A stretch of 64,000 nucleotides of DNA from an uncultured Chloroflexia bacterium (GCA_963765765.1 CAVXYC010000028.1:1-64000); one strand, 5' to 3'. Shown: positions 1-64,000, counted from the stretch's first letter. Numbers and translations: made by a program. The notes: a model not told the origin generated them from the sequence alone.

Positions 1-399
1 TAGTCAACGGTCATGAGGAAAACTCTTTCATCGATCGGGTACAGAGTAAGATCCCGGCCGCGCTTACGTATCAATTCACCTCCAGATTCCCGCGTCAGTT
101 GCTGCTCGCACGGATCTTGCAAGCGCGAACTGTGAGTGTGTGATTGCGGCCAGAACACCAACGGCCTAACCATGGTGTTGAACAAGCCAGTGTCTCAACA
201 CCAGTGTACCTACCTGACTTTGCCCAAGTCAAGGGCTAGTGGTCGACGTGAAAGGAGTAGCGACGGTGGGCCATGAACAGAACGGTCGCAGTGATTGAAT
301 TACTCTGGCGGGACCCTTCAGAGGGGTCCCGTCCCATTGCGAGCCAAAAACAGCAATCAACCAGGAGGACGACGGGGGGGAGAAAACAGTGGGAGCAAC

Positions 400-1459
400 A
401 TTGATGCCGGAACTCCACAACTACTGAAAGCAGCTCGGAAGTCACAAAAGCTTGTCCCAAGAAGAAGCAGCTCATGCGGCCAGCACCTCATTGGCCTGGT
501 ATCAGACCATCGAACAGGGCAGAGCCAATAACACCACGGTTTCTACGCTGGTTCAGGTCGGCTCTGCCTTGAAGATGACCAAGGAAGAGACGAAACATCT
601 GATCGAACTCGCGTTGCCCGACCTCGCGGTCGGCGACGAGGCTGCCCAAGCGTCTCATCGGCCAGGGGACCGGCTTTGAAATGCACGGCCAGGGGTTACT
701 CGATCTCCTGAAACGATCGTCCCAACCAAGACGACAACAGCAGTGGAACTCCACCCGAACCAATTCGGCAACCGTGGTTATCCGGTAGAAGCCCGTGACA
801 GGATCGGCTTACTTCACGACCTACTCGGCCCATTTAAAGAGCGCGACATCCCACTTCGCTCTGTCACGGTCCTGACCGACCATGGGACCGCGACGGCGCG
901 CTGCTCACAATCGATCGCCCCACCGTAGAAGGATGGGAAGCGATCAAGCAGTTGCCTCCGCGCTCGGCCCCGGCGTCAAGCGCATATCTTATGAGCGCAT
1001 GTACATCATGGACGGTGCCGAGGACCGCAGCAACGACGCCCGAGTAGCCGCCCTACAAACCCGTGCACCAGGCTAGATAACCATCGATGCCGATCTTCCC
1101 CGCATAACCAGCGGCAGGGGAGAGCACCGTGGACACTGGTGACCGAGCAAGCATGTCGTCATCCGTATCGAGGCCCGCAACAGAACGGGGCTCGTTACGA
1201 CATCACAGCTTCATTCCGAGCACAACAGGTCACGCTCAGAATGCTCAACGCGGAAACGATCAACGGCGATGATGACGCCGTGATCGTCATCACCGTTGAT
1301 CGACTCTCTCCACATCCAGTGGACATGCATTGTCTGGCAGGCACTCAATGCCGACCCGAATATCATCCGGGCCGTGCAATCACGGACGGCACACACCCTG
1401 CTGTCACAGCAATCGTCACTAGGACTTCCACACTTCAGCTAACCGCGTCTCCTGACTGA
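400..1459 (+). CDS. XRE-family HTH regulator with C-terminal effector region (frameshifted)
   Basis: LLKAARKSQK + SQEEAAHAASTSLAWYQTIEQGRANNTTVSTLVQVGSAL is an HTH_XRE pattern; consecutive + strand ORFs continue to 1459. Confidence 0.55.
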
Positions 1460-1658
1460 GTCGCTCTACAACCGCTCTTCTGACGTAGGTAGTAGAGAAC
1501 AGGTCGAGTTTCCCAGGCATACACCACCCAGGTCGACGATATCCCGGAGCCAGCCCCTGCTCGCGCAGCTCGGGCAGTGGGCGGATGCGGGCAATGATCA
1601 GCCAGCGTGGGAACAATGCCGGAGATTGCCTGACGCCCGCACCCCCGCCGCGGAATGC

Positions 1659-1969
1659 TCACAGTTGCTGACGGACGCCGCCCCCCGCCCCGCTGATGCC
1701 ATTTATCATACAGCTGTGAGCGTCGGGCAAGCGGATGCGTAATAACTGGACCTGACGAATGAGAGGATCGTCCGAGTCTATAATAAGCACGGTCAGCCGC
1801 CAGCCGTCTCGCAAAAGCGAACCATCCCAAATGCGACGCAGCGCGGCGTCGCTGCGGTCATTGAGTTGATGTCGCTCATAGACAAGATCAGGGAACACGT
1901 AGACGGTCGCCAGCACCAGTAACCAGCCGACGACCAGCATCCTTCCCGGTGCGCTGTGCGTCGCTTCAC
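1659..1969 (-). CDS. small membrane-anchored protein, divergent paralog of the 2000 and 20035 genes
   Basis: VVGWLL transmembrane segment, YE motif, DGW and LRIR tail match the duplicated gene family. Confidence 0.45.
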
Positions 1970-2332
1970 CTCCACACAGCAGCCACTATACTGGCGCCGA
2001 TGTTAAAGGCTCGAAGCGCCTGCTGTACGTGGGATCTGGTGTGGGGTGGCTACTGGCAGTCAGGCCCGATCAGCTCGTCGGGTATACGGGTCTCGACTTC
2101 ACCACGAGTGCTGTATTCCTCCAAGAGAGACGCAGGTATTCGTGAATGAGGGTAGGAATGTGACCAGAGTTGCAGGGAGCACGACTACTATCTGCCGCCG
2201 CCAGCGCTGGATGGGGTGGGTCGAGGATCTGCGCTGTGACCCCTCGCTGGTGCTTGGGCATCAACTCCATCACGTCAGCCCCGGAGGCCTGCAGACGCTC
2301 AGAGTTCACGCTACGGCGCTCTGGTGAGGGGT
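1961..2332 (+). repeat. 372-bp unit, copy 1 (copy 2 at 19996-20367); carries a small membrane gene from ATG 2000, frameshifted here
   Basis: Alignable from TCGCTTCACCTCCACAC to CTACGGCGCTCTGGTGAGGGGT; LHHECCIPPRETQ and RRQRWMGWVEDLRC in both copies. Confidence 0.9.
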
Positions 2333-2344
2333 TTCGTTAGCAAA

Positions 2345-2917
2345 TCAGATATTCTGGGCATGGCCGAGACTGAGCTCAACGTCGTTACATTGCCGAGGGG
2401 CTGCACAGGATGGCTGTGCCGTATTTTGCCAGCCCGCTGTAGCACTTGCCGCGCAGGCCAGTCTCGCTTGCGACACTGGGGCTCGGGCCATCACCTTGGG
2501 GCCCACCAGCTGGCCCGAGTCCTTCCGTTGTCCGAGTCCACTGCATGCAGCGGATGAACAGTGATTGCTCCTGTCACGGCGCAGATTGAGAGGGTACCGA
2601 CAACACCGGCCGGACCCGAACAGGGGCATTCTCGGGCCGCTGTATTGAGGGCCTTTGCACGGTGAAGGTGAAGGCGTGTGCCAAAAGATATTCCGATGAT
2701 CATTGAGCCTGATCATCGGGATATTAGATTCGAAGCGGTTGATCGTCAGATCTAGTTCAGCTTGCGTGAAGCGAGTATCCGAAATAAACTGGCGTCCCCT
2801 GCTCAACTTGATGCTCGGCACGACTTCCCGAACGATCATCCACCCCTTCTCCAGAGAGTAAGTCCTGCTATGGAGTGAGATAGATATATTCGAATTGCCA
2901 GCAACAGAGGGGGGCAT
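2345..2917 (-). CDS. hypothetical protein
   Basis: 190-aa ORF with GGAG upstream; N-terminal half has protein-like composition. Confidence 0.35.
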   Translation of the reverse strand: MPPSVAGNSNISISLHSRTYSLEKGWMIVREVVPSIKLSRGRQFISDTRFTQAELDLTINRFESNIPMIRLNDHRNIFWHTPSPSPCKGPQYSGPRMPLFGSGRCCRYPLNLRRDRSNHCSSAACSGLGQRKDSGQLVGPKVMARAPVSQARLACAASATAGWQNTAQPSCAAPRQCNDVELSLGHAQNI

Positions 2918-3249
2918 CTCCAGGTTAAAAGTGGCAAACCGTCAATCGCCGCGAATTCACCGATCGTATCCCCCGCTGTATTCACCAGGGTGAATTTCTG
3001 AGAGACGATGTCACTCGCGGGTCTAACCTGCCCCCATCAGGAATACCGCGCTTATGGCAGCCAACATCACAATGCCCGACGAGCTTTAGTCGCGTGTTTG
3101 CTCCAGTTCCAGTTCGGCTGCACCACGTTCTCAATATCATAGCCGATACCTGCTTTACATCAGTGAGTGCGCAGAGTGCATCGCGGCTCCTGCACCCCAA
3201 GAGATCCGAGCATAAAAGTGGTGAACTGGGGTGAGGCTGTGTCGCGAGC

Positions 3250-3380
3250 TCACGGAAACGCACCCTTCCCAACACTCGGCCAGCTTGGTCACGTCGGAGG
3301 ACTTCAGGTCACGACGCTGGCGAAAAGTAACCGCGGCCTTCAACGCCACGGCGCGAGCGATCTGCAGGTTTTCGATAGCG
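3250..3380 (-). pseudogene. 3' fragment of recurrent element gene 'S'
   Basis: ARAVALKAAVTFRQRRDLKSSDVTKLAECWEG aligns with RAVALKAAVDFASGRELTSKDVTRLAEYWEA at about 18900-18995. Confidence 0.75.
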
Positions 3381-3495
3381 CGGCATCCCCAAAGCCGTTT
3401 CTCGTAGCTGAGGCTAGCATCATTAGCAGAAATTCCCTTGCACCATTGCAGTGTTAGGTTGTAGCCTGCTTTGTAGATCGATGACGGAGGGTCGT

Positions 3496-3975
3496 ATGGC
3501 GACATCTGACCGTACCCCTCAGAGCCAGCGAGCGGCCGGGAGGCGCCTGCGCGGGGCGCCCGAAGCGCCAGGGGCTTCAGCAATGGACATGGCCAAAGCG
3601 CTGGCCGCACTCCAGCAGAATTATGAGTTCTATGAAATGGGACAAACACCATCCCGGATCATATCGCCTCCCGCGAGTTCGCGGCCGCCTTGAATACTGA
3701 CGGGCGCGGGCTCTTCGATGTCATGTACCCGCCGCACGATGATGAGCCCGTCCGGTGGTGGAGCTCCGCAGGGCGTGAGTGAAGCTGGGAGCATCCGCGA
3801 TCTCGTGAACACCATCGGTCGTGCGCTCCAGTCGGCTGGTCTCGCCCACATCACCGTGAATGAGCAGGGCAATGTCACTGAGTTCGATGCAACCCTAGGA
3901 AGCTCGGGACAACTCAAGATTACTGGTCGCATTGAAGGTCAGAGCTTCAGTCAGGAATTCCTCACCGTAGGATGA
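3496..3975 (+). CDS. XRE-type HTH protein (frameshifted)
   Basis: GGAGG RBS, then SQRAAGRRLRGA...MDMAKAL...YEFYEMGQT, resembling the XRE at 26251-26496. Confidence 0.45.
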
Positions 3976-4272
3976 ACCAATGAGTGCAGCGACCGACGTG
4001 GCGGCGATCCTGGCCGACCGTCCGGACCTAGTGAAGAAAAGGAGCCGGCAAAAACGTCGGGCTCATCCGCTACCAGGGGCCAAAAAGCCGAGCGCGGCGG
4101 CGGCTGCCACCAAATCGTAAGTACTCTCGAGGCGACCAGGTTAGAAAGTGGAATTGTGTGGGTTAAGGAATAAATAGGCCTGGCACTAAAACGGGGCAAC
4201 CGGTTGATGGGTCTCTTTTCGTTCCGCCGCGCAATCCACACCTCCGCGTGACTTTGTCGACGGCTACGCGTC

Positions 4273-4500
4273 CTAGCCCTCGGCAATCCGCCGGTGGATT
4301 GTCCGCGTGCGCCTGGACCAGCGCCGCGGTGAGCCCCGCGACGGGCCGCCGGCAACCGCCCTCCGCTCTGCTCCGCGATCAGGTCCTGCAAGCTGTTCGC
4401 CATCATCTCGGGACAGCCTCCAGGCCCGTGAGCCCCGGTGTTCCCCCTTCCGACCGCTGCACGAGCTCTCCGAGCGCCGCATCCGGCCCCAGCCCTGTAG
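4273..4500 (-). pseudogene. copy of recurrent gene 'V' (degenerate)
   Basis: MMANSLQDLIAEQS and DNA CCTGGACCAGCGCCGCGGTGAGCC shared with 15787-16065. Confidence 0.7.
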
Positions 4501-5462
4501 CCGCCTGCCGGCCACGGAATCGTCGTCAGATGGGCCCGCTATGCCCTTGTGCACCGACAGTACACCTGGGGCCGGCCTCCCGCTGTACTTCGAACGTTCA
4601 GGATCGCGTTGCGGCCGTGACTTTGCGCACTGGCGAGTTGTTCTGCCGTCAGGCCGATTACCCTTTCCAGGTGCGCCCCACCAGGAAAGACCCTTCCAGG
4701 TCGGCCTCCTCCAGGTGCGCCCCGCCCAGGTGCGCCCCCTCCAGGTGCACATCGAGCAGTGAGGCCCATTCCAGGTGCACATTGAGCAGTAAGACCTGCT
4801 CGAGGTGCCCCCCGAAAAGCCAAGCTCGACGGAGTACCGAATCTGAGAGATCGAATGGGAGCTCATTGAGGGTGATCAGTCGGGACCACCTTCCGTCTGG
4901 CAATGACCGTCAGGGCCGCCTGGATGTCGGTCCGCAAAGGGGGATCCTCAAGCTCCCCCTCCGAATCGTCCACCTTGATACCGCTCGAGCCGGCAGTCGC
5001 CTTCGCGTTCTCACGGATGTAGGCGGCCAATACTTCCATGACCGTCCAGTGATACCGCCGGCGAGTCCTTGGCGATGCGCTCCAGCGCGTAGATGCCCCC
5101 CAGGCGGACCTCGAGATTGGGTCCTCCATCGCGGTCCGCCCCGATCTGCGTAATCGCCTGGGTGTAGCGATTGGTGATCTGGCTGGTGCGGTCGACCTCC
5201 AGCCGCTTCTCGGTCACCTTCAGGGTGTCCTGAGTCGCCCAAAGGTTCCTCTGGACGAAGACCAGGTTTCCAACTCCAACCAATCCGCCGACCAAGACGA
5301 CCAGGACGCCGAGCAGCTTGGCGCGGGCGTCCATGACTTGGGCCGCCTGAGTCTTGTCAACTGGGCTCCCCGGAATAGGCCTCGGGCACGATCCACGCGA
5401 CAGAGCCCCCTACCGCGACCACCACCACTAGAGCGGCGATCGCAGCCGCGATCCCTCCCCAT
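4500..5462 (-). CDS. membrane-anchored pentapeptide-repeat protein (frameshifted)
   Basis: TM segments, QITNRYTQAITQIG...EVRLGGIYALERIA, TDIQAALTVI, AHLEG/AHLGG/AHLEE/ADLEG repeats. Confidence 0.85.
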
Positions 5463-5466
5463 CGCC

Positions 5467-6077
5467 TCACCCTGCGCCCCACCACGCCCGAAACCGAGCC
5501 CAGACCCCAGTCGGACGCCCCTCCGCCGGCTGGGGCGCGGCTGCGTGCGTCTCCTGAGGTTCTGGACTCCCGGGCGCCTGGCCCTCGGGTATGGATCCAG
5601 TCTGCAGCGATTCCACCTGCTCCCGCAGGTGCGCCGCTTCCGCGTCTCGAACCTAAGCCTGGGCCCTGAGCCGCCCAGCTTCCTCCGCCTGCTCGCGGAT
5701 CGTGCCCTCTTGGCGCTCCACCAGCGCCACTAACGGCCCTAGGAGCTGGGTGTTATACGCGGCCATCGCGTCGGCCCGTTGGAGCTCGCTAGGTACCTGA
5801 GTAGCTCCCATGGGAGGTACCTGTGTAGGTACCTGCTCTGGCACGTCCTCGGGATCGAGCAGCACGCGCACGACTTCGCCTTGCGGGCGCTCGAAACGCT
5901 CGGACCGAGCTCCCGGAGCTACACCAGCGGCGCACGGTGTTCGATGACACGCCCAGGCGCACTGACGCCTCGGTGATGCTGAGCCCGACGTGGGACGTGC
6001 CATGCGCGCCCGATGAGACGTGCCCATTGCTGCGTGTGAGACGTGTCGTGGAAGGTTCTGGGAGGTAGTGGTGTCAC
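5467..6077 (-). CDS. HTH / coiled-coil / Trp-rich-tail protein, paralog 1 (Par/RacA-like architecture; frameshifted)
   Basis: LSITEASVRLGVSSNTVRRW HTH; LVALVERQEGTIREQAEEAGRL coiled coil; C-terminus GVWARFRAWWGAG*. Confidence 0.7.
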
Positions 6078-6157
6078 GTCGCCCAGTCTACGGCTCCGAG
6101 TTTCTAGTGAGCGCTACGTCCGCATCACAAGCGCGCGTGAGCACAATATGGCTCTCG

Positions 6158-6181
6158 CCTGTGATATCGCAGGTGATATCA
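6158..6181. promoter_or_regulatory. putative HicB operator
   Basis: CCTGTGATATCGCAGG near-palindrome followed by TGATATCA directly before hicA. Confidence 0.5.
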
Positions 6182-6188
6182 TCCTAGG

Positions 6189-6423
6189 GTGAAGCGTTCG
6201 GAGATTCGGAGGCGGGTTGAGCAACGGCGGAAGTCGCTCCCCATTAAAGAGCTGTGCCAATTCCTCGATGCGTACGGGTTCGAGCTCGATCGGGTTCGGG
6301 GAAGTCCACCACATCTTCAAGCGCGGCGCTCAGCGGCTCACTGTTCCCGGTACACGGGTCGTCAAGCCCGTCTACGTGGTGCAGGCGCTCCGATTGACGG
6401 AAGGCGAGGACGATGATGAGTGA
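6189..6423 (+). CDS. hicA: HicA-family toxin (frameshifted)
   Basis: ELCQFLDAYGFELDRVRGS + HHIFKRGAQRLTVP...VKPVYVVQAL. Confidence 0.85.
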
Positions 6424-7106
6424 GCACGAAGCGCAGATCCAGGCCATCATGCGGCGGCCCTATCACTTCGATATTCGCGGAACTCCGGAGGATGGCTATC
6501 TCGCATCGGTGCGCGAGTTTGATGGCTGCTTTACCGCGGGCGACACGCCCGAGGACGCACTCGCCATGCTGAAAGACGCAATGGCCGGATGGCTGGAGAG
6601 TGTCATCGAAGCGGGTTTGCCGGTTCCGCCTCCGTCCGACGAACTGGCGGAGTCGCGCTTTAGTGGTCGACTGCTCTTGCGATTGCCGAAGTCGGTCCAT
6701 CAAACACTCGCAGAACGGGCCGAGCGAGGGGGTCAGCATCAATCAACTCACGTTGAGCTACGTCTCGATGGGGCTTGGATCACAGATCACCACTCACTGG
6801 TCGGAAGAAGATGGAGGGTGTTGGGTGGCCACTCATCGGCATTGGTCGGTAGGAAAGGGATTCGCACCGCGCGCCGAAGATGCGACCACGTCTCGGCGAG
6901 AAATCCCGTCTGGAAATGACATTGTTGGCTACTTGTCCGACCATCCTGAAGGACTTCGGCTTGGGGAGATGGAAGCCTATTTCGACGTCCCGCGCCGGGA
7001 GTTGAGCGAGGTCGTCAATCAGCTCGCTGAGGATGACAGCGTCCGACTGGATGAGGACCACCAGCTTTACTACCCTGCTGAGGATGAGGATGCGGAGGTG
7101 AGCTAG
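6413..7106 (+). CDS. hicB: HicB-family antitoxin with RHH and an extra C-terminal winged-HTH-like region (frameshift near 6725)
   Basis: GYLASVREFDGCFTAGDTPEDALAML; FSGRLLLRLPKSVHQTLAERAE + EGVSINQL; start overlaps the hicA stop. Confidence 0.85.
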
Positions 7107-7622
7107 GAAGTCCACTCAAGACCCTCACCAGAACCGCCACAGGGGCGCTCTGACGGCTACTCTTGAGGTCAACGGAGTAAAATAGGCTAGCTCTGTACCC
7201 GCTTCGGCGAATCATGTGCAGAGCGAAAGGGGGTCCAACAGTGGCCGAACTAATCGCCCACTTCGTGAACCCCTGCCGGGTCTCCACTAAGTAACTCGCC
7301 AGGTTGGAATCTGGCAGCCAGACTGCTTGAAATGACGAGACTGGGATGTGAATCCATCTCTGGGATAGTCAGGGACGCGGCCTGGCAGGTCTCTGACGCG
7401 GCACACCTTCGGGGTGAAAAACAGTCAGGGTCGGTGTTGCTTCCGGGACTGGACCTCGCGGAACACGGCGAGCCAGGCGTGTGATCCACGCGACCAGCGG
7501 GCCGGGGCTTACGGCTGTTCGTTGTGGAACTGCTTCCAACAGGAAAGCAACGGGTCGGCAGTCTCGGTACAGGACACTGCGTGCGGGCTAGCATGCCCGC
7601 TTGCCGGAGCTCGGCGCTCCAA

Positions 7623-7668
7623 GTTGATTGGAAACCCGTGCTCCCTCCCTACTCAACCAAGCTAACGG
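7623..7668. repeat. 46-bp non-coding motif A (second copy 26711-26756)
   Basis: GTTGATTGGAAACCC-N3-CTCCCTCCYTACTCAACCAAGCTAACGG, 4 mismatches between copies. Confidence 0.9.
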
Positions 7669-7726
7669 TCCGGGCACCATCCAGACCCCGGTGAGGCAAA
7701 GACTATCTAGTCGACTGGAAATCTGA

Positions 7727-7766
7727 GAACGCGCTAAGCGTGATTATCACAACCAGACGTAACGGA
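7727..7766. other. putative tyrosine-recombinase (dif-like) site B
   Basis: GAACGCGCTAA-GCGTGA-TTATCACAACC-AGACGTAACGGA; related copies at 9458, 16831 and 26194. Confidence 0.6.
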
Positions 7767-7806
7767 TGAGGAGGCCATCGCCCGTATGCGAAGCCTCGGC
7801 CCTCGC

Positions 7807-8361
7807 TCAGCGGAACAGTTGCCGGATGGTCAGCGTCCCGACCGCGGTGAGCGTCCGGCCCCCGCCGGTGAGCGTGACCGTGGCCGGGTGCTGGCCCAGC
7901 GTGTCCGCCTCTCCGTTGGTGGGCAGGATGGTCGCGGTGTACGAGTCCCCGGTCCGGACATCGCGGAGGGGCACCGTCAGGCGGGTGAGGCCGCCAACGC
8001 CGTCGTCGTCGACGTCGGAGCAGCTCGCCGGCTGATGGAGCTGCTCCGCCACCAGGACCGTGGTCGAGGCACCATCACCGAAATGGACCGTCCCGCCGGC
8101 CTCACCGAAGCGCGCATCGACTTCTTCCGGGCGATCCGGTCCGGGGATCTGGAACACCACGTGCATCTGGGTCAGCGGCCCCGGGGACGTGGGGGGAATC
8201 GATGGACATCATTCCGCCGAGTTGCCGGGATCATTCCGCCCCCACCGGGCGGATCGGGCGGGTGTCAGGTCGTCGTCGTGGTCGGCCGCGGCGGTGGCCG
8301 GGAGGAGCGCGAGCAGCCCGACCAGGAACGCGATGGGCAGATGCAACGTCGTCTTCGTCAT
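7807..8361 (-). CDS. secreted hypothetical protein (frameshifted)
   Basis: GGAGG RBS, signal peptide MTKTTLHLPIAFLVGLLALLPATAAA, beta-rich C-terminal ORF. Confidence 0.55.
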
Positions 8362-8535
8362 CGCCGCCTCCGACCGGGTCCGCGCCCCGGTCCCGGCCGC
8401 CAGTCTAGCGCCGAGTGGGGCGTCCAGCAAGCCCCACGTAGCGCGGGGCCGGGCCATGGCACAGGGCATTGTGCTTTCTCTCGCCTCCCCGTAGACTGCC
8501 GTGGGGGTCTCGGAGCCCTCCAGAGGAGTTCCTCA

Positions 8536-8816
8536 TGCGACGTCTCGTCTACGCGTTCTCGTTGATCGCCGCGCTGGCGGTGCCCGGGACCTCGGCTGCG
8601 CCCGTGAGCGCGCAAACTGAGCCGCCTGAGCCGCAGTGTGCCCCGGTCGCTATATCGGACTTTCAGTTCCATGCAGATGCCGGCGATCTTCGCTACCTGG
8701 GCCTTGTCCAGCAGGCCAAGGCGGCCGATCGCAACGGCGACCGCTTGGTCTGCACGAACGAGCGGACACGTTTCACCGACAAAGCCTTCGCCGCAAGCAT
8801 CACCGACAATCCCTAA
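8536..8816 (+). CDS. small secreted protein with DxNxD (Ca-binding-like) motif
   Basis: GAGGAG RBS, signal peptide, two Cys, ADRNGDRLVC. Confidence 0.65.
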
Positions 8817-8978
8817 TCGTACGCGTCGTACGGCGCGCGCCCGGCGCATCCGCTGGGATCCCGCACCCCGCACGAATCAGCCGCCCGGTGAGATCACCGG
8901 GCGGCTTGTGTATGGTGCGTTATGGTTACCAGGATGCTGTTATGTCGCCTGCATCACCGCGGCGAGCTACACTGAGCC

Positions 8979-9249
8979 ATGGACGACCTTGAATTCGTTC
9001 AGCGGCTTCACCCCGATCAGATCACCCCTGCCCGGCTTCTCTCTCAGTGGATTGCAGATTCGCTTTGATCGCCCGTTCATGAGGAGCCCCAGCGTTTCTG
9101 CCCATGTTGGCCGCAGCGTGAATACCGGCGAGCTCTCGGTTCACTGGCAAGCCCATGGCCTCCCGGCCAGCGCCACGGGCGGCGAGCTCCAACTCGCGAC
9201 GTACGAAGGCTCCCTTCCAGACCACCCGCCCGGGTGGTGGCAGAGCTAG
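8979..9249 (+). CDS. hypothetical protein (probably leaderless, frameshift near the start)
   Basis: TACACT 5 nt before ATG 8979; open frame to 9249. Confidence 0.35.
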
Positions 9250-9294
9250 ACCGCAGCGGCTAGACGCCCTGATCGCTGCGTGTCATGATAATGA

Positions 9295-9465
9295 TGTCTC
9301 CTTGCTGGGGGACGCCCCGGTCGCGGTCGTGGTATGGGTATACCACCTCCTGCCACGCCCTCGGCCGGGGATTGCGGTAATCGCTAGGCAGGTCAGGCCT
9401 CAGCGGAGGACCCACGCCTCCAGCTTCTCCGCGAGCGTGAGCATATCGCTGCTCTTCACCAGACG
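9295..9465 (-). repeat. gene 'S' 3' end plus conserved downstream leader (second copy 17615-17800)
   Basis: 38 bp identical at 9295-9332 and 17615-17652, ending in an AAGGAGA RBS on the minus strand; KSSDMLTLAEKLEAWVLR* vs KSADLFCLAERMEAWVLR*. Confidence 0.85.
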
Positions 9466-9493
9466 TAACGGACCGGCTAGTCAGCACCGTCTC
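9458..9493. other. truncated site B copy
   Basis: ACCAGACGTAACGGACYGGCTAGTCRGCACCKTCTC, 33/36 identical to 16842-16877. Confidence 0.7.
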
Positions 9494-9557
9494 CTAAAGG
9501 CTCTCCGGAAAGCATCTCTATGGCACCTCTAAGGTGCTAGCATGGCTATTAGCGGCG

Positions 9558-9574
9558 GTTAACGTCACGTTAAC
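9558..9574. promoter_or_regulatory. putative TA operator palindrome
   Basis: GTTAACGTCACGTTAAC just upstream of the DUF433 gene. Confidence 0.55.
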
Positions 9575-9595
9575 TGTGCTAGGGGTGGATGCTGT

Positions 9596-9877
9596 ATGAA
9601 GATCGAGAGCATACGTGTCGGTAGCGCGCCACTGATACAGGAGACCCCCGGTGTGAGTGGTGGGTATCCCTGTATTGGTGACACCAGGATCCCAGTACGG
9701 TCGCTCGTGCTGGCCTACCGTCAGACCCACGACTTCGATCGCGTCCTCGAAGCGTTCCCGCAGCTCAAGCCCGAGGTTATTCGAGCAGCCCTCGACTGGT
9801 ACATCCTTCATCCCACCGACGTGGATGAGGACATTCGGCGGAATGCCGATAGCATGGAGCGCGTCCTAAGCCGCTAA
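9596..9877 (+). CDS. DUF433 antitoxin (VapB45-like)
   Basis: PGVSGGYPCIGDTRIPV...FPQLKPEVIRAALDWY. Confidence 0.9.
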   Translation: MKIESIRVGSAPLIQETPGVSGGYPCIGDTRIPVRSLVLAYRQTHDFDRVLEAFPQLKPEVIRAALDWYILHPTDVDEDIRRNADSMERVLSR

Positions 9878-10242
9878 TGGACGGCTTAGGAATCACTGTC
9901 TTCACTGACGAGATGATCACTCCGCGGTTGGCCGCGGCTCTACGAGCGCTCGGCTACGACGTCGAAAGCTGCCAGTCTGTCGGGCGAGCCAACCAGCGCA
10001 TCAGCGATTACGATCAACTCGCGTATGCGACGAGTCAGGGACGCGCAATCTATACATTCAACGTGGCCGACTTCGAGCGACTCGATATCCAGTGGGCGAA
10101 TGCGCGGCTCTCGCACGCGGGCATCATCGTTTCCGAGGACCTCAATACCGACCTCCAGGAAATGACCCGCCGGCTTAAGATCCACCTCGACACAGTCACC
10201 CCAGCGACACAGCACAACAGGCTTTTGCCGCTCGCCACCTAG
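9877..10242 (+). CDS. DUF5615 PIN-like toxin (VapC45-like)
   Basis: FTDEMI...LRALGYDV...SDYDQLAYA...GRAIYTFNVADF...HAGII; TAATG translational coupling. Confidence 0.9.
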   Translation: MDGLGITVFTDEMITPRLAAALRALGYDVESCQSVGRANQRISDYDQLAYATSQGRAIYTFNVADFERLDIQWANARLSHAGIIVSEDLNTDLQEMTRRLKIHLDTVTPATQHNRLLPLAT

Positions 10243-10541
10243 CCCCAAAACCGCCACCAGGGCCGTTGACCACTCTCAGGCTCGGAGGCCACCTGTGGCC
10301 GTTGTTCGTCGGCCATCTGGCTAAGGGTGGCGAACATGCGTCGCACTCCTTGGTCCGTCCACCCCTGCGCTACTAAACGTCGGAATACTTCGTCTGGTGG
10401 TTTCCCGTCATTGAGCGCTTTGACCGCTTCCTGAACCTCGTTATCCGATTGGTCAAGTTCGGCAGGCTCAGGCAGTCGAGATTCGCATCCGTGACACCAG
10501 CGCATTCCCGAGGGAAAAGCCCCACACTTTCGACACCACAT
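10239..10541 (-). CDS. zinc-ribbon protein with RPWWRFWG tail
   Basis: CRKC...CHGC; Trp-rich C-terminus. Confidence 0.65.
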   Translation of the reverse strand: MWCRKCGAFPSGMRWCHGCESRLPEPAELDQSDNEVQEAVKALNDGKPPDEVFRRLVAQGWTDQGVRRMFATLSQMADEQRPQVASEPESGQRPWWRFWG

Positions 10542-10555
10542 GCCCGCTCCCTGTT

Positions 10556-11168
10556 TCAAGAAGTCCAGAACCGCCGCCAGCGGACCCAGAACCTACCCGG
10601 ACGCTCCTCGGCTGGCTGTGAGTCCGCTGTGTGCGTCTCCTGGGGTCCTTGGGCGTCCTGCTGTTGAGCATCCGGGCTCTCCTGACTGTCATCGGTTGTC
10701 ACAGATGGCACCGTGTCAGGGCTGACAGGCGGGCTGCCATTGTCAACGGTCACTGACGGTTGCTCTGACAGTTGACGCTCAAGGTCCTCGACCCGTTCGC
10801 TTAGTCGACCTTTCTCTTCGGCCAGGCTGGCGATCTGCTCGCGCATGGCGGCCATCTCTGCCATCACCGGCTCGAGCTGGCGGCTGACAGCCATGCTGAA
10901 GCGATCCACGAGCACGATCGCCCGCTCGGTGCTGTCATCGTCCTGCCGTTGGCGCTGACTGTCAGGTGTCACTGACGGTCGGTCTGTCAGTGACACCCAG
11001 ACCTCGATCCGCCCGCTCTCCGTCTCTCGCCGAGTCAGGCGACCTTGCGCGATGCGGCGGAAGAGACGTCCGCTCACTGACACCCAGGCGCTGCATGGCA
11101 GTCCGAGTGTCCACCCATTCGCCTGCCTCACCCGCTGGCTGGCTGTCGCTGTCAGGTGTCATTGTCAT
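10556..11168 (-). CDS. HTH / coiled-coil / Trp-rich-tail protein, paralog 2 (frameshift near 11065)
   Basis: WVDTRTAMQRLGVSERT(L)FRRIAQGRL; MREQIASLAEEKGRLSERVEDLERQL; GRFWVRWRRFWTS*. Confidence 0.8.
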
Positions 11169-11206
11169 GACGCGGCAGTGTACGTCAAAGCCACTCCCTG
11201 AGACAG

Positions 11207-11443
11207 TCAGGGCTTAGGGCGCTTGAAGATCCACTTCGCACTGCTTGGATTACCGTGGCCAATTGAAGGGTAGTTCTCAACGCCAACGAGCTCCCCATCC
11301 ATTTTCGCCCAGGTCGTCCAGAAGCTCCCTGGCAAAGTATCCCGGGTTGCATCCGTGACGAGTGCCCCGTTATCTCCTGAACTGTCGGACCACTGTGACG
11401 CCTGGTAGCTCAGGAAGACTTCTCGGTACTCCCACCGCTGCAT
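11207..11443 (-). CDS. DUF4177-like small protein
   Basis: MQRWEY...DG(W)ELVGV...WIFKRPKP; GGAGG RBS. Confidence 0.7.
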   Translation of the reverse strand: MQRWEYREVFLSYQASQWSDSSGDNGALVTDATRDTLPGSFWTTWAKMDGELVGVENYPSIGHGNPSSAKWIFKRPKP

Positions 11444-11476
11444 GACTCCCTCCTCCGCGACCTTGGAAACAAGCCG

Positions 11477-11575
11477 TTAGATAGCGAGGTACTTGCTGCT
11501 GCTCTCGGTGGGCCTGGCGTGCAGGTAGCGGCCAGTCGTGCCAACGGACGCATGGTCTAGAGTCGCCTGCCCTGG
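11477..11575 (-). pseudogene. C-terminal remnant of a tyrosine recombinase (resolvase/Xer-like)
   Basis: QATLDHASVGTTGRYLHARPTESSSKYL matches box II (LGH..I.TT.RY) including the catalytic Tyr. Confidence 0.75.
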
Positions 11576-12112
11576 AACCGGTTCGGGATGACGGTTGTAT
11601 CGTTGGCAACAGGTCGAGGCGTGGCATATGATCCTCCCTCTGGAGTAATCGGCTGACACTTGACCCTCCGCCGGATAAGGTCTATCCCCGACGACTGGGA
11701 TGAGATTCGTACCCGCAAGTCGCTCCCTGCGGCGGTTGGAATCTCGATGTGCCCGGCCCACGGATGGGTGCCATCGCGGCCAAGCATCGATTCTCATACG
11801 TGGATCTTCGTCCCACGTTCCTCCAGGAAGCGGACTCCCAGATCGCCTCTTCTACCGATCTGATATCCAGTGGACGGAGCGTGGTCACGATGTTGCCGCT
11901 CAGCGATTGGCCGAAGCTCTTTTGAGCGCTTCGGTTGAAGCACGAGAGTCAAGATAGCCAGGGAGTACAACCGGCCACTCGACTTCGGCTGCTATCATGT
12001 CCTGCGTCGACGCAGAACGTGACGCTCTCAGCGAGGCCGGATGGTCAGCGGCAGGCAAAGTCATCCCATCTCTCCGAGTCACCATCCGTACAACAACTTC
12101 CGATTGGTCACC

Positions 12113-13446
12113 ATGTCACATGCTCTCCACGTCGCTCCGCCGCGCCTGCATCGATGGCTCACGCTGTTTTGGTCGACCTGGCTGGTATCGGCGCTCATAT
12201 GCGGCGCCTTGGTGTTCACACCCGGTTAATGAAAGCGACATCCTCCACTACAAGCACTGGGCTCGGAAGGTCACCCTCAACGGCGTGGAGAGCGCGTACA
12301 CCGGGAAGAGCACGCGCGACTATGTGATGTATCCGCCGGTCTTCGTGTACGTCTACGCGGCCGTTGGTCATGGTTACGCTCAGTGGATCGATCCCGGCTT
12401 CGACATTGAACGCATGAAGGCAAGCTCCACCCTCACCGCGGGGATCAAGGGCGTTGCGGTCGCTGCGCATCTCGCCCTTGGGGCCTCGCTTTTCGCTCTC
12501 CTTCGGAGACTTCACTCTGAGAAGTGGGCGGCCATCGCAAGCGCGACGTATCTCCTCAACCCGGCCGCAATCTTTGGCTCAGCCGTGTGGGGGGCGCCGG
12601 ACGGACTCCATTCGCTTGGCATCCTTGCCGCGTACGGCCTGGCCGAGCTGGAGTATGGGTGCCGCCTGGCTCGCGCTGGCTCTTGCCGCGTTATGCAAGC
12701 CTCAGGCCTGGATTCTCATGCCGCTGTTCGGCTTTCGTCAGCTCAACGTGGGAGGAAGGCGAAGAATCCTGGGGGGTGGGCTGATCGCGGGCTTGACTCT
12801 TGGCCTCGTGATTCTTCCGTACATTCTCAGTCAGCGCCTCGATGAGCTCCTGACGCTTCCGCCAGCCATCGCGCAGTACATGCCGTATGCATCCGTCAAT
12901 GCGCACAACTTCTGGTGGCTTGTTGCCGATGGTCGACTCTTGCTCGATCGCGTGCCGTGGATCGGGTCAATCACGTATGAGCAAGCGTCCATGGCGCTAG
13001 TGCTGGCATTCACGATGTGCGTGCTGCGCCAGGCGCGGGTTGAGCGGCGGGGCAGGCTGTTCCTGCTGGCGGCGTATCAAGCGTTTGGCTGGTTCTGCCT
13101 CTCCACGCAGCTCCACGAAAATCACTCGTTTCTCGTAATACCGCTCCTGGCGCTGGCGCTCCCGTTCGATGGATGGGTCTGGAAACCGTTACTCGCGGTC
13201 TCCACCACCCTTCTGGCCAATATGATGCTGCATGACGGAAGTATCGCCGCGTCACTTTCGAGCGATCTTGTCCACCGCTTTACGATGATGAATGCGCTTG
13301 GTAATATGGCCATTCTGGCAGGCTGGACCTGGCAGCTTCTGGTGATGCCATCCGCTGTATCGACACGGCGCAGCTTAGGTGTGACCGGATTCCTGCCAGG
13401 GCGGAGCTCGCGTTTGATTCGGATCGTTGAGCACAAGGCCGGCTAG
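12113..13446 (+). CDS. GT-C fold membrane glycosyltransferase (mannosyltransferase-like; frameshifted)
   Basis: SDILHYKHW, YPPVFVY, LLNPAAIFGSAVWGAPD, LCKPQA, SVNAHNFWWL, TQLHENH; many TM segments. Confidence 0.75.
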
Positions 13447-13469
13447 AAGTCGGACATCATCCGGATCCT

Positions 13470-13701
13470 TCAGGAAGTCGAATTACTGGAGTGCTCGGTC
13501 GTCGCCATGGTCATGAATCCGAGCGCGGCCGTCGAGAGCGTCAAGCATCGCACTGGCGGGCGTGTCATCAACAACATTCCGCTCGAGCTTGCGCGGCGGC
13601 GTCTGGTACGGAAGGGGATTCTTCCCCCATCGAGGCTCGACGTACCGCGCCAGGAGCTCCGAGCGAGCCGGGCCATGCTGGAGCGTCTGATCCGTCGCTG
13701 A
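13470..13701 (+). pseudogene. 3' part of a phage-like hypothetical gene
   Basis: Short open frame ending LERLIRR* just before the 59-bp repeat. Confidence 0.3.
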
Positions 13702-13780
13702 GCGCACGCGGGGGAGTGTCAATAGTGTCAACCGCCCCGCCGTGCTCCAAATTGCTGCAATTGGCAATTTCGACCGTCGA

Positions 13781-13839
13781 GCCCCCGTCTGCTACATCTT
13801 TCGGGGGCTCTTCAATGCCTATTGACGGGTGCCGGTTTC
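13781..13839. repeat. 59-bp identical repeat with hairpin (second copy 22539-22597)
   Basis: GCCCCCGTCTGCTACATCTTTCGGGGGCTCTTCAATGCCTATTGACGGGTGCCGGTTTC in both places. Confidence 0.92.
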
Positions 13840-14019
13840 ACACTTGCCGCCACTGCCTTGAAGATGGTTAAGTGTCCCGGCGCAAAGCGCGATCTGGCGA
13901 CTCAACTGCCAGGCGCGCTAACGTCGGTGCACTCATCATCCTTCGCCCATGACATTCCGCCTCTGTAATGGCTCCCCCAGTTCGCACAGCGTCAGGATTC
14001 TGATGCAGGCGGAACCTCG

Positions 14020-15774
14020 GTGCCTGCTGGAGAGACGTTCGTGATGAGTCTCCAGCGCATGGTTAGCGCGCTGATTGTGCTGCTCGCCATGACGCTGTCG
14101 ACTTCGACCCAAAGCGCCATGCTCGCTGATTCTGGGGCCGATGGCTCTTCGCTGGAATCGGTCAACCTCGGCCGCCGCTTACTCCGCGCTGGGTGTTCCT
14201 ACCCTGGGCCTGGGAGGACGACGACCAGGATGCTCGTGCCGTCATTGATCTCGTGGACGGTTATCGAATTCCGGGGCATCCCGCTCGGGGCGGTCGTCAT
14301 CGATAGCCCGTGGGCCACGAATTACAACTCCTTTGAATTCGGACCCAATTACCCCAGGCCTGCCGAGCTCATGTCCGAGCTCAAACAACGAGGCATTCGA
14401 GTCATTCTGTGGGCTACCGGAATGATCAATGTGTCGTCTACTGATGGAGCCAATCTCGGCAAGGCCGACAACTACGACGAGGCGTACGCGGCCGGCTACT
14501 TCGTCAATCGCGGTCAGACTTACAACTGGTTGAAGGGTGTAGGAAGCGGCATCGACTTCTTCAATCCAGCCGCCGTCGCCTGGTGGGAAAAGCAGCTCGA
14601 TAAGATCATGTCGCTGGGAGTCTCAGGCTGGAAGGTGGACTATGCCGAACGCCAACTTCCATCAGATGTAGAAACCGCCGCTGGCACCAAGACCCAGGCG
14701 GAGTACGGAGATGCCTACTATCGAGCTTTTTACAGGTACACCATCAGCCGCGACCCGGAGGCATCATCCTGGCGCGGCCATTCGATGATAAGGAAAATTT
14801 TGCACCTGTAGATGCGAACCCGGCTGGCTGGGTAGGCGATCAGAACCCATCCTGGGGCAATGACGGCATTGACGAGGCAGTGGACAACATGATTATTTCC
14901 GCCGAGCACGGCTATGCCGTGGTTGGATCGACATCGGCGGCTACGCTTACGGCGAGCGTGACGCTGAGCAGTTCGTTCGATGGGCACAACTTGGCGCTCT
15001 TAGTCCGCTCATGGAAAACGGCGGTAGAGGCGAGCATCGTCCGTGGCGGTATGGCCCCGAGGTGCTGAACATTTATCGGCGCTTCGCCATTCTTCACTAT
15101 GAGCTTGTGCCATATCTGTACAGCCTGGGCATCGAGGCGCATCGAACGGGTACGCCAATACTCCGTCAGACCAATCGGAACAATCGTCAATACCAGCTTG
15201 GCCCTGACCTGCTGGTCGTTCCGATGACGGGCGTGGGGGGGCAGCGTGTAGTGGAGCTGCCTGAAGGCGAGCGCTGGTACGACTTCTGGGACGACGATGA
15301 GATCCTGGAAGGCGGGGCGCGGTTTCAGGTGTCAATGCCGCTCGACAGGGCGCCACTCTACATCCGCTCCGGTGCGATTCTGCCTCTTCAGGTTGAAGAC
15401 GACACGTGGGGGCACGGCGGCGCGGCTTCGGCTGACGCATTGACGCTGCTCATCTATCCCGCGGCTCACTCTCGCATTGCCTACTATCCGGACCCCAGTC
15501 ACAAGATCGATATCGAGGTGAAGCGCCAGATGTTCTCCGGCTCGGTACAGATAGGCGCGGGGCAGGACTCGTTCGTCCTGCGGATCAAGAGTCGTCCGCC
15601 CCCGCGTCCGTGTCAGCGCAGCAGCGTAATTCGGAGTTGAGCGTCGATGAGATAGCAACCTGGGATGCGTTTGACCGACCCGTGGACAGCTGGTACTACG
15701 ACACGGCCGGTCAATATCTGTGGATAAGACTCACCGGTGATGGCTCTCCGCTGAGCGTGTCGTACCGCTTCTGA
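14020..15774 (+). CDS. secreted glycoside hydrolase family 31 (frameshifted)
   Basis: IPLGAVVIDSPW, IDFFNPAAVAWW, GWKVDY nucleophile motif, LVPYLY, YQLGPDLLVVP, APLYIRSGAILP. Confidence 0.85.
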
Positions 15775-15785
15775 CCGCACGATGG

Positions 15786-15823
15786 CTCAGTCTTTTGAGC
15801 ACCTCTCAGTCTTTTGAGCACCT
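15786..15823. repeat. 19-bp tandem duplication
   Basis: CTCAGTCTTTTGAGCACCT x2. Confidence 0.9.
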
Positions 15824-16065
15824 CGATGTTGTTCATGGCGCCCTGGTAGCCACCGTTGATCCCGCCGGCGATCAATCGCCTCGTTCACCTGGACCAGCGC
15901 CGCGGTGAGCCGCGCGACCGCATCCGCATTCTCGCTCTGCTCTTCAATCAAATCCTGAAGGCTCTCCACCATCAGTTCAAGGACCTCAAGACTGTGGAGC
16001 CCCGTCTCAGCTTCCAACCGACGCACGAGCTCCTGGAGCGCCTCATCCGGCCCCAGCCCCGTCAC
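15787..16065 (-). CDS. recurrent helical gene 'V' (most complete copy)
   Basis: MTGLGPDEALQELVRRLEAETGL...; partial copies at 4273-4500, 22730-22762 and 24000-24086. Confidence 0.7.
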   Translation of the reverse strand: MTGLGPDEALQELVRRLEAETGLHSLEVLELMVESLQDLIEEQSENADAVARLTAALVQVNEAIDRRRDQRWLPGRHEQHRGAQKTERCSKD

Positions 16066-16068
16066 TGC

Positions 16069-16323
16069 TCACGTCGCGACGCATGAGTCGAACGTTTCCG
16101 AGTACGCCAAGCCCGAGAGTCCCGGATAGTGCACCTGCATGCTGGCCACAACCTCCATCGCGACCAGAAAGCAGTCCGCACCCTTATCTCCATGACGGTC
16201 GACCGCTCGCTCGCACATCTTTCGCAAGGCCTCGGCAGCCTTCCCAATGTCGACTCGCGGTGGAAAACCTGTGATTGCGGTCTGCCGCGCCGACCGCCCA
16301 ATGGACGCAATCTCACCAGTCAA
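16069..16323 (-). CDS. hypothetical protein
   Basis: 84-aa ORF directly upstream of gene V. Confidence 0.35.
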   Translation of the reverse strand: MTGEIASIGRSARQTAITGFPPRVDIGKAAEALRKMCERAVDRHGDKGADCFLVAMEVVASMQVHYPGLSGLAYSETFDSCVAT

Positions 16324-16830
16324 CGCATTTGCCGGGCACCTGAGGATCAGGTGCAGCTAAAGCAACAAATGGCAGAACGGTGTTTAAGAGGAGCGCAACG
16401 AGTGCAGGCGTCAAGAATCGCATCCCAGCCTCCGACCAAAGTTGCGAATTTAATACCACGACAACTGGGCCGACCCTCGACCTGCACATGACCCGAGAGA
16501 CCCTATGGATCCCATCGGCGAGGATCGCCAGTCATTGTGCGGGGTCATACTTTTGTTCGCACTACGCCCGGGGGCGCGCACGCGCGCCTAAGTCCGGTGT
16601 TTTGTTCGTGGTCCGGGGGCACATACACGCGCGTAGCGCCCCTTGCAGCGGCCGGTGAATAAATCCCCCAGGCCGTTCCTACGTCACTGATGCTGTGAGC
16701 ACCACCGGTGAGCGGGCCCCTCCCCTCCCGACGGCGTCCCGGGCCGCCGGGGTGGGCACGTCTCCCAACGTCACCCCGGCTGCCCATCGGCCAGCCCCAG
16801 TCTACTCCCCGGGGAGATTGGACCCGGTAC

Positions 16831-16877
16831 TGATTATCACAACCAGACGTAACGGACTGGCTAGTCGGCACCTTCTC
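16831..16877. other. site B copy (right arm plus extension; left arm replaced)
   Basis: TGATTATCACAACCAGACGTAACGGA identical to 7741-7766. Confidence 0.75.
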
Positions 16878-17082
16878 TCGGTTCGATCTGCGCGAGAGAA
16901 CAGCGCAGAGGCGTAACCGACGTTTGCCAGACGTTTCCGTGCAGGTCGGTGCTCAGCGCCACGCGGGGGCCGATCAGGTAGACCGCGTCGTCGCCTGATC
17001 CCTCGATCCCGTCCACAACACTCTCCGTGCCGGTGGCTCGAATTCGAACAGAATCGCCAACTCCGGGCGGCCATTGCTGCAT
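16861..17082 (-). CDS. small beta-barrel (SH3-like) hypothetical protein
   Basis: PPGVGDSVRIRATGTESVVDGIEG pattern. Confidence 0.4.
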   Translation of the reverse strand: MQQWPPGVGDSVRIRATGTESVVDGIEGSGDDAVYLIGPRVALSTDLHGNVWQTSVTPLRCSLAQIEPREGAD

Positions 17083-17128
17083 CGTCACGCCCCCATCGGC
17101 CCCCCATTGTTCCACAAGCAGGCCGCTG

Positions 17129-17479
17129 TTATGTTAACTCCTCGCGGAGCGCCTCTCTGACGAAGTGATCGAGCTGGCTTTCTGAAATCCCTATCCACTC
17201 AGCGGGTGATTGAACCCCGCTCCCCTGGAGCGAACAAGCCTCACGGCCCTGTGTCGCATCATCCAGAGCTCGTTGGGCTTGGTCGAACTCCTCGAGCTCA
17301 TGCAGCTCGTCCTCGTGGCTCACCCGGGACGCGTTGATCACCGCATCAGAATCCGGATGCGTTTTCCGGCGCTCTTGCATGCGATCCGCTCGATCCGTGG
17401 CCGTCTCTATCCGTGTCCGGGCGACCCTAAATCGAACAACAATGTCTAGGCGCCGCTGCTGCTCCTCAGTTAAGTTCAT
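17129..17479 (-). CDS. recurrent helical gene 'T'
   Basis: MNLTEEQQRRLDIVVRFRVARTRIE resembles MELTRGEKLALIVRVNVANGAVE at about 18876. Confidence 0.55.
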   Translation of the reverse strand: MNLTEEQQRRLDIVVRFRVARTRIETATDRADRMQERRKTHPDSDAVINASRVSHEDELHELEEFDQAQRALDDATQGREACSLQGSGVQSPAEWIGISESQLDHFVREALREELT

Positions 17480-17614
17480 CACGCATCCCTCAGCACCATT
17501 GTTTCTTAAGCCCAGCGTCCAATTCATGATGCGTCATCCCACACCGCGGCCGCGTCTTCCGATAGCACGCTGATGAAGTTGTTGAATTCGGAATCGGAAA
17601 TAGTCATGATGTGG

Positions 17615-17815
17615 TGTCTCCTTGCTGGGGGACGCCCCGGTCGCGGTCGTGGACGGCGTTCCACCCTGGCCACGTCCTCGGCAGGGGATTGCGGCTCAAT
17701 GGGCTGGTCAGGCCTCATCGCAGCACCCACGCTTCCATCCGCTCAGCCAGGCAGAACAGGTCCGCTGACTTGAGCTCGGGCCGGCTGGCGCAGAACGCGG
17801 CCGCACGCTTGTGGG
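17615..17815 (-). pseudogene. gene 'S' 3' fragment plus conserved leader
   Basis: AAAFCASRPELKSADLFCLAERMEAWVLR*; DNA closely matches 26540-26595. Confidence 0.8.
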
Positions 17816-18208
17816 GGCGAGTCAGGACTGTGAGCGAGGAGGCCTGCGGCGCGTTGCTCGCGCCGTGGGGGCCAGGTTACGCCGGTAGCAGGTTAGTTCT
17901 CGGCTGACCGCTCGGCGTCCATCCGCTGGCGACAGAGCTCCATCGCAGCTTCGCACAGCTCGCGGCTCGTAGCGACCAGCACGCGCGCGTATTCAAGTGC
18001 GCGGGCGTATTCATCATGGCGCCGTCGCCACTCGCAGAGGTGGTCATCCATGCTTTCATCGTAGCAAGCCGCCTACGCGCGACTCTGAATGCTGGTGCCC
18101 GCCCACCCTACGCCGCGCCTAAGTTCAGAGTTTGTTCGTAGTACCGGGGGGCGCCGTGGTGGCCGAGACGAGACGCGGCAGGGGTAAACGTGCGCAAGAG
18201 CAACCGCG

Positions 18209-19260
18209 TTACCTGGGCCAAGGTTCTACGGCATACTTCAGCGCCAGCACTGCAGCGCTCCAGCCACACCCAACGGGCATCGTCAGGGTGCAACGCGCCT
18301 GACCGGCTGCGAACCTGGGGGGTTCTTCGTCCGTGGCACCGGGTATGGCCGCACGGTAGTAGTCCAGCTCCGCTTGCGCCTCGGCGGTCCATTGGCGCTT
18401 TGGCTGCATCGGATCCCGACTGGCCATGCTCAGCGGTCCGCAATCCACGCGCCACCTTGACCATCCTGATCCCGCGGCCGTGCATGGTCGACCCGCACAA
18501 AGAGCAGCGCGAGCTGGTCATCCCGCAGCGCGAGGTATTCGGCAATCACATCTCGGCTCTTATGGTGAGTCAGACTCCGCGAGTACGATCCTCGTCGCCT
18601 GGATGACCTCAGCATCGGTAATGTCCCCACCCACGCGGCGAGCGCCCGCTGACGCGCTTCAACGGTGGCGTAGGCGCGAGAATCACCCAGCGCCTTGCCC
18701 ATGGCTGCGTCCGCGCGTTCGAGATCCTCTATCGCCTGAGTCAACGCGAGATCCAGGGGTTTTGGATCATCACCCGCTCTCCGCTGGGCTATCCGGTTCT
18801 GCACCGCCTCGACCGCGCCGTTTGCCACGTTAACACGGACAATGAGAGCCAGCTTCTCCCCGCGTGTAAGCTCCATCACGCCCTCCCCTCTCACGAGCCA
18901 CGCCTCCCAATACTCGGCCAGTCGGGTGACATCCTTGCTGGTGAGCTCGCGGCCGCTGGCGAAGTCCACCGCGGCCTTCAACGCCACCGCACGGACGGTC
19001 TGCTTGGACACCACTCCAGACCCCGAGGCTGTGTGTCGTGCATCTGTGTGGCCCTGGGGCGATTCTGGCGCGTTCAAGATCACGGCACTCATCACGAAGC
19101 CGCGAGAGTCGGTTGACAGCTCCACCCGGTCACCACCCTCCAGTGTGGGCAGATTCTTGGCATAGCGGGAGATGACGAGTGGCTCGTCACGCTCGTGCAG
19201 GATGATCGACGAACCGTTGCAGCGTTGGACGGTCCCGGGGCGCCACCAGCGCATGGATGC
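18209..19260 (-). CDS. element backbone cluster: gene 'S' (OB-fold-like N-terminus), gene 'T', gene 'U'
   Basis: GTVQRCNGSSIILH...ISRYA...GDRVELSTDSRGFV then RAVALKAAVDF...EAWLV; MELTRGEK; QWTAEAQAELDYYRAAIPG. Confidence 0.55.
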
Positions 19261-19816
19261 GCACGACACCAGCCGCGGGCGTAGGGGGTACGCTCGCAAC
19301 CGGAGATGGTGCACGCCGACACGGTGGCGAGGCTCCCTGCCGGAAGCAGGCGGTCATGGCCGTGAGCATGCTCAGCGGGTGTACCGTCGCCTCAGCGTGG
19401 ACCAGCGATGCGGCGAGCAGAGCGGAGATGAGCGCGGGGAGCATAGTGCGGCCATTCTACTTCTGGCTGGTCGTCCATGTCAGCGCGGTGTCCCCCGTCT
19501 GCCCGTCGAGCCTGTCGTGGAGTATGGCGGGATGTGCTCAAGTCCTCCATTTCACATGGAAGAGCCTGCCTGGATCCGCTGTTCCGGGGCGTTCGAGGGT
19601 GCCCCGTGAGTCACCTGGGCGATTGCAGCACCACGGGTGTGAGACTGCTGGCGTTCTTCCCCTCGTACATATGCTGTAGTGCATTCACCAAGCCGATATC
19701 CATGATGGTCCTCCGCTTCGTTCGTGCCTTCAGGCTACCGCTGGCGGGGACGGGGCGCCGTCAACCGGGCGACAGTGCCGGTGTGCATCTGGCGACACTC
19801 TGTGTCTCCGAGCGGA

Positions 19817-19999
19817 TCACGCTGAGGTGATCGGCTGAATCAGCTCCGGCCCCTGACCGCTCGTTCTGTTCACCTTCTTCGAGACGGGGAACGCCTGCAT
19901 GGACTCGGCCGGGTAGGGCATCAGCATGGTCAGCGCTTCGGCCGTGTCGGTCATCTTCGGATCCAGCCAGACGTCTTCCAACGCGGGTAGCAGGATCGC
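19817..19999 (-). pseudogene. C-terminal remnant of an SOS response-associated peptidase (SRAP/YedK family)
   Basis: ILLPALEDVWLDPKMTD...LMPYPAESMQAFPVSKKVNRTSGQGPELIQP*. Confidence 0.8.
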
Positions 20000-20034
20000 T
20001 TCACCTCCACACGGCGGCCACTATACTGGCGCCG

Positions 20035-20292
20035 ATGTTCAAAGGCTCGAAGCGCCTGCTGTACGTCGGGATCGTTGTGGGGTGGCTACTGGCCATCGCG
20101 GCCGATCAGCTCGTCGGGTACGAGTATCGACTTCACCATGAGTGCTGTATTCCTCCAAGAGAGACGCAGATATTGGTCTCTGATGGGTGGGAATACGTAC
20201 AAGAGTTGCAGGAGCGCGACTACTATCTGCGCCGCCAGCGCTGGATGGGGTGGGTCGAGGATCTGCGCTGTAACCCTCGCTGGTGCTTCTAG
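20035..20292 (+). CDS. small membrane-anchored DUF4177-like protein (intact copy, within repeat 19996-20367)
   Basis: N-terminal TM, YEY, DGWEYV, YLRRQR; TATACT 7 nt before the ATG. Confidence 0.7.
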   Translation: MFKGSKRLLYVGIVVGWLLAIAADQLVGYEYRLHHECCIPPRETQILVSDGWEYVQELQERDYYLRRQRWMGWVEDLRCNPRWCF

Positions 20293-20395
20293 GGCATCAA
20301 CTCAATCACGATCACCGGGTTGCCGGTGATCGCTCAGATTTCACGCTACGGCGCTCTGGTGAGGGGTAGCCGAAAAACGCCGGGTCGGAAGCCTT

Positions 20396-20853
20396 CTAGT
20401 GCCCGCCGGGTGACTGGGCGCCACTGAGCCAGCCATAGACCTTATCGGACAGGTTGTGCTCGACATCGTGCGCCGCCGTCACCGGACGGGCCGCCGCGGC
20501 AACATCTTCATCGCGCAGCGTGCCCTCGAGCGCCTGGAGATGCTGGACGAGCTCGGTGGCCATGGGCTGAACCTCCTGCGGCCACTGCGTCGCTTGCGTG
20601 GCGATCCGGGCGCGGCGCACCCGGCCAAGCGCGCCGGCGACGAACTCACCGTTGTTGAGCTTCACGTCGAGGTCATGCAACCCGGCTGAATCCAGTTGAT
20701 AGATCACCGCCATCACCTGGGCCTTCTGCGCCGCGAGCGCGAGGTCCTGCTGCGCTTCCGCCGGCCGCGGGCCCACGGAGAGCAGCGCGCTGATACTAAC
20801 GATCGTCATGCCAATGATCAGGCCGATCACCGTGGACACCGGGTGTAGACCAT
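20396..20853 (-). CDS. secreted His-containing helical protein
   Basis: Signal peptide ending AEA; GLHDLD, LVQHL, AAHDVEHNL. Confidence 0.65.
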
Positions 20854-21009
20854 AGGGAGACTCCTTGAGGGCATGGTATAGCTCAGTCCGGTCGGGTCAA
20901 TAACGAACCGGTGGGCATTACCTCCGCCTCGAGGCATCCTCCCTGTTATGGTGTCCGTGCATTTCTCCATGCAGGGGAATGCGTTGACCCCGGAAAGGGG
21001 GTAAGGCCG

Positions 21010-21188
21010 TGGACACTCCACAGTGCGCTGACACAGAGCTCGCCGAACGTCTGACTGCCCGCGAGATCGAGGTGCTCCGTCTCGTGGCGGAAGGATGCGA
21101 TAACCAGACGATCGCCACCTGCCTCGAGCTCGATCGGGCCACCATTCAAACACACGTCGATGCGGTGCTCACCAAGCCGTCGGGCTAG
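21010..21188 (+). pseudogene. LuxR-type HTH fragment
   Basis: LTAREIEVLRLVAEGCDNQTIATCLELDRATIQTHVDAVLTK. Confidence 0.75.
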
Positions 21189-21197
21189 TGACTGGAT

Positions 21198-21494
21198 TCA
21201 GTGAGCGCCTTGACTCGCACGCTCGGTCCAGTCCAGGTGCCTTACTGATCTCGAGGCAGCCGGTTCGCGGTCCGCCAGCTTGGCACGCAGCCAGCGGAAC
21301 ATCGCGGTGCAATCGCCGTCCGTATGGCCGGCAGGCCGATACTCCGCTCGGAGCCTGTCGATGATGGGGGCCGCGGCCGATCGCAGCTCTCCGAAGGCCT
21401 CGTCTGACGGGCTCCGATCAACGGTGTGAAGCGCCACCCGGAATCGCTCGAGCAGAGCGTCTCGGTCCTGATCGTTCGTCCTATGGGGGTTCAT
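21198..21494 (-). CDS. hypothetical protein
   Basis: MNPHRTNDQDRDALLERFRVAL..., helical composition. Confidence 0.4.
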   Translation of the reverse strand: MNPHRTNDQDRDALLERFRVALHTVDRSPSDEAFGELRSAAAPIIDRLRAEYRPAGHTDGDCTAMFRWLRAKLADREPAASRSVRHLDWTERASQGAH

Positions 21495-21703
21495 TGTTTC
21501 ACACCTCTGCAAGGAACTCCGGTAGCCTCTAACTCGTCCACATCCGCCACCCGACCCACACCGCTGGCTGCGCTGTTCCCCCAGTATCTGCAAAAAGTGA
21601 CGTCTAGATAGATGCACCTTGACATAAAAATGCACGCAGATAGACACCAACTTCGTTGAGTAGAGATCTAGGACACCGTTCCCCCCCACCTCGGGGCGTC
21701 GAA

Positions 21704-21743
21704 AGAGCGCCACGCTTGTGCTGACCAAACGTGGCGCTCTCTA
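21704..21743. terminator. strong hairpin, possible terminator
   Basis: AGAGCGCCACG-N-CGTGGCGCTCT inverted repeat. Confidence 0.45.
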
Positions 21744-21785
21744 CGTGGAGGTGGGTCCACCCTGGCGGAAAACCAGGTGGACCAC

Positions 21786-22283
21786 TCAGCCAGACGCGCA
21801 GTGAGCCTCCACGGTTCCTCTTCCAGGATCGCCCGGGCACCCTAGCACCAGCGTGCGGTTCAGGAGAGCTGGTGCTTCCCGACGTCCCAGGTGCTCGGCT
21901 TCACTTCCCGCGGCGGATCGCCGTACCAGAAGTCCGGGTAGGCCGGTTCGGAGTTGAAACGATCGACTACGGCCCCGGATCCCTGGAATTACAATCTGTA
22001 GAGGCCCCGTGGCTCCAGAGTTCACCCATGACCCGCCCACCAAGAACAAGCACAACACCCGATGTGCCCTCGCCTATCGACTCGGTCCCCCCGTTGGGCG
22101 ATTGAGGCGACCCTCCGAAGATTGCGGTCGTTGCCCCCATGCAATTGGCATCGTCGGTCGGTATTACATTGGAGCCGGGACTGAGTTCGAAGATTGATTC
22201 TCAGCCCACGCTTGCTCTCCGCCCGAAAGTGAACTCAACGCGATGACCGCCCCCACGGCGACCGCTACTACGCGACGTTTCAT
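21786..22283 (-). pseudogene. secreted hypothetical protein (interrupted)
   Basis: AAGGAGG RBS, signal peptide MKRRVVAVAVGAVIALSSL...AWA, broken frames. Confidence 0.45.
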
Positions 22284-22538
22284 ACTCCCCCTCCTTGCTG
22301 ATGTGCGTGCTGTGCTGGTCCAGTGTCGGCGAGCCTGCCTCTGTAGCGGACACTCCGCACTGCCCGCTGCTCGGTCAGTTGGACCGCAGGAGCATAGCCA
22401 AAAGACATGCGTCGGTGCCGCACAATCCCACAGGTCTTCTGATACCACCCCGCCCCGCGGAGGCCGTTTCTCGTCACGCTATGAGGGCGTTTTTCTGACC
22501 CTGCTAAAGAGTTGGCACACGGAGACACCCTGATGTTT

Positions 22539-22597
22539 GCCCCCGTCTGCTACATCTTTCGGGGGCTCTTCAATGCCTATTGACGGGTGCCGGTTTC
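22539..22597. repeat. 59-bp repeat, copy 2
   Basis: Identical to 13781-13839. Confidence 0.92.
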
Positions 22598-22970
22598 CCG
22601 TGCGACGATGCGCACGGACCGAGGTCGTGCAGGCCCCGGTCCATCACCCCGCGAAGCCCTCGGCCGTGCTAACCCACCGGGGGCTTCGCTCTGGGAATCG
22701 CAGGTGCTGTACCACGCCCACACGCCCCCCTGGAGCGCCTCAGCCGGCCCGAGCCCCGTCACCGTCACCGTCTCCAGGAACGCCGTAAGCGATCCCAGGC
22801 CCCAATCGGACGCCCCTCGGCCTCCTGCGAGGCCTGTATAGGCGCCTGCACAGTGCTTGCCCCCTGGACGTTGGGCATCTGCCCAACGTCTGCCCCCTGA
22901 AGTACGAAACCCCCGACCAAGAACCCCAGGCCAAGTTTGTAGCACCACGCGGGCGTACACTAGCGCCATC

Positions 22971-23994
22971 ATGACGCCAACCGGGTCCGCCCGCACCCGT
23001 CGCCGCTTCCTCAGGGGCGGCCTGGCCCTCGCGAGCCTTAATTTGCTCTCTGGCTGTGGAATCGTGTCGCTCCCAGGACAGTCCGCATCCGGCGGGACGA
23101 AGGTTCCTCGGATCGGGTACCTGGCGCCAAGCGCTGCGCCGACAGCCGAGCTCGAGGCGTTCCGCGTAGGCCTGCGCGATCTGGGGTACACGGAGGGCCA
23201 GAACATCGCGATCGAGGTACGCCTGGCGGAGTCGTCGGAGCAGGTTCCAGCCATGGTCGCTGAGCTGGTGGCTCTGCCGGTGGACCTGATTGTGTCGGCC
23301 GGGACGTTGTACACCCAGGCGGTAGTGGGTGCCACGCGCACGACCCCGATCGTCTTCGCCGCCGCGCCCGATCCAGTCCGAACCGGGTTTGTCGCCAGCC
23401 TGGGCCCGGCCCGGCGGGAACGTAACCGGGATGAGCGCCCAGACGCCGCAGGCCATGGGGAAACGTCTGCAGATGCTGCGGGAGCTCGCACCGAGCGCCT
23501 CGCGGTTCATGTTTCTCACCAACGCGATCGCATCCCAGTCTACCGGCGGTCTTCAGGAGGTGGAGCAGGCCGCCCAGTCGCTCGGCGTGCAGCTCATGGC
23601 GCCGGACATTATCACCGCCGCCGATCTCGCAGCCGCCTTGGAGATGGCCGTCGAGGACCATGCCGAAGCACTCCTGGTGAGCGGGTCACCACTCTTCGCA
23701 GGTGAGGTGGGGCGGATCGTTGAATTCGCCAGAGCGCACCGGCTGCCCGTGTTGGCTCAAGACCGCATCTTTCCCGACGCGGGCGGGCTGATTTCCTACG
23801 GGCCGAACCGGCTCGCCCAATTCCGCCGTGTCGCCACGTATGCCGACGAGATCCTCAAGGGCGCCGATCCCGCGGACATGCCGGTGGAGCAGCCCACCGA
23901 GTTCGACCTGGTCATCAACCTCAAGACCGCCCAGGCCCTCGGACTCACGATACCCGCATCCGTGTTGAACCAGGCGACTGAGCTGATCCAGTGA
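22971..23994 (+). CDS. ABC transporter substrate-binding lipoprotein (PF04392-like), Tat signal; frameshift near 23410
   Basis: TRRRFL...LLSGC; FRVGLRDLGYTEGQNI; GGLISYGP; ILKGADPADMPVEQPTEFDLVINLKTAQALGLTIP. Confidence 0.92.
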
Positions 23995-24082
23995 CCTCGT
24001 TCCACCCTCTGCAGCGGCGAGCCCCGTCTCAGCCATCAATCACCGCACGAGCTCCTGGAGCGCCTCATCGGGCCCGAGCCCG

Positions 24083-24601
24083 TCACTCGCTCCAGAACCG
24101 CCACCACGGCCGCTGCTGCGCCCTCGCCAGTTGCTCGCGGAGCTTCTCAATCTGAATCTGCATAGCATCACGCTCCACATGCAGCACGGCGATCGTCTCA
24201 TCCTTCGCTGCGATGGCCTCGTTCTTGGCCGCGATCACCCCTGCATGCATCCCCTGCATGCGCGCCATTTCCCCCTGAAGACTTTCTGAAAGCCGTTCTA
24301 TCTCACGCTCGTGGGCCTCGGCTTGGTGCTGTAGGAGAATCACCACGGCGCTCGCATCCGTCTGGGCTGGCGGCTCGACGTATGCAGGGAGTGCTAACGG
24401 GGGTGCAGCATCCGGGGCAGCCTGGGGTGCGGGCGCATCGTCCGGAATCTCCACCAGGATCTTGTACCCACCGCGGGGCAGGTTCTCGTGCTCAGTCGCG
24501 AGGTAGCGCGGATCCTCGGGCTCGAGCCGCGTCCGGCGCTTGATCGTATCGACGCTACAGCGCAGACGGTCGGCCGCTTCCTTCATCGGCACCCAGGCCA
24601 T
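24083..24601 (-). CDS. HTH / coiled-coil / Trp-rich-tail protein, paralog 3
   Basis: WVPMKEAADRLRCSVDTIKRR; IAAKNEAIAAKDETIAVL; QRPWWRFWSE*. Confidence 0.85.
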   Translation of the reverse strand: MAWVPMKEAADRLRCSVDTIKRRTRLEPEDPRYLATEHENLPRGGYKILVEIPDDAPAPQAAPDAAPPLALPAYVEPPAQTDASAVVILLQHQAEAHEREIERLSESLQGEMARMQGMHAGVIAAKNEAIAAKDETIAVLHVERDAMQIQIEKLREQLARAQQRPWWRFWSE

Positions 24602-24885
24602 GCACACCCCCTAGCACGCATCCCCTGCACGGTAGCGCAGTGCATCCCCAGCAGTTCAAGGGTGCAGCGTCACGTTTGCGCCCCCAAGCAGCCAGGGGGC
24701 AGCACCGGGTGCAGAGGGTGCAGGACAGCAAAAGAGGCCCGTTTTGGGCCTCCGTGGTAACCATAGTGGTGATTATCGTTCTCAACAGAACGGGGAGCCT
24801 TTCCTATATTGACGAATCAGACAGTACCGACCCACTGGTACTGGCCTGCACTCGGCCGTGAAGAAATCGCGCTACACTGGTGCCG

Positions 24886-26000
24886 ATGCAGCGGTTTACA
24901 CCAACGAGTGTAGGTGCTCTTGTAGTCGTGGCTGTCTTGGTGCTGATCGGTGTGATCATCGTGGTCCGGGCCGGGCAGGAAGCTGGACTGATCAGACCCA
25001 GCGCACTACCGCACTCCGTACTGCGATCGGAGGGATGGTGGTGGCCAAGCCTGGTCCAAACCAGCCAGTAGACCGGCTACCAAGGACTATCTCGCCATCG
25101 AGAAGGACCGCCTCGGGCTCGAGAAGGATCTGCTCCAGATAGAATCGTTCCGGTCGCATCGCCTTCGCGCAAGTTGCTGTCGGTCTGGCCGTCGCCGTAG
25201 TAGGGCTCGCCAACGTGTGGTTCACCCCGAAAAAATCTGTACTTCACGTCGCAGAATCTGGAAGTCGCGAACCGGACGCTCCAGACTAACCAGCTGGGCC
25301 AGGTCACCGACCGGTTCACCAAGGCAATCGACCAACTTGGGCGCACCGTCAATGGGGGGACGACAGGAAGGCCGAACCGAACATCGAAATCCGACTCGGC
25401 GGTATCTACGCCTTGGAACGCATTGGCCTGACTCGCGGGGCTCAGATGACGATTACTTGCCCCTAGTTGCCGAGGTGCTTGCAGCGTACGTGCGCGAGAA
25501 CGTGCCGCGTGCTCGAGACTGAGATCAAAAAAAATGACATCTCAGCCACGAGTCGACGTCCAAACGACCTCCACCGTACTCGGTAGACTCGAACGGAGCG
25601 GCCTATCGTGTTGACCGGCATCAATCTGGTCGGGGTTGACCTGCGGAGTGCCATCCTGACTAGAGCCAACCTCTCAGGAACTGTTCTGTTCGGGGCCAAC
25701 CTATCCGGGGCCAATACTATCCGGGGCGAGCCTGCCCGGGGTCACCGCTGCTCGGGGACCTGAGGCGCGTCAAACTGACCGACGCTAATTTGATGGGGGT
25801 AGACGGGCCCGGGACCAACCTGACCGGGGCCAACCTGGTTAGGGCAAATCTGACTGTGGCCAAACTTTCCGAAAGCTTCTTGTCCATGGCTAACCTGTAC
25901 AGGGGCCGTACGGGCGGTGTCTCCGGAGCGAATTGATCTTGGCCAATCTGGCCGAAGCCAACCTGGTCAACGCCAATCTGACCGAGGCCGAGTTGGAATG
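24886..26000 (+). CDS. membrane-anchored pentapeptide-repeat protein (frameshifted)
   Basis: TM segments; QVTDRFTKAIDQLG; EIRLGGIYALERI; ANLSG/ANLVR/ANL repeats. Confidence 0.85.
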
Positions 26001-26193
26001 GGAAACGATTGCCACCGCCTTTCCCATTTCCCGTACCACGCAACTGCCAAGTAGCGTTACCGTTCCTTCCTCACATCCTAGCTGCACTCGCAGCTTTAGA
26101 GGATAACCTCGCAGCATTCCGCCCGATTGATGTCCCAGCTCCTACCGGGTTTCCTTGAGGCGCCCAAGCTCATTCGGGTCAGCGAAGCTCTTG

Positions 26194-26229
26194 GGAGTTG
26201 CTAAGCCTCGTTATGAAAACCAGACGTAA
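26194..26229. other. site B copy
   Basis: GGAGTTGCTAA-GCCTCG-TTATGAAAACC-AGACGTAA. Confidence 0.6.
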
Positions 26230-26250
26230 TCTGAGCACCCTGAGCGCTGC

Positions 26251-26496
26251 TCAGAGAAGATGCGTCTCCGGGGCTCGCTCCAGCAGTCGCTCGGCCACGT
26301 ACCGACGCGGCATGCGCAACACCCCGGCAATTTGGACGATCCGAGTCACATTGAACGCCGAGCGCCCGGTCTCCCAGAGGTGCCACGCCTGAGACGCGAT
26401 GCCGAGATCCCGAGCGATCTCCTCCACCGGCCGACCGCTCTCGATGCGCAAGCCCTTCAGTCGTGCGCCCACCTGTTGTGAACGCGGCGTGATCAT
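26251..26496 (-). CDS. XRE-family HTH regulator
   Basis: VGARLKGLRIESG...EIARDLGIASQAWHLWETGR. Confidence 0.85.
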   Translation of the reverse strand: MITPRSQQVGARLKGLRIESGRPVEEIARDLGIASQAWHLWETGRSAFNVTRIVQIAGVLRMPRRYVAERLLERAPETHLL

Positions 26497-26504
26497 CCCC
26501 GGCT

Positions 26505-26710
26505 CAGCCGTCCCTCAGCACCTATTGTTCCATGCGCTCGGCCAGGCAGAACAGGTCCGCTGACTTTAGCTGGGTCGGCTGGCGCAGAACGCCGCGGCGC
26601 TCTTGATGCAGCTCTCGTGGACGATGCGGAGGTCTTACTGTGCAGGACCACCCCCCGAGGCCGTATCTCGTGCATCTGTGTGGCTGTCCTTCAATTCTGG
26701 CGGGTTCAGG
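26505..26710 (-). pseudogene. gene 'S' 3' half, cut at motif A
   Basis: LNPPELKDSHTDARDTASG aligns with LNAPESPQGHTDARHTASG at about 19020-19080; ends LFCLAERMEQ. Confidence 0.8.
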
Positions 26711-26808
26711 GTTGATTGGAAACCCAAACTCCCTCCTTACTCAACCAAGCTAACGGCCCCATCGGACTTACGCTATCCTGACTAGCGATAAGGGACCGTT
26801 ATCACTAG
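26711..26808. other. motif A followed by a near-perfect inverted-repeat recombinase core
   Basis: CTAGCGATAA-GGGACCG-TTATCACTAG at 26782-26808 (9/10 inverted arms, 7-bp spacer). Confidence 0.65.
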
Positions 26809-26972
26809 CTAGAGGTGGAAATGCATCGGTACGAATCCATGTCTATCGAAATCTGGGAAAACGAGCGCGCTCCCGGCACGTACCTGCTTGAGCGAGAAAT
26901 CCCATGAGCGCCAGCCCTACCGGAATGAACATTCCGTGATCATTTGACGCAAGGCTAGTTACACTAAGCAGC

Positions 26973-27687
26973 ATGGTTCCCGTCGTCCACTGGGTTGGGA
27001 AAACCCTTGCGCGTGCCCTCGATCTCTATGGCCGCGCATTGGCAGTTTGGCAGCTCGGCGGCGCGATCGTGGTGGCGACGGTGATCAGCCCGGTGCTGCA
27101 ACCGTCATTGATGGCTTCCCTATCTGTGGCTTCAGGCGACGCTGTTTTTGGGCGTGTTTCTGCTCGTTCTGCCGATGTTTGGACGCCTTGCGTGGTGGTT
27201 ATTGGGAGTAACGGGACGCGACGATAGGGCGGATCAAGAATCGCGAGGCGCTGCTGGTCGTCGACCCGTGGATAAGGGTACCGTGGATACCGAGCTACCA
27301 TTCATGCAGAGTGGTTTACGCACACAAGCGGGTCTCGCTGTCACAACGATCCGTGACTATGGCGTGCCCGCTGGATTCCTGACAGGTGTGACTTGTTCGG
27401 TGCGGGGCCGGATGGCGGCGGTGCTAGCGAGTGGAATTACGCCGCAGCGGCAGAAGACACGGTATGGCAGCGGCTGGATCTATGAATACACAGCCAGATT
27501 CCCAGCCGACTTCCCGTCCATTGGGCATGCCGTGAGCGGGGCGTATGCCGTCACGTGGCAGGCCGATAATCCGAACACTCCGGGGGTGAAGCGAACGCTT
27601 TTCACGCAGGCATTCCAGTACGGAAGTGGCGATGCCCAACAGCGGGCCTTCATGGACAGCTCTATTCGGGTGGATTTCGGTGACTAG
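26973..27687 (+). CDS. membrane-anchored hypothetical protein (frameshifted)
   Basis: TACACT 7 nt before ATG; two TM segments then a soluble domain. Confidence 0.5.
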
Positions 27688-28055
27688 CCAACAAGTTGAG
27701 CATAGGGCAGGTTTTTTGAACCAATGAGTCGTAGGAGGGTGTCACGGAACAGGTAGGCGTTTGTGACGGTTGTTGAAGCGGAATGCCATTTCATGAGGTG
27801 GCCTCTAGGTGCTTATGGCTCAAATGGTGGTAGCTGCCGATGATCGAGCGCTTGAACAGGCTCCAGACGCCTTCCACGCCGTTAGTATGCACGTCACCGC
27901 GTACCCATACTTCAGTCCGATGGTTGACGGTTTCATGGACTATGTTCTCGTCGGAAAGGTTGCCGTAGGCAGGCCACTCGTCAGTATAGATTGCCACGCA
28001 CTCATCGGGAGCGATGGTGTCACAGACGAACGTGTGGAGAACAAGACGTGTGCGT
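27685..28055 (-). mobile_element. IS1595-family transposase, C-terminal remnant
   Basis: IYTDEWPAY...HETVNH...WVRGDVHTNGVEGVWSLFKRSIIGSYHHLSHKHL. Confidence 0.9.
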
Positions 28056-28130
28056 GGGGAAAACGAGTTCGGCCAAGTCGCACCGCTATTGGATCGAGCC
28101 GTCGAGGCTGCGGCGGCTCTCTCGACGACT

Positions 28131-31100
28131 CTAGGGAAAGCGGCTGTTGAGATCGGCAAAGCATCCGGCCCTCTGCCAGAGGTCACGGTTCCCCACGACT
28201 ACAACACCTCCCTCGAACGCGTCACTGCAACGTTCAAGAGGTTGGGTCGACCGCCAGCCCAATTCCGCGCACCGGTCTGTGCTGGATACGGCGCTCCGAG
28301 CACGAGAATGACGGCTTCCGCTTCGCGACCCTGGGCGGTATGAACGGTCCCGATTCGCTCGTGACACCATCGGCGAGGGTCGTCCACAGGAGTACCGTCT
28401 AACACGCCACTTTGGATGACGAGTCGCCGTAGGTGGTCTGCCACGATCACGAACGGGGAGATGATGTAGAGCTCCGGGGCAATCCCATTCGCGGTCAACT
28501 GACCGGAGCAAGGCGACGACCGCTTCCCCTTCTTCACGACACCACTTATCCTCTCCTGTCCCCTGAACATGGAACCAGGCAGATGGGCCCAGCGCATCTC
28601 GAATCGCCGATCGGTTGGGCGCCTTAGCCTGCACCATCAGCCCCGAGTAAGCGATCGCGTTCGCGATGCCAAACATGGGCTCGGAACAGCGCCGGTGGAC
28701 CAGCAATGGAACGCCTACATCGCGGCTGCCCAATCGGGTTTCGAACTGGCTGGTATAGGGCGATGCTGAGTCCGCCAAGGTCTGCGCCGACGCCATCGGT
28801 GCCGAATAGATGTCCGGATCGACGCCGAGTCGCCGGCAAATCGCCTGGCCCAAGGCGTCCGGAAGCGTCACCACGGGCTCGATCTGCGCGGGATCTCCCA
28901 CGAAGATTGCGCGACGGCACCGAAGGAGCGCCCCCACCGCGGCCTGGGGCAATGCCTGGCCTGCCTCGTCCACGAACAGCCAGCCGAGGCTCTGCGGCGG
29001 CAACTTGCCGAGCATCCGATGGACCGAGGCGAATGTGGTGGAGATGAGGGGCACTACCAGGAACAGGGATGCCCACAAGTCGGGCAGCAGTGCCTGCCGC
29101 TCGGCTCCCTGAAGTGTCTGGGTGGTGAAAGCCTGCATTAGCGCATTCAGGTTATGTCGCAAGGGTTTGGCAGCGGCATCAATGAAGGCGCGGTGCAGTT
29201 CCATCGCAGCCACGAAGACATCATCACGAGCACGCTGCGCCTCCGGCGGGAACCAGGGGTGAGTCGTTGACGAATCTCGTGCTCTAGCTCAAAAAAGCTG
29301 TTGTCTATGAGCACGATCCCGGCGTGTTCGCGCGCATTGGTAATTCGCCTGTCCGCCTCCTGAAATCGATCCCGCGCCGCATGCGCATCGGGCCTCTGCG
29401 GACCGCCGATCCTGCTCGGCTTCGTGCACTCGCCGTTCCATGTCACGACTCTTTACTGCTAGGGCGGCCCGACGTTCCTCAGCTTGGAGTGCATCAACGC
29501 TGAGGGTCTCGCTGACGCGTCTCCCAGTCGCGCGCCACTGGCCTTCTGAAGAGCCGTGACCAGAATCCCGGTCGGCACACGTCGTGAAGTGCGTACCGCC
29601 TCTGCAGTTTCGCTGGCTCGTCGAGACTGGTCCGTTTCAGCAGATTGGGCATCAGAGAATGAGGTTCTCGCGAACTGAGCAGTTTCCTCGGCGATCCTGA
29701 ATGTTGATTCGGCCGCCGCCTGTTCATCTTTGAGCGACGGCAGCTTCAGGAGATCGCCTCGCAGCCCCTCCAGCCACTCTCGCGATTCGCGGCCCCGCTT
29801 TATCGCCTCCAAAAAGCGCTTGCGGGCGCGGCGCCATCGGACAAGGGCTTCCTCGTGCGTTCGAGGTGGGCGTTCCTGTGTCACGATCCGGGGTTGACGT
29901 TCCACGATAATGCCCGTCTGCGGATCAGTGACCTGCACCTTGCGAGGTGATCCGACGATGGTGGCGAGATACGTGTTCAACCCTGTGTCGTCGTCCCACC
30001 AAAACGTCTGGCGAAAGCGTGCACGATTCTGCATATTGCCAAGGACTGCGGCAATTGTCCCCCACGTATCGCGTTTGAGCAGCCCATCCGACAATGTCGC
30101 GAGATACCGAAGGTCATCCGCATCGGCGGCAATCGCCTCCACGCCGGGCAGTTCGGAGCTGACGTTTTCTACTGCGCGGTTATTTGAAGACGCGACCACC
30201 ATCTCAAAGCCTCGTATGGAGGAATGAAGTCGATAGAGATGGATCCAGGCGTTCCCGGCCCGCAGTTGTTGCCCCGAGTGGTCGAATGCCTTTTCGGGAT
30301 CATCGAATTGGGCGAGCGCCTCGGCACGCTCGGCGACTACGCCGGCAACGAGATCACGCAGTAACGTCGTTTCCCCGGTTCCCGGCGGTCCATTGATTCC
30401 CAGCACCGGGTCGGTTCGGCCTCCGCTAAGGGCTACATTCACCGCCGCCTGTTGGAGAAGCGCTAGAGGGTGCCGGGCAGGGCCAGGCCAGCGCGCCAGA
30501 GGCGTTATGGCGGGTGCTACCGCGAGGTCGAGCGCCGAGCGGTCATTCAGCAAGTCCATGCGCCGATCGGGTCGTTCCACACCCAGATATCGTCTCAGCG
30601 TTTGGGGCGCAGATTCCTGAACAAGAAGGTCTCGCGCCGCTGCCAGGTCCTCAAGATAGAAGCTGTTGAGGAGCAGTGGCTCGGGAGGATTTGAGTCTCG
30701 AAAGTGGACGTAGGATCTGACTGCGATGCTTGGCGGCTCCAACCACGCATCGGGAAGTTTGAGACTGTCCACCAGCACTCGATACGCCGCCATCAGGCGA
30801 TCCCGCGTGATCGGGCCTGGCCGTCCATCATCCTCTGGCGCCGAGGCGGCTGGACCGAGCAGGGCGTGCTCGATTGTCTCTGTTAACCGTCGCTCCACAT
30901 CCTTCCAATGTGCAAGGGCAGCGAGGTCACCTTGCAAGGCGGTCATCACCCCCCAACCGAAGCTTGAAATTCCGACTGCGGGGGACTCCACGGGCCGACC
31001 GTCGCGATCGAGAATGACGAGCGCGAGGGCAGCCCGTCCCGCACCTGTGGCCGTTCCTCGCGACTGTCTCCATACATGGCAAGCAACTGACTGCACCGGC

Positions 31101-31650
31101 GGTTCCAGCGCAATCGAGCCCAAGATCACCTGGTCGTACAAACGTGCACCAGGTCGTCCTCCGCCGCCCCGCTCCCAGGGCAGTTCGTTTTCGCCTAGGG
31201 CGGCACTCGGACTCGAGTCTCCTCCGACAAGGTCAGCAGGACGGACGAACGAAGGCGGTGAGAGCACCTCCAAAGCCGTCCAGGAGGCAAGAATCTCAGT
31301 GGCGCGATTGGAGATCGGGGGCTGTGGCGCTGTCGATACCGGGGCGGAGGTGGGACCGCAGCACCGCCTTCGACGGGTTCGGAACGATCAGCGGATGGGC
31401 TGGCTGGTGGACTTACGGTCGGGCAAGGCAGAGTGGCAATTTCCTGATCGTCTGAGGTGCCTATGACTGGGGTTCTGCCCCGCAACTCCTTCAGGCGAGC
31501 CTTCACCAGTTGGTGGAGCCGCTTCGATCGGTCCCTAGTGCGGTGCTCGAGCTCAGCGTCAAGGAGGTCAAGACCCGTTGGATCATCGCGGTGGTCCTTG
31601 AAGAACTGCTCAAGGACGTGAATGCCGGAACTGAAGAGTGGGCGTTCCAT
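28131..31650 (-). CDS. large SF1 (DNA2/NAM7-like, AAA_11/AAA_12) helicase, several frameshifts
   Basis: GINGPPGTGETTLL (Walker A), VASSNNRAVEN, VDEAGQA, VGDPAQIEPV, LLVHRRC, IISPF, GTVHTAQGREA, NLLNVAVTR. Confidence 0.9.
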
Positions 31651-31984
31651 AGCCTCCGAATCTCAGGCCGCTGGGAGTCACGCGAAGTGGACATCACGCA
31701 GGTGGTGCACTTTAGGTCCGAAAACCTTTTCATGCAACCTGTGGACAACTGACCTCAGTTCCCTGCCCAGTTTCTCCATAGGACCAAAGCTAGTTTCATC
31801 TGAGGCGGCAGGGCGCTGTGCGTTCCGACACCCTTTGCCTTACCACCCCAGCCCTCGCATTGATGAACGTGCTCTGTCGCGAGCGCAGTGACTTCGGACC
31901 GAAGTGCCGACAGCCGATAGCGTCGCCCCGATAGCTGGCAGCCATTCTTAGACCAGAAAAGCACTGTCCAGCACTCCCCACTTG

Positions 31985-33237
<1,253 letters not shown>

Positions 33238-33421
33238 CAGCACATTCCCAGTCCGCTAAGCTGGAAATTGAAGCCCTTAGGATCGGGCACCGGGATACCG
33301 ACCCGCCCGCACGATGACCGGAAAGCGGATACATCCGCCACCTTGCCGCGACGGCCCTCAATCGAGCAAGGCCCGTTATCCGTCTGGGCTTTTATCGTTT
33401 CGTAGACCCGAGAGAACCACC

Positions 33422-33661
33422 ATGCCAGCGAAGAACCTATCACCCCTGCAACTCTACTTGCCCCACTCCGCCCTGGCCATGCTGCGGGATGTGGCAGCTG
33501 CAGACGACCGAACCGTGGCGAATTGGGCTCGACGCGTGATCTTGCGCGAGCTTGCCGCTGTACAGAAGCCGAAGTGCAGGAAGGTTATCGATCACAAGAC
33601 GGGCGCCGCGGCCCATAATGAGCATTACGACCCGCGAGAAAAATACGAGAACGTGAATTGA
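33422..33661 (+). CDS. ribbon-helix-helix (CopG-like) protein
   Basis: LQLYLPHSALAMLRDVAAADDRTVANWARRVILREL. Confidence 0.7.
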   Translation: MPAKNLSPLQLYLPHSALAMLRDVAAADDRTVANWARRVILRELAAVQKPKCRKVIDHKTGAAAHNEHYDPREKYENVN

Positions 33662-33699
33662 TGACATAAACGAAAGACGTTGCTCCAGACACTCCACCC

Positions 33700-34550
33700 A
33701 GCATGCTCGGCAGCTGGGCCACCGCTGATCTGCTCGCGATTTCCCCACGGCCTCCAATTGTGGAGGGACTTGTCCCTGCCCGCAGCCTGACCGTCCTGAC
33801 GGGCGAAGATTCCGCCGAGCGGCCTCAACGCCGTCACAGATATCGCGTGCTGTGTAGCAAGTGGCACTCGCTATTTGCGGCACCAAGTACGTGTCGGTAC
33901 CACGGCGTCCTGCCACCTTGACGGCCGACAGACAATCAGCAAGCGGCTCATCGACTGGAGTGAAGCACATCCCAACGCTAGCCTGGCTTCCCCTGCACAT
34001 CCTCCTCGGCCCAATCTCCGTCCTCGACCGGGCGACGTTAGCAAACTACGGAAAAGTCTGGAACGTATGCCGCAGGCGCCAGAGCTTATGGTCATCGACA
34101 ACCTGCCCTTTGCGATACACCCCGGAGATGAGAGCCACACTCAGCACATGGTGGGCGCCATGATGGCCTTGGACGACCTTCGCAGCACCCTAGACTACAG
34201 TGTTCTTATGGTCCAACCACTGAGTAAAATCGGGGGAGATCCAGGGCTCCAGTGCGATCCTGGACGCCGCTAAGAGATGGTGTTGAGCGTCAACGGTGAG
34301 CATGTTTGCCGTTGGCTTGGGACCAGCCCGACCGACACATACGGCAGAACGCGAAAGCCACGTCGCAGCAGAGGTGGCAAGTGACTCGACCATTGCGCAA
34401 CGAGAGAATCGTCGCGTCCGATCGGGTTCTTCGTCGGTCAAGAGTTGCGGGCAACAGCGTACTTGGAGAACCCGGGACCGAACCTGACGTGAACTGGCCT
34501 TCCATCCATATCATTATGGTGCCATTATGGTGCGATAACTAGCCACATCT
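33700..34550 (+). pseudogene. RepA-like AAA (AAA_25) helicase, degenerate
   Basis: PPIVEGLVPARSLTVLTG, PELMVIDNL (Walker B-like), LRSTLDYSVLMV. Confidence 0.6.
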
Positions 34551-34737
34551 ACACCACAATTAGGCAGAGGAGTATGGATCGAGTGGCGACAAATTGAGGC
34601 TCCCAGCAGATTCGCACGCTCACTTAAGCGATTGGCCGAATGAGGAAGACGCTACGATTGAACAGTCATGATCGTCCGGCTTGGTACGTGAAGCCCTTGC
34701 GCAGCGGGGATCCATCGTACGAGAGGAGAGCTAGGGG

Positions 34738-35925
34738 ATGTAAGCGCGGCAACGGTGAAGGGAGCATTTGGCGCCGGAAGGATGGACTCTGGCGCGGGCG
34801 GGTCATGGTGGGCACCCGGTCTGACGGTACACCGGACGTGCGAACGGTTCACGCCAAAACCCGGGCGAGGTGCAGCGGCGGCTCGACGACCTGAAACAGC
34901 GACTATAAACGGCACATTCGCGGGGGCCGCCCAGGAACGTGAGACGGTTGCGCGTACCTCAAAGGTGGCTCGGAGCAATCAAGACAAGCGTCCGGCCAAA
35001 GACCCTGGACTGGACCTGAGCAAGCCTGTTCCGCCTTCACCTAATGCCCAGGCCTCGGAAAACACCGCACATCGTGGAATTGAAGCCGGACCAGATTCAG
35101 CGCTTTATGCTGACAAGCAGGCATGCCGGCCTTGCACCCCGCACCGTCCATCACTGCACGCGGTCCTTCATCGAGCACTCGAAATGGCGATGAAGTGGGG
35201 TTATGTGCCCCGTAATGCCGCCGACGTTGTAGACGCCCCGACGCGTGCCACGCAAAGAGATCATCCCGCCCACGCCGTGGGACATTGTGCGGCTCCTTGA
35301 AACGGCCGAGGCCTCCGATGGACCGCTTGCGAGCGCTCTGGTTAACGTGGCCGCACTCGGGCTGCCGTTTCGGCGAACTGCTGGCCCTGCAATGGTCGGA
35401 CGTAAACTTGGAGCGCGGGACCTTGACTATTCGCCGAACGCTGGTCTCGTCCGCCGCCGGCGAGCCCACATATGGTGAGCCAGAAAGTATCGCGTCGCCG
35501 CCGCACCGTCAAGCTCGATACGGACGCGATTGGTGAGCTTCGTGCCCACCGCGATCGGCAGACTTGGGAGCGGCAGGCGCTGGGTGCGTAACGGCGAACG
35601 CAACCTCGTCTTCGCCACTGTTCGGGGTCTGGCCTACCGTCGAGCGCGGTTAGCCATCGGTTCAAACGGCTCTACGACGCGGGGGGCTGAGCAGTTCGAT
35701 TCGCTTCCACGATCTCCGCCACGCGAGCGCTACGGCGATGTTAACGCGGGCATCCATCCCAAAGCCGCATCCGCACGCCTGGGACACGAATATCGCCATC
35801 ACGATGGATCTGTACACCCATGCCCTCGGCGAACTCGACAGGAAGCCGCCGCGGATTGGAGGAGGTTTGCGGCGGGCTCGGGAGCCCCCGACGTGGGCTG
35901 GTTGGTCAGCCATTGGGACACGTAG
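34738..35925 (+). CDS. int: tyrosine integrase (phage/ICE type; multiple frameshifts)
   Basis: KRGNGEGSIWRRKDGLWRG, HAVLHRALEMA, GCRFGELLALQWSDV, RFHDLRH, ARLGH, ITMDLYTH. Confidence 0.92.
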
Positions 35926-35982
35926 AAAGAATAGGCCACGGCAATTGACATATGCCGCGGCTAATCTGAACTTGATAACCGG

Positions 35983-36065
35983 TGCCGAAGGGGGGATTCG
36001 AACCCCCATGAGGTTGCCCTCAACGGTGTTTGAGACCGTCGCGTCTGCCGTTCCGCCACTTCGGC
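35983..36065 (-). tRNA. tRNA-Leu(CAA)
   Basis: GCCGAAG/CTTCGGC acceptor stem, anticodon loop CTCAAAC, long variable arm, GGTTCGAATCC T-arm; no encoded CCA. Confidence 0.97.
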
Positions 36066-36146
36066 TGGCTCCGAAGATTATAGCGAAGCGCGATGGCGGA
36101 ATGGCGAGCAGGCGTTGCGGTACCTCGCGAGGGCCGTCGCGTTGGG

Positions 36147-36329
36147 TCCTCGGTGGCGCGGGTCTCCGTACCCGCCAGTCATCCTCGCTTCCCGTAGCTT
36201 CGGGCATCTTGACCGCTCGCGGAGCGCCGAAGTCCATCCAAGGGTAACGCGCTACGCGTCCGGGCAGGATCCCCGGGGCTACGGATAACCCGAGTGAGTT
36301 GGCGGGTACGAGACCCGCGCCACCGAGGA
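36147..36329. repeat. nested REP-like inverted-repeat doublets
   Basis: Outer IR 36147-36177 / 36300-36329; inner IR CCGTAGCTTCGGGCATCTTGACCG / CGGGCAGGATCCCCGGGGCTACGG. Confidence 0.8.
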
Positions 36330-36376
36330 GGAGCTTCACGACGCTGCGCTACGCGGTGCTCGAAGCGGGAGCCCGA

Positions 36377-36874
36377 CTAACAGCGCGAGAGGCCGCGGGC
36401 TATGATCCAGTCCTGGACGGATTGGGGGCCTGCTGGCATGGCGGCCAGGAGGTCGTTGAGATCTTGCTCCAGTGGCGATTCCGCGCCTTCACGACCGGTG
36501 GGGCTGGTGAGGTACGCCCAGGCATGGGCTTGCTCCTGGTGCGCGCGGATCTCGCTTTCCATGCACGCGGTGGGATCAAGGGCCCGACCTGCCTGGATGA
36601 GGTCCACAGCGTGGCGGGACTCGTGGGCCATGAGGGCGGCGAGCGCTTCGGCCGAGGCGTCCGCGTAGCCGCTGTCGATAAAAATCGTTCCGCCGTTGAT
36701 CACGGCGCCGCCGCGAGGCAGGAAGGCCGTGGGCTGGCCGCCGGGGGCACGACCGCGCGACCAGTTGACCTGCACGGCCGCTGCGTCCAGGGCCGCCACC
36801 AGGCCAGCGCCTTGCGCCTGGTCATAGTCAGCTAAAAAATGCAAATGCCGGCTCCAGGCCGGCGCCAACCGCAA
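36377..36874 (-). CDS. HExxH zincin-like hypothetical protein
   Basis: LAALMAHESRHAVD...ESEIRAH. Confidence 0.6.
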   Translation of the reverse strand: MRLAPAWSRHLHFLADYDQAQGAGLVAALDAAAVQVNWSRGRAPGGQPTAFLPRGGAVINGGTIFIDSGYADASAEALAALMAHESRHAVDLIQAGRALDPTACMESEIRAHQEQAHAWAYLTSPTGREGAESPLEQDLNDLLAAMPAGPQSVQDWIIARGLSRC

Positions 36875-36985
36875 CTTCAGCCGATACGGAACGCGGCACC
36901 ATAGATGAGAACATGCTGGTTGCTAGAAAAAGCGATGACGCGATGGTCCAGATGTGGCGCTTGTGCAATTCTGATCTTCCTCACC

Positions 36986-38034
36986 TTATCCCCCTTCCCA
37001 GAGGGACAGGGGGATTTTGTCACATTGCTCTAGCGGAGCCCAGTCTATGCCGCCGTACCCGCCTCGATCGGAGATCTTTCGACCTGCTCCACCGCTCGCA
37101 TCGAAGTGGTAGATACCACCGGGCGCGTACATCAAGAAATCTTGTCCATCGGGGGACCACGCCAGGGCAGGCTCATCTTCGCCGCTCGGCGCAAGCTTGC
37201 TCGTCTCCCCCGTCTCTGTATTAACGGCCCAGACGTCAAACGGGTCTCCATGCGCATAGGCGACAGGCACGTCGAACAATCTCACCAGGAAATGGCCGGG
37301 CGCTTCGGCTGATCCAACAGGGTTGGCGCCAGCGAAAGTGATCGACTTCCCATCGGGCGCAAATCGCGGCGATGAGATTGCGGTGAATCGGCCCGCCCTG
37401 GACGAGCTGCCGCGGCTCGCCGCCATCAGTGCTCATCATCCACAGCTCCTGGCCGAGGCGTGAGTCACGTAGGAACGAGACCTGACGGCCGTCTCGGGAC
37501 ACCCACGGCGCGTAACCCTCGGTGATTGAGGTCCGAGTATTCGTCTCGCGGTCAAGTTTCTCAACTCGGGAGACGAACCGCTGTCCCTCTTGCTTCAATG
37601 TGCTGAAGTAAAGTGTTTTCCCGTCTGGCGACCACGCGGGAAAATCCACCTGCGCGCCGGGAATGTCCCGTTCAACCAGAATCGCTCGGCTCCCCGCCTT
37701 CGGCGGGAATGACGAAGATCTCCGCACTGGTCGCCGGATCGCCCGGCTTACGGTAAAAGTAGCCGTAGGCGATCTCAGAACCGGACGGAGCCCAGGTAGC
37801 CGATGTGACGGAAGCGCCTCGGTCCGGATTGAGCAGACGGTTTTCCTTGAGCGATGGAAGCTCAAATGTGGAGAGGCCGGCATCCATGGGAATGACTACG
37901 CGACCGCTCAGCTCGCGCGTCGCTGTGGGCGTCTGCGGGGCGATCGTCATCGATCGACCAAACGCCGTTGCGCCGTAGGCTCCCAGCGCCAACAGACCCA
38001 CCACAAGGCAGGTTCCGATCAAGCGTCCTAGCAT
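36986..38034 (-). CDS. TolB-like PD40 beta-propeller protein (frameshifted)
   Basis: Signal/TM segment; WAPSGSEIAY, PAWSPDGKTLYF, PRFAPDGKSITF, LAWSPDGQ. Confidence 0.85.
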
Positions 38035-38053
38035 GCGTTTAGCAACGTCTGAG

Positions 38054-40264
38054 TCAGAGCCTCGGCTCGGCTGTAATGGCCCGAATCGCGTTCACGAGGT
38101 GCCAGCGATCGTCATCGGAGAGCTCGTTCGCAAAGCCGGGCATCTCAGTTCCGTTAATGCCATTGGAGATCCAGAAATACAGGTCTCCATCCGAGTGTCC
38201 CGCGGACAAGTGTACCCGAAGATCCGTCAGCCTCCCGCCACTTTCGGCGACGCGAGCTCCGTCACCCCGACCGTCACGACCATGGCATTCCGCGCAGGCC
38301 CGCTCGTAAGTCTCCCGCCCTCTAACAACCGATTGCTCAGTCGCGGAGATCGGATTCACAGAGCGGCGAACATTGAGCGTGGTTACTGCCTCGCTCGGAG
38401 TGGGCCGCACCGCCACGTAGCCGCCAAGGAGCACGATTGCCGCGGTGGCAGCGATGAGGCCCCGTGCCTCACCGGAGCGTGTTCCCAGCGATTTGACAAC
38501 GAACGCAAACATGCCCAGACCTAGCCCAATCAGTCCGAGTGCAACCATCACTGAGGCAGTCAGTGCTCCACCACGCAAGACGGGCGGCGGCAGCACGGGG
38601 GTACCGGGCCCTACCAGGCTTAGCGGCGCTCGAACCAACAGGTCCTCACCACTATCCAGCCGAACGACGCTCTCCAGCAACCAGCCACCCGCCATGCTCA
38701 GCATTGGCCCGCGCACCACGAGAGCGCCGCTCTCGTCCGGATCGAGCCGAGCTCCACTCGGCGGAAAGTCATCATCCTGGAACGTAGCCAGCACCCGTGC
38801 TGACACAATCCTCCCGCGCAACTCGTCCGGCGGCTGGAGAACGATCGTGTTCTCACCTGGCCGCCCGGGATCAATCCGCGTCAGCCAGTTGAGATCGCCA
38901 ACCACAGTCCGCGTCTCAATCGGCCGGGCGCGAAGCTGTTGCTGGTACGTCTGCCAGGCCGGCGGAAGATAGACCAGGACCGCCGTAACGCCGAGCGCTA
39001 GAGCGGCCAGACCAATCTCGAGTCTCGTCCTTCGAACGACGGCGGCAACCGAATCGATCGTCCGTGCACGGTGGGCATGAACGAGCCTCCTGGCTTGCCA
39101 GGCAATTGCGACGATCGCCGTTACCGTGATGAGCTTTGCCAGCAGAAGCTGGCCTGGCAGCGTCTCGATCAACGCACGGGGGTCCCCCACAAGCACCAGT
39201 GTCTGACCAAAGCCGCTCAAGACAATCGCGACGAATGACCCCAGAGCCATCCGTGCAACTGGCCCCGCCAGCACCAACGCTGCACCGGTCGAAGCGGCCA
39301 GAACGAGTCCCACCGCAGCGCCCAACCAGAGCCCGATCGCTACAAGATGTAGCCAGCTCAGCCCGACGCCAACCCATGAGCCGTCCATGGCCGACGACGC
39401 GTGGGAGAGCGATGCAAACGTGTACAGCGCCAGCCCCGCCAGAATCACGGCGCCGCCCCAGCGTTGCGCTCGCTCTGATTCGGCCAGCCGCTGCTGGTAG
39501 CGCAGCACGCCGAACACGGCCGCGCCCAGTGCCATCCGCCCGAGCCAGAAAGCGCCGTAACGCGTGCGCACCACCAGGTTCTCGGCCGACGCTAATATGG
39601 AGCTCAACGAGGCTTCGTCAGCCAGCTCCACGGCCTGTTGGATGAGCAGAGCCAGGCTGGAGCACGCGAATAACAACGAGCTCCAGAACACTAGCCGAGT
39701 TAACCGACTGTCCACGGCCACCCGCTGTTGCGACGTGAGAGACGGCCGGACGGGCCCGACGGCAAAGACTCGAAAAGCCGGGATGCCAACCAGGAATAAT
39801 GCGGCGATGTAGCCGACCAGGCGAAGAGCGGCTCCAATCCAAAGGGATGGCTGCCTGAGTACCTCCGTTACCCCTAGCCCGGTCGCTGACTCGCTCGTCC
39901 CGAACGCGAACGTGACCACTCCGCGGTCGATATGACCATCGATGGCAGACAGCGCACGATAAGAGATCGTGTAGACGCCCGGCTGCAGATTCTCCACGGG
40001 CGCGCTCAACACTCGACCCGTTTCGGTGTCAATTCGGCCTACGACGCGATCTACTCGACGACCGCGGGCGTCAAGCAACGAGAGATCGGTCATCCCGGCC
40101 GCGACTGGCTCGGAGAAGTAGAGCCGAAGCTCCGAGGGCGGCTCATCCAGGCTGGAGCTCATCGGCGGGTCGGAGCCCAGAAGCTCAGCGTGAGCCGAGA
40201 CATATTCAGGGCAGATGAGCCAGACGCCCAGCAGCACTAGAGACGCCAGAACGCGAGAGCGCAT
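38054..40264 (-). CDS. CopC-CopD fusion with YtkA-like domain and C-terminal cytochrome c
   Basis: SAHAELLGSDP, SAIDGHI, SHA / WLHLVAIGLWLG, PGRPGENTI, CAECHGRDG...GTEMPGF. Confidence 0.9.
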   Translation of the reverse strand: MRSRVLASLVLLGVWLICPEYVSAHAELLGSDPPMSSSLDEPPSELRLYFSEPVAAGMTDLSLLDARGRRVDRVVGRIDTETGRVLSAPVENLQPGVYTISYRALSAIDGHIDRGVVTFAFGTSESATGLGVTEVLRQPSLWIGAALRLVGYIAALFLVGIPAFRVFAVGPVRPSLTSQQRVAVDSRLTRLVFWSSLLFACSSLALLIQQAVELADEASLSSILASAENLVVRTRYGAFWLGRMALGAAVFGVLRYQQRLAESERAQRWGGAVILAGLALYTFASLSHASSAMDGSWVGVGLSWLHLVAIGLWLGAAVGLVLAASTGAALVLAGPVARMALGSFVAIVLSGFGQTLVLVGDPRALIETLPGQLLLAKLITVTAIVAIAWQARRLVHAHRARTIDSVAAVVRRTRLEIGLAALALGVTAVLVYLPPAWQTYQQQLRARPIETRTVVGDLNWLTRIDPGRPGENTIVLQPPDELRGRIVSARVLATFQDDDFPPSGARLDPDESGALVVRGPMLSMAGGWLLESVVRLDSGEDLLVRAPLSLVGPGTPVLPPPVLRGGALTASVMVALGLIGLGLGMFAFVVKSLGTRSGEARGLIAATAAIVLLGGYVAVRPTPSEAVTTLNVRRSVNPISATEQSVVRGRETYERACAECHGRDGRGDGARVAESGGRLTDLRVHLSAGHSDGDLYFWISNGINGTEMPGFANELSDDDRWHLVNAIRAITAEPRL

Positions 40265-40266
40265 GC

Positions 40267-40476
40267 TCAGGGCTGCTCGGGTTGCTTCTCGTTCACTCCG
40301 TCAGCGGTGCCGATGATTTCGTCATCCGCCTCGTCGTCCCGCGAAGAGCGGTTTGTCCATTTCACAACAACAACCGCCAGGATCACGCCAACCGCCAGAA
40401 TGATGAGCTCATCCCAGCCACCCGCCATCCCGTGCAACAGAAGCAAATTGCCGGGCAGCAGCGGAGCATCAAGCAT
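40267..40476 (-). CDS. small membrane protein
   Basis: LHGMAGGWDEL + TM segment, adjacent to copCD. Confidence 0.55.
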   Translation of the reverse strand: MLDAPLLPGNLLLLHGMAGGWDELIILAVGVILAVVVVKWTNRSSRDDEADDEIIGTADGVNEKQPEQP

Positions 40477-40724
40477 GCACAACCATTCCGAGGAAACTAT
40501 ACTCGGGCGACATATCCATGCGTCGAAACCTGCTGCTCACCGCGCTCGTAGTGCTGACCGCTGTCTACCTCTACTGGTCGCGTAACGTCATCACGCGCGT
40601 CCCCGGCTATACGACTCCGATCGGTCAGACGCCCACGGTGCTGCAGAAACCGTAGTGTCTTGCTCGGTGGCGTCGAGCATCTTGCCAGAGCCCACCAGTA
40701 TCTCCAGATACTGACGTTCAGCAG

Positions 40725-40817
40725 CCGTAGCGCCGGGCATCCTGCCCCCGCGCCAAGCCTGGGTATCTAGTTGAGAAATCTACGCTTTGCGTGCGGGCAG
40801 GATGCCCGGCGCTACGG
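40725..40817. repeat. GTAG-type REP doublet (23-bp perfect inverted repeat)
   Basis: CCGTAGCGCCGGGCATCCTGCCC / GGGCAGGATGCCCGGCGCTACGG. Confidence 0.85.
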
Positions 40818-40942
40818 GCCTATCGATCTGATGCCTGGGTCGGAAAGTGGAGCGGTCTGAGTAGCTGCCGCTATCGACCACTTCTTGACGAGCGGGTGCG
40901 GAGACCGCGCCACCGGGGCCACGGGTCCGGGGCGCGATTCAC

Positions 40943-41968
40943 CTAGCCGCCGATATACGACATCTCGACTTTGGGGAGATCGGTGGTGGCCTCGGAGCGG
41001 AGCTCTGAGTAGCGGTCGGTCCGTGATTGCCAGGTGCCACGCACGAGGGAGGCAATCTGGTCATCCGTGTCGCCACGACGGAGCGCCTCGCGGAAGTCGA
41101 CACCGTTGACGCCGAACAGGCAAGTGAACAGCTTGCCTTCAGACGAAAGACGAGCGCGGGTGCAGCCCTGGCAGAACGGTTGCGTCACCGAGGCGATGAC
41201 TCCGACCTCGCCTGATCCGTCAACGTAGCGGAATCGATTTGCGACTTCCCCAGGATAGGTCGGTGGTACAGGCTCCAGTGGCAAGACCTCGCTGATACGT
41301 TGAACGATCTCCTTAGCGGATACCACATCGTCCATGCGCCAGCCGTTGGTGTGTCCCACATCCATGAACTCGATGAAACGTACGATATGCCCGGCGTCAC
41401 GGAAATATCGCGCCATGGGAACGATGTCCTGCTCGTTCAGCCCTCGCTTGACGACCATATTGACCTTGATTGGGCCGAGTCCAGCGGACGAGGCCGCCTC
41501 AATGCCTTCGAGGACGTTCTCAACTGGAAAGGCCACGTCGTTCATAGCCTGAAACGTCTCGTTGTTGAGCGAATCAAGGCTGACCGTCACGCGGCTCAAG
41601 CCTGCTTCCTTCAGAGCCACAGCTTTCCGAGCCAGCAAAGAGCCATTGGTCGTGAGCGCGATGTCCTCGAGGCCGGGCAACGCGCTGAGCATCGCCACCA
41701 GACGCTCAATATCGCGTCTGACAAGCGGCTCGCCGCCCGTTAGTCGGACTTTCCGCATTCCGTGATCGATAAATATGCGGGCAAGCCTGGTGATCTCTTC
41801 GAAACTCAACAGCGCCGCTGACGGAAGGAATGCGAAGTCTGGTCCGAATATCTCTTTGGGCATGCAGTAGACGCAGCGAAAATTGCACCGGTCTGTCACT
41901 GAGATGCGGAGATCGCGTAACGGACGGTTGAGTTGGTCAACGATCGTAAGAGGTTCTGTCATGGTCAC
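40943..41968 (-). CDS. moaA: GTP 3',8-cyclase
   Basis: [28 protein letters not shown]...TCLF, C-terminal MSYIGG. Confidence 0.98.
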
Positions 41969-42073
41969 TCTAGAGACGAATAATCGTCACGGATATAGAC
42001 ACCCAAATAATCCGACTGTTTTCCTAGGTTATTGACAAGTATACCAGTCCAGCGGTCATCACCTCACTCGTAG

Positions 42074-42529
42074 TCACGCGTCTGCCTTATCACGCGCACT
42101 GATCGCTCGAGCGCACCAGCCTTGTACTTCCTCGTTGACGCCCAGCTTCTGGAGCTCGTCCAGCGCGTACCATCCCGCCTGCACTGAGCTTGCGTGGACC
42201 GGGTCGATCTGAGAGTACTCAAGAGGCACCGCGAAGTAAATCAGATCTATGTGCTGATGTCGCGGAGCTATGTCCTCCAACTGAATCCCCGCCGGTCGAA
42301 TGAGCTGGCGAGGATAGTCGATCGGAAGACCGCGATAGCCGCTGAGCATTATGTCGACTCCCGTTTCTTCGTACACTTCGCGAACAGCGGCCTCGTCCGG
42401 AAGCTCGCCTGGCTCGATGTGTCCACCAGGCGGTAGCCACATCCCGAGCTTCACATGACGGTGCAAGAGCACTCGACGGTCCGAGACGACGAAGACAGCA
42501 ACGGTAAAATGGCGATCGATCTCAGTCAT
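42074..42529 (-). CDS. NUDIX hydrolase
   Basis: GGHIEPGELPDEAAVREVYEETG. Confidence 0.92.
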   Translation of the reverse strand: MTEIDRHFTVAVFVVSDRRVLLHRHVKLGMWLPPGGHIEPGELPDEAAVREVYEETGVDIMLSGYRGLPIDYPRQLIRPAGIQLEDIAPRHQHIDLIYFAVPLEYSQIDPVHASSVQAGWYALDELQKLGVNEEVQGWCARAISARDKADA

Positions 42530-42690
42530 TGGCAGCAGATGCTAGCACGCACACGAATCGAGCCTTGAAATAGAATCAATGCGCCTGGAATGTCGACTCG
42601 GCTCGTTTGGGACGTCTTACGCACACTACGATTCCCATCGTTGCCGACGACTCCCCACGGCCCTCGCAGAGGCCGAGCGCGCGAGACATC

Positions 42691-43260
42691 GATGGTTCTG
42701 ATGCAATTGAGCACTGAAACCTTGACAGCGCTTGACCGCGCGCTTGCGCGACGGGTTAACCTTGCCACAAGGAAATCCCAACGACTGTCCTCCGCCGCCT
42801 CCACGCTGGCAACAACTGGCTCGTGGGCGGCGGCCACGCTTCTCACGCTGAGCTGGCTGCGCTTCTGGCTGACGCGAAGGTCGCAGGCACGCCACGGTAC
42901 TGAGCGAGCATTCTTGAGCGTCGGCCTGACCTATGTGGTGGTCGAGGCAATCGGCCGAGCATTGCCTCGGGTCCGCCCGTTTGCTGGGTTAGATGACATG
43001 CTCGAGCTCGTGGCGCATGCAGATCGTCGATCGTTTCCTCTCGGCATGTCGCGTCGGCATTCGCCATGTCGACTGCCATAGCCAGAACATCGAGAGAGCT
43101 CGGCTGGAGTTTTGCAATGATCGGTGCGCTCCTTGGAGGAGCGCGAATCGCCGCCGGAGTGCACTATCCCAGTGACATCATTGGTGGAGCGTTCCTGGGC
43201 GCAGCCATCGGCCGCGCGATGAGGGGCAAATCGAGGTGCGCTGGTCTACCGGGCCTTTAG
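42691..43260 (+). CDS. PAP2-family phosphatase (frameshifted)
   Basis: RVRPF, SFP(S)RH, ARIAAGVHYPSDIIGG. Confidence 0.85.
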
Positions 43261-43760
43261 TCGCTCTGAGCTACGCGACCGTGCAGCTCGAGCCGATACT
43301 CTGCGGACTGACCAGAACTGAACGAGCTCATGTAGTCGCCTGACCCCGTGACGTCAGCACAACCGGTAGTGCCCCGAACGATCCACCAGTCGCCCTTGCC
43401 GACGTAGCGGTTGACATCACCACGGTACCGAAGGAGCAGCGTACCCGCATCCGATGCGATCTCCATGGTGCCTTCATGAGACCCAGCATAATGAGGCACA
43501 GACAGCACCGCTTCCTCAGATACTCGCAAGCTACCACGAAAACAACCGGATGCTTCGTCCGCACTCATTCGGACCTGATACTCGCGGCCGGTCACTCGAA
43601 ATCGCCCATCACCCACCGGCTGAAGAACGCCACCTGACGCGACACTCCCCGTACCCACACCACTTAGTGGCCCAACCAGGCTCGCGGCTGCGGCCGGCAT
43701 TGCTGAGACTGTCAGCGCAGCAGCCGCTAGAACTACTTGGATGGATCGGTGTACGCGGAG
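43257..43760 (-). CDS. secreted hypothetical protein
   Basis: Signal peptide, beta-rich domain ending WWIVRGTTG. Confidence 0.55.
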   Translation of the reverse strand, partial: LRVHRSIQVVLAAAALTVSAMPAAAASLVGPLSGVGTGSVASGGVLQPVGDGRFRVTGREYQVRMSADEASGCFRGSLRVSEEAVLSVPHYAGSHEGTMEIASDAGTLLLRYRGDVNRYVGKGDWWIVRGTTGCADVTGSGDYMSSFSSGQSAEYRLELHGRVAQSD

Positions 43761-44074
43761 CATCCGGTGAGTTGTCCTTTGCACTTTCGTACTCACTGTA
43801 ACGCCCAAAAGACCAAAAGGGATCACTTCTCGGAGTCAATTCGAGAATTTCCAAAAAACTCGTCAAACCACCATCTGCACCATTCCAAATTCGGCGCTTG
43901 AGGACGCCCCTCAGAACGCGGGGCCGGCAACCGCCAAACACGGTGTCGTGCCTATGCGGCCGCCTGGTATGCCAAGCCCGCGTGGGGACACGGCGGATAT
44001 CCAGGTGGCGGCCGGAAGCGACGTAGCTCCGGCGAATGTCCGTCCTGCGCTGATTCGAGGGCGCACCGGGGTCC

Positions 44075-44972
44075 TCACCTTTGCGCCGAGAAGCCCACCA
44101 GAAGGACGCCGGCCACAATCACTCCCACGCCTATAAGCTGCGTGCGCCGAAGTCGCTCTCCAAGTAGCCCCGCGGAGAGCAAAGCGACGAATAACGGACT
44201 GCTGCTCAGGATGGGGGCGACGGTGCGCAACGTCGCCCGCTTTCAGGGCGCTGAACTGAAACCAGAACGCTCCAACGTCGGCGAGCAGTCCGGCACAGGC
44301 GGCGCCGAGAAGACCTTTCGGTTTTACTGTTCGCAAGGCGCCGCGCCCGCCCGAGGAGGCAAGGGCAATGACGCCGAGCGACACCCCGAACACGGCGCTG
44401 GCAAGCCCGGTCCGTACGAGATTCACCTGGACCTCGCTCAAGGTCATTACGGCCAGCTTCCAAAGGGGATTGTTAAGACCCCAGCATAGCGCCGTTCCAG
44501 CAGCAAGGGCGATACCAAGGATACTCACGGTCTTTGTGCCGCGGCCGCCAACACTCCCTTGCACAAGCCAGACTCCTACGAGAACGACGACCGCACCGGC
44601 CACGGTGGCCCCGCTGGGTCGCTCTCCGAGCCACACAGCCGCAATGGCAACGGTGACGAGGACGGACACTTGCGTGATTGAAAAGGCGACCGAGATGTCC
44701 AGCCGGCTCACCGCGCGAGTGTAGAGATTCCACGAGATAAGGGGCCCCAGAATCGCTCCGGCAAGCGCATAGCCCAATCCTTCATCCCATTGGAAGGTGG
44801 GCCAGAGATTGAGCCCCGTAGCGATGAGGAGCAGGAAGGTAAGCGAGGTGAGCCATCGAATAGGGAGATACAGCCACGGAGGAATGGCACCCATGGCACC
44901 TTTCGTGGCGATCTGCGCGAATGCTCCTACAATGGCCGACGCCAGGGCGAGAAGCTCAGCGTTTCCGCTCAC
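44075..44972 (-). CDS. DMT/EamA family transporter
   Basis: About 10 TM segments, WLGERPS, ALKAGDVA; frameshift near the 3' end. Confidence 0.88.
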
Positions 44973-45148
44973 ATGCGTGAGCGCTTACAGACCATACGTT
45001 TTTTGAGCTTCTGATCCAACTCGGAAAGAGCTCGACGTGAGAGTGCGCCGCGCAACCGACGTCGAGCTCCGCGCATCCGCTCAGGCCACGGTGGCCGCAT
45101 GTCCCAATTGAGGGCTTGACCGGCCTACCGTGGCAATGAAGCCTGGTA

Positions 45149-45830
45149 CTAGACCGCGGCGGCCGCTTGCTGTGGTCTACGAGCGCGTGCGGAGCGATAG
45201 TACACCCGCACCTGGTCGCCAACTTTGTCGGGCTGATCCGTCTCAGCCGCGCGAGCCGCATGAAGCACAACTCGGAGCGGAGGCAGAGCGCCTACTTCTT
45301 CCGTAAGTGCAGCGAAAAACGCAGTAATTGCGTCTTCGTCTATCGGTGCGCCCCGGTAGCCCTGGAGTACATCGACAAGCTCTTGGCGTTCTGTCTCGTC
45401 GCGTCGGCGTTGTTCAGCACGCTCACGCAATAGGTCGGTACGGCTTACTGGAGCGGCCGGCGCGGCTGCTGGGCCGGCGGGGGACATCTCCATCTCGGGC
45501 TCAGACCGACGCCATCGAGTATTCGCGCTCTTAGCCGGGCGCTTTCCACGCGCTCCCGCTCGATCCGGATCTTCGAATTCCTCGCCACCACCCTCAAATT
45601 GAGTACGGCGGCCGCGTGGCGATCTTTGATCAACTCTCCGAGCCCCATCGGGGCGCCGGGTCTTCGCCGAACGTGGGCGGGTGGCAAGCGCTGTCCCAGA
45701 GCCTGAGTTATACGCCTCAAACATCGGCTCGTCTGGCTCTTCCGCATCCGGCACCTCAGACGGCGCGAGGCCGCGCTCTTGAAGTGCTCCGAGTTGCTCC
45801 AGTAAAGCCTCTTTCAGTGACTTGGGCACA
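45149..45830 (-). CDS. hypothetical protein
   Basis: PKSLKEALLEQL..., charged low-complexity ORF. Confidence 0.6.
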
Positions 45831-46185
45831 CAGTTCCTTTCCGCGGATGTCATTCCAGCGCTTGCGGCTGGCAGGTCCCTATGAGATGATGCCGAATTGA
45901 GTTTGGACCTCTGGCGCTTGCCCGAGTCTCTAGCACTCAGGATGCGCCGCGACTGAATTTAGCCACAGCACCAAATGCGTTACTCAGGGCTTCTGCTTAG
46001 ATCGCACGCGCGGCCGGAGTCACGCGGCACCAACCGAGACCATGCACACAGTACCGCACCTTGGCACATTATTGCAAGTCCGGTGCCAGTCCACGTGCGT
46101 TTGGCGAAAACTGCGTCTATCGCGAACTCAGTCCCGCCTCATATCTGAAACAATCAAGCCGGTCTCGTGGGACGCCCAAATGGCC

Positions 46186-48036
46186 TTACTGACCAATCGC
46201 TTCCGGCGCGGTGGACGGCAGCTCGGGAGTCGGAGAGGACGACGGCCTCGGGATTCGCTCATCTGGCGTTCTTGGTGCGGAGGGCGATCGAAGTCCAACC
46301 CGTATCTCGCCGCGAGCAGCCGCGAGTCCCATTAAGACGATGAGGCGATCCTGGCCTCGTAACACTGGCACGTAGTCGATTGCTCGGCCATTAACGCGAA
46401 CCGAGTCCACTTCAGATCCATCAGGCACGAGGGCGCTGAGACGCATCTCACCGCTTTTGTTGGACTCGTATGCAATGACCATTTCCTGCTCGGTTGCATT
46501 GTGGGCCATGGCAACCCAGCAGCCGGTGGAAGGCTGCACCACCTGAGCAGCACCGCTTCGACCACCCAACCGCGGGCCCAGCCAGAGGACGTCTGGCTCC
46601 ATGCGCACTCCAAATAGTCCGGCGATAACCGCCTCCGTCACGGTAGCCGCGGCGCCCGCGTAATCCCCTGAACCGGCATCCTTGCGCGTGAGAGCGTGCT
46701 GCCATTCCCAGACATCGCCGCCATGTGATTGCCAATCATCCGCGATCTGCTGCAGATGTTGGAAGCCCAGCCCGGAGAAACCTTGTTGGAACTCAGCGGT
46801 CACTTGCAATCCGCCCCACCAATCCCAGACACCGCCGTTCTGGTAACTCCACGCGCCCATATTGGGATGACCGAAAAGGCCGCTCAAATATGGCTGGGAA
46901 AGCGTCAGACCGGGCTTGGATACGCCGTTCGCTAAGCGTGCACGCTCAAGGTTCTCGACGATCCGCTGGTCGGATACTCCTTCCGTGATTCCGGAATAAA
47001 GCGCGTGCGCGTTCGCGATGCTGACAATGGCGTCCTCGTCAAACGAGTGCGTAAAGGGCGTCAGATGAATGTGCGTACGGAAAAAGCCTCGGGCGGGTTG
47101 CCACAGACTGACTTGCGTCGCAATACGCAGGGCATCAGCACGATCATCGAGAATAACCGCGGTGCCTGCATCGCCGTCCGCGCGATTCATCGCAGCCAGG
47201 TCACGCAATGCCTCGTACGCGATCGACTGATCATAAATCGACGCGGTCCAGACATTTGCATCGACAGGGATGGATCCTCGGGCCGGACCACCCTCCATTG
47301 GCACATCACCCCAATCCGTGGTGTGCCGACGTTTGATTAGTCCGGTCCCGGGATCCGTGCGATTGGCCCATACCCAGTCCATGGCCGCGTTGAGGCGCTG
47401 GAGCACGGTCTTGCCATGAGACGTCTGCTTGAGCCACTCGGCGCCGCCAACCGCTCTGTAATAAACAGAGGCAGCGCGCACCAGACTTGTCTCCTCATCC
47501 GACACGACGGGCATCTTGGACGGTGCATCCGCACGAAGAATCGCAGTGATGGCCCCACGTCCGGGAGTCAAGGCTCCCCAGAGTCGGTCTTCGGGATCGC
47601 CCGGCACCTGGTCGTATTGTGAGCCAATGAAGTCACCCAGGCCGGCCTCGAGAAATTGCGGTCCATAGAAGTACTGCACCGCGGGCAGCATGGTCGAGAC
47701 GTCCCGAATGTAGACCTCCGGGTAGTCCGCTCCGGGGCGAAAACTGGAAACGGGGCTCACAAACCCATCGAACTGAACTTCCATGCGTTGCCACGTTCGC
47801 ATGGCGGAATCTCGCATGGCCTCAATGGATGGAACGCCGTCCACTCGCCATGTCGTCTGGCGCTGCATGGCAGGATCCACCGGACAACGCTGCGGGCGGT
47901 AATTCAGTGAGCCGACGTCAGATGCACGGTAGGCCGCCCAAAGGGTGTCAGATCGGGCGTCCGCGTAAGTCGTTTCAGGAACCCACCCGTGCACGAAGGA
48001 CGTAAAGGTAACGATAAACGTCAGGAGCGAGCGCAC
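46186..48036 (-). CDS. secreted (alpha/alpha)6 glycoside hydrolase-like protein
   Basis: YPEVYIRD, TTDWGD, YDQSIAY, SYQNGGVWDWWGG, VWEW. Confidence 0.75.
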   Translation of the reverse strand: MRSLLTFIVTFTSFVHGWVPETTYADARSDTLWAAYRASDVGSLNYRPQRCPVDPAMQRQTTWRVDGVPSIEAMRDSAMRTWQRMEVQFDGFVSPVSSFRPGADYPEVYIRDVSTMLPAVQYFYGPQFLEAGLGDFIGSQYDQVPGDPEDRLWGALTPGRGAITAILRADAPSKMPVVSDEETSLVRAASVYYRAVGGAEWLKQTSHGKTVLQRLNAAMDWVWANRTDPGTGLIKRRHTTDWGDVPMEGGPARGSIPVDANVWTASIYDQSIAYEALRDLAAMNRADGDAGTAVILDDRADALRIATQVSLWQPARGFFRTHIHLTPFTHSFDEDAIVSIANAHALYSGITEGVSDQRIVENLERARLANGVSKPGLTLSQPYLSGLFGHPNMGAWSYQNGGVWDWWGGLQVTAEFQQGFSGLGFQHLQQIADDWQSHGGDVWEWQHALTRKDAGSGDYAGAAATVTEAVIAGLFGVRMEPDVLWLGPRLGGRSGAAQVVQPSTGCWVAMAHNATEQEMVIAYESNKSGEMRLSALVPDGSEVDSVRVNGRAIDYVPVLRGQDRLIVLMGLAAARGEIRVGLRSPSAPRTPDERIPRPSSSPTPELPSTAPEAIGQ

Positions 48037-48038
48037 TA

Positions 48039-49707
48039 TCACGATGCGCCCTGAGAATCGAGGAAGCACACTATCACCGAACGAGAGAATGCAGACTCTG
48101 GGTTGCGCAAAGTAGACACGATAGTCGCAGCGGCCTTCGCAACGTGCGACACATCCACTGGAATCACTGGATGGCGTACGCGAACGCGTCGAAGCCACTG
48201 TTGTACGAGGCGCATCTCCTCCGCGACCTCGTTAAGATTGGCGCGGGGAAGATCGGCCGATTGAAATGTCGCGTCAAGTATTGAAACGACCTCACTATGT
48301 TCAGCGGTGACGTTGATACGATGAGTCCCAGCAAGCCGATTCTCGCGAATACAGACAAGCTTCTTCAGCCCTGTCCGTTCCGTCGGAAGTATCAACACGA
48401 CGTTCACGGCACGGCAATCTTGCCGCCAGCGCTCATCGCCAACCAGCCGCTCCAATGCGAAGATTCGGTCGCGCAAGGCGGCCGCGGCCTCGAAGTTGAG
48501 GCCGTCCGCTTCATGGTCTCGCCGCCGACGAAGGTAGTCTAAGAGACTCTGGTCATCCCCGCGCAAGAGAGAAAGCGCTGAATCGACCGCATCACAATAT
48601 TGCGATGGCTCGCGATTCAGCCCGCAGGGCCCAAGACAGTGCCGCGGAATCGTTGGCTTGCACTTCACTGGATCTCCGTGAGCGCAGAGGCCGACCGCAT
48701 CTGACAGAGCCCGCAACCCGGATTCAAGCATGCCGCGTGAGCCGAATGGACCGTACACATTGGACGCCTTCACGTCGTAGGCGTCGACGACTCGCAATCC
48801 CGGTAGGGCGACGGTTCGGTCCACCGCCAGATAAGCTCCAAAACGCTCTAATCGGTCGGCGCTGTTTCCGATTGGTTGATACCGTTTGATCAAGCGTGCT
48901 TCGATAAAGAGCGCCTCTAGATCCGTCTCAGTCTCAATGACGTCCACATGACGCACACGACGGATCTCGCGGCGCAGGCGCGCCTGCGGATGCCAGCGGT
49001 GGCGTAAATGCTCCTGCACCCGCCTGCGTAGATTCATGGACTTTCCGACGTAGATCACCCGGCCCGGAAGCGTCCTTCAATAAATACACACCTGCGCCTG
49101 AAGGAAGCCCCTGCCAGAGCTCGGGATTTCGAGGCGCGCGATCGCTCCTGGCACCCATTTCCAGGCAGCTCATAAGTGTTGCGTCGTCGCTCAGGGCAAC
49201 CAGTCGGCGATAGAGCTCGGCCGTTTGTCGTGCGTGCGGAAAAGCGCGATGAGTCGCTTCACGTGACAAATTCAGCGAATCCACTAGCATGTCGAGCCGG
49301 TGACTCTCGAGCTGCGGCATCACGCGGCGGGCGAGACGCAACGTGCACATGCGGCTGGCACTGATCTCGAGCCGAGCTGTTGCCGCGGCCCTACGCAGAA
49401 ATCCGAAGTCGAACGGAAGGTTGTGTGCCAGTAGCACGGCTCCTTCCAGCATCTGCAGGACTCTGGGAATGACATCTTCGAGCCTGGGTGCTTGCTGCAC
49501 CATTGCGTCCGAGATACCGGTCATTCGCTGGATTCGCGGAGGTACCGGCATGCGCGGGTCGAGAAGCGATTGGAATGAATCGACAAGAGTTTCATTCTCG
49601 AATCGCAGCGCTGCAATCTCGATGGCTCTATCGTGGTCGGCGCTGTAACCCGTTGTCTCGAGGTCCAAAACGAGCACAGGTGAAGCGCGCAGCTCTCTCG
49701 GGGTCAT
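48039..49707 (-). CDS. DEDD 3'-5' exonuclease fused to a UvrC-like GIY-YIG endonuclease (frameshift near 49060)
   Basis: VLDLETTG, AHNLPFD, HRA; GVYLLKD...IYVGKSMNLRRRV; FEAAAALRDRI. Confidence 0.9.
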
Positions 49708-49815
49708 GCCGAAGCCAACCTATCAGCACGCGGCATTGAGCGTCAACGCAAAGATCTGAAATGCGTGGCGCCTTGATGAGATTCTCGCTATGGTATTGTG
49801 ATCTCGAGCCCTAGT

Positions 49816-50814
49816 ATGTCCGTTCAGGCTTCTCTCTCTCGACGGCGGTTTATCACCCGTACCGCTCTTGTTAGCGCCACGGCGGCGCTATACCTGACGT
49901 TCCAATCACCTCGTTCCAGAGCACAATCGGGTGGAACGTGGACCATCAGGGCCCCCATGCCATCAAGCCGTGGCGAGGTCGCGGCCGCGCTCGTTCAGGG
50001 ACGTATTCACGTCGTTGGCGCGTACGCGGATGGAAGCAATCTCAATGAAGCCTATGATCCGGCGTCGGACCAGTGGCAATCGCTTGCGCCTCTCCCGCGC
50101 GGTGTACATCACACGAGCGCCGCGTCAATTGGCGGGCGACTCTACGTCGTGGGAGGATACGATACGTCGACGAACGTGCCAGTGACTTCAGCGTTTGTCT
50201 ACGACCCAAGCGTCGATCAATGGGCCGCGATCGCTCCACTGGCCACCGCTCGAGGCGCTCTTGGGATGGTGGCAGTCGGTGACCGTCTGTACGCCATAAG
50301 TGGGGAGGCGGGCCGAAACATTCCGACGAATGAAGTTTATTTGCCGGACGAAGATCGCTGGTACGCTATCCGCCCCATCCCTACGCCGCGAGACCATCTT
50401 TCCGCCGCTGTATGGGATGGCCAGATCTACGTCATTGGTGGACGCGCCTCGAACATGTCAATGAGTCTCACCATGAACGAAGCCTACGATCCGGCGTCCG
50501 ACACGTGGCGGTCATTGGCCCCGATGCTCACGGGACGTAGTGGCATCGCCGGTGCTGCATTGAATGGGCGGGTTTACGTCTTCGGAGGCGAAGACCCCGT
50601 CAAGACGTTCAATGAGAACGAGTCCTACGACGTGGCCACGGACTCGTGGCAATCACATCCGCCGATGCCAACGGCACGGCATGGGCTGGCGGCAGCAACG
50701 TTTGGCGATTCTATATTTGTCCTGGCAGGTGGACACCTCCAGGAGCATCAGAGAGCGATCTCAACGAAGTCTTCCAACCCTCAACAGCCTGATCGACGGT
50801 CCTCGCACCAATGA
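49816..50814 (+). CDS. Tat-exported Kelch-repeat protein
   Basis: SRRRFI signal; six YVVGG...YDP..D.W repeats. Confidence 0.9.
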   Translation: MSVQASLSRRRFITRTALVSATAALYLTFQSPRSRAQSGGTWTIRAPMPSSRGEVAAALVQGRIHVVGAYADGSNLNEAYDPASDQWQSLAPLPRGVHHTSAASIGGRLYVVGGYDTSTNVPVTSAFVYDPSVDQWAAIAPLATARGALGMVAVGDRLYAISGEAGRNIPTNEVYLPDEDRWYAIRPIPTPRDHLSAAVWDGQIYVIGGRASNMSMSLTMNEAYDPASDTWRSLAPMLTGRSGIAGAALNGRVYVFGGEDPVKTFNENESYDVATDSWQSHPPMPTARHGLAAATFGDSIFVLAGGHLQEHQRAISTKSSNPQQPDRRSSHQ

Positions 50815-51558
50815 GCAGCGTCTCTGAGCTCAATGCCCTGTCTCTCGTCGTTGCGCTGGGCGCGGGACTTCTCTCATTCATCTCGCCCTGCGTACTTCCG
50901 CTGGTTCCGGTGTACATCGGATACATCACAGGTACGTCCGCGGCGGATGCGCGAACCACGGCACAAAGCTCTCGATTCGCCGCATTGGCTCCCACAATCG
51001 CCTTCATCTGTGGTCTTGCCGTCGTTTTCATGCTGTTGGGTGCCACCGCCACGGCCGACCGGGCGAGCACTCGCCCAATACCAACCGCTGATCACACGTG
51101 TCGGCGGGCTCGCGGTGATCGTTTTCGGGTTGAACATGGCAGGGGTCGTCAAGATTCCCTGGCTCTACCGCACTGTGCAGGCCGACGTGCGAGGCGTTCC
51201 AAGCCGCGGTTTACTCGGAGCGGCGCTCATGGGCGCGACGTTCGCCGCGGGCTGGGTACCCTGCGTCGGGCCATTTCTGGCCAGCATTCTGGCTCTAGCA
51301 AGTCAGGAGCGCACTGCCGAACAAGGAATGGTGCTGCTCTTCACCTACGCGATAGGCCTGGGATTGCCATTTCTGCTTGTGGGATTTGTCTGGGCCCCCG
51401 CCCTGCGCGGAATCAAGCGAATTCAACCCTGGCTGGGAGCCATAGAGATCCTCAGCGGCATCCTTTTAGTCATCCTGGGGTGCCTGCTGGTAACCGATCA
51501 ATACTCATTTCTTGCAGGACGTCTCACCGAGCTATTCGGCATTGGTCTGGCTCTGTAA
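50811..51558 (+). CDS. ccdA: cytochrome c biogenesis protein CcdA (frameshifted)
   Basis: AGLLSFISPCVLPLVPVY; GWVPCVGPFL; YAIGLGLPF. Confidence 0.92.
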
Positions 51559-51599
51559 TAACGATCGCGAAGCCTAATTCTGTCGCGTGAGCGCGTTCG

Positions 51600-52427
51600 T
51601 CACATCTGGACCGCATGACGTAACGTATCGGCGATTCTTGCAAGGTCTTCGGGCCCCGACGATGCCAGATAACGGACGTTCCCCAGTCTCGTTATAGGTG
51701 CAGCCAGGAAATCGCCTTGGAGTATGCGTTGAGCTTGTCGAGCCACGGGCGCGCCTGTGTCCAGCACCGAGACTTCCGAACCCAACATCGCTTCAATCAC
51801 TGGTCGCAGAAACGCGTAATGCGTGCAGCCGAGCACCAGCACGTCAACCTTCCGCATCCGCACTTGAGCGATGATGGGGCGGAGCACAGAACGAGTCTCC
51901 TCGCCATCGATCGCGGCACGCTCGACCAGCTCGACCAGGCGATCCGGACAGGGAAAAAGCTCCAGCTCAACACCACTCGCGTGCTGTTCGCTGAGTCTGC
52001 GAAGTGAGCCAGACCGAACCGTAGCGTGCGTGGCCATCACCCCGATGCGACCCGTGCGCGTTTTCGCAGTGGCTGGTTTTATTCCAGGCTCGGTGCCAAC
52101 GAAGGGCACCGAAAATCGCTCGCGTAGCGATGTCAGAGCAACCGTAGTAGCGGAGTTACAGGCGACGACAATAAGCTTCACACCCGCATCGACAAGCGTC
52201 TGGCTTGCCCGCGTGGCCAGCTCCACAATCTGACTGTCCGGTCGGGAGCCCCACGGACAGTTCAGCGTGTCGGCAAAGTAAAGAAACGACTCACCGGGCA
52301 TCAGTCTCTGGAGCTCGAACAGCACCGCGAGGCCCCCGACGCCCGAATCGAAGACGCCGATTGGTTGAGAGACTCCCCGCAAGACGCCCCCATCGGCGGT
52401 CGAGTACACAGGTGAGCCGGTGGTCAA
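51600..52427 (-). CDS. murI: glutamate racemase
   Basis: IGVFDSGVGGL, VVACNSAT, VLGCTHY. Confidence 0.97.
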   Translation of the reverse strand: MTTGSPVYSTADGGVLRGVSQPIGVFDSGVGGLAVLFELQRLMPGESFLYFADTLNCPWGSRPDSQIVELATRASQTLVDAGVKLIVVACNSATTVALTSLRERFSVPFVGTEPGIKPATAKTRTGRIGVMATHATVRSGSLRRLSEQHASGVELELFPCPDRLVELVERAAIDGEETRSVLRPIIAQVRMRKVDVLVLGCTHYAFLRPVIEAMLGSEVSVLDTGAPVARQAQRILQGDFLAAPITRLGNVRYLASSGPEDLARIADTLRHAVQM

Positions 52428-52470
52428 TTTGCCTCACCTATAATCTCGACAATTCCCGAGCGAGCGCAGG

Positions 52471-52833
52471 ATGCCGACACAGCCAAGCAAATCACTCCAA
52501 GTTGTCCCCAACCCTCATCCCGACGTCCATTATGAAGTTGAGATGGTGTGTCCAGAGTTCACGTGCGTCTGCCCTATGACGGGCCAACCCGACTTTGCCA
52601 CATTTACCATCACCTATGTCCCCGGACCAAGGATCGTTGAGCTGAAATCACTCAAGCTTTACCTCTGGTCCTTTCGTGACGAAGGCCACTTTCATGAGGA
52701 TGTGACCAACATGGTTCTAAAAGACCTGGTAGCCGCGCTTGACCCGCGGGAGATGCGCATCGACGCCCAATTCAACGTGCGCGGGGGGATTACCACCACA
52801 GTGCGAACGCGGTATCCCGATCGCACGTCCTGA
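52471..52833 (+). CDS. queF: preQ0 reductase
   Basis: [35 protein letters not shown]. Confidence 0.97.
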
Positions 52834-52852
52834 CGGCGTCCACCAGCCGCCT

Positions 52853-54796
52853 TTACTCGCAGCTCTTGGAAAGGACGATTCGCGGGGCTGGAGTTGGCGG
52901 CGCAGGTGCTGGTGACGCTGAGATCACCGGCGGGCGATCCGGGAATACCCACGCCTCGCCCTCGGTCGTCATGTTTTCAACCCTGATCTGAAGCGAGACC
53001 AGCCTCCTTCCCTCCGGATCGGTAGCCCCGGAAACGTTCACTTCATTGAACTCCCAGACCGGGTAATTCCGGCCCTGCTCAGTGATGAGCTTCCGCGTGG
53101 CCGAGCCCAGCATGACGCTGCGCCCCGATGGTGTTCGGCCCCAGAGCTGAACGTCAGGATTCCATCGGCAGGGGACTGGATCATTCGTCCCCGGCAGCGA
53201 GAGAACCGCCGAAACATTGGCCCACTCCATTTCGTAAGGAGCTTTGTCGTCCACGGGAACGATCGATTCGATGCGAGCGAGAACCCGCTCAGGAAGCGGT
53301 TGGACTGGCTCGTCGATAATGATGGGCTCTCCGCCGATGAGATAAATCGACTGGTCACGCAAGTCCGAATTGTTGGTGGAGCCGCGAAGGGTCACGTAGT
53401 AACGGCCTGAGCGCGGATCCAGAGGCATGGTCTGACCGTACTTTGTGACCAGGGTCGCCCCTTTCGATGCAGCCTCAAAGGATGTCTCCACCTCGGACGG
53501 CGAATTGTTCCAGAGCACAGTCGTTCGTCGATCGCCGCGCTCCATCACGACTTGACTGACCTGTGCCGGCCAGATGAACTGTGTCCGCGTCTTCACGCTA
53601 TCGAGTATGCGATCGATGTCGTCAGGCTTCGCCCGCCGGGCAGCCCCGGCCAGGTGTAATAGGCGCTTTTCACCGCCGCGAAATAGCTAGCCACGACCTG
53701 GAAGGCAGTGTAGGCAGGTCGGGTTGTGCCGTTGTTCCGCACCAGGCCGTAGTACTGGCCTTGCTCGGCCTCCTCGTCCACCATCTTGTAAATCGCCTGA
53801 CGCTCCACACCGGCCGCTATGCCCATGGCGTAGCTCTGAACAACGTACGATGCCTGATCATCCAGCGTGGCCCGCGCCTGTCCCGGGGGAAGTGGCTGCA
53901 CAGGATCATTGAACGGCACGACGTTGCTCTCATTGATCCAGATCGGCTTTTTCATATCGCGAGCTTCCATCCATTGTTTGGCCAACATCGGAATGGTGTA
54001 GGAGTTCAGCGGGTTGCCGTATGTGTGGACCGCCAATATGTCGAAGTAATTGTCGTATTTCTCGCGCTCGCGGTCGTTCTTGAGCACTTCCATGAGGCCC
54101 AACAGGTAGGGCGTCCGACCATATTCTTTGTCCCACCAGTACGTCATTCCGCCGATGATCACCTTGGCGCGTGGGTTCACTTCTTTGACGTTGAGATAGG
54201 CGACTTTGAGCAGCTGTAGGTATTCCTCATATGACCCCGAGAAGGTGTAGCGAATAACCGGATCGTAGAGATCGGGCTCATTCCAGACGATCCAATGATC
54301 CACCACGCCCTGGTGCCGGGCGACGATCTTCCGAACGAATTGTCCCCAATAGTTGTCGGGGTGATCGTGCGGAAGATTCAGATTTCTCGGAATATCAACT
54401 GGTTTGCCCACGGCTGGGTTGGGCGCGGCCCAGTGTGGCGTATAGATGAGTACGCCGACCTGCTCGACGCCTCGCGCCGCTTGAGCCCGAATTTGCGCAT
54501 CCGTGAAATACAGCTCGTTCCACTCGTTGGCGGATTCCTTCTGAATCAGCGACCACGGGAAGATAATTCGCTCCCAGCTTGCACCGGCGATTTAATGCGA
54601 GCTGCGGCGAATGCGCCGCCTGAACGATGCCAAATCGGGAGTCGATGGGATCAACAGGTGGAAGCTTAGCGACGTTGACCGCGTCGGGCTGAGCGAAGTT
54701 GGTGACATTGGGCTGACCGACAGACGTACCAATATTGGTCAGGGGTAGGAACACCCCAACCAGGAGCACGATGAATCGAAGTCGTATGGCCGTCAA
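52853..54796 (-). CDS. secreted clan GH-A (GH39/GH5-like) glycoside hydrolase (frameshifted)
   Basis: Signal peptide; WIVWNEPD; DILAVHTY; KPIWINES; YYGLVR. Confidence 0.8.
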
Positions 54797-54968
54797 TGTG
54801 TGTGCTTCAAATTAGCGAGAGGCTACCGGCTTCAGGGCAGCTCGCCAATTCGAGATACGCCAGCGCCGTGTAATCAATTGGCGGCACGCAGGCGCGCCAC
54901 CGCGCTCAGAATACCATGCAACAGCGCGGACTCCCGCAACAAGTCCATCACGGCGTAAGACGCTGCGC

Positions 54969-57559
54969 CTACCGTAGGCACGGATCGATCTCGGCCTCAG
55001 CCTGACGCGTAAGTGCGTAACAGACACTCTGAAGCCGTGCGGCGAACTCCCTCGGGGATTCGCCCTCGTCCAGGCGCAGCGGTGGCCCGAACGCAATCGC
55101 GAGTGGTCCGCGAGTGATGGAAACGGGGACTCCACCTATGACAAGGCCTTCATAGTGCTCCAGATGCGCCGGGCATGAGCCGCTCCGTTCCGGCAATGCC
55201 GAATGGGATCACATCGGCATCGAGTGACTCTGCGAGGTGCGACACGCCAGGTCGGAACTGTACCAGCGGGTCGTTGGCAATTTCGAGTGGTGGATCAGAG
55301 TGCGTACCCTGCGGAAAGATGAGCACGGCGCTGCCCTGCTGCATGAGCTTCGCAAGGCCCCGCAAGCTCGCATCGCGCTCGCCCATCTGGTTGAGCGGGT
55401 ATGTGCCGAAGGCAAGTACCCCAATCCAGGCAGCCGGACCAATGTCGGCTAGATTGGCCGCGCTGGCGACAACGACAAGCTTTTTCGCGAGACCACGAGC
55501 CGGCGTTGCAGCCAGTCCGTGCTGCACCAGATGGATGTCCGCGAAGCTATGGTGAGTGCCCGCGATGATGACCCTCGGCCCGATAGTCTTTAAATTCTCC
55601 CCGCCGAGGACGTGAGTCTTGGTGACACCAAATCTATAGACCAGGTGAAAGGGCAGGCCCAGCGTGCGAAAGGCGCGTCCCCAGCCATATGGCCAGAGCG
55701 GCGTGGCTCCGTTCCGTATTACGCCCGAGGTAGCGGCCGATGAGCCAGCCTGCTGGAGCATCGTTCGAATATCGGCCAGCGTCATATCGAGCCGGAGATC
55801 ACCATCGGCTACAGGTCGGCCCGTCTTTTCTTCAAGCGCGAGGGCTAGATCCACCAGTCCGAGGCTATCCATCCCGAGCTCGGCAAGCTGCTGCCCCTCA
55901 GCCACGGTGGCCACGCGGGCAGTGCCACGCACCGCCTGCGCGACCGGGTCATCACTGGCCGCCAGGGTATCCACTTCGATGTGTTGGTCGGGCGAAGGCA
56001 TCGGCAGCAGATGACGACGGACTTTCAGCGTTGGGGTGCGCGGAAAGTCGGCTTCCGGCCACCACGATGCGGTGGCAACGCGCTGATGCTGAGCGAGCGT
56101 GCCGTTTGCGCGGGCCACCAGGACCGATGGGTCTGCGTCCACACCCCCGGGCGCGCGAAGAAGATAGGCATGCAGCGTGGCGCCGCCACTGGCCGTGGGT
56201 ACCGCGATGACGCTGGCATCCTTCACCCCGGCCTGTAGACGTAGCGCGTCTTCAACATCCTGCGGCCAGACTTTCAGGCCCGATGGCAACACGATGAGCT
56301 CTTTGGCTCGACCGCTCAGGGAGATATTCCCCTCGGAGTCGATCGTCGCTAGGTCACCTGTGTGATACCAGCCATCTGTCAGGACTTCCGCCGTTCGCTC
56401 TGGGTCCCTCCAGTATCCGCGCATTACGTTTGGTCCGCGGACGAGCAGCTCACCTTCTGGGCTCAGTTGCACTTCAACACCACGGACAGGCCGACCAACG
56501 CTGCCAAGGGGTGTGGTGCCATCTGGTAATCCGCAAGCGATGACTGGCGAGCATTCGCTCGTACCGTATCCCTGGACGATGCGCACGCCCATGCGCTCCC
56601 AGAGCTCCTGCGTTTCCTTCGGTAGAGCGGCGCCGCCCGCGGCCATTAAACGCAGATGTCCACCAAGCTGTTGGTGGACTGGCCAGTAGACGTTCCGACG
56701 GGCGCTCATCGGCAAGCGCTTTGCCAATCGAGCGGCGTTGGCCACAACAGCGGCCGGCAGTTTAGCCGAGAGCTGGTCCTCGAGCGCCCGCCCCATGATG
56801 CTGAGAATCTGCGGCACGGCAATCATGTGCGTGACCCGCTGCTCCTGAAACACCCGCACGATGTCAGGTGCACGACGGCTCGGTATGTAATGAACGGCGG
56901 CGCCGCTGGCCAAGGGGTAAAGCATTCCACCCGTAAGCTCAAAGAGATGGGAAAGGGGCAGAATGCTTGCCAGTCGACAATGCTCGTCAATGGGGATGTT
57001 GTTTCGAACCGCATCCACCTGAGAACACAGATTGGCGTGGCTGATCATACAGCCCTTGGGATTGCCCGGTGGTCCCCGACGTGAACGCAATGACAGCAAG
57101 CTCTTCCGCTGGCAATGCCGGGCCATCGTCATTACGGTCGAGCTCGGTCGACGGCTCCCACCACTCCGTGGCTTCCAATCCGTTTGCCCACGTCGGCTTC
57201 TCGCCGAAGCCGACGATGATCAACCGAGGCTCGACAAGCTCCACGATGCGCGCAGCGGCATCCGAGTTCATCTCCCGATCGAACGGAACGACGATCGCGC
57301 CGAGCTTCCAGACCGCGAAGTAGTAGACAGGCGACCACCAGCTGCTGGGAACCCAGAGAATCACGCGATCGCCTTCCTGGACACCGCGGTCATTCAACTG
57401 CGATGCGAGGGCGTTGACTCGGTTCAGGAGCTGTTGGCTGGTGATTGTCTGCCAGATCAGACCGTGCTGACTGCCGAAGGCGACGGCATCCGGCAAGCGC
57501 TTGGCGCGCTGGGTGACGATTTCATAGAGATGTCTGTACACAGCCTTAGTCACCACCAA
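54969..57559 (-). CDS. AMP-dependent synthetase / ACP / PlsC acyltransferase fusion (frameshifted)
   Basis: FTSGTTG(N)PKG, QGYGTSE, WYHTGD, LGMDSL, HHSFAD, IFPQGT. Confidence 0.9.
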
Positions 57560-58016
57560 TCTTCAGCCGAAATCTCTGTCCGATGAATTCGTCGAGGGCA
57601 GCAGTCCGATGTCGTCACGCCGAGGTAACTGACCCTCGGGTCAGCGTGATCCCCGATTCTCGTTGCTGACCGCCGCCGCGCTCAATCGACATCGTCAGCG
57701 CGCGAGCGTGCTGTCGATTTTATAGTCAGCCGGACTCATGGCGCGCTCTCCCGAGCGAAATCGAGTCATAAACACCGTAACGGCCAATCCGCCGACCGCG
57801 CTCGCCGCCATCGCCACACTGGCGGCCACAGCCAGCGGCGTGCCTGCAAAGTCCGTTGGGCGGAATCCCGCGGTACCGCACATCGTCAGTGCACGCGCTG
57901 GCCTTGAACCAGTCACGGCCAGCGCACCGAAGCCGCTCAGAAGGCGGCCGGCCGTGGGGCGTTGGCATCAGATTGCTGTGCTACACTCGGCCGGGTTACA
58001 GGACAGGAGGAAGCTG

Positions 58017-58909
58017 TGATTGTTGGCGTAATTGGTCTTGGGAAAATGGGTCGGCCGATGGCCATTAACCTTCTCAAGGCCGGCTTTCAACTGGTCATAC
58101 ACAATCGCAGTCGAGCCGTCGTAGACGAGCTTGCGCAACAAGGCGCGACTCCCGCGAGCAGTGCGGCCGAGGTGGGTGAGAGATCCGATGTGGTTCTCAC
58201 GGTGCTGCCGACCCTCGATACAGTGGAGACGATATACCTCGGTGAAGAGGGCCTTGTATCGCGGGCGCGCTCAGGTCAAATTCTGATCGACCACAGCACT
58301 GTGAGTCCGTCCCTCAGTCGTCGCATCGCCGAGTCAGCGGAGGGAAAAGGCGCTGGTTTCCTGGACATACCCGTGTCTGGTGGTCCTGCTGGCGCCCAGG
58401 GGGGAACACTCACGATGATGGCCGGCGGGAAGCGTGAGACGTTCGATGCGGCGCAGCCGGTGCTCGCGGCGCTTGGGAAGAACATCCACTACTGTGGCCC
58501 CAGCGGCTCAGGTACCATCGTGAAACTCGTCAATCAGCTTCTGGTGGGTGTGCACACTGCCGCCGCCGCGGAAGCCCTTGTATTCGGGACCAAAGCGGGC
58601 GCAGATCCGCAAGTGCTTTTAGACGTTATTGGGACCAGTTTTGGTGGAAGCACCATGCTGAACCGCAATACACCGCTGGTGCTTCAGCGCAAGTTTCATC
58701 CGGCCACATCGATTCGGCTGATCCTCAAGGATCTTGGAGTCATCCGCGATCTCGGGGGCGAGCTGGACACGCGACTCCTTATGACATCACTCGCCGAGCA
58801 GCTTTTTATAGAAGCGCGCGGTTTGGGCTTCCAGGACAACGACATGAGCGCCATGGTATTGCCGCTGGAAAACATTGCCGGGATCGAAGTTCGCAGTCCA
58901 GGGTCCTGA
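58017..58909 (+). CDS. NAD(P)-dependent beta-hydroxyacid dehydrogenase (GarR/MmsB-like)
   Basis: IGLGKMGRPMA, DIPVSGGPAGA, VKLVNQ. Confidence 0.92.
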
Positions 58910-59156
58910 GTCAACTCGCTGACTCCAGCACCGAAACGATCGAATTCGAAAGGGCCGCCGAGCCAGACGGCCTGGGCTTTCTGTCTTAGCCTTAGCGCCA
59001 TGCCACGGGCTTTCGGTCTACGGCGGCAGTCAACACTCCCGCGCCGTCCTCAGGCTCAGCATGCAATCCCGTTCCGACTCCCATGCAGGTTCGTCGGATA
59101 GCAGGGATTCTCGCGACGAAATACCTTGCTTGTCCAACGCGTGGTCCCGGCCTACT

Positions 59157-59705
59157 TTAAACGGGCAGCACGATACAGAATTGAACGGCCGTAAAATACC
59201 GCCGAGCAACGACCAATCCTCTTAGCGAATGATTGGCTCCACGTGACGGGGCCCAGGCGTCATTGGCCTTTGCGATACAGCACGGTCGAAGTGAGGGCAG
59301 CTCATCCTGCGAGAAGTAACGCCACTCCAGCATCTCGTCGTCGTCAGGGCGTGCGATCCCATTGAGGACCTGGCATTCAAAGAATAGGACGACGTATTGA
59401 GTGTGGTCGTCGTTGGGATAGGTCACCGCGAATTCGGGTTCCGAATACACGCCAATAAGTCGTCGGATGTCTACATCAAGCCCCGCTTCTTCCAGGACTT
59501 CGCGACGGAGAGCTTCCGAGATGTTCTTGCCGGGCTCCATGGCTCCACCGGGGAATCCCTAGATCGCGTCGTCTACTACGTCAGACCGGCGCCCAAGCAG
59601 CACTCGGCCAGCGGCGGCGATTTTCGCCGCCGCCGCTCCAACGGCAATAAGCGTGTCATGACCGATGAGGTCGCGAAGACGAAGAATGTGAGGTGGAATA
59701 GGCAT
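59157..59705 (-). CDS. NUDIX hydrolase (frameshifted)
   Basis: LRDLIGHDTL; PGGAMEPG...ALRREVLEEAG; YPNDD. Confidence 0.85.
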
Positions 59706-59834
59706 ACCGATCCCGCCTGATGCGACGCACACCGGTCACCGCAACCTCAGTTTTCAACGATGGCCGCCTGGCTCGCTTCGGTGGCATGATGATCGAGCGC
59801 GCCCGAGCATCATAAGCGTCGACGCGGAAATTTT

Positions 59835-61988
59835 GTGGAACTAGCAATCAACGAAGGCACGACCTTCCTCATCGTCAACCGACCCGGAAACGTGCAACCC
59901 GGGACCGAGTATGGACTCTATAGTCGGGACATTCGGTTCCTTTCACACTATGAGCTAAGCCTGTCTGGACTTCAGCTCATCACGCTCACGGCGCGGCTCG
60001 TGGATCATCAGCGGTCAGTTCACGTCCTGACGAACCCACATTTTGGGGATTGGCCTCAGGGTAGTTTCGTCGTCACCCGAACGCGCACCGTGGATCACGG
60101 GCTCCATGAGGAGCTCGAGATTGCCAGCTTCCTGGATCAGTACATCAATCTCGAATTGAATATGGCGTTCGAGGCAGACTTCGCTCACATCTTTCAAGTA
60201 CGGGGGCACATTGGCGACGATCCGCCTCCCACGAACGGCTCGGATGCTCTGGTGGGCTCAGACATCCCGTCCGATCCAAGCCGGCTCCTTTTGTCGATTC
60301 CCGATCGACATCCCGGTTGGATGACGGAGATTCGATTCTCGATTCCTCCTGAGCCGCAAGACCCGCCCCACCGTCCCGTCTGGAGGCTCGGTTTGCCCGG
60401 CCGCGGTATTACCCGCCTGAGTCTTGACTTCATTCTTCATCAACCCAATGAGGCCCCCCGTTATCCACGACGACGGTCAGGTGATCTGAATCGCGCTCAG
60501 AATACGCTGGTTCAAGCCGAGGCGCAGTTTGTCAATGAAGCGCCCCAGCTCGAGACTGACTCCTTTCCGCTCAAGCAGTCCTACGATCGGGCGCTGCGGG
60601 ATCTTGCTGCCCTACGACTCAAAGGAGAAGATGTCGCGGAGCACGCGAATGCCGTGGCAGCCGGAATCCCGTGGTTCATGGCGCTCTTTGGACGCGACGC
60701 GCTCATCACCGGTTATCAAACGCTCCCGTATCTACCGGGCGTCTCTGAAGGGGCACTCAGAGCACTTGCTCAGCTGCAAGGCGAACGTGTTGATCCGACG
60801 ACGCAGGAAGAGCCGGGGAAGATCCTTCATGAATATCGATCCGATTCGTCCCCCGGACATGAGGCCCTGATTCCGCATTTCCCGTATTACGGGACCATCG
60901 ATGCAACTCCACTCTTTCTCATGCAGATTCGGGAGCACTTTCGGTGGACCGGGGACCTCGAGATGGTTCGTGAGCTCTGGCCGGCTGCCTTGCGTGCCCT
61001 GGAGTGGATGGACCGCTACGGGGATGATGATGGCGATGGTTACATCGAGTACATCCGTAGAGGAGCGCATGGCCTCCAGAATCAAGGGTGGAAGGACTCC
61101 TGGGACTCAATTCGATTCTCTGATGGTCGTCTTGCTGAGCCGCCGATCGCGCTCTGTGAGGTTCAGGGGTACGCTTATGCAGCGCGCTTGGGCATGGCCG
61201 AACTGGCCGAGCTTCTCGACGACAACGATCTCGCAAATTCAGAGCGTCTCAAAGCAAAAAAGCTTCGAGAAAGGTTCAATCTAGACTTCTGGATGAATGC
61301 TCGTTCAACCTACGCGCTGGCCCTAGACGGGCAGAAGCGCCAGGTAGACAGCATCGCTTCAAACGCCGGCCATGCGCTCTGGTCTGGCATCGCCGACAGC
61401 CACCGCGCAGAGGAAGTCGTCAAACAGCTCATGTCCCCAGCTATGTGCTCCGGTTGGGGTGTGCGGACAATGGGGTCAGATGAAGGTGGTTACAACCCGA
61501 TTGGATATCACACGGGAACCGTCTGGCCTCATGACACGGCGCTCATCGCCGACGGCTTTCGACGCTACGGGTACTTCCATGAGGCGAATATTTTGGTTGA
61601 GTCGGTGTTTGCAGCGGCTGAGCGATTTGAGCTCTATCGGCTGCCCGAGCTTTACGGTGGCTATCCGCGAGCTGACTTTGGGTTCCCGATCGAGTATCCC
61701 ACCGCTTGCAGCCCTCAAGCATGGGCGGCCGGCGCTATCCCACTACTACTCACAACAATGCTGGGCCTCCGGGCAGACGTACAACAGCGACGAATTGAGA
61801 TCCGGCCAATGCTTCCACCGCTCTCGGACACCATCAATTACCTTCGGCTGAGCGGCATTCGCGTGGGGTCCAGCGAGCTGGACGTAGAAGTGCGCAACGT
61901 AAATGGCGAGGTGCGCACCACTCTTCGGAAGGTGCCTCGGGGATTCAAGGTCGAGGGCAGTGTGTTCCACTGGAGTCTATTCTGGTGA
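59835..61988 (+). CDS. amylo-alpha-1,6-glucosidase (glycogen debranching family)
   Basis: AAGIPWFMALFGRD, EEPGKILHE, YYGTIDATPLF, NQGWKDS, YHTGTVWPHD, PQAWAAG. Confidence 0.95.
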   Translation: MELAINEGTTFLIVNRPGNVQPGTEYGLYSRDIRFLSHYELSLSGLQLITLTARLVDHQRSVHVLTNPHFGDWPQGSFVVTRTRTVDHGLHEELEIASFLDQYINLELNMAFEADFAHIFQVRGHIGDDPPPTNGSDALVGSDIPSDPSRLLLSIPDRHPGWMTEIRFSIPPEPQDPPHRPVWRLGLPGRGITRLSLDFILHQPNEAPRYPRRRSGDLNRAQNTLVQAEAQFVNEAPQLETDSFPLKQSYDRALRDLAALRLKGEDVAEHANAVAAGIPWFMALFGRDALITGYQTLPYLPGVSEGALRALAQLQGERVDPTTQEEPGKILHEYRSDSSPGHEALIPHFPYYGTIDATPLFLMQIREHFRWTGDLEMVRELWPAALRALEWMDRYGDDDGDGYIEYIRRGAHGLQNQGWKDSWDSIRFSDGRLAEPPIALCEVQGYAYAARLGMAELAELLDDNDLANSERLKAKKLRERFNLDFWMNARSTYALALDGQKRQVDSIASNAGHALWSGIADSHRAEEVVKQLMSPAMCSGWGVRTMGSDEGGYNPIGYHTGTVWPHDTALIADGFRRYGYFHEANILVESVFAAAERFELYRLPELYGGYPRADFGFPIEYPTACSPQAWAAGAIPLLLTTMLGLRADVQQRRIEIRPMLPPLSDTINYLRLSGIRVGSSELDVEVRNVNGEVRTTLRKVPRGFKVEGSVFHWSLFW

Positions 61989-61995
61989 AGGGACT

Positions 61996-62448
61996 TTGAA
62001 TCTCAGCGAGGCGCTTCTTGCCTGCTTCGGCGGGGTCGTTGGAGCCTATGTGCAAGCGATCGCGGGCTACTGGCTGGAGGGTTTTCGCGGCCTCCCCCGC
62101 TTCGACATTGCGGAGACAGGCAAGCGCTATCTGGGTGGCGAAAAGACTGGCTGGTGGGTTGTGGGCATCACCTTTCACCTTGCCAACGGGGCGTTGCTGG
62201 GACTTCTTTACTCAGCCACCTTGAAGCCAGTCGTGATGACGTGGCTGGGCGTCGGTATTCTTAGCGGCATTGCCGGCGGGCTCGTCTTTGGATCACTCGT
62301 CTGGTTAGTTTTGATGAACCTTGTCGTGTTTCCGCTTTCCGGAGCTGGAATCTTCGGCCTGAACGCCGGATCATCTCGCCTCAGTCTTGTGACGCTGATC
62401 CTTCATCTCGCCTTTGGTGCGGTGCTAGGAGCTATTGTGAGGTCCTGA
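61996..62448 (+). CDS. membrane protein
   Basis: Four TM segments; HLANG; HLAFG. Confidence 0.7.
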   Translation: MNLSEALLACFGGVVGAYVQAIAGYWLEGFRGLPRFDIAETGKRYLGGEKTGWWVVGITFHLANGALLGLLYSATLKPVVMTWLGVGILSGIAGGLVFGSLVWLVLMNLVVFPLSGAGIFGLNAGSSRLSLVTLILHLAFGAVLGAIVRS

Positions 62449-63005
62449 GCACCCTCTGAGCAGTTCGAGCCCTCACTTCCAGGACACTCCGCCGCTGCGA
62501 GTCATCCTTCACCAGGATCTCGAGCGTGGGCTGCCCCTGGCCGGAGGCCGTCGAAATGAGTCCAGAACCCAGATGTTCCGAGCACCATCCCACGGCGAGA
62601 ATGGTACGTGGGATTCACGTTGGTCTCCATCTCTCACAGTTAGCAATCGCCACAAGTAAGAAGCTGGCTTCGAATGAATGCGTGGGCCTAATCAGCCGAC
62701 TCGGCGCACGGGACGGCACGGGCACGCTGCGAGGATTGACTCGTGCGCAAAAACGGGCTCTTTTTTACCTTTCATCGCCAACTGTGATGGCTCGGCGATA
62801 CGGACGCCATGCATACGCATAAGCGTGTTCGGACGGATCACCTATGCCTTAGCTTCGGCGAACGACGATTGACTCTCAGCCACCGGGGGGTGATAGTAGG
62901 AGAGGCATGTACCAATCTCCCGTAACGTAGTTCGGGACCGCTCGTTGTACCGGCAATAACTTCAGAATTACCCCACCACCCGGATTCGGGAGGGAGTTAT
63001 CAGGA

Positions 63006-64000
63006 ATGGCTCGTCCAGCAAACATCGGTGAGCTTCGCGAGAGTGGCTATCGTCCGCTCAGCGTCAAGCAGGAGATGCGCAAAAACCTCATTCAGCGACT
63101 TCAACACGGTCAGACCTTGTTTGAAGGAATCGTTGGTTATGAGGAAACGGTCCTACCGCAGGTCGAAAATGCCGTTCTAGCCGGGCAGGACGTGGTCTTC
63201 CTGGGTGAACGCGGCCAGGCGAAGACACGTATGGCTCGAGCGCTCGTCGAGCTCCTCGACGATGAAGTTCCTGTCATCGAGGGAAGCGAGGTCAACGATG
63301 AGCCCCTCGCCCCGATCTCCGAATTTGGAAGACGCACGGTAGAGGAGCTCGGCGACAAGACGCCCATTGCCTGGATCGGCCGAGACCGCCGATATGGCGA
63401 GAAACTGGCGACACCGGACATTACGATCGCTGACCTCATTGGTGAGGTTGACCCTATCAAAGTGGCCGAGGGTCGTTATCTGTCCGATGAGCTCACGATC
63501 CATTTCGGGCTGCTGCCTCGCACCAATCGCGGCATCTTCGTGCTCAATGAGCTTCCAGATCTGGCAGAACGGATCCAAGTTGGCTTGCTCAATATCATGG
63601 AAGAGCGCGACGTTCAGATTCGCGGCTATAAGGTGCGCCTGCCACTCGATCTCTTTGTCGTAGCCAGCGCGAACCCAGAGGACTACACCAATCGCGGACG
63701 CATCATCACTCCGCTGAAGGACCGTTTCGGAGCTCAGATCCGCACGCACTACCCGCATACTATCGAGCACGAGATCGCCATCATGGAACAGGAGCGAACG
63801 AGCTTCGAGGAAGACGGGTTCAACACGGTCGTCCCGGACTACATCAAAGAGATCCTGGCGGAGATCACCCACCTGGCTCGACGATCTTCGGACATTTCCC
63901 AACGATCCGGCGTGAGCGTACGTGTCTCCATTTGTAACTATGAGACTGTGCTGTCCGCCGCTCTGAAGCGATCCATCCGCCTGCGCGAGGCGCAGGTCAC
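63006..64000 (+). CDS. magnesium-chelatase-like AAA+ ATPase (runs off the window end)
   Basis: SVKQEMRKNL; LGERGQAKTR; LNELPDL; ASANPEDYTNRGRII. Confidence 0.9.
   Translation, partial: MARPANIGELRESGYRPLSVKQEMRKNLIQRLQHGQTLFEGIVGYEETVLPQVENAVLAGQDVVFLGERGQAKTRMARALVELLDDEVPVIEGSEVNDEPLAPISEFGRRTVEELGDKTPIAWIGRDRRYGEKLATPDITIADLIGEVDPIKVAEGRYLSDELTIHFGLLPRTNRGIFVLNELPDLAERIQVGLLNIMEERDVQIRGYKVRLPLDLFVVASANPEDYTNRGRIITPLKDRFGAQIRTHYPHTIEHEIAIMEQERTSFEEDGFNTVVPDYIKEILAEITHLARRSSDISQRSGVSVRVSICNYETVLSAALKRSIRLREAQV

Follow-up and report, generated by a model that had tools for sequence, protein, structure and literature searches.

Among described DNA-binding proteins, RocS of Streptococcus pneumoniae and Par of the Staphylococcus aureus plasmid pSK1 combine a MerR-type winged helix-turn-helix (wHTH), a central oligomerising coiled coil and a short membrane-binding C-terminal element in that order (PMC11500499). 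In RocS the C-terminal amphipathic helix is the membrane anchor and membrane binding requires multivalency; Par is described with a DUF536-AH module in common with RocS, and a model in which the protein ties DNA to the membrane is put forward for RocS and perhaps also for Par. Par is also presented as a partition system made of a single gene, whose product recognizes repeated sequences on its own plasmid (PMC11500499). The same paper describes RacA, a Bacillus subtilis chromosome anchor, as a MerR-like wHTH protein with a coiled coil; its sites are short, GC-rich inverted repeats, and it fastens DNA to a place on the cell envelope (PMC11500499). By architecture only, not by sequence, RocS, pSK1 Par and RacA are the closest known kind to three genes (paralogs 1 to 3) in a 64,000-nt stretch of DNA, the window, from an uncultured Chloroflexia bacterium (GCA_963765765.1 CAVXYC010000028.1:1-64000).

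The Par repeats lie upstream of par, whereas the many RacA sites are scattered through the region around the origin and DivIVA is the anchoring partner. Excisionases, which are single-domain proteins of ~60-80 aa paired with an integrase, occupy arrays of short repeats in a cooperative manner, as does BldC. Operators within coding regions are known from lacO2, galOI and purR, and in lambda O/ori and small terminase/pac the gene itself contains, in its linker-coding part, the array to which its product binds.

Results

On sequence grounds the three window genes were assigned to a Chloroflexota family that is so far undescribed. From the N- to the C-terminus its members have a winged HTH of the excisionase/MerR type, followed by a variable linker, then a coiled coil and finally a conserved tail, (R)PWW(R/K)(F/R)(W/L). 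The common HTH, coiled coil and Trp-Arg tail pointed out in the earlier note were borne out as features of a conserved family. Tail residues R164, W166 and W167 were at least 90% conserved in the family alignment, and the tail was also found behind unrelated N-terminal domains; we take it to resemble the membrane-active Trp/Arg hexapeptide RRWWRF. Many members were single-copy chromosomal genes. The PF12728 (HTH_17) and TIGR01764 (excisionase family) profiles matched 22 and 20 of the 31 aligned members, with best E values of 2e-9 and 6.5e-9, respectively. Paralog 3 itself gave no HTH_17/excisionase profile match at E<=0.01 and the HTH fragment of paralog 1 gave E 0.007, below the cut-off, so that membership is assigned through the family as a whole rather than through the individual window genes.

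The AF2 model of paralog 3 (mean pLDDT 78.4, pTM 0.38) had residues 1-50 folded as a winged HTH, residues 55-76 as a disordered linker and residues 83-162 as an 80-residue helix, ahead of the tail RPWWRFWSE. The wHTH elements followed a beta-alpha-alpha-beta-beta order (E2-5, H6-13, H17-24, E36-38, E46-50; pLDDT there 65-82), showing the excisionase-type winged-helix topology. When residues 78-172 were modelled as a homodimer, the chains were parallel and in register with a score of 0.60 (best control, 0.01); 20 of 30 solved pairs attained this mark, as did 1 of 23 single chains. Separate runs shared at least 93% of their contacts, with a partner pLDDT of at least 83, and the family coiled coil is predicted to be a parallel dimer. 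The fold search with the paralog 3 model gave no significant match (best E 0.67). Its best small structural neighbour was BldC (TM 0.64 (target), rmsd 2.1 A over 49 columns, E 1.8), and the neighbours also included the Par DNA-binding domain 8csh (TM 0.48 (target), E 4.0, not significant) and RacA entries 5i44 and 5i41 (TM 0.41-0.47 (target), E 1.5-2.6).

Profile searches gave no sign of sequence membership in the RacA, KfrA or pSK1 Par families. DUF536 gave no match to the window proteins at E<=1, KfrA_N was absent from the window-protein matches, and neither appeared in the top-25 family list of the 31 members. The RacA NCBIfam models NF009648 and NF009649 matched 2 of the 31 members at 2.4e-4 and 2.6e-4; the window proteins had no RacA profile match, and no RacA chain appeared in the PDB sequence search. 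RacA membership was rejected on two grounds: no profile match passed the cut-off, and the words described below clustered at their own gene in three genomes (in G206, among the matches listed) instead of being dispersed over a chromosomal region.

Paralog 3 was the only single open frame; paralogs 1 and 2 were not intact in the assembly (Table 1), which carried frame changes even within rpoB. The reading frame of paralog 2 shifted near 11065, and a 94%-alike soil-metagenome contig was without one base at 11065, indicating that the shift is an assembly error or strain-specific. The HTH helix of paralog 1 (LGVSSNTVRRW) could be read in a single frame, that of ORF 5789-5962, which differed from the frame of the rest of the gene. 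By tblastn, paralog 2 matched the paralog 1 locus with 26.5% identity over 181 aa (E 9e-7). A family profile search of the 106-aa ORF next to paralog 2 matched no family.

Table 1. Genes and repeated words at the three loci (positions in the window)
Feature	Position	Strand	Remarks
Paralog 1	5467..6077	-	Tail frame 5467-5652, ending ...VWARFRAWWGAG; in-frame TAG 5653-5655; wing/linker/coiled-coil frame 5656-6027
Three AGGTACCT palindromes	5791, 5815, 5827 (span 5791..5834)		Post-wing linker DNA, peptide QVP x3
Perfect 10-nt inverted repeat TGGCACGTCC / GGACGTGCCA	5839-5848, 5993-6002		Brackets HTH-coding segment of paralog 1
GACGTGCC x3 at paralog 1	5840, 5994, 6017		Three copies
Neighbouring 106-aa ORF	10239..10559	-	CxxC...CxxC motifs; ends in family tail GQRPWWRFWG; overlaps paralog 2 stop
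Paralog 2	10556..11168	-	Frame A from ATG 11168, MTMTPDS...LGVSERT; frame B to stop 10556, LFRRIAQG...coiled coil...RFWVRWRRFWTS
Array of 16 TGWCA (TGTCA/TGACA), six being CTGACAG	10687..11167		Paralog 2; word counts, shuffles, genome scan
Paralog 3	24083..24607	-	Intact ORF; homologs begin at MAWVPM (24601)
CTGCACCC/GGGTGCAG, private word of paralog 3	24401 (linker); 24660, 24707, 24716 (upstream, non-coding)		4 of 203 genome copies
13-mer TGCATCCCCTGCA x3	24246-24258 (coiled-coil coding); 24617-24629, 24641-24653 (upstream)		Private word of paralog 3

At paralog 2, the 16 TGWCA sites counted earlier by hand were reproduced, where the frequency of the word in the window predicts 0.68. They fell into three clusters, one in the linker that follows the coiled coil (10687-10770), one in the post-wing linker (10885-10995) and one at the N-terminus and start codon (11078-11167), with zero sites in the parts coding for the coiled coil and tail. 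Shuffling of synonymous codons (5000 shuffles per test, in own-codon and genome-usage versions) gave means of 4.7 and 1.7, respectively, and none of the 5000 reached 16. The max-k-mer test gave p 0.0005 and the locus ranked 38/32385 in the genome-wide scan of 600-bp windows; it was also the densest TGWCA cluster of the 6.5-Mb genome, with 11 per 300 bp vs 6 at the next locus. The 16 sites occupied two codon phases, both orientations and 12 amino-acid contexts, and used the rare codons ACA and TCA plus T-ending codons. A 32-nt unit occurred twice, its copies 81% alike. Of the 7 TGWCA cores in 10684-10913, 3 were altered in the 94%-alike relative and 3 of 18 listed differences (of 38) struck cores, showing no sign of purifying selection on individual sites.

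Paralog 1 held 3 of only 11 copies of AGGTACCT in the 6.49-Mb genome, within 44 bp. Shuffle means were 0.2 (own codons) or 0.03 (genome usage), and 0/5000 reached 3. All three window copies of AGGTACCTG fell inside this gene, as counted before; for GACGTG/CACGTC, however, the recount gave 5 (0.43 expected) in place of six. Codon shuffles averaged 0.6 or 0.5 GACGTG against 4 observed, a count that 0/5000 attained. The locus ranked 146/29051 in the scan of 600-bp windows.

For paralog 3 we again found 13 TGCA in 24159-24722, five upstream and eight inside the ORF, against 1.9 expected. However, shuffle means for the ORF were 6.3 or 6.0, and 831 and 610 of 5000 shuffles reached 8, showing that the in-ORF excess is amino-acid driven. 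The locus ranked about 516-1185 in the genome-wide scan of 600-bp windows. Thus enrichment beyond that set by the protein, the null proposed in the earlier note, held for TGWCA in paralog 2 and for both AGGTACCT and GACGTG in paralog 1, and failed for TGCA in paralog 3. The better-supported private words of paralog 3 are CTGCACCC, with 4 of its 203 genome copies at this locus, and the 13-mer TGCATCCCCTGCA, rather than TGCA.

Other genomes held members with the same layout. Each word was 7-12 bp long, specific to its member and often palindromic, and its copies stood on either side of the HTH-coding 150 nt, in both orientations and several codon phases. Member L063 carried CGTCCTGACG eight times (2 copies forward, 6 reverse; all three phases used), with 8/8 locus copies inside the gene; L046 had eight TGCCCGGACAGG, L022 eleven GGGCCGGAAC and L015 five CACTGAC, and smaller arrays were present in L049, L050, L047, L058, L051 and L024. 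Some copies at paralog 3, L047, L051 and L057 were upstream and non-coding. The arrays sat mostly in the 5' region and linker DNA around the HTH-coding segment, not across the whole coding sequence, and the claim that the coding sequence is saturated with its motif was not upheld. At least five distinct sites of the top 7-mer were found in 13/53 family ORFs vs 11/259 control ORFs (Fisher p 1.4e-5). Site density did not differ between family and controls (Mann-Whitney p 0.58), and only 3/49 family ORFs reached p<0.01 in an unbiased max-7-mer permutation test. About three quarters of members were without an array, none of the single-copy Dehalococcoidia-type members examined had one, and arrays were weak or absent in six further copies in the source genome. 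The idea of a private word for each gene was therefore retained for members with arrays, where a different word recurred each time, and not for TGCA at paralog 3 or for most members.

In the word-by-gene matrix, off-diagonal counts of at least 3 occurred in 4/864 cells, at least two of which joined identical or similar recognition helices (L047/L067; paralog 2 with L015); diagonal counts were high by construction, since the words were chosen after seeing each gene. TGWCA clustered only at paralog 2 in the source genome. Genome G065 had 69 GCCCGGACA (reversed control, 51), of which six clustered, only in the L046 gene; genome G206 had 129 GGCCGGAAC (control, 155), of which five clustered in the L022 gene, only there among the matches listed. 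The same word was kept in L047/L067 (common helix LSPKTLRRHAQQG, 70% DNA identity) and in L024/L065 (common helix VSDRTLRRQIA, 65% DNA identity), mostly at non-homologous positions. Paralog 2 and L015 were alike in recognition helices and in words, and words diverged between paralogs with nearly identical C-terminal modules. These two ortholog pairs, with paralog 2 and L015, are a first sign of a correspondence between HTH and word; against it, the helix of L012 was nearly that of L015, yet L012 had fewer than two CACTGAC.

Discussion

The family shares a MerR-like wHTH and coiled coil with RacA and differs from it at the C-terminus. In pSK1 Par and RocS a MinD-like amphipathic helix takes the place of the Trp/Arg tail. 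Unlike in Par/RocS, the candidate sites lie inside or immediately around the own coding sequence, the word differs per paralog, and many members are chromosomal. The HTH, unlike that of excisionases, is fused to a coiled coil and tail, with an integrase in 1/82 neighbouring ORFs. Lambda O and small terminase have other C-terminal domains and were matched only at the generic HTH level; membership with them was rejected, with no match beyond the HTH and no partner genes among the families listed.

We tentatively favor a reading in which the product of each gene is a small dimeric DNA-binding protein whose candidate sites are carried by that same gene, so that the protein would act mainly on its own locus, possibly tied to the membrane. 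Built from a winged HTH of the MerR/excisionase type, a parallel coiled coil and a short Trp/Arg tail at the C-terminus, this dimer would recognize an array of its member-specific 7-12-bp word placed close to the HTH-coding segment on both sides of it, within the 5' region and the DNA for the disordered linkers. We infer that the HTH binds the words and the tail the membrane, perhaps with a role in segregation. The protein would repress or loop its own gene, and the tail may tie its own DNA stretch to the membrane, as RocS does and Par probably does.

Ordinary autoregulation only is possible, if somewhat unlikely. Here the words would be operators of a self-repressing transcription factor, promoter/5' and auxiliary coding sites would form a repression loop, and the tail and coiled coil would serve oligomerisation or a non-positioning role. 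Sites on both sides of a ~150-250 bp segment starting at the gene's 5' end, the upstream non-coding sites noted above and the many palindromic words, which suit a dimeric HTH, are consistent with this. However, no second word cluster was found in the genomes checked (this one for TGWCA, G065, and G206 among the matches listed), leaving such a regulator no target except itself; 8-16 sites far exceed the need of a loop, and a strictly conserved tail common to unrelated N-terminal domains points to a second activity. We consider it improbable that the arrays are a DNA-level by-product, arising by slippage or unequal crossing-over in low-complexity linker DNA or as sites of another protein or recombination system. 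The concentration of sites in linker-coding DNA, where forward copies encode the repeated peptides PSVTxD, QVP, PGQ and GPGPE, would fit, as would the duplicated unit of paralog 2, the lack of conservation of individual sites in the close relative and the mosaic, repeat-rich islands around the loci. But reverse copies encode other peptides, several codon phases are in use, non-coding DNA holds some copies, orthologs keep the word at different positions, and words are unlike between paralogs with nearly identical C-terminal modules.

A replication origin or packaging site within the binder's gene, as in lambda O with ori iterons or small terminase with pac, both HTH proteins with repeats in their own coding sequence, appears highly improbable. 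Weak HTH-level matches (E 6e-5 to 1.6e-4) to phrog_57 (terminase small subunit) in 9/31 members and phrog_391 (O-like) in 2/31, rep_pAB02_ORF2 matches in 4/31, and the presence of an AAA_25/DnaB-type helicase and an integrase on one 44-kb contig that holds three family copies point this way. Yet the phrog matches were confined to the generic HTH, many members are single-copy and chromosomal, and no large terminase, portal, capsid or Rep was present in the 25 most frequent of 30 families (82 neighbouring ORFs). Chance or purely amino-acid-driven composition can be given almost no credence overall and is very unlikely for paralogs 1 and 2: amino acids explain the in-ORF TGCA of paralog 3 and most family members are unremarkable, but the shuffle, max-k-mer and rank results of paralog 2, the tight AGGTACCT group and the reappearance of arrays in other genomes stand against it.

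For the self-binding proteins favored here, the HTH codons that would set specificity sit between the candidate cognate sites, so that protein and site would stay linked and could co-diverge into non-cross-reacting paralogs. That relatives across one phylum repeat this layout is suggestive of single-gene modules whose proteins bind at their own locus.

Word arrays at the three loci in the window

The earlier note had counted a different short word at each of three small genes. The 16 copies of TGTCA/TGACA (TGWCA) that it gave for positions 10687-11167 at paralog 2 were borne out, against 0.68 expected from the window, and so were 13 TGCA in 24159-24722 at paralog 3 (8 in the ORF and 5 upstream; 1.9 expected). 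All three copies of AGGTACCTG in the window were found in paralog 1, as had been stated, versus about 0.03 expected. GACGTG/CACGTC was enriched in paralog 1 (5 versus 0.43 expected), but the figure of 6 was not reproduced. The same note had asked for a check against shuffled codons, and 5000 synonymous shuffles were made per test. The excess in paralog 2 survived: 16 sites were observed, the mean was 4.7 when the gene's own codons were permuted or 1.7 with genome usage, and none of the 5000 shuffles reached 16. Both words of paralog 1 survived as well, AGGTACCT with 3 copies versus 0.2 or 0.03 and GACGTG with 4 versus about 0.5 (0 of 5000 for each). TGCA in the ORF of paralog 3 failed, since its 8 copies, compared with about 6 in the shuffles, were reached by 831 and 610 of 5000. 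The 16 sites of paralog 2 were spread over two codon phases, both orientations and 12 distinct amino-acid contexts, and drew on ACA and TCA, both rare (usage about 12-13%), plus T-ending codons; this array is a nucleotide-level feature.

When the genome was scanned in 600-bp windows, paralog 2 ranked 38 of 32385, paralog 1 ranked 146 of 29051 and paralog 3 only about 516-1185. Many windows ranking above paralog 2 had very high single-word counts, as expected from tandem or low-complexity repeats. The densest TGWCA cluster in the genome was paralog 2, with 11 per 300 bp versus 6 at the next locus. Longer words gave a sharper signal than short ones at all three genes. Three of the 11 genome copies of AGGTACCT fell within 44 bp at paralog 1, and 6 of 515 copies of CTGACAG were in paralog 2. 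Paralog 3 had 4 of the 203 genome copies of CTGCACCC, at 24401 in the linker and at 24660, 24707 and 24716 in upstream non-coding DNA, and three copies of the 13-mer TGCATCCCCTGCA. In a relative 94% alike to paralog 2, 3 of 7 TGWCA cores between 10684 and 10913 were altered (18 of 38 differences listed), which counts against the reading as binding sites.

Reading frames and assembly

Features of the window at and around the three paralogs
Feature	Position	Strand	Description
Paralog 1	5467-6077	minus	three disruptions
Paralog 2	10556-11168	minus	MTMTPDS...LGVSERT in one frame, LFRRIAQG...RFWVRWRRFWTS in another; switch near 11065
Paralog 3	24083-24607	minus	single open frame, 174 aa; homologs start at MAWVPM, position 24601
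Pentapeptide-repeat genes	4500-5334; 25217-26100		adjoin paralog 1 and paralog 3, respectively
HicA/HicB-like ORFs	6189-6919		translation reading only
DUF433-like and PIN-like pair	9596-10242		translation reading only
Integrase C-terminal fragment	about 11477-11600
LuxR-type HTH fragment	21009-21188

In paralog 1 one frame, that of ORF 5789-5962, gave the HTH helix LGVSSNTVRRW and another, that of 5653-6027, gave wing, linker and coiled coil; an in-frame TAG at 5653-5655 preceded the tail ...VWARFRAWWGAG. Frame changes were present even within rpoB of the draft genome (6.49 Mb, 33 contigs, 91.8% complete), and several ordinary window genes also looked split, so that breaks in the paralogs need not mean pseudogenes. 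A soil-metagenome contig 94% alike to the paralog 2 region differed by the absence of a single base at 11065, which puts paralog 2 in frame in that relative. Three soil-metagenome runs matched small parts of the stretch, with paralog 1 essentially uncovered, and the runs listed as matching it included none of RNA.

A pseudogene family was rejected because frame breaks were common throughout the assembly and one break was absent from a relative. A programmed frameshift was rejected because break positions varied from copy to copy. Single-base indel errors seem to be numerous in the assembly. Matches to rpoB (contig C20 of the window's genome, G000:C20:326017-329370) switched frame twice within one long open frame, and overlapping-frame splits were seen at window positions 11997-13446, 14020-15640 and 22857-23994, in membrane glycosyltransferase-like, GH31-like and ABC substrate-binding genes named from their translations.

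Protein family and predicted structure

A word-index search with paralog 3 returned three relatives only, and no convincing match to it was found in 40 related genomes; the family appeared tiny before an exhaustive profile search, which gave 96 representatives at E<=0.001 among 1.84 billion. Full-length matches were chosen for retrieval (32 of the 96), and 30 were aligned with paralog 3. The 31 members shared one plan: an N-terminal helix-turn-helix and wing (W-V-x-x-x-E-A-A-x-x-L-G-V-S-x-x-T-I-R-R-R...), a variable low-complexity linker, a coiled coil and, at or near the C-terminus, the tail (R)PWW(R/K)(F/R)(W/L), in which R164, W166 and W167 were at least 90% conserved. Only the N-terminal domain was placed by profiles, namely HTH_17 in 22 of 31 members, TIGR01764 (excisionase family) in 20 and phrog_66 (excisionase/regulator) in 22. 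A whole-protein model was absent from the family libraries searched with the 31 members, and the window proteins had no match above cut-offs in Pfam and NCBIfam. The source of one cluster labels it 'excisionase family DNA binding protein'.

The AF2 model of paralog 3 (mean pLDDT 78.4, pTM 0.38) showed a beta-alpha-alpha-beta-beta winged HTH at residues 1-50, disorder at 55-76, a long helix at 83-162 and a short terminal helix. A fold search with the full-length model gave nothing at E<=0.001 (best E 0.67), and a PDB sequence search gave coiled-coil noise only; the DNA-binding domains of BldC, RacA and pSK1 Par were among the small structural neighbours of the HTH part, none as a significant match. 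Two copies of residues 78-172 were modelled as a parallel in-register dimer with a score of 0.60 versus 0.01 for the best control. Among solved pairs 20 of 30 attained this mark, as did 1 of 23 single chains, and coiled coils may pass it through likeness to solved coiled coils. Contact agreement between runs was at least 93%, and partner pLDDT was at least 83.

A short form (G000:C7:166486-166728, on contig C7 of the window's genome, and protein matches P0004 and P0007) consisted of the first 16 residues (MAWVPMNEAAKRLGCS), coiled coil and tail, without recognition helix, wing and linker. Its recurrence in metagenomes shows that it is more than an isolated deletion, and it could form heterodimers with full-length members. 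In P0005, a giant protein of 4364 aa, 34 stretches matched the coiled-coil part of the profile, a match that is presumably repeat-driven and unrelated to the family.

The RPWWRFW tail was also found at the end of two other ORFs, a zinc-ribbon-like CxxC...CxxC one at 10239-10559 next to paralog 2 and a small one that neighbours the C20 copy (G000:C20 near 475375). Because it ends proteins with other N-terminal parts, the tail behaves like a portable module. The tail strings PWWRFW, WWRFW and PWWKRL were not found in the literature searched, and PWWRRW was found only in an unrelated conopeptide paper. A similar Trp/Arg sequence is the membrane-active hexapeptide RRWWRF. Metagenome contigs matching the tail-coding end of paralog 2 (10518-10621) diverged at 10621, and a contig matching the remainder of the gene diverged before 10684 (window 10536-10684); it seems that different gene bodies swap the C-terminal module.

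Distribution and neighbourhood

Among 401 genomes sampled in the same phylum, 175 matched at E<=1e-5, many of them by the generic HTH alone; several dozen matches, among the matches listed, covered most of the model. Use of the unpublished genomes G006, G199 and G251 was confined to the 40-genome and 401-genome tallies. A subfamily from small single-contig genomes had 47-75% identity to Dehalogenimonas and other Dehalococcoidia records, and its phylum is therefore Chloroflexota. Copies or fragments numbered at least nine in the window's genome and at least seven in genome G065; those of the window's genome occupied mosaic islands whose pieces recurred on other contigs. No conserved partner was found among 82 flanking ORFs, which included one integrase; HlyIII was the commonest neighbour family (5 of 82), in the small-genome subgroup.

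Window positions 1-27000 were a mosaic of fragments recurring on contigs C1, C7, C10, C20, C25 and C32, often beside other family copies, and 2 kb of it (13837-15862) was 96% identical to C1:339865-341873. A Pfam search of submitted pieces from this region gave no match. A small ORF beginning MTGLGPDEALQELVRRLE... overlapped the paralog 3 stop, where only its first codons remain (24019-24092); a full copy lay at 15787-16065 (DNA 87% alike), and the same start followed the C32 copy (L006, downstream of G000:C32:295238). This ORF may be a conserved downstream partner gene. In another genome, contig G204:C2 (43956 bp, 67% GC) carried three family copies (L060-L062), two of them 98.5% alike over 608 bp, and also encoded an AAA_25/DnaB-type helicase, a tyrosine integrase and HerA-, GmrSD- and AbiEii-like genes; it is probably a plasmid or integrative element.

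Arrays in other family members

Family members in other genomes with their words
Member	Genome	Word and copies	Remarks
L063	G065	CGTCCTGACG x8	2 forward, 6 reverse, three phases; gene contains all 8 core GTCCTGA copies of the 3.5-kb locus
L046	G065	TGCCCGGACAGG x8
L022	G206	GGGCCGGAAC x11	palindrome GTTCCGGAAC included
L015	G141	CACTGAC x5
L049		GCCGTCCGC x7
L050		TGGCGGAC x5	GGCGGA at 9 places
L047		GGGCTACC x5
L058		GTTGGTAC x4
L051		AGCTTAAAGCT x6
L024		GCCATGGC x3

An unbiased test, in which the count of the most frequent 6- or 7-mer was compared with synonymous permutation, picked out further members in other genomes, each with a different word. When this kind of test was applied to paralog 1, its third segment (5906-5988) was translated in the middle ORF's frame instead of that of the HTH, which leaves the AGGTACC result unaffected. 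In every tabulated member the sites flanked the 150 nt coding for the HTH, those on one side lying in the N-terminal extension or 5' region and those on the other in the DNA of the post-wing linker; paralogs 1, 2 and 3 were arranged likewise. Palindromes and near-palindromes were frequent among the words, as a symmetric dimer would lead one to expect. In these statistics, which draw on related genomes, crude controls and words chosen after viewing each gene, at least five distinct sites of the top 7-mer were found in 13 of 53 family ORFs versus 11 of 259 controls (Fisher p 1.4e-5), and at least six in 8 of 53 versus 4 of 259. The controls were other stop-to-stop ORFs of the same loci, with family-overlapping ones removed and words with fewer than two A/T excluded. 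Typical site density did not differ between family and controls (Mann-Whitney p 0.58), and a stricter permutation test (p<0.01) picked out 3 of 49 family ORFs versus 4 of 282 controls, two of which overlapped the L022 gene. Arrays are thus not constant across the family: about one member in four forms a heavy tail that has them, and none of the single-copy Dehalococcoidia-type members does.

Correspondence between recognition helix and word

When 16 words were counted in all family genes, off-diagonal counts of at least 3 occurred in 4 of 864 cells, and at least two of these four linked genes with identical or similar recognition helices. The word of L047 was also present in L067, and CACTGAC of L015 occurred four times in paralog 2 (helices SESTLRRRI and SERTLFRRI, respectively). 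L047 and L067, from different genomes, had the common helix LSPKTLRRHAQQG and 70% identical DNA; L024 and L065, also from different genomes, had the common helix VSDRTLRRQIA and 65% identical DNA. Both ortholog pairs retained their own word, mostly at non-homologous positions, and their linker peptides differed, a pattern that looks like binding-site turnover with selection on presence rather than place. Across the G065 genome there were 69 copies of GCCCGGACA (51 of the reversed control), and the only cluster was six in the L046 gene. The G206 genome had 129 copies of GGCCGGAAC (control 155), of which five, among the matches listed, clustered in the L022 gene.

Discussion

Read most simply, the words would be cognate sites for the HTH encoded beside them, and the main target of each protein would be its own locus. 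That the proteins are self-addressed binders which tether or position DNA is quite possible, at somewhat less than an even chance. Sites on both sides of the HTH codons could also serve plain autoregulation with looping, which we consider somewhat unlikely. It is distinctly improbable that the arrays are a DNA-level by-product or the sites of another protein. Helices with S/H-E-R/S paired with C(G/T)GA(C/A) cores and others with GGTAC-like cores, in a small sample grouped post hoc; L012, as evidence against such a correspondence, had nearly the helix of L015 with fewer than two copies of the L015 word. The odds of an origin or pac-like role are small; ParA, terminase and Rep families were absent from the 25 most frequent of 30 families matched by the flanking ORFs. 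Chance likewise has small odds, and beside it stand both the shuffles that never reached the count of paralog 2 and those that did reach the TGCA count in the ORF of paralog 3.

For the self-addressed binder, we infer binding, membrane association and any segregation role as follows. A dimer would bind the array that lies in the 5' region and linker codons of its own gene, and its Trp/Arg tail would fix that locus, or a mobile element bearing it, to the membrane. With the HTH codons lying between the gene's own sites, protein and site would co-diversify into mutually orthogonal pairs, so that many cassettes could coexist in one cell, such as the nine or more copies in the window's genome and the seven or more in G065. 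Selection would act twice on the coding sequence, which would serve both as protein linker and as centromere-like array. That the genes are one-gene DNA-positioning cassettes in this complete form, with own array, membrane-pinning tail, orthogonal co-diversified pairs and dual selection, as the earlier note had largely proposed, is unlikely. Nothing relevant to a centromere inside the binder's own coding sequence was found in the literature searched.

The closest known kind is that of RocS, pSK1 Par and RacA, with a MerR-type winged HTH, a coiled coil and a C-terminal anchor. The family is like them in architecture, not in sequence; profile and PDB searches gave no match to RacA above threshold, and neither DUF536 nor KfrA was among the hits of the window proteins or the 25 families listed for the 31 aligned members. 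According to passages of PMC11500499, RocS binds the membrane via an amphipathic helix that requires oligomerisation, and pSK1 Par, a one-gene plasmid partition system, may act like RocS. The family differs from these proteins in its Trp/Arg tail, in candidate sites within and around the protein's own coding sequence, and in words that are paralog-specific.

If the arrays are own sites, these genes would be a minimal DNA-addressing system, with binder and address in one small gene, and nature would already have supplied paralogs whose specificities seem not to overlap. They would offer a tractable model of the co-evolution of DNA-binding specificity and site under tight linkage, a clear natural example of a second, DNA-level code shaping coding DNA, and orthogonal protein-site pairs for synthetic biology. 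Even as merely autoregulatory operators, the arrays would still mark an undescribed, phylum-wide type of regulator with unusual operator placement. If the reading as own sites is true, the poorly understood class of single-protein segregation or tethering systems (RocS, pSK1 Par and RacA) would extend to Chloroflexota, with a new membrane tail.

Follow-up and report, generated by a model that had tools for sequence, protein, structure and literature searches.

Recurrent short repeats in a mosaic genomic island of an uncultured Chloroflexia bacterium, possible fragments of an old junction sequence

The window analyzed here, 64,000 nucleotides of an uncultured Chloroflexia bacterium (GCA_963765765.1 CAVXYC010000028.1:1-64000; the contig is termed C28), carries four copies of a short repeat, S. 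All of them lie in an island that adjoins tRNA-Leu(CAA), measures at least 36 kb, and is mosaic and rich in pseudogenes. Our best explanation, to which we give about even weight, is that recombination among paralogous modules of the island left behind overlapping pieces of one repeated junction sequence, and that the S copies are these pieces. An earlier note on this DNA had described the repeats as possible pdif-style recombination sites at module junctions. That interpretation is partly supported as a whole, in that the region is shuffled and the copies sit where segments of unlike ancestry meet; the identification as pdif-style sites was not supported.

Recurrence and extent of the repeat

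The recurrence of the short repeats at the positions described was confirmed. The sequence ACCAGACGTAA occurs in four exact copies, at 7752, 9458, 16842, and 26219, each on the plus strand, and is the sole 11-mer with four copies within positions 1-36000 of the window. With up to one mismatch allowed, six matches (four exact) were found against 0.51 expected, a count reached by none of 100 shuffles. The copies are as follows.

S1, 7733..7766, plus strand: fullest copy of the motif, GCTAAGC..TTATCACAACCAGACGTAACGGA
S2, 9458..9493, plus strand: 15-bp core and 21 bp common to the right flank of S3
S3, 16831..16877, plus strand: 26 bp identical to S1 and the tail of ORF G2, without the left arm
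S4, 26200..26229, plus strand: diverged copy, 24/30 to S1

The CTAA-N6-TTAT motif that had been claimed for two sites is present at both, reading directly as CTAA-N6-TTATCACAACC-AGACGTAA at 7734-7762 and as CTAA-N6-TTATGAAAACC-AGACGTAA at 26201-26229. As also claimed, the copy at 16831 is identical to S1 over 26 bp (16831-16856 versus 7741-7766, 26/26), with the identity starting inside the spacer at base 4 of the N6. The copy at 9458, described as truncated, matches S3 at 33 of 36 positions (9458-9493 versus 16842-16877), and the place of its left part is taken by a truncated paralog (9282-9435, 80% identical to 17603-17750) that abuts it.

Local alignment of S1 with S4 gave 24/30 and a score of 40 (z about 6), against a mean of 19.9 and a maximum of 32 in shuffles, and the 12-bp core of S4 was identical at 12 of 12 positions compared with 24/30 for S4 overall. 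S3 and the S4 copy at 26208 have only TTAT and the 12-bp core in common (score 30, shuffle maximum 31), and the membership of S4 in the repeat set is somewhat soft. That score is one of two points in favor of a chance resemblance among the four places; the other is that the likeness of the inner 12 positions of S1 to CGATAA-N6-TTATCG is, taken alone, at chance level (reached by three sites in the window, about 2.4 expected by a hand binomial estimate). Against it stand the shuffled counts and the 26/26, 33/36, and 24/30 matches, by which chance is already refuted for S1, S2, and S3 and is hardly credible for the set.

A mosaic island beside tRNA-Leu

The island around the repeats contains the following features.

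G1, 7807..8469, minus strand: gene for a secreted protein (signal peptide present), broken by an in-frame stop
8536..8816, plus strand: small secreted ORF
9596..10242, plus strand: DUF433/DUF5615 (PIN-like) gene pair, toxin-antitoxin-like
13837..15862, plus strand: decayed copy of a whole GH31 gene and its flanks, 95.9% to C1:339865-341873
Segment X, 16657..16806, plus strand: 90.7% to C10:139943-140093
G2, 16861..17115, minus strand: 84-aa ORF
17129..17811, minus strand: ORFs of 132 aa and 68 aa, plus the tail of a small upstream ORF
22857..23994, plus strand: frameshifted ABC substrate-binding gene (PF04392), 97% to its copy on C6
26251..26496, minus strand: XRE-type HTH gene (HTH_31, E 1.6e-7)
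31975..33239, plus strand: IS110-family element with three further copies at 94-95% identity
35981..36065, minus strand: tRNA-Leu(CAA), the island border

About 150 segments of positions 1-36500 match other contigs at 65-100%, and six or more other islands in this genome hold paralogs of the island modules. Of the repeat pairs internal to the window, 12 in total, every one has its two copies within 1-27 kb. A 59-mer at 13781 is repeated at 22539 with 100% identity, and the GH31 copy meets it (13781-13839) with a 3-bp overlap. The C10 counterpart of segment X adjoins a paralog of G1, and the 17129-17811 stretch has paralogs at C10:6563-7018 (89%) and on C20. Broken genes include GH31, PF04392, IS1595, and helicase fragments. 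G1 has three paralogs at other places in the genome, 20 relatives have none, and a codon-position test on the differences among these paralogs detected no periodicity; a search of 5.8 billion clusters returned no homolog of G2 except itself. The target or end of the IS110 element was rejected as a source of S, the flanks of its four copies being unrelated to S.

The island borders a tRNA gene, and the 3' 54 nt of tRNA-Leu(CAA) are repeated exactly and directly at C10:7421-7474, beside paralogs of island genes; we infer the linkage of this repeat to the window, because it lies on another contig. In this border, in the exact repeat of the tRNA 3' part, and in the integrase genes of its paralogous islands, several of which lie near integrase matches, the island resembles tRNA-targeting islands. 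Unlike them, it has no intact integrase in the window, and S is not the tRNA-derived att sequence. No PF00589 match was found on C28; an integrase could lie outside the window because the island runs off the contig start. The broken genes and the short common patches at seams are those of mosaic islands, and mosaic exchange between related islands or prophages via short common boundary sequences is familiar from phage mosaicism.

Possible fragments of an old junction

The extents of the S copies are nested and their ends do not coincide. Identity ends on the left at 7741 (S1/S3), at 7744 (in a contig of soil run X1), and at the equivalent of 7752 (S2), and on the right at 7766, at 26229, and beyond 9493. 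The reconstructed junction sequence would span about 55 bp, from GCTAAGC to the tail of ORF G2, of which the left 34 bp may survive in S1, a diverged 30 bp in S4, the right 26 bp with 21 bp of flank in S3, and 15 bp with 21 bp of flank in S2; the "invariant core" would then be merely the portion common to all four fragments. The island of at least 36 kb that adjoins tRNA-Leu(CAA) would be integrative and degraded, its modules probably reshuffled via homologous exchange through common stretches together with illegitimate joins. The motif would mark old seams, may itself have been a short homology patch for exchange, and would have no dedicated enzyme cutting it today. Its origin appears to be neutral.

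Seams that lack S also support a junction relic. The X1 contig skips segment 8436-8910, with no S motif at the segment borders, and paralogs of G1, the XRE gene, and the 132-aa gene elsewhere in the genome are without S, as is the sequence downstream of the XRE paralog at C32:293944-294182. S-like sequence in the 3' flanks of the G1 paralogs amounted to a faint trace at most (P = 0.02, 0.14, and 0.75). S was missing from the nine paralogous islands scanned (scores 19-29 versus a null maximum of 26), and none was found in three public collections (genome, metagenome, and viral) or in 38 genomes of the order, all of these absences going against the earlier interpretation. Sequencing-run evidence came from Logan contigs of three soil metagenomes (6-16% of words), which were short pieces from relatives and paralogs; within the covered parts, no joints at S2, S3, or S4 were found. 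In the X1 contig the motif is present from 7744 on, preceded by another left flank that has a GATAT-N6-TTATC inverted pair.

Other observations count against a junction relic. The flanks are reassorted around the common core, with flanks of two types on the left and three on the right (G1, G2, and XRE), and all four copies have the same orientation, each just 3' of a minus-strand ORF (S1 lies 41 bp beyond the stop codon of G1, and S4 lies between the convergent pentapeptide-repeat and XRE genes); site-specific recombination would also leave this pattern. The intact 12/12 core in S4, the inverted pair of the X1 contig, and the partial likeness to dif described below count against a relic as well. 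The survival of such tiny patches alone is unexplained by the neutral model.

Comparison with dif and attachment sites

A candidate chromosomal dif was located at C10:278146-278174, with a score of 34.3 that was unique in the genome (next best 26.0), a 30-bp core identical in a same-genus genome (650 contigs, about 77% identity), and a 358-aa Xer-like gene about 100 bp away. Against a matrix built from the candidate chromosomal dif sites of the lineage, which score 34.3-38.9, the S copies scored 13.8, 8.4, and -0.3, a comparison that went against the earlier reading, and the canonical dif pattern ATAA-N6-TTATG gave no convincing site. The weak likeness, the chance-level match of S1 to CGATAA-N6-TTATCG, and the lack of a PF00589 match on C28 favor the junction relic. 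Host Xer candidates are present, with XerD-model matches at C29:41097-41969 (267 bits), C30:93994-94650 (149 bits), and C10:277064-277972 (146 bits); each is under the curated cut-off of 329.6. The recombinase remnant that had been proposed on C28 is the following.

11477..11575, minus strand: stretch resembling the C-terminal box of tyrosine recombinases (...LDHASVGTTGRYLHA; motif-level only, 20 aa)

It had no Pfam match, PF00589 included, and no tblastn match to the integrases of the genome, and the likeness lacks statistical support.

A site-specific recombination (attachment) site, whether a relic or one that is still usable, seems to us an unlikely identity for S. In that case a decayed or off-contig island tyrosine recombinase, or a host Xer-like enzyme, would have joined single-operon modules in direct orientation and left hybrid sites with swapped flanks. 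Such a site would fit the reassorted flanks, the direct copies 3' of ORFs, the recombinase-like motif at 11477-11575, the integrase genes of the paralogous islands, and the position at a tRNA with a 54-bp att repeat. It would also fit the TTATCACAACC arm, which agrees with the candidate dif's right arm at 9 of 11 positions, and the matrix ranks among 10,623 TTAT-anchored positions (S4 25th, S1 102nd). A second arm with a 5/7 inverted match at 6-bp spacing is recognizable in S1, S4, and the X1 contig (single-site chance ~0.013, hand binomial); S1 and S4 are not independent because their left arm is common by descent. Against an attachment site, a second arm is found in only two of the four copies (the match is 1/7 in S3, and S2 has no arms), the left identity ends differ by up to 11 bp, and the invariant bases AGACGTAACGGA, the best conserved, fall outside the two-arm, 28-bp dif-like frame. 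Likewise, all scores are far under that of the candidate dif, which is on C10 with the island elsewhere, none of the 22 PF00589 matches of the genome is on C28, and S was not found in the nine paralogous islands scanned or any other genome searched.

According to PMC13141974, dif modules lie between sites of inverse orientation, and C modules alternate with D modules. S resembles pdif of Acinetobacter plasmids in being a short site bordering small accessory modules with toxin-antitoxin-like genes nearby, and in the TTAT-type arm with a weak second arm 6 bp away in two copies. Unlike pdif, S has four of four copies direct on the plus strand instead of inversely oriented bounding sites, lacks the second arm of a two-arm, 6-bp-spacer site in two of four, and is chromosomal; moreover, the same S-bounded module was not found in other contexts here. 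Action of Xer or of a dedicated recombinase on sites of the pdif kind, as had been proposed, was therefore not supported. Integrative mobile elements exploiting Xer (IMEX) integrate at chromosomal dif, and direct repeats of dif-like sequences would flank their tandem inserts, which S recalls; here, the window is on C28, whereas the candidate dif lies on C10.

Integron arrays, including integrase-less ones, also have co-oriented ORFs each followed by a recurrent sequence. Unlike attC, S forms no hairpin (single-stranded 111-nt folds taking in each copy, for either strand, z -1.2 to 0 in 8/8), and unlike integron cassettes, plus-strand genes and pseudogenes are interspersed in the island. The core motifs of attC are an RYYYAAC/GTTRRRY pair, and no such pair was seen on reading the S copies. 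The view that this is not an integron thus held, there being neither an attC-like fold excess nor an integrase match on C28.

Quite improbable, in our estimation, is an undescribed attachment site specific to this lineage, with S as its core and consisting of a dif-arm-like half-site and an invariant block of 12-15 bp, by which an Xer-related recombinase accreted modules. If this were so, head-to-tail single-operon modules would have been gathered beside tRNA-Leu, cassettes would be collected without attC hairpins and without alternating pdif orientation, and S would be related to dif-arm-like palindromes that flank PF04392 gene units of this genome.

These palindromes were observed separately. 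A family of about 30, of the form TTCCGATAA-N6-TTATCGGAA, flanks ABC substrate-binding (PF04392) genes, delimits substrate-binding-gene units that are nearly identical, and is in some cases next to recombinase genes. A REP/RAYT link was rejected; of three Y1_Tnp matches, none adjoins a palindrome.

Regulatory, coding, and RNA readings

Two further elements lie near S1 and S4.

Motif A copy 1, 7623..7671, plus strand
Motif A copy 2, 26711..26759, plus strand
26782..26808: 27-bp palindrome CTAGCGATAA-N7-TTATCACTAG, arms 9/10 complementary

Both had been pointed out before; the two copies of motif A are 90% identical, and the near-perfect core at 26782 is this palindrome. It appears to be operator-like because it lies between divergent genes, 7-14 bp before GAGGTGG/start codon (a ribosome-binding site and start). 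TTATCAC sequences might accordingly be operators for an island HTH regulator, such as the XRE protein of 26251-26496, with 26782 as the main site and S1 and S4 as weaker secondary ones. The TTATCAC half-site is common to the palindrome, S1, and S3, motif A precedes both the palindrome and S1, and the XRE gene adjoins both S4 and the palindrome. This is improbable, since the S copies are 3' of genes or between convergent genes instead of at promoters, a search near S1, S4, and motif A found no sigma-70-like promoter, the half-site is not the invariant part of S, and S2 is without it.

Terminator scans at S1, S4, and motif A were likewise negative. Rfam yielded only the tRNA at gathering score across the whole window and, at E<=5 within 6500-27500, only two sub-threshold chance matches. 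A coding remnant (minus-strand ..TSGCDNHA* in S1, ..TSGFHNEA* in S4) was rejected because third codon positions hold no excess of the differences between S1 and S4. S failed the dif, pdif, attC, terminator, and RNA tests.

Implications

Were S a working recombination site, Xer/dif-type module shuffling as in Acinetobacter plasmids would reach into a chromosome, that of an uncultured soil bacterium. What the evidence indicates instead is a genomic island in decay, ordinary although very scrambled, and the motif is therefore of little importance in itself. Two by-products, a candidate dif beside an Xer-like gene in a poorly known order and the family of dif-arm-like palindromes, may prove of greater use.

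Motif S is confined to one locus

The genome, a 6.49-Mb metagenome-assembled sequence of 61% G+C (bin 92% complete), carries in the window four copies of a short motif, S, which the earlier note had located correctly, as direct reading of the sequence confirmed:

7733-7766, + strand: S1, GCTAAGCGTGATTATCACAACCAGACGTAACGGA
9458-9493, + strand: S2, 33 of 36 positions identical to 16842-16877
16831-16856, + strand: S3, 26 bp identical to 7741-7766
26200-26229, + strand: S4, 24 of 30 positions identical to S1

The S4-S1 alignment score of 40 exceeds that of every shuffle (mean 19.9, maximum 32). The sequence ACCAGACGTAA has four exact occurrences, every time on the + strand, and is the only four-copy 11-mer in window positions 1-36000; at one mismatch or fewer it gave 6 matches versus 0.51 expected, a count reached in none of 100 shuffles. 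Genome-wide, the 10-mer CCAGACGTAA occurs eight times, half of them in the window. A blastn-short search with five site regions returned no match other than their window copies.

Across the genome and its relatives, where the earlier note had proposed scanning for further sites, S proved restricted to this locus. It was not found in nine paralogous islands, which scored 19-29 where the null reached at most 26 (the top match, C1:13254-13280 with 20/26, looks coding), nor in 38 other genomes of the order. GTDB genomes did not contain S as such, the pattern matching nine loci in unrelated taxa; JGI metagenomes yielded 0 matches to a 22-mer and 14 loci for a degenerate 19-mer, and IMG/VR yielded 4 loci. 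None of these 27 loci shares anything with the island apart from the motif. As for other kinds of element, an attC-like hairpin (z between -1.2 and 0 in all eight folds), IS110 ends (unrelated to S) and a coding remnant (substitution pattern unsupportive) were rejected; Rfam gave no match at the S sites, and they carry no promoter or terminator consensus.

Two neighboring features were likewise as described earlier: motif A, a repeat preceding S1 and a palindrome (7623-7671 versus 26711-26759; 90% identity), and that palindrome, at 26782-26808. The palindrome is a matter apart from S; its position, flanked by divergent genes, immediately ahead of a ribosome-binding site and next to an XRE gene, would fit an operator.

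Comparison with a candidate chromosomal dif

Sites of the ATAA-N6-TTAT type were sought in relatives, and this led to a candidate chromosomal dif in this genome:

C10:278146-278174 (L047:2147-2175 in locus coordinates): candidate dif, TGGTAGATATAA-TTAGCA-TTATCGTAACC
L047:984-2057, - strand: Xer-like gene beside it

In a same-genus genome the 30-bp core is identical and the flanks differ; in both, a recombinase of 358/359 aa with SAM-like and catalytic domains begins ~100 bp downstream of the site, and xerS is described as adjoining difSL likewise (PMC5357621). Similar sites were found in four related genomes (G012, G014, G019 and G023), the last with a second, one-mismatch match. The cumulative GC skew of contig C10 reaches its maximum in the bin of 270-280 kb, where the candidate sits, which weakly favors it.

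With a matrix from five candidate dif sites, 10,623 TTAT-anchored positions were ranked. The C10 candidate scored 34.3 (next best, 26.0), whereas S4 reached 13.8 (rank 25 of 10,623), S1 8.4 (rank 102) and S3 -0.3 (rank 632), which argues against the dif-like reading of the earlier note. The S arm TTATCACAACC and the candidate arm TTATCGTAACC are identical at 9 of 11 positions. This resemblance is real though modest, and the most conserved S bases, AGACGTAACGGA, fall outside the 28-bp dif frame. An inverted second arm, 6 bp away, matches at 5/7 in S1 and S4, whose left arms are mutually homologous and are therefore counted once; S3 has 1/7, and S2 lacks arms. Modules of the pdif type are bounded by inversely oriented sites (PMC13141974), and with all four S copies direct, the proposed pdif-style array was not borne out. 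The supposed recombinase remnant at 11477-11575 reduces to ...LDHASVGTTGRYLHA, without Pfam, PF00589 or tblastn support, and none of the 22 tyrosine recombinase (PF00589) matches in the genome lies on contig C28, whose first 64 kb are the window.

A palindrome family with dif-like arms

About 30 palindromes TTCCGATAA-N6-TTATCGGAA, with C-rich N6, occur in this genome, their arms matching the candidate dif arm at 9/10. At up to 4 arm mismatches, 40 were counted versus 8 in the reversed genome; relatives have 0-2 each. At up to 3 mismatches, 14 of 31 stand no farther than 400 bp from a match to PF04392, an ABC substrate-binding family, as is true of only 1.2% of the genome. Pairs 1162-1430 bp apart bracket five PF04392 genes, and three of these units share 88-91% identity, their homology starting or ending at the palindromes. 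Three clusters have a tyrosine recombinase match no more than 1.5 kb away. The palindromes could be any of recombination sites, integrase targets, operators or REP-like hairpins. Their loci (L082-L086) are:

C23:452365-457713
C7:228-4000 and 35902-45119
C1:183141-193703
C20:550708-551933
C27:45974-88202
C30:95084

The array at C23:452-458 kb holds seven copies in one orientation with mostly single-gene intervals, and that at C7:36-45 kb four, also in one orientation, with multi-gene modules. The PF04392 family itself has expanded greatly in this genome: 63 pieces match it, many of them split or interrupted by internal stops, and C17:123-131 kb and C1:274-281 kb hold tandem arrays.

A mosaic island beside tRNA-Leu(CAA)

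35981-36065: tRNA-Leu(CAA), island border

Right of this border lie ordinary chromosomal genes (e.g., CopCD, MoaA, NUDIX); left of it, an island in which many genes are broken and family matches are few extends to where the contig begins. It holds a GH31 gene in split form, a PF04392 substrate-binding gene with a frameshift, fragments of IS1595 and a helicase, HicB, a DUF433/DUF5615 pair and an IS110 element. The last 54 nt at the tRNA's 3' end (35981-36034) recur exactly at C10:7421-7474, adjoining island-gene paralogs. This is the hallmark of integration at a tRNA, and the island probably reaches across the ends of contigs C28 and C10. A partial copy of 28 nt (C20:15133-15160) sits near an integrase; between that gene and the copy, two tandem 22-bp repeats (C20:15003-15035), each with TTATGACAAATGCAC, may be arm-type binding sites. 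Directly adjoining the tRNA, 36147-36329 forms a long, imperfect inverted repeat whose 81-nt arms, separated by 21 nt, are 72% complementary.

All 12 within-window repeat pairs have both copies in 1-27 kb, and ~150 segments from positions 1-36500 have counterparts on other contigs at 65-100%. These counterparts cluster in the paralogous islands listed here, where module order is unlike the window's; several of the islands lie near tyrosine-recombinase matches:

C1:1-17 kb
C10:6-7.5 and 140-161 kb
C20:469-480 kb
C7:165-171 kb
C25:68-73 kb
C32:290-295 kb

At one abrupt seam, a whole GH31 gene with flanks, copied from C1 (95.9%), meets a 59-mer via a 3-bp overlap; the same 59-mer, 100% identical, recurs at 22539. 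At 13781-16070 and at 22539-24092, respectively, the GH31 copy and a PF04392 copy lie as different cargo between common bounds, the 59-bp sequence (100% identical) and a 63-74-bp sequence (87%), and look like a single framework with a swapped interior; both bounds also flank an XRE paralog at C32:292884-295330. Read-derived material comprised contigs from three soil metagenomes. In one contig (run X1), 8435 is linked to 8911 through 14 letters of different sequence, and the small secreted-protein gene and terminator hairpin at 8436-8910 are therefore an insertion/deletion difference between relatives.

S copies as possible fragments of a junction sequence

Every S copy lies shortly past the stop codon of a minus-strand ORF: S1 after a secreted-protein pseudogene (stop at 7807), S3 after an 84-aa ORF (stop at 16861), S2 after a 21-bp leftover of that ORF's tail, and S4 after the XRE gene (stop at 26251). 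At a distance of 5-70 bp from the copies, at 7771, 9435, 16806 and 26278, paralogy with other loci starts or stops, and the earlier placement of S at module junctions therefore holds. The shared extents are nested: the left part (GCTAAGC...) is common to S1 and S4, 26 bp to S1 and S3, and the right flank to S2 and S3. The left identity ends differ, at 7741, at 7744 in an X1 contig (8284-8435, 23 other letters, then 7744-7907) and at the 7752-equivalent in S2, and the 11-bp core of S is the intersection of four fragments.

These shifting ends, like the absent arms and the single-locus restriction, are left unexplained by the main rival, that S is the relic of a site at which a recombinase since lost attached elements, which we consider unlikely even though it would account for the reassorted flanks, the shared orientation and the dif-arm likeness. 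The best reading, to which we give about an even chance, is that the S copies are overlapping remains of one repeated junction sequence, in an island whose modules would be undergoing decay and exchange with paralogous islands.
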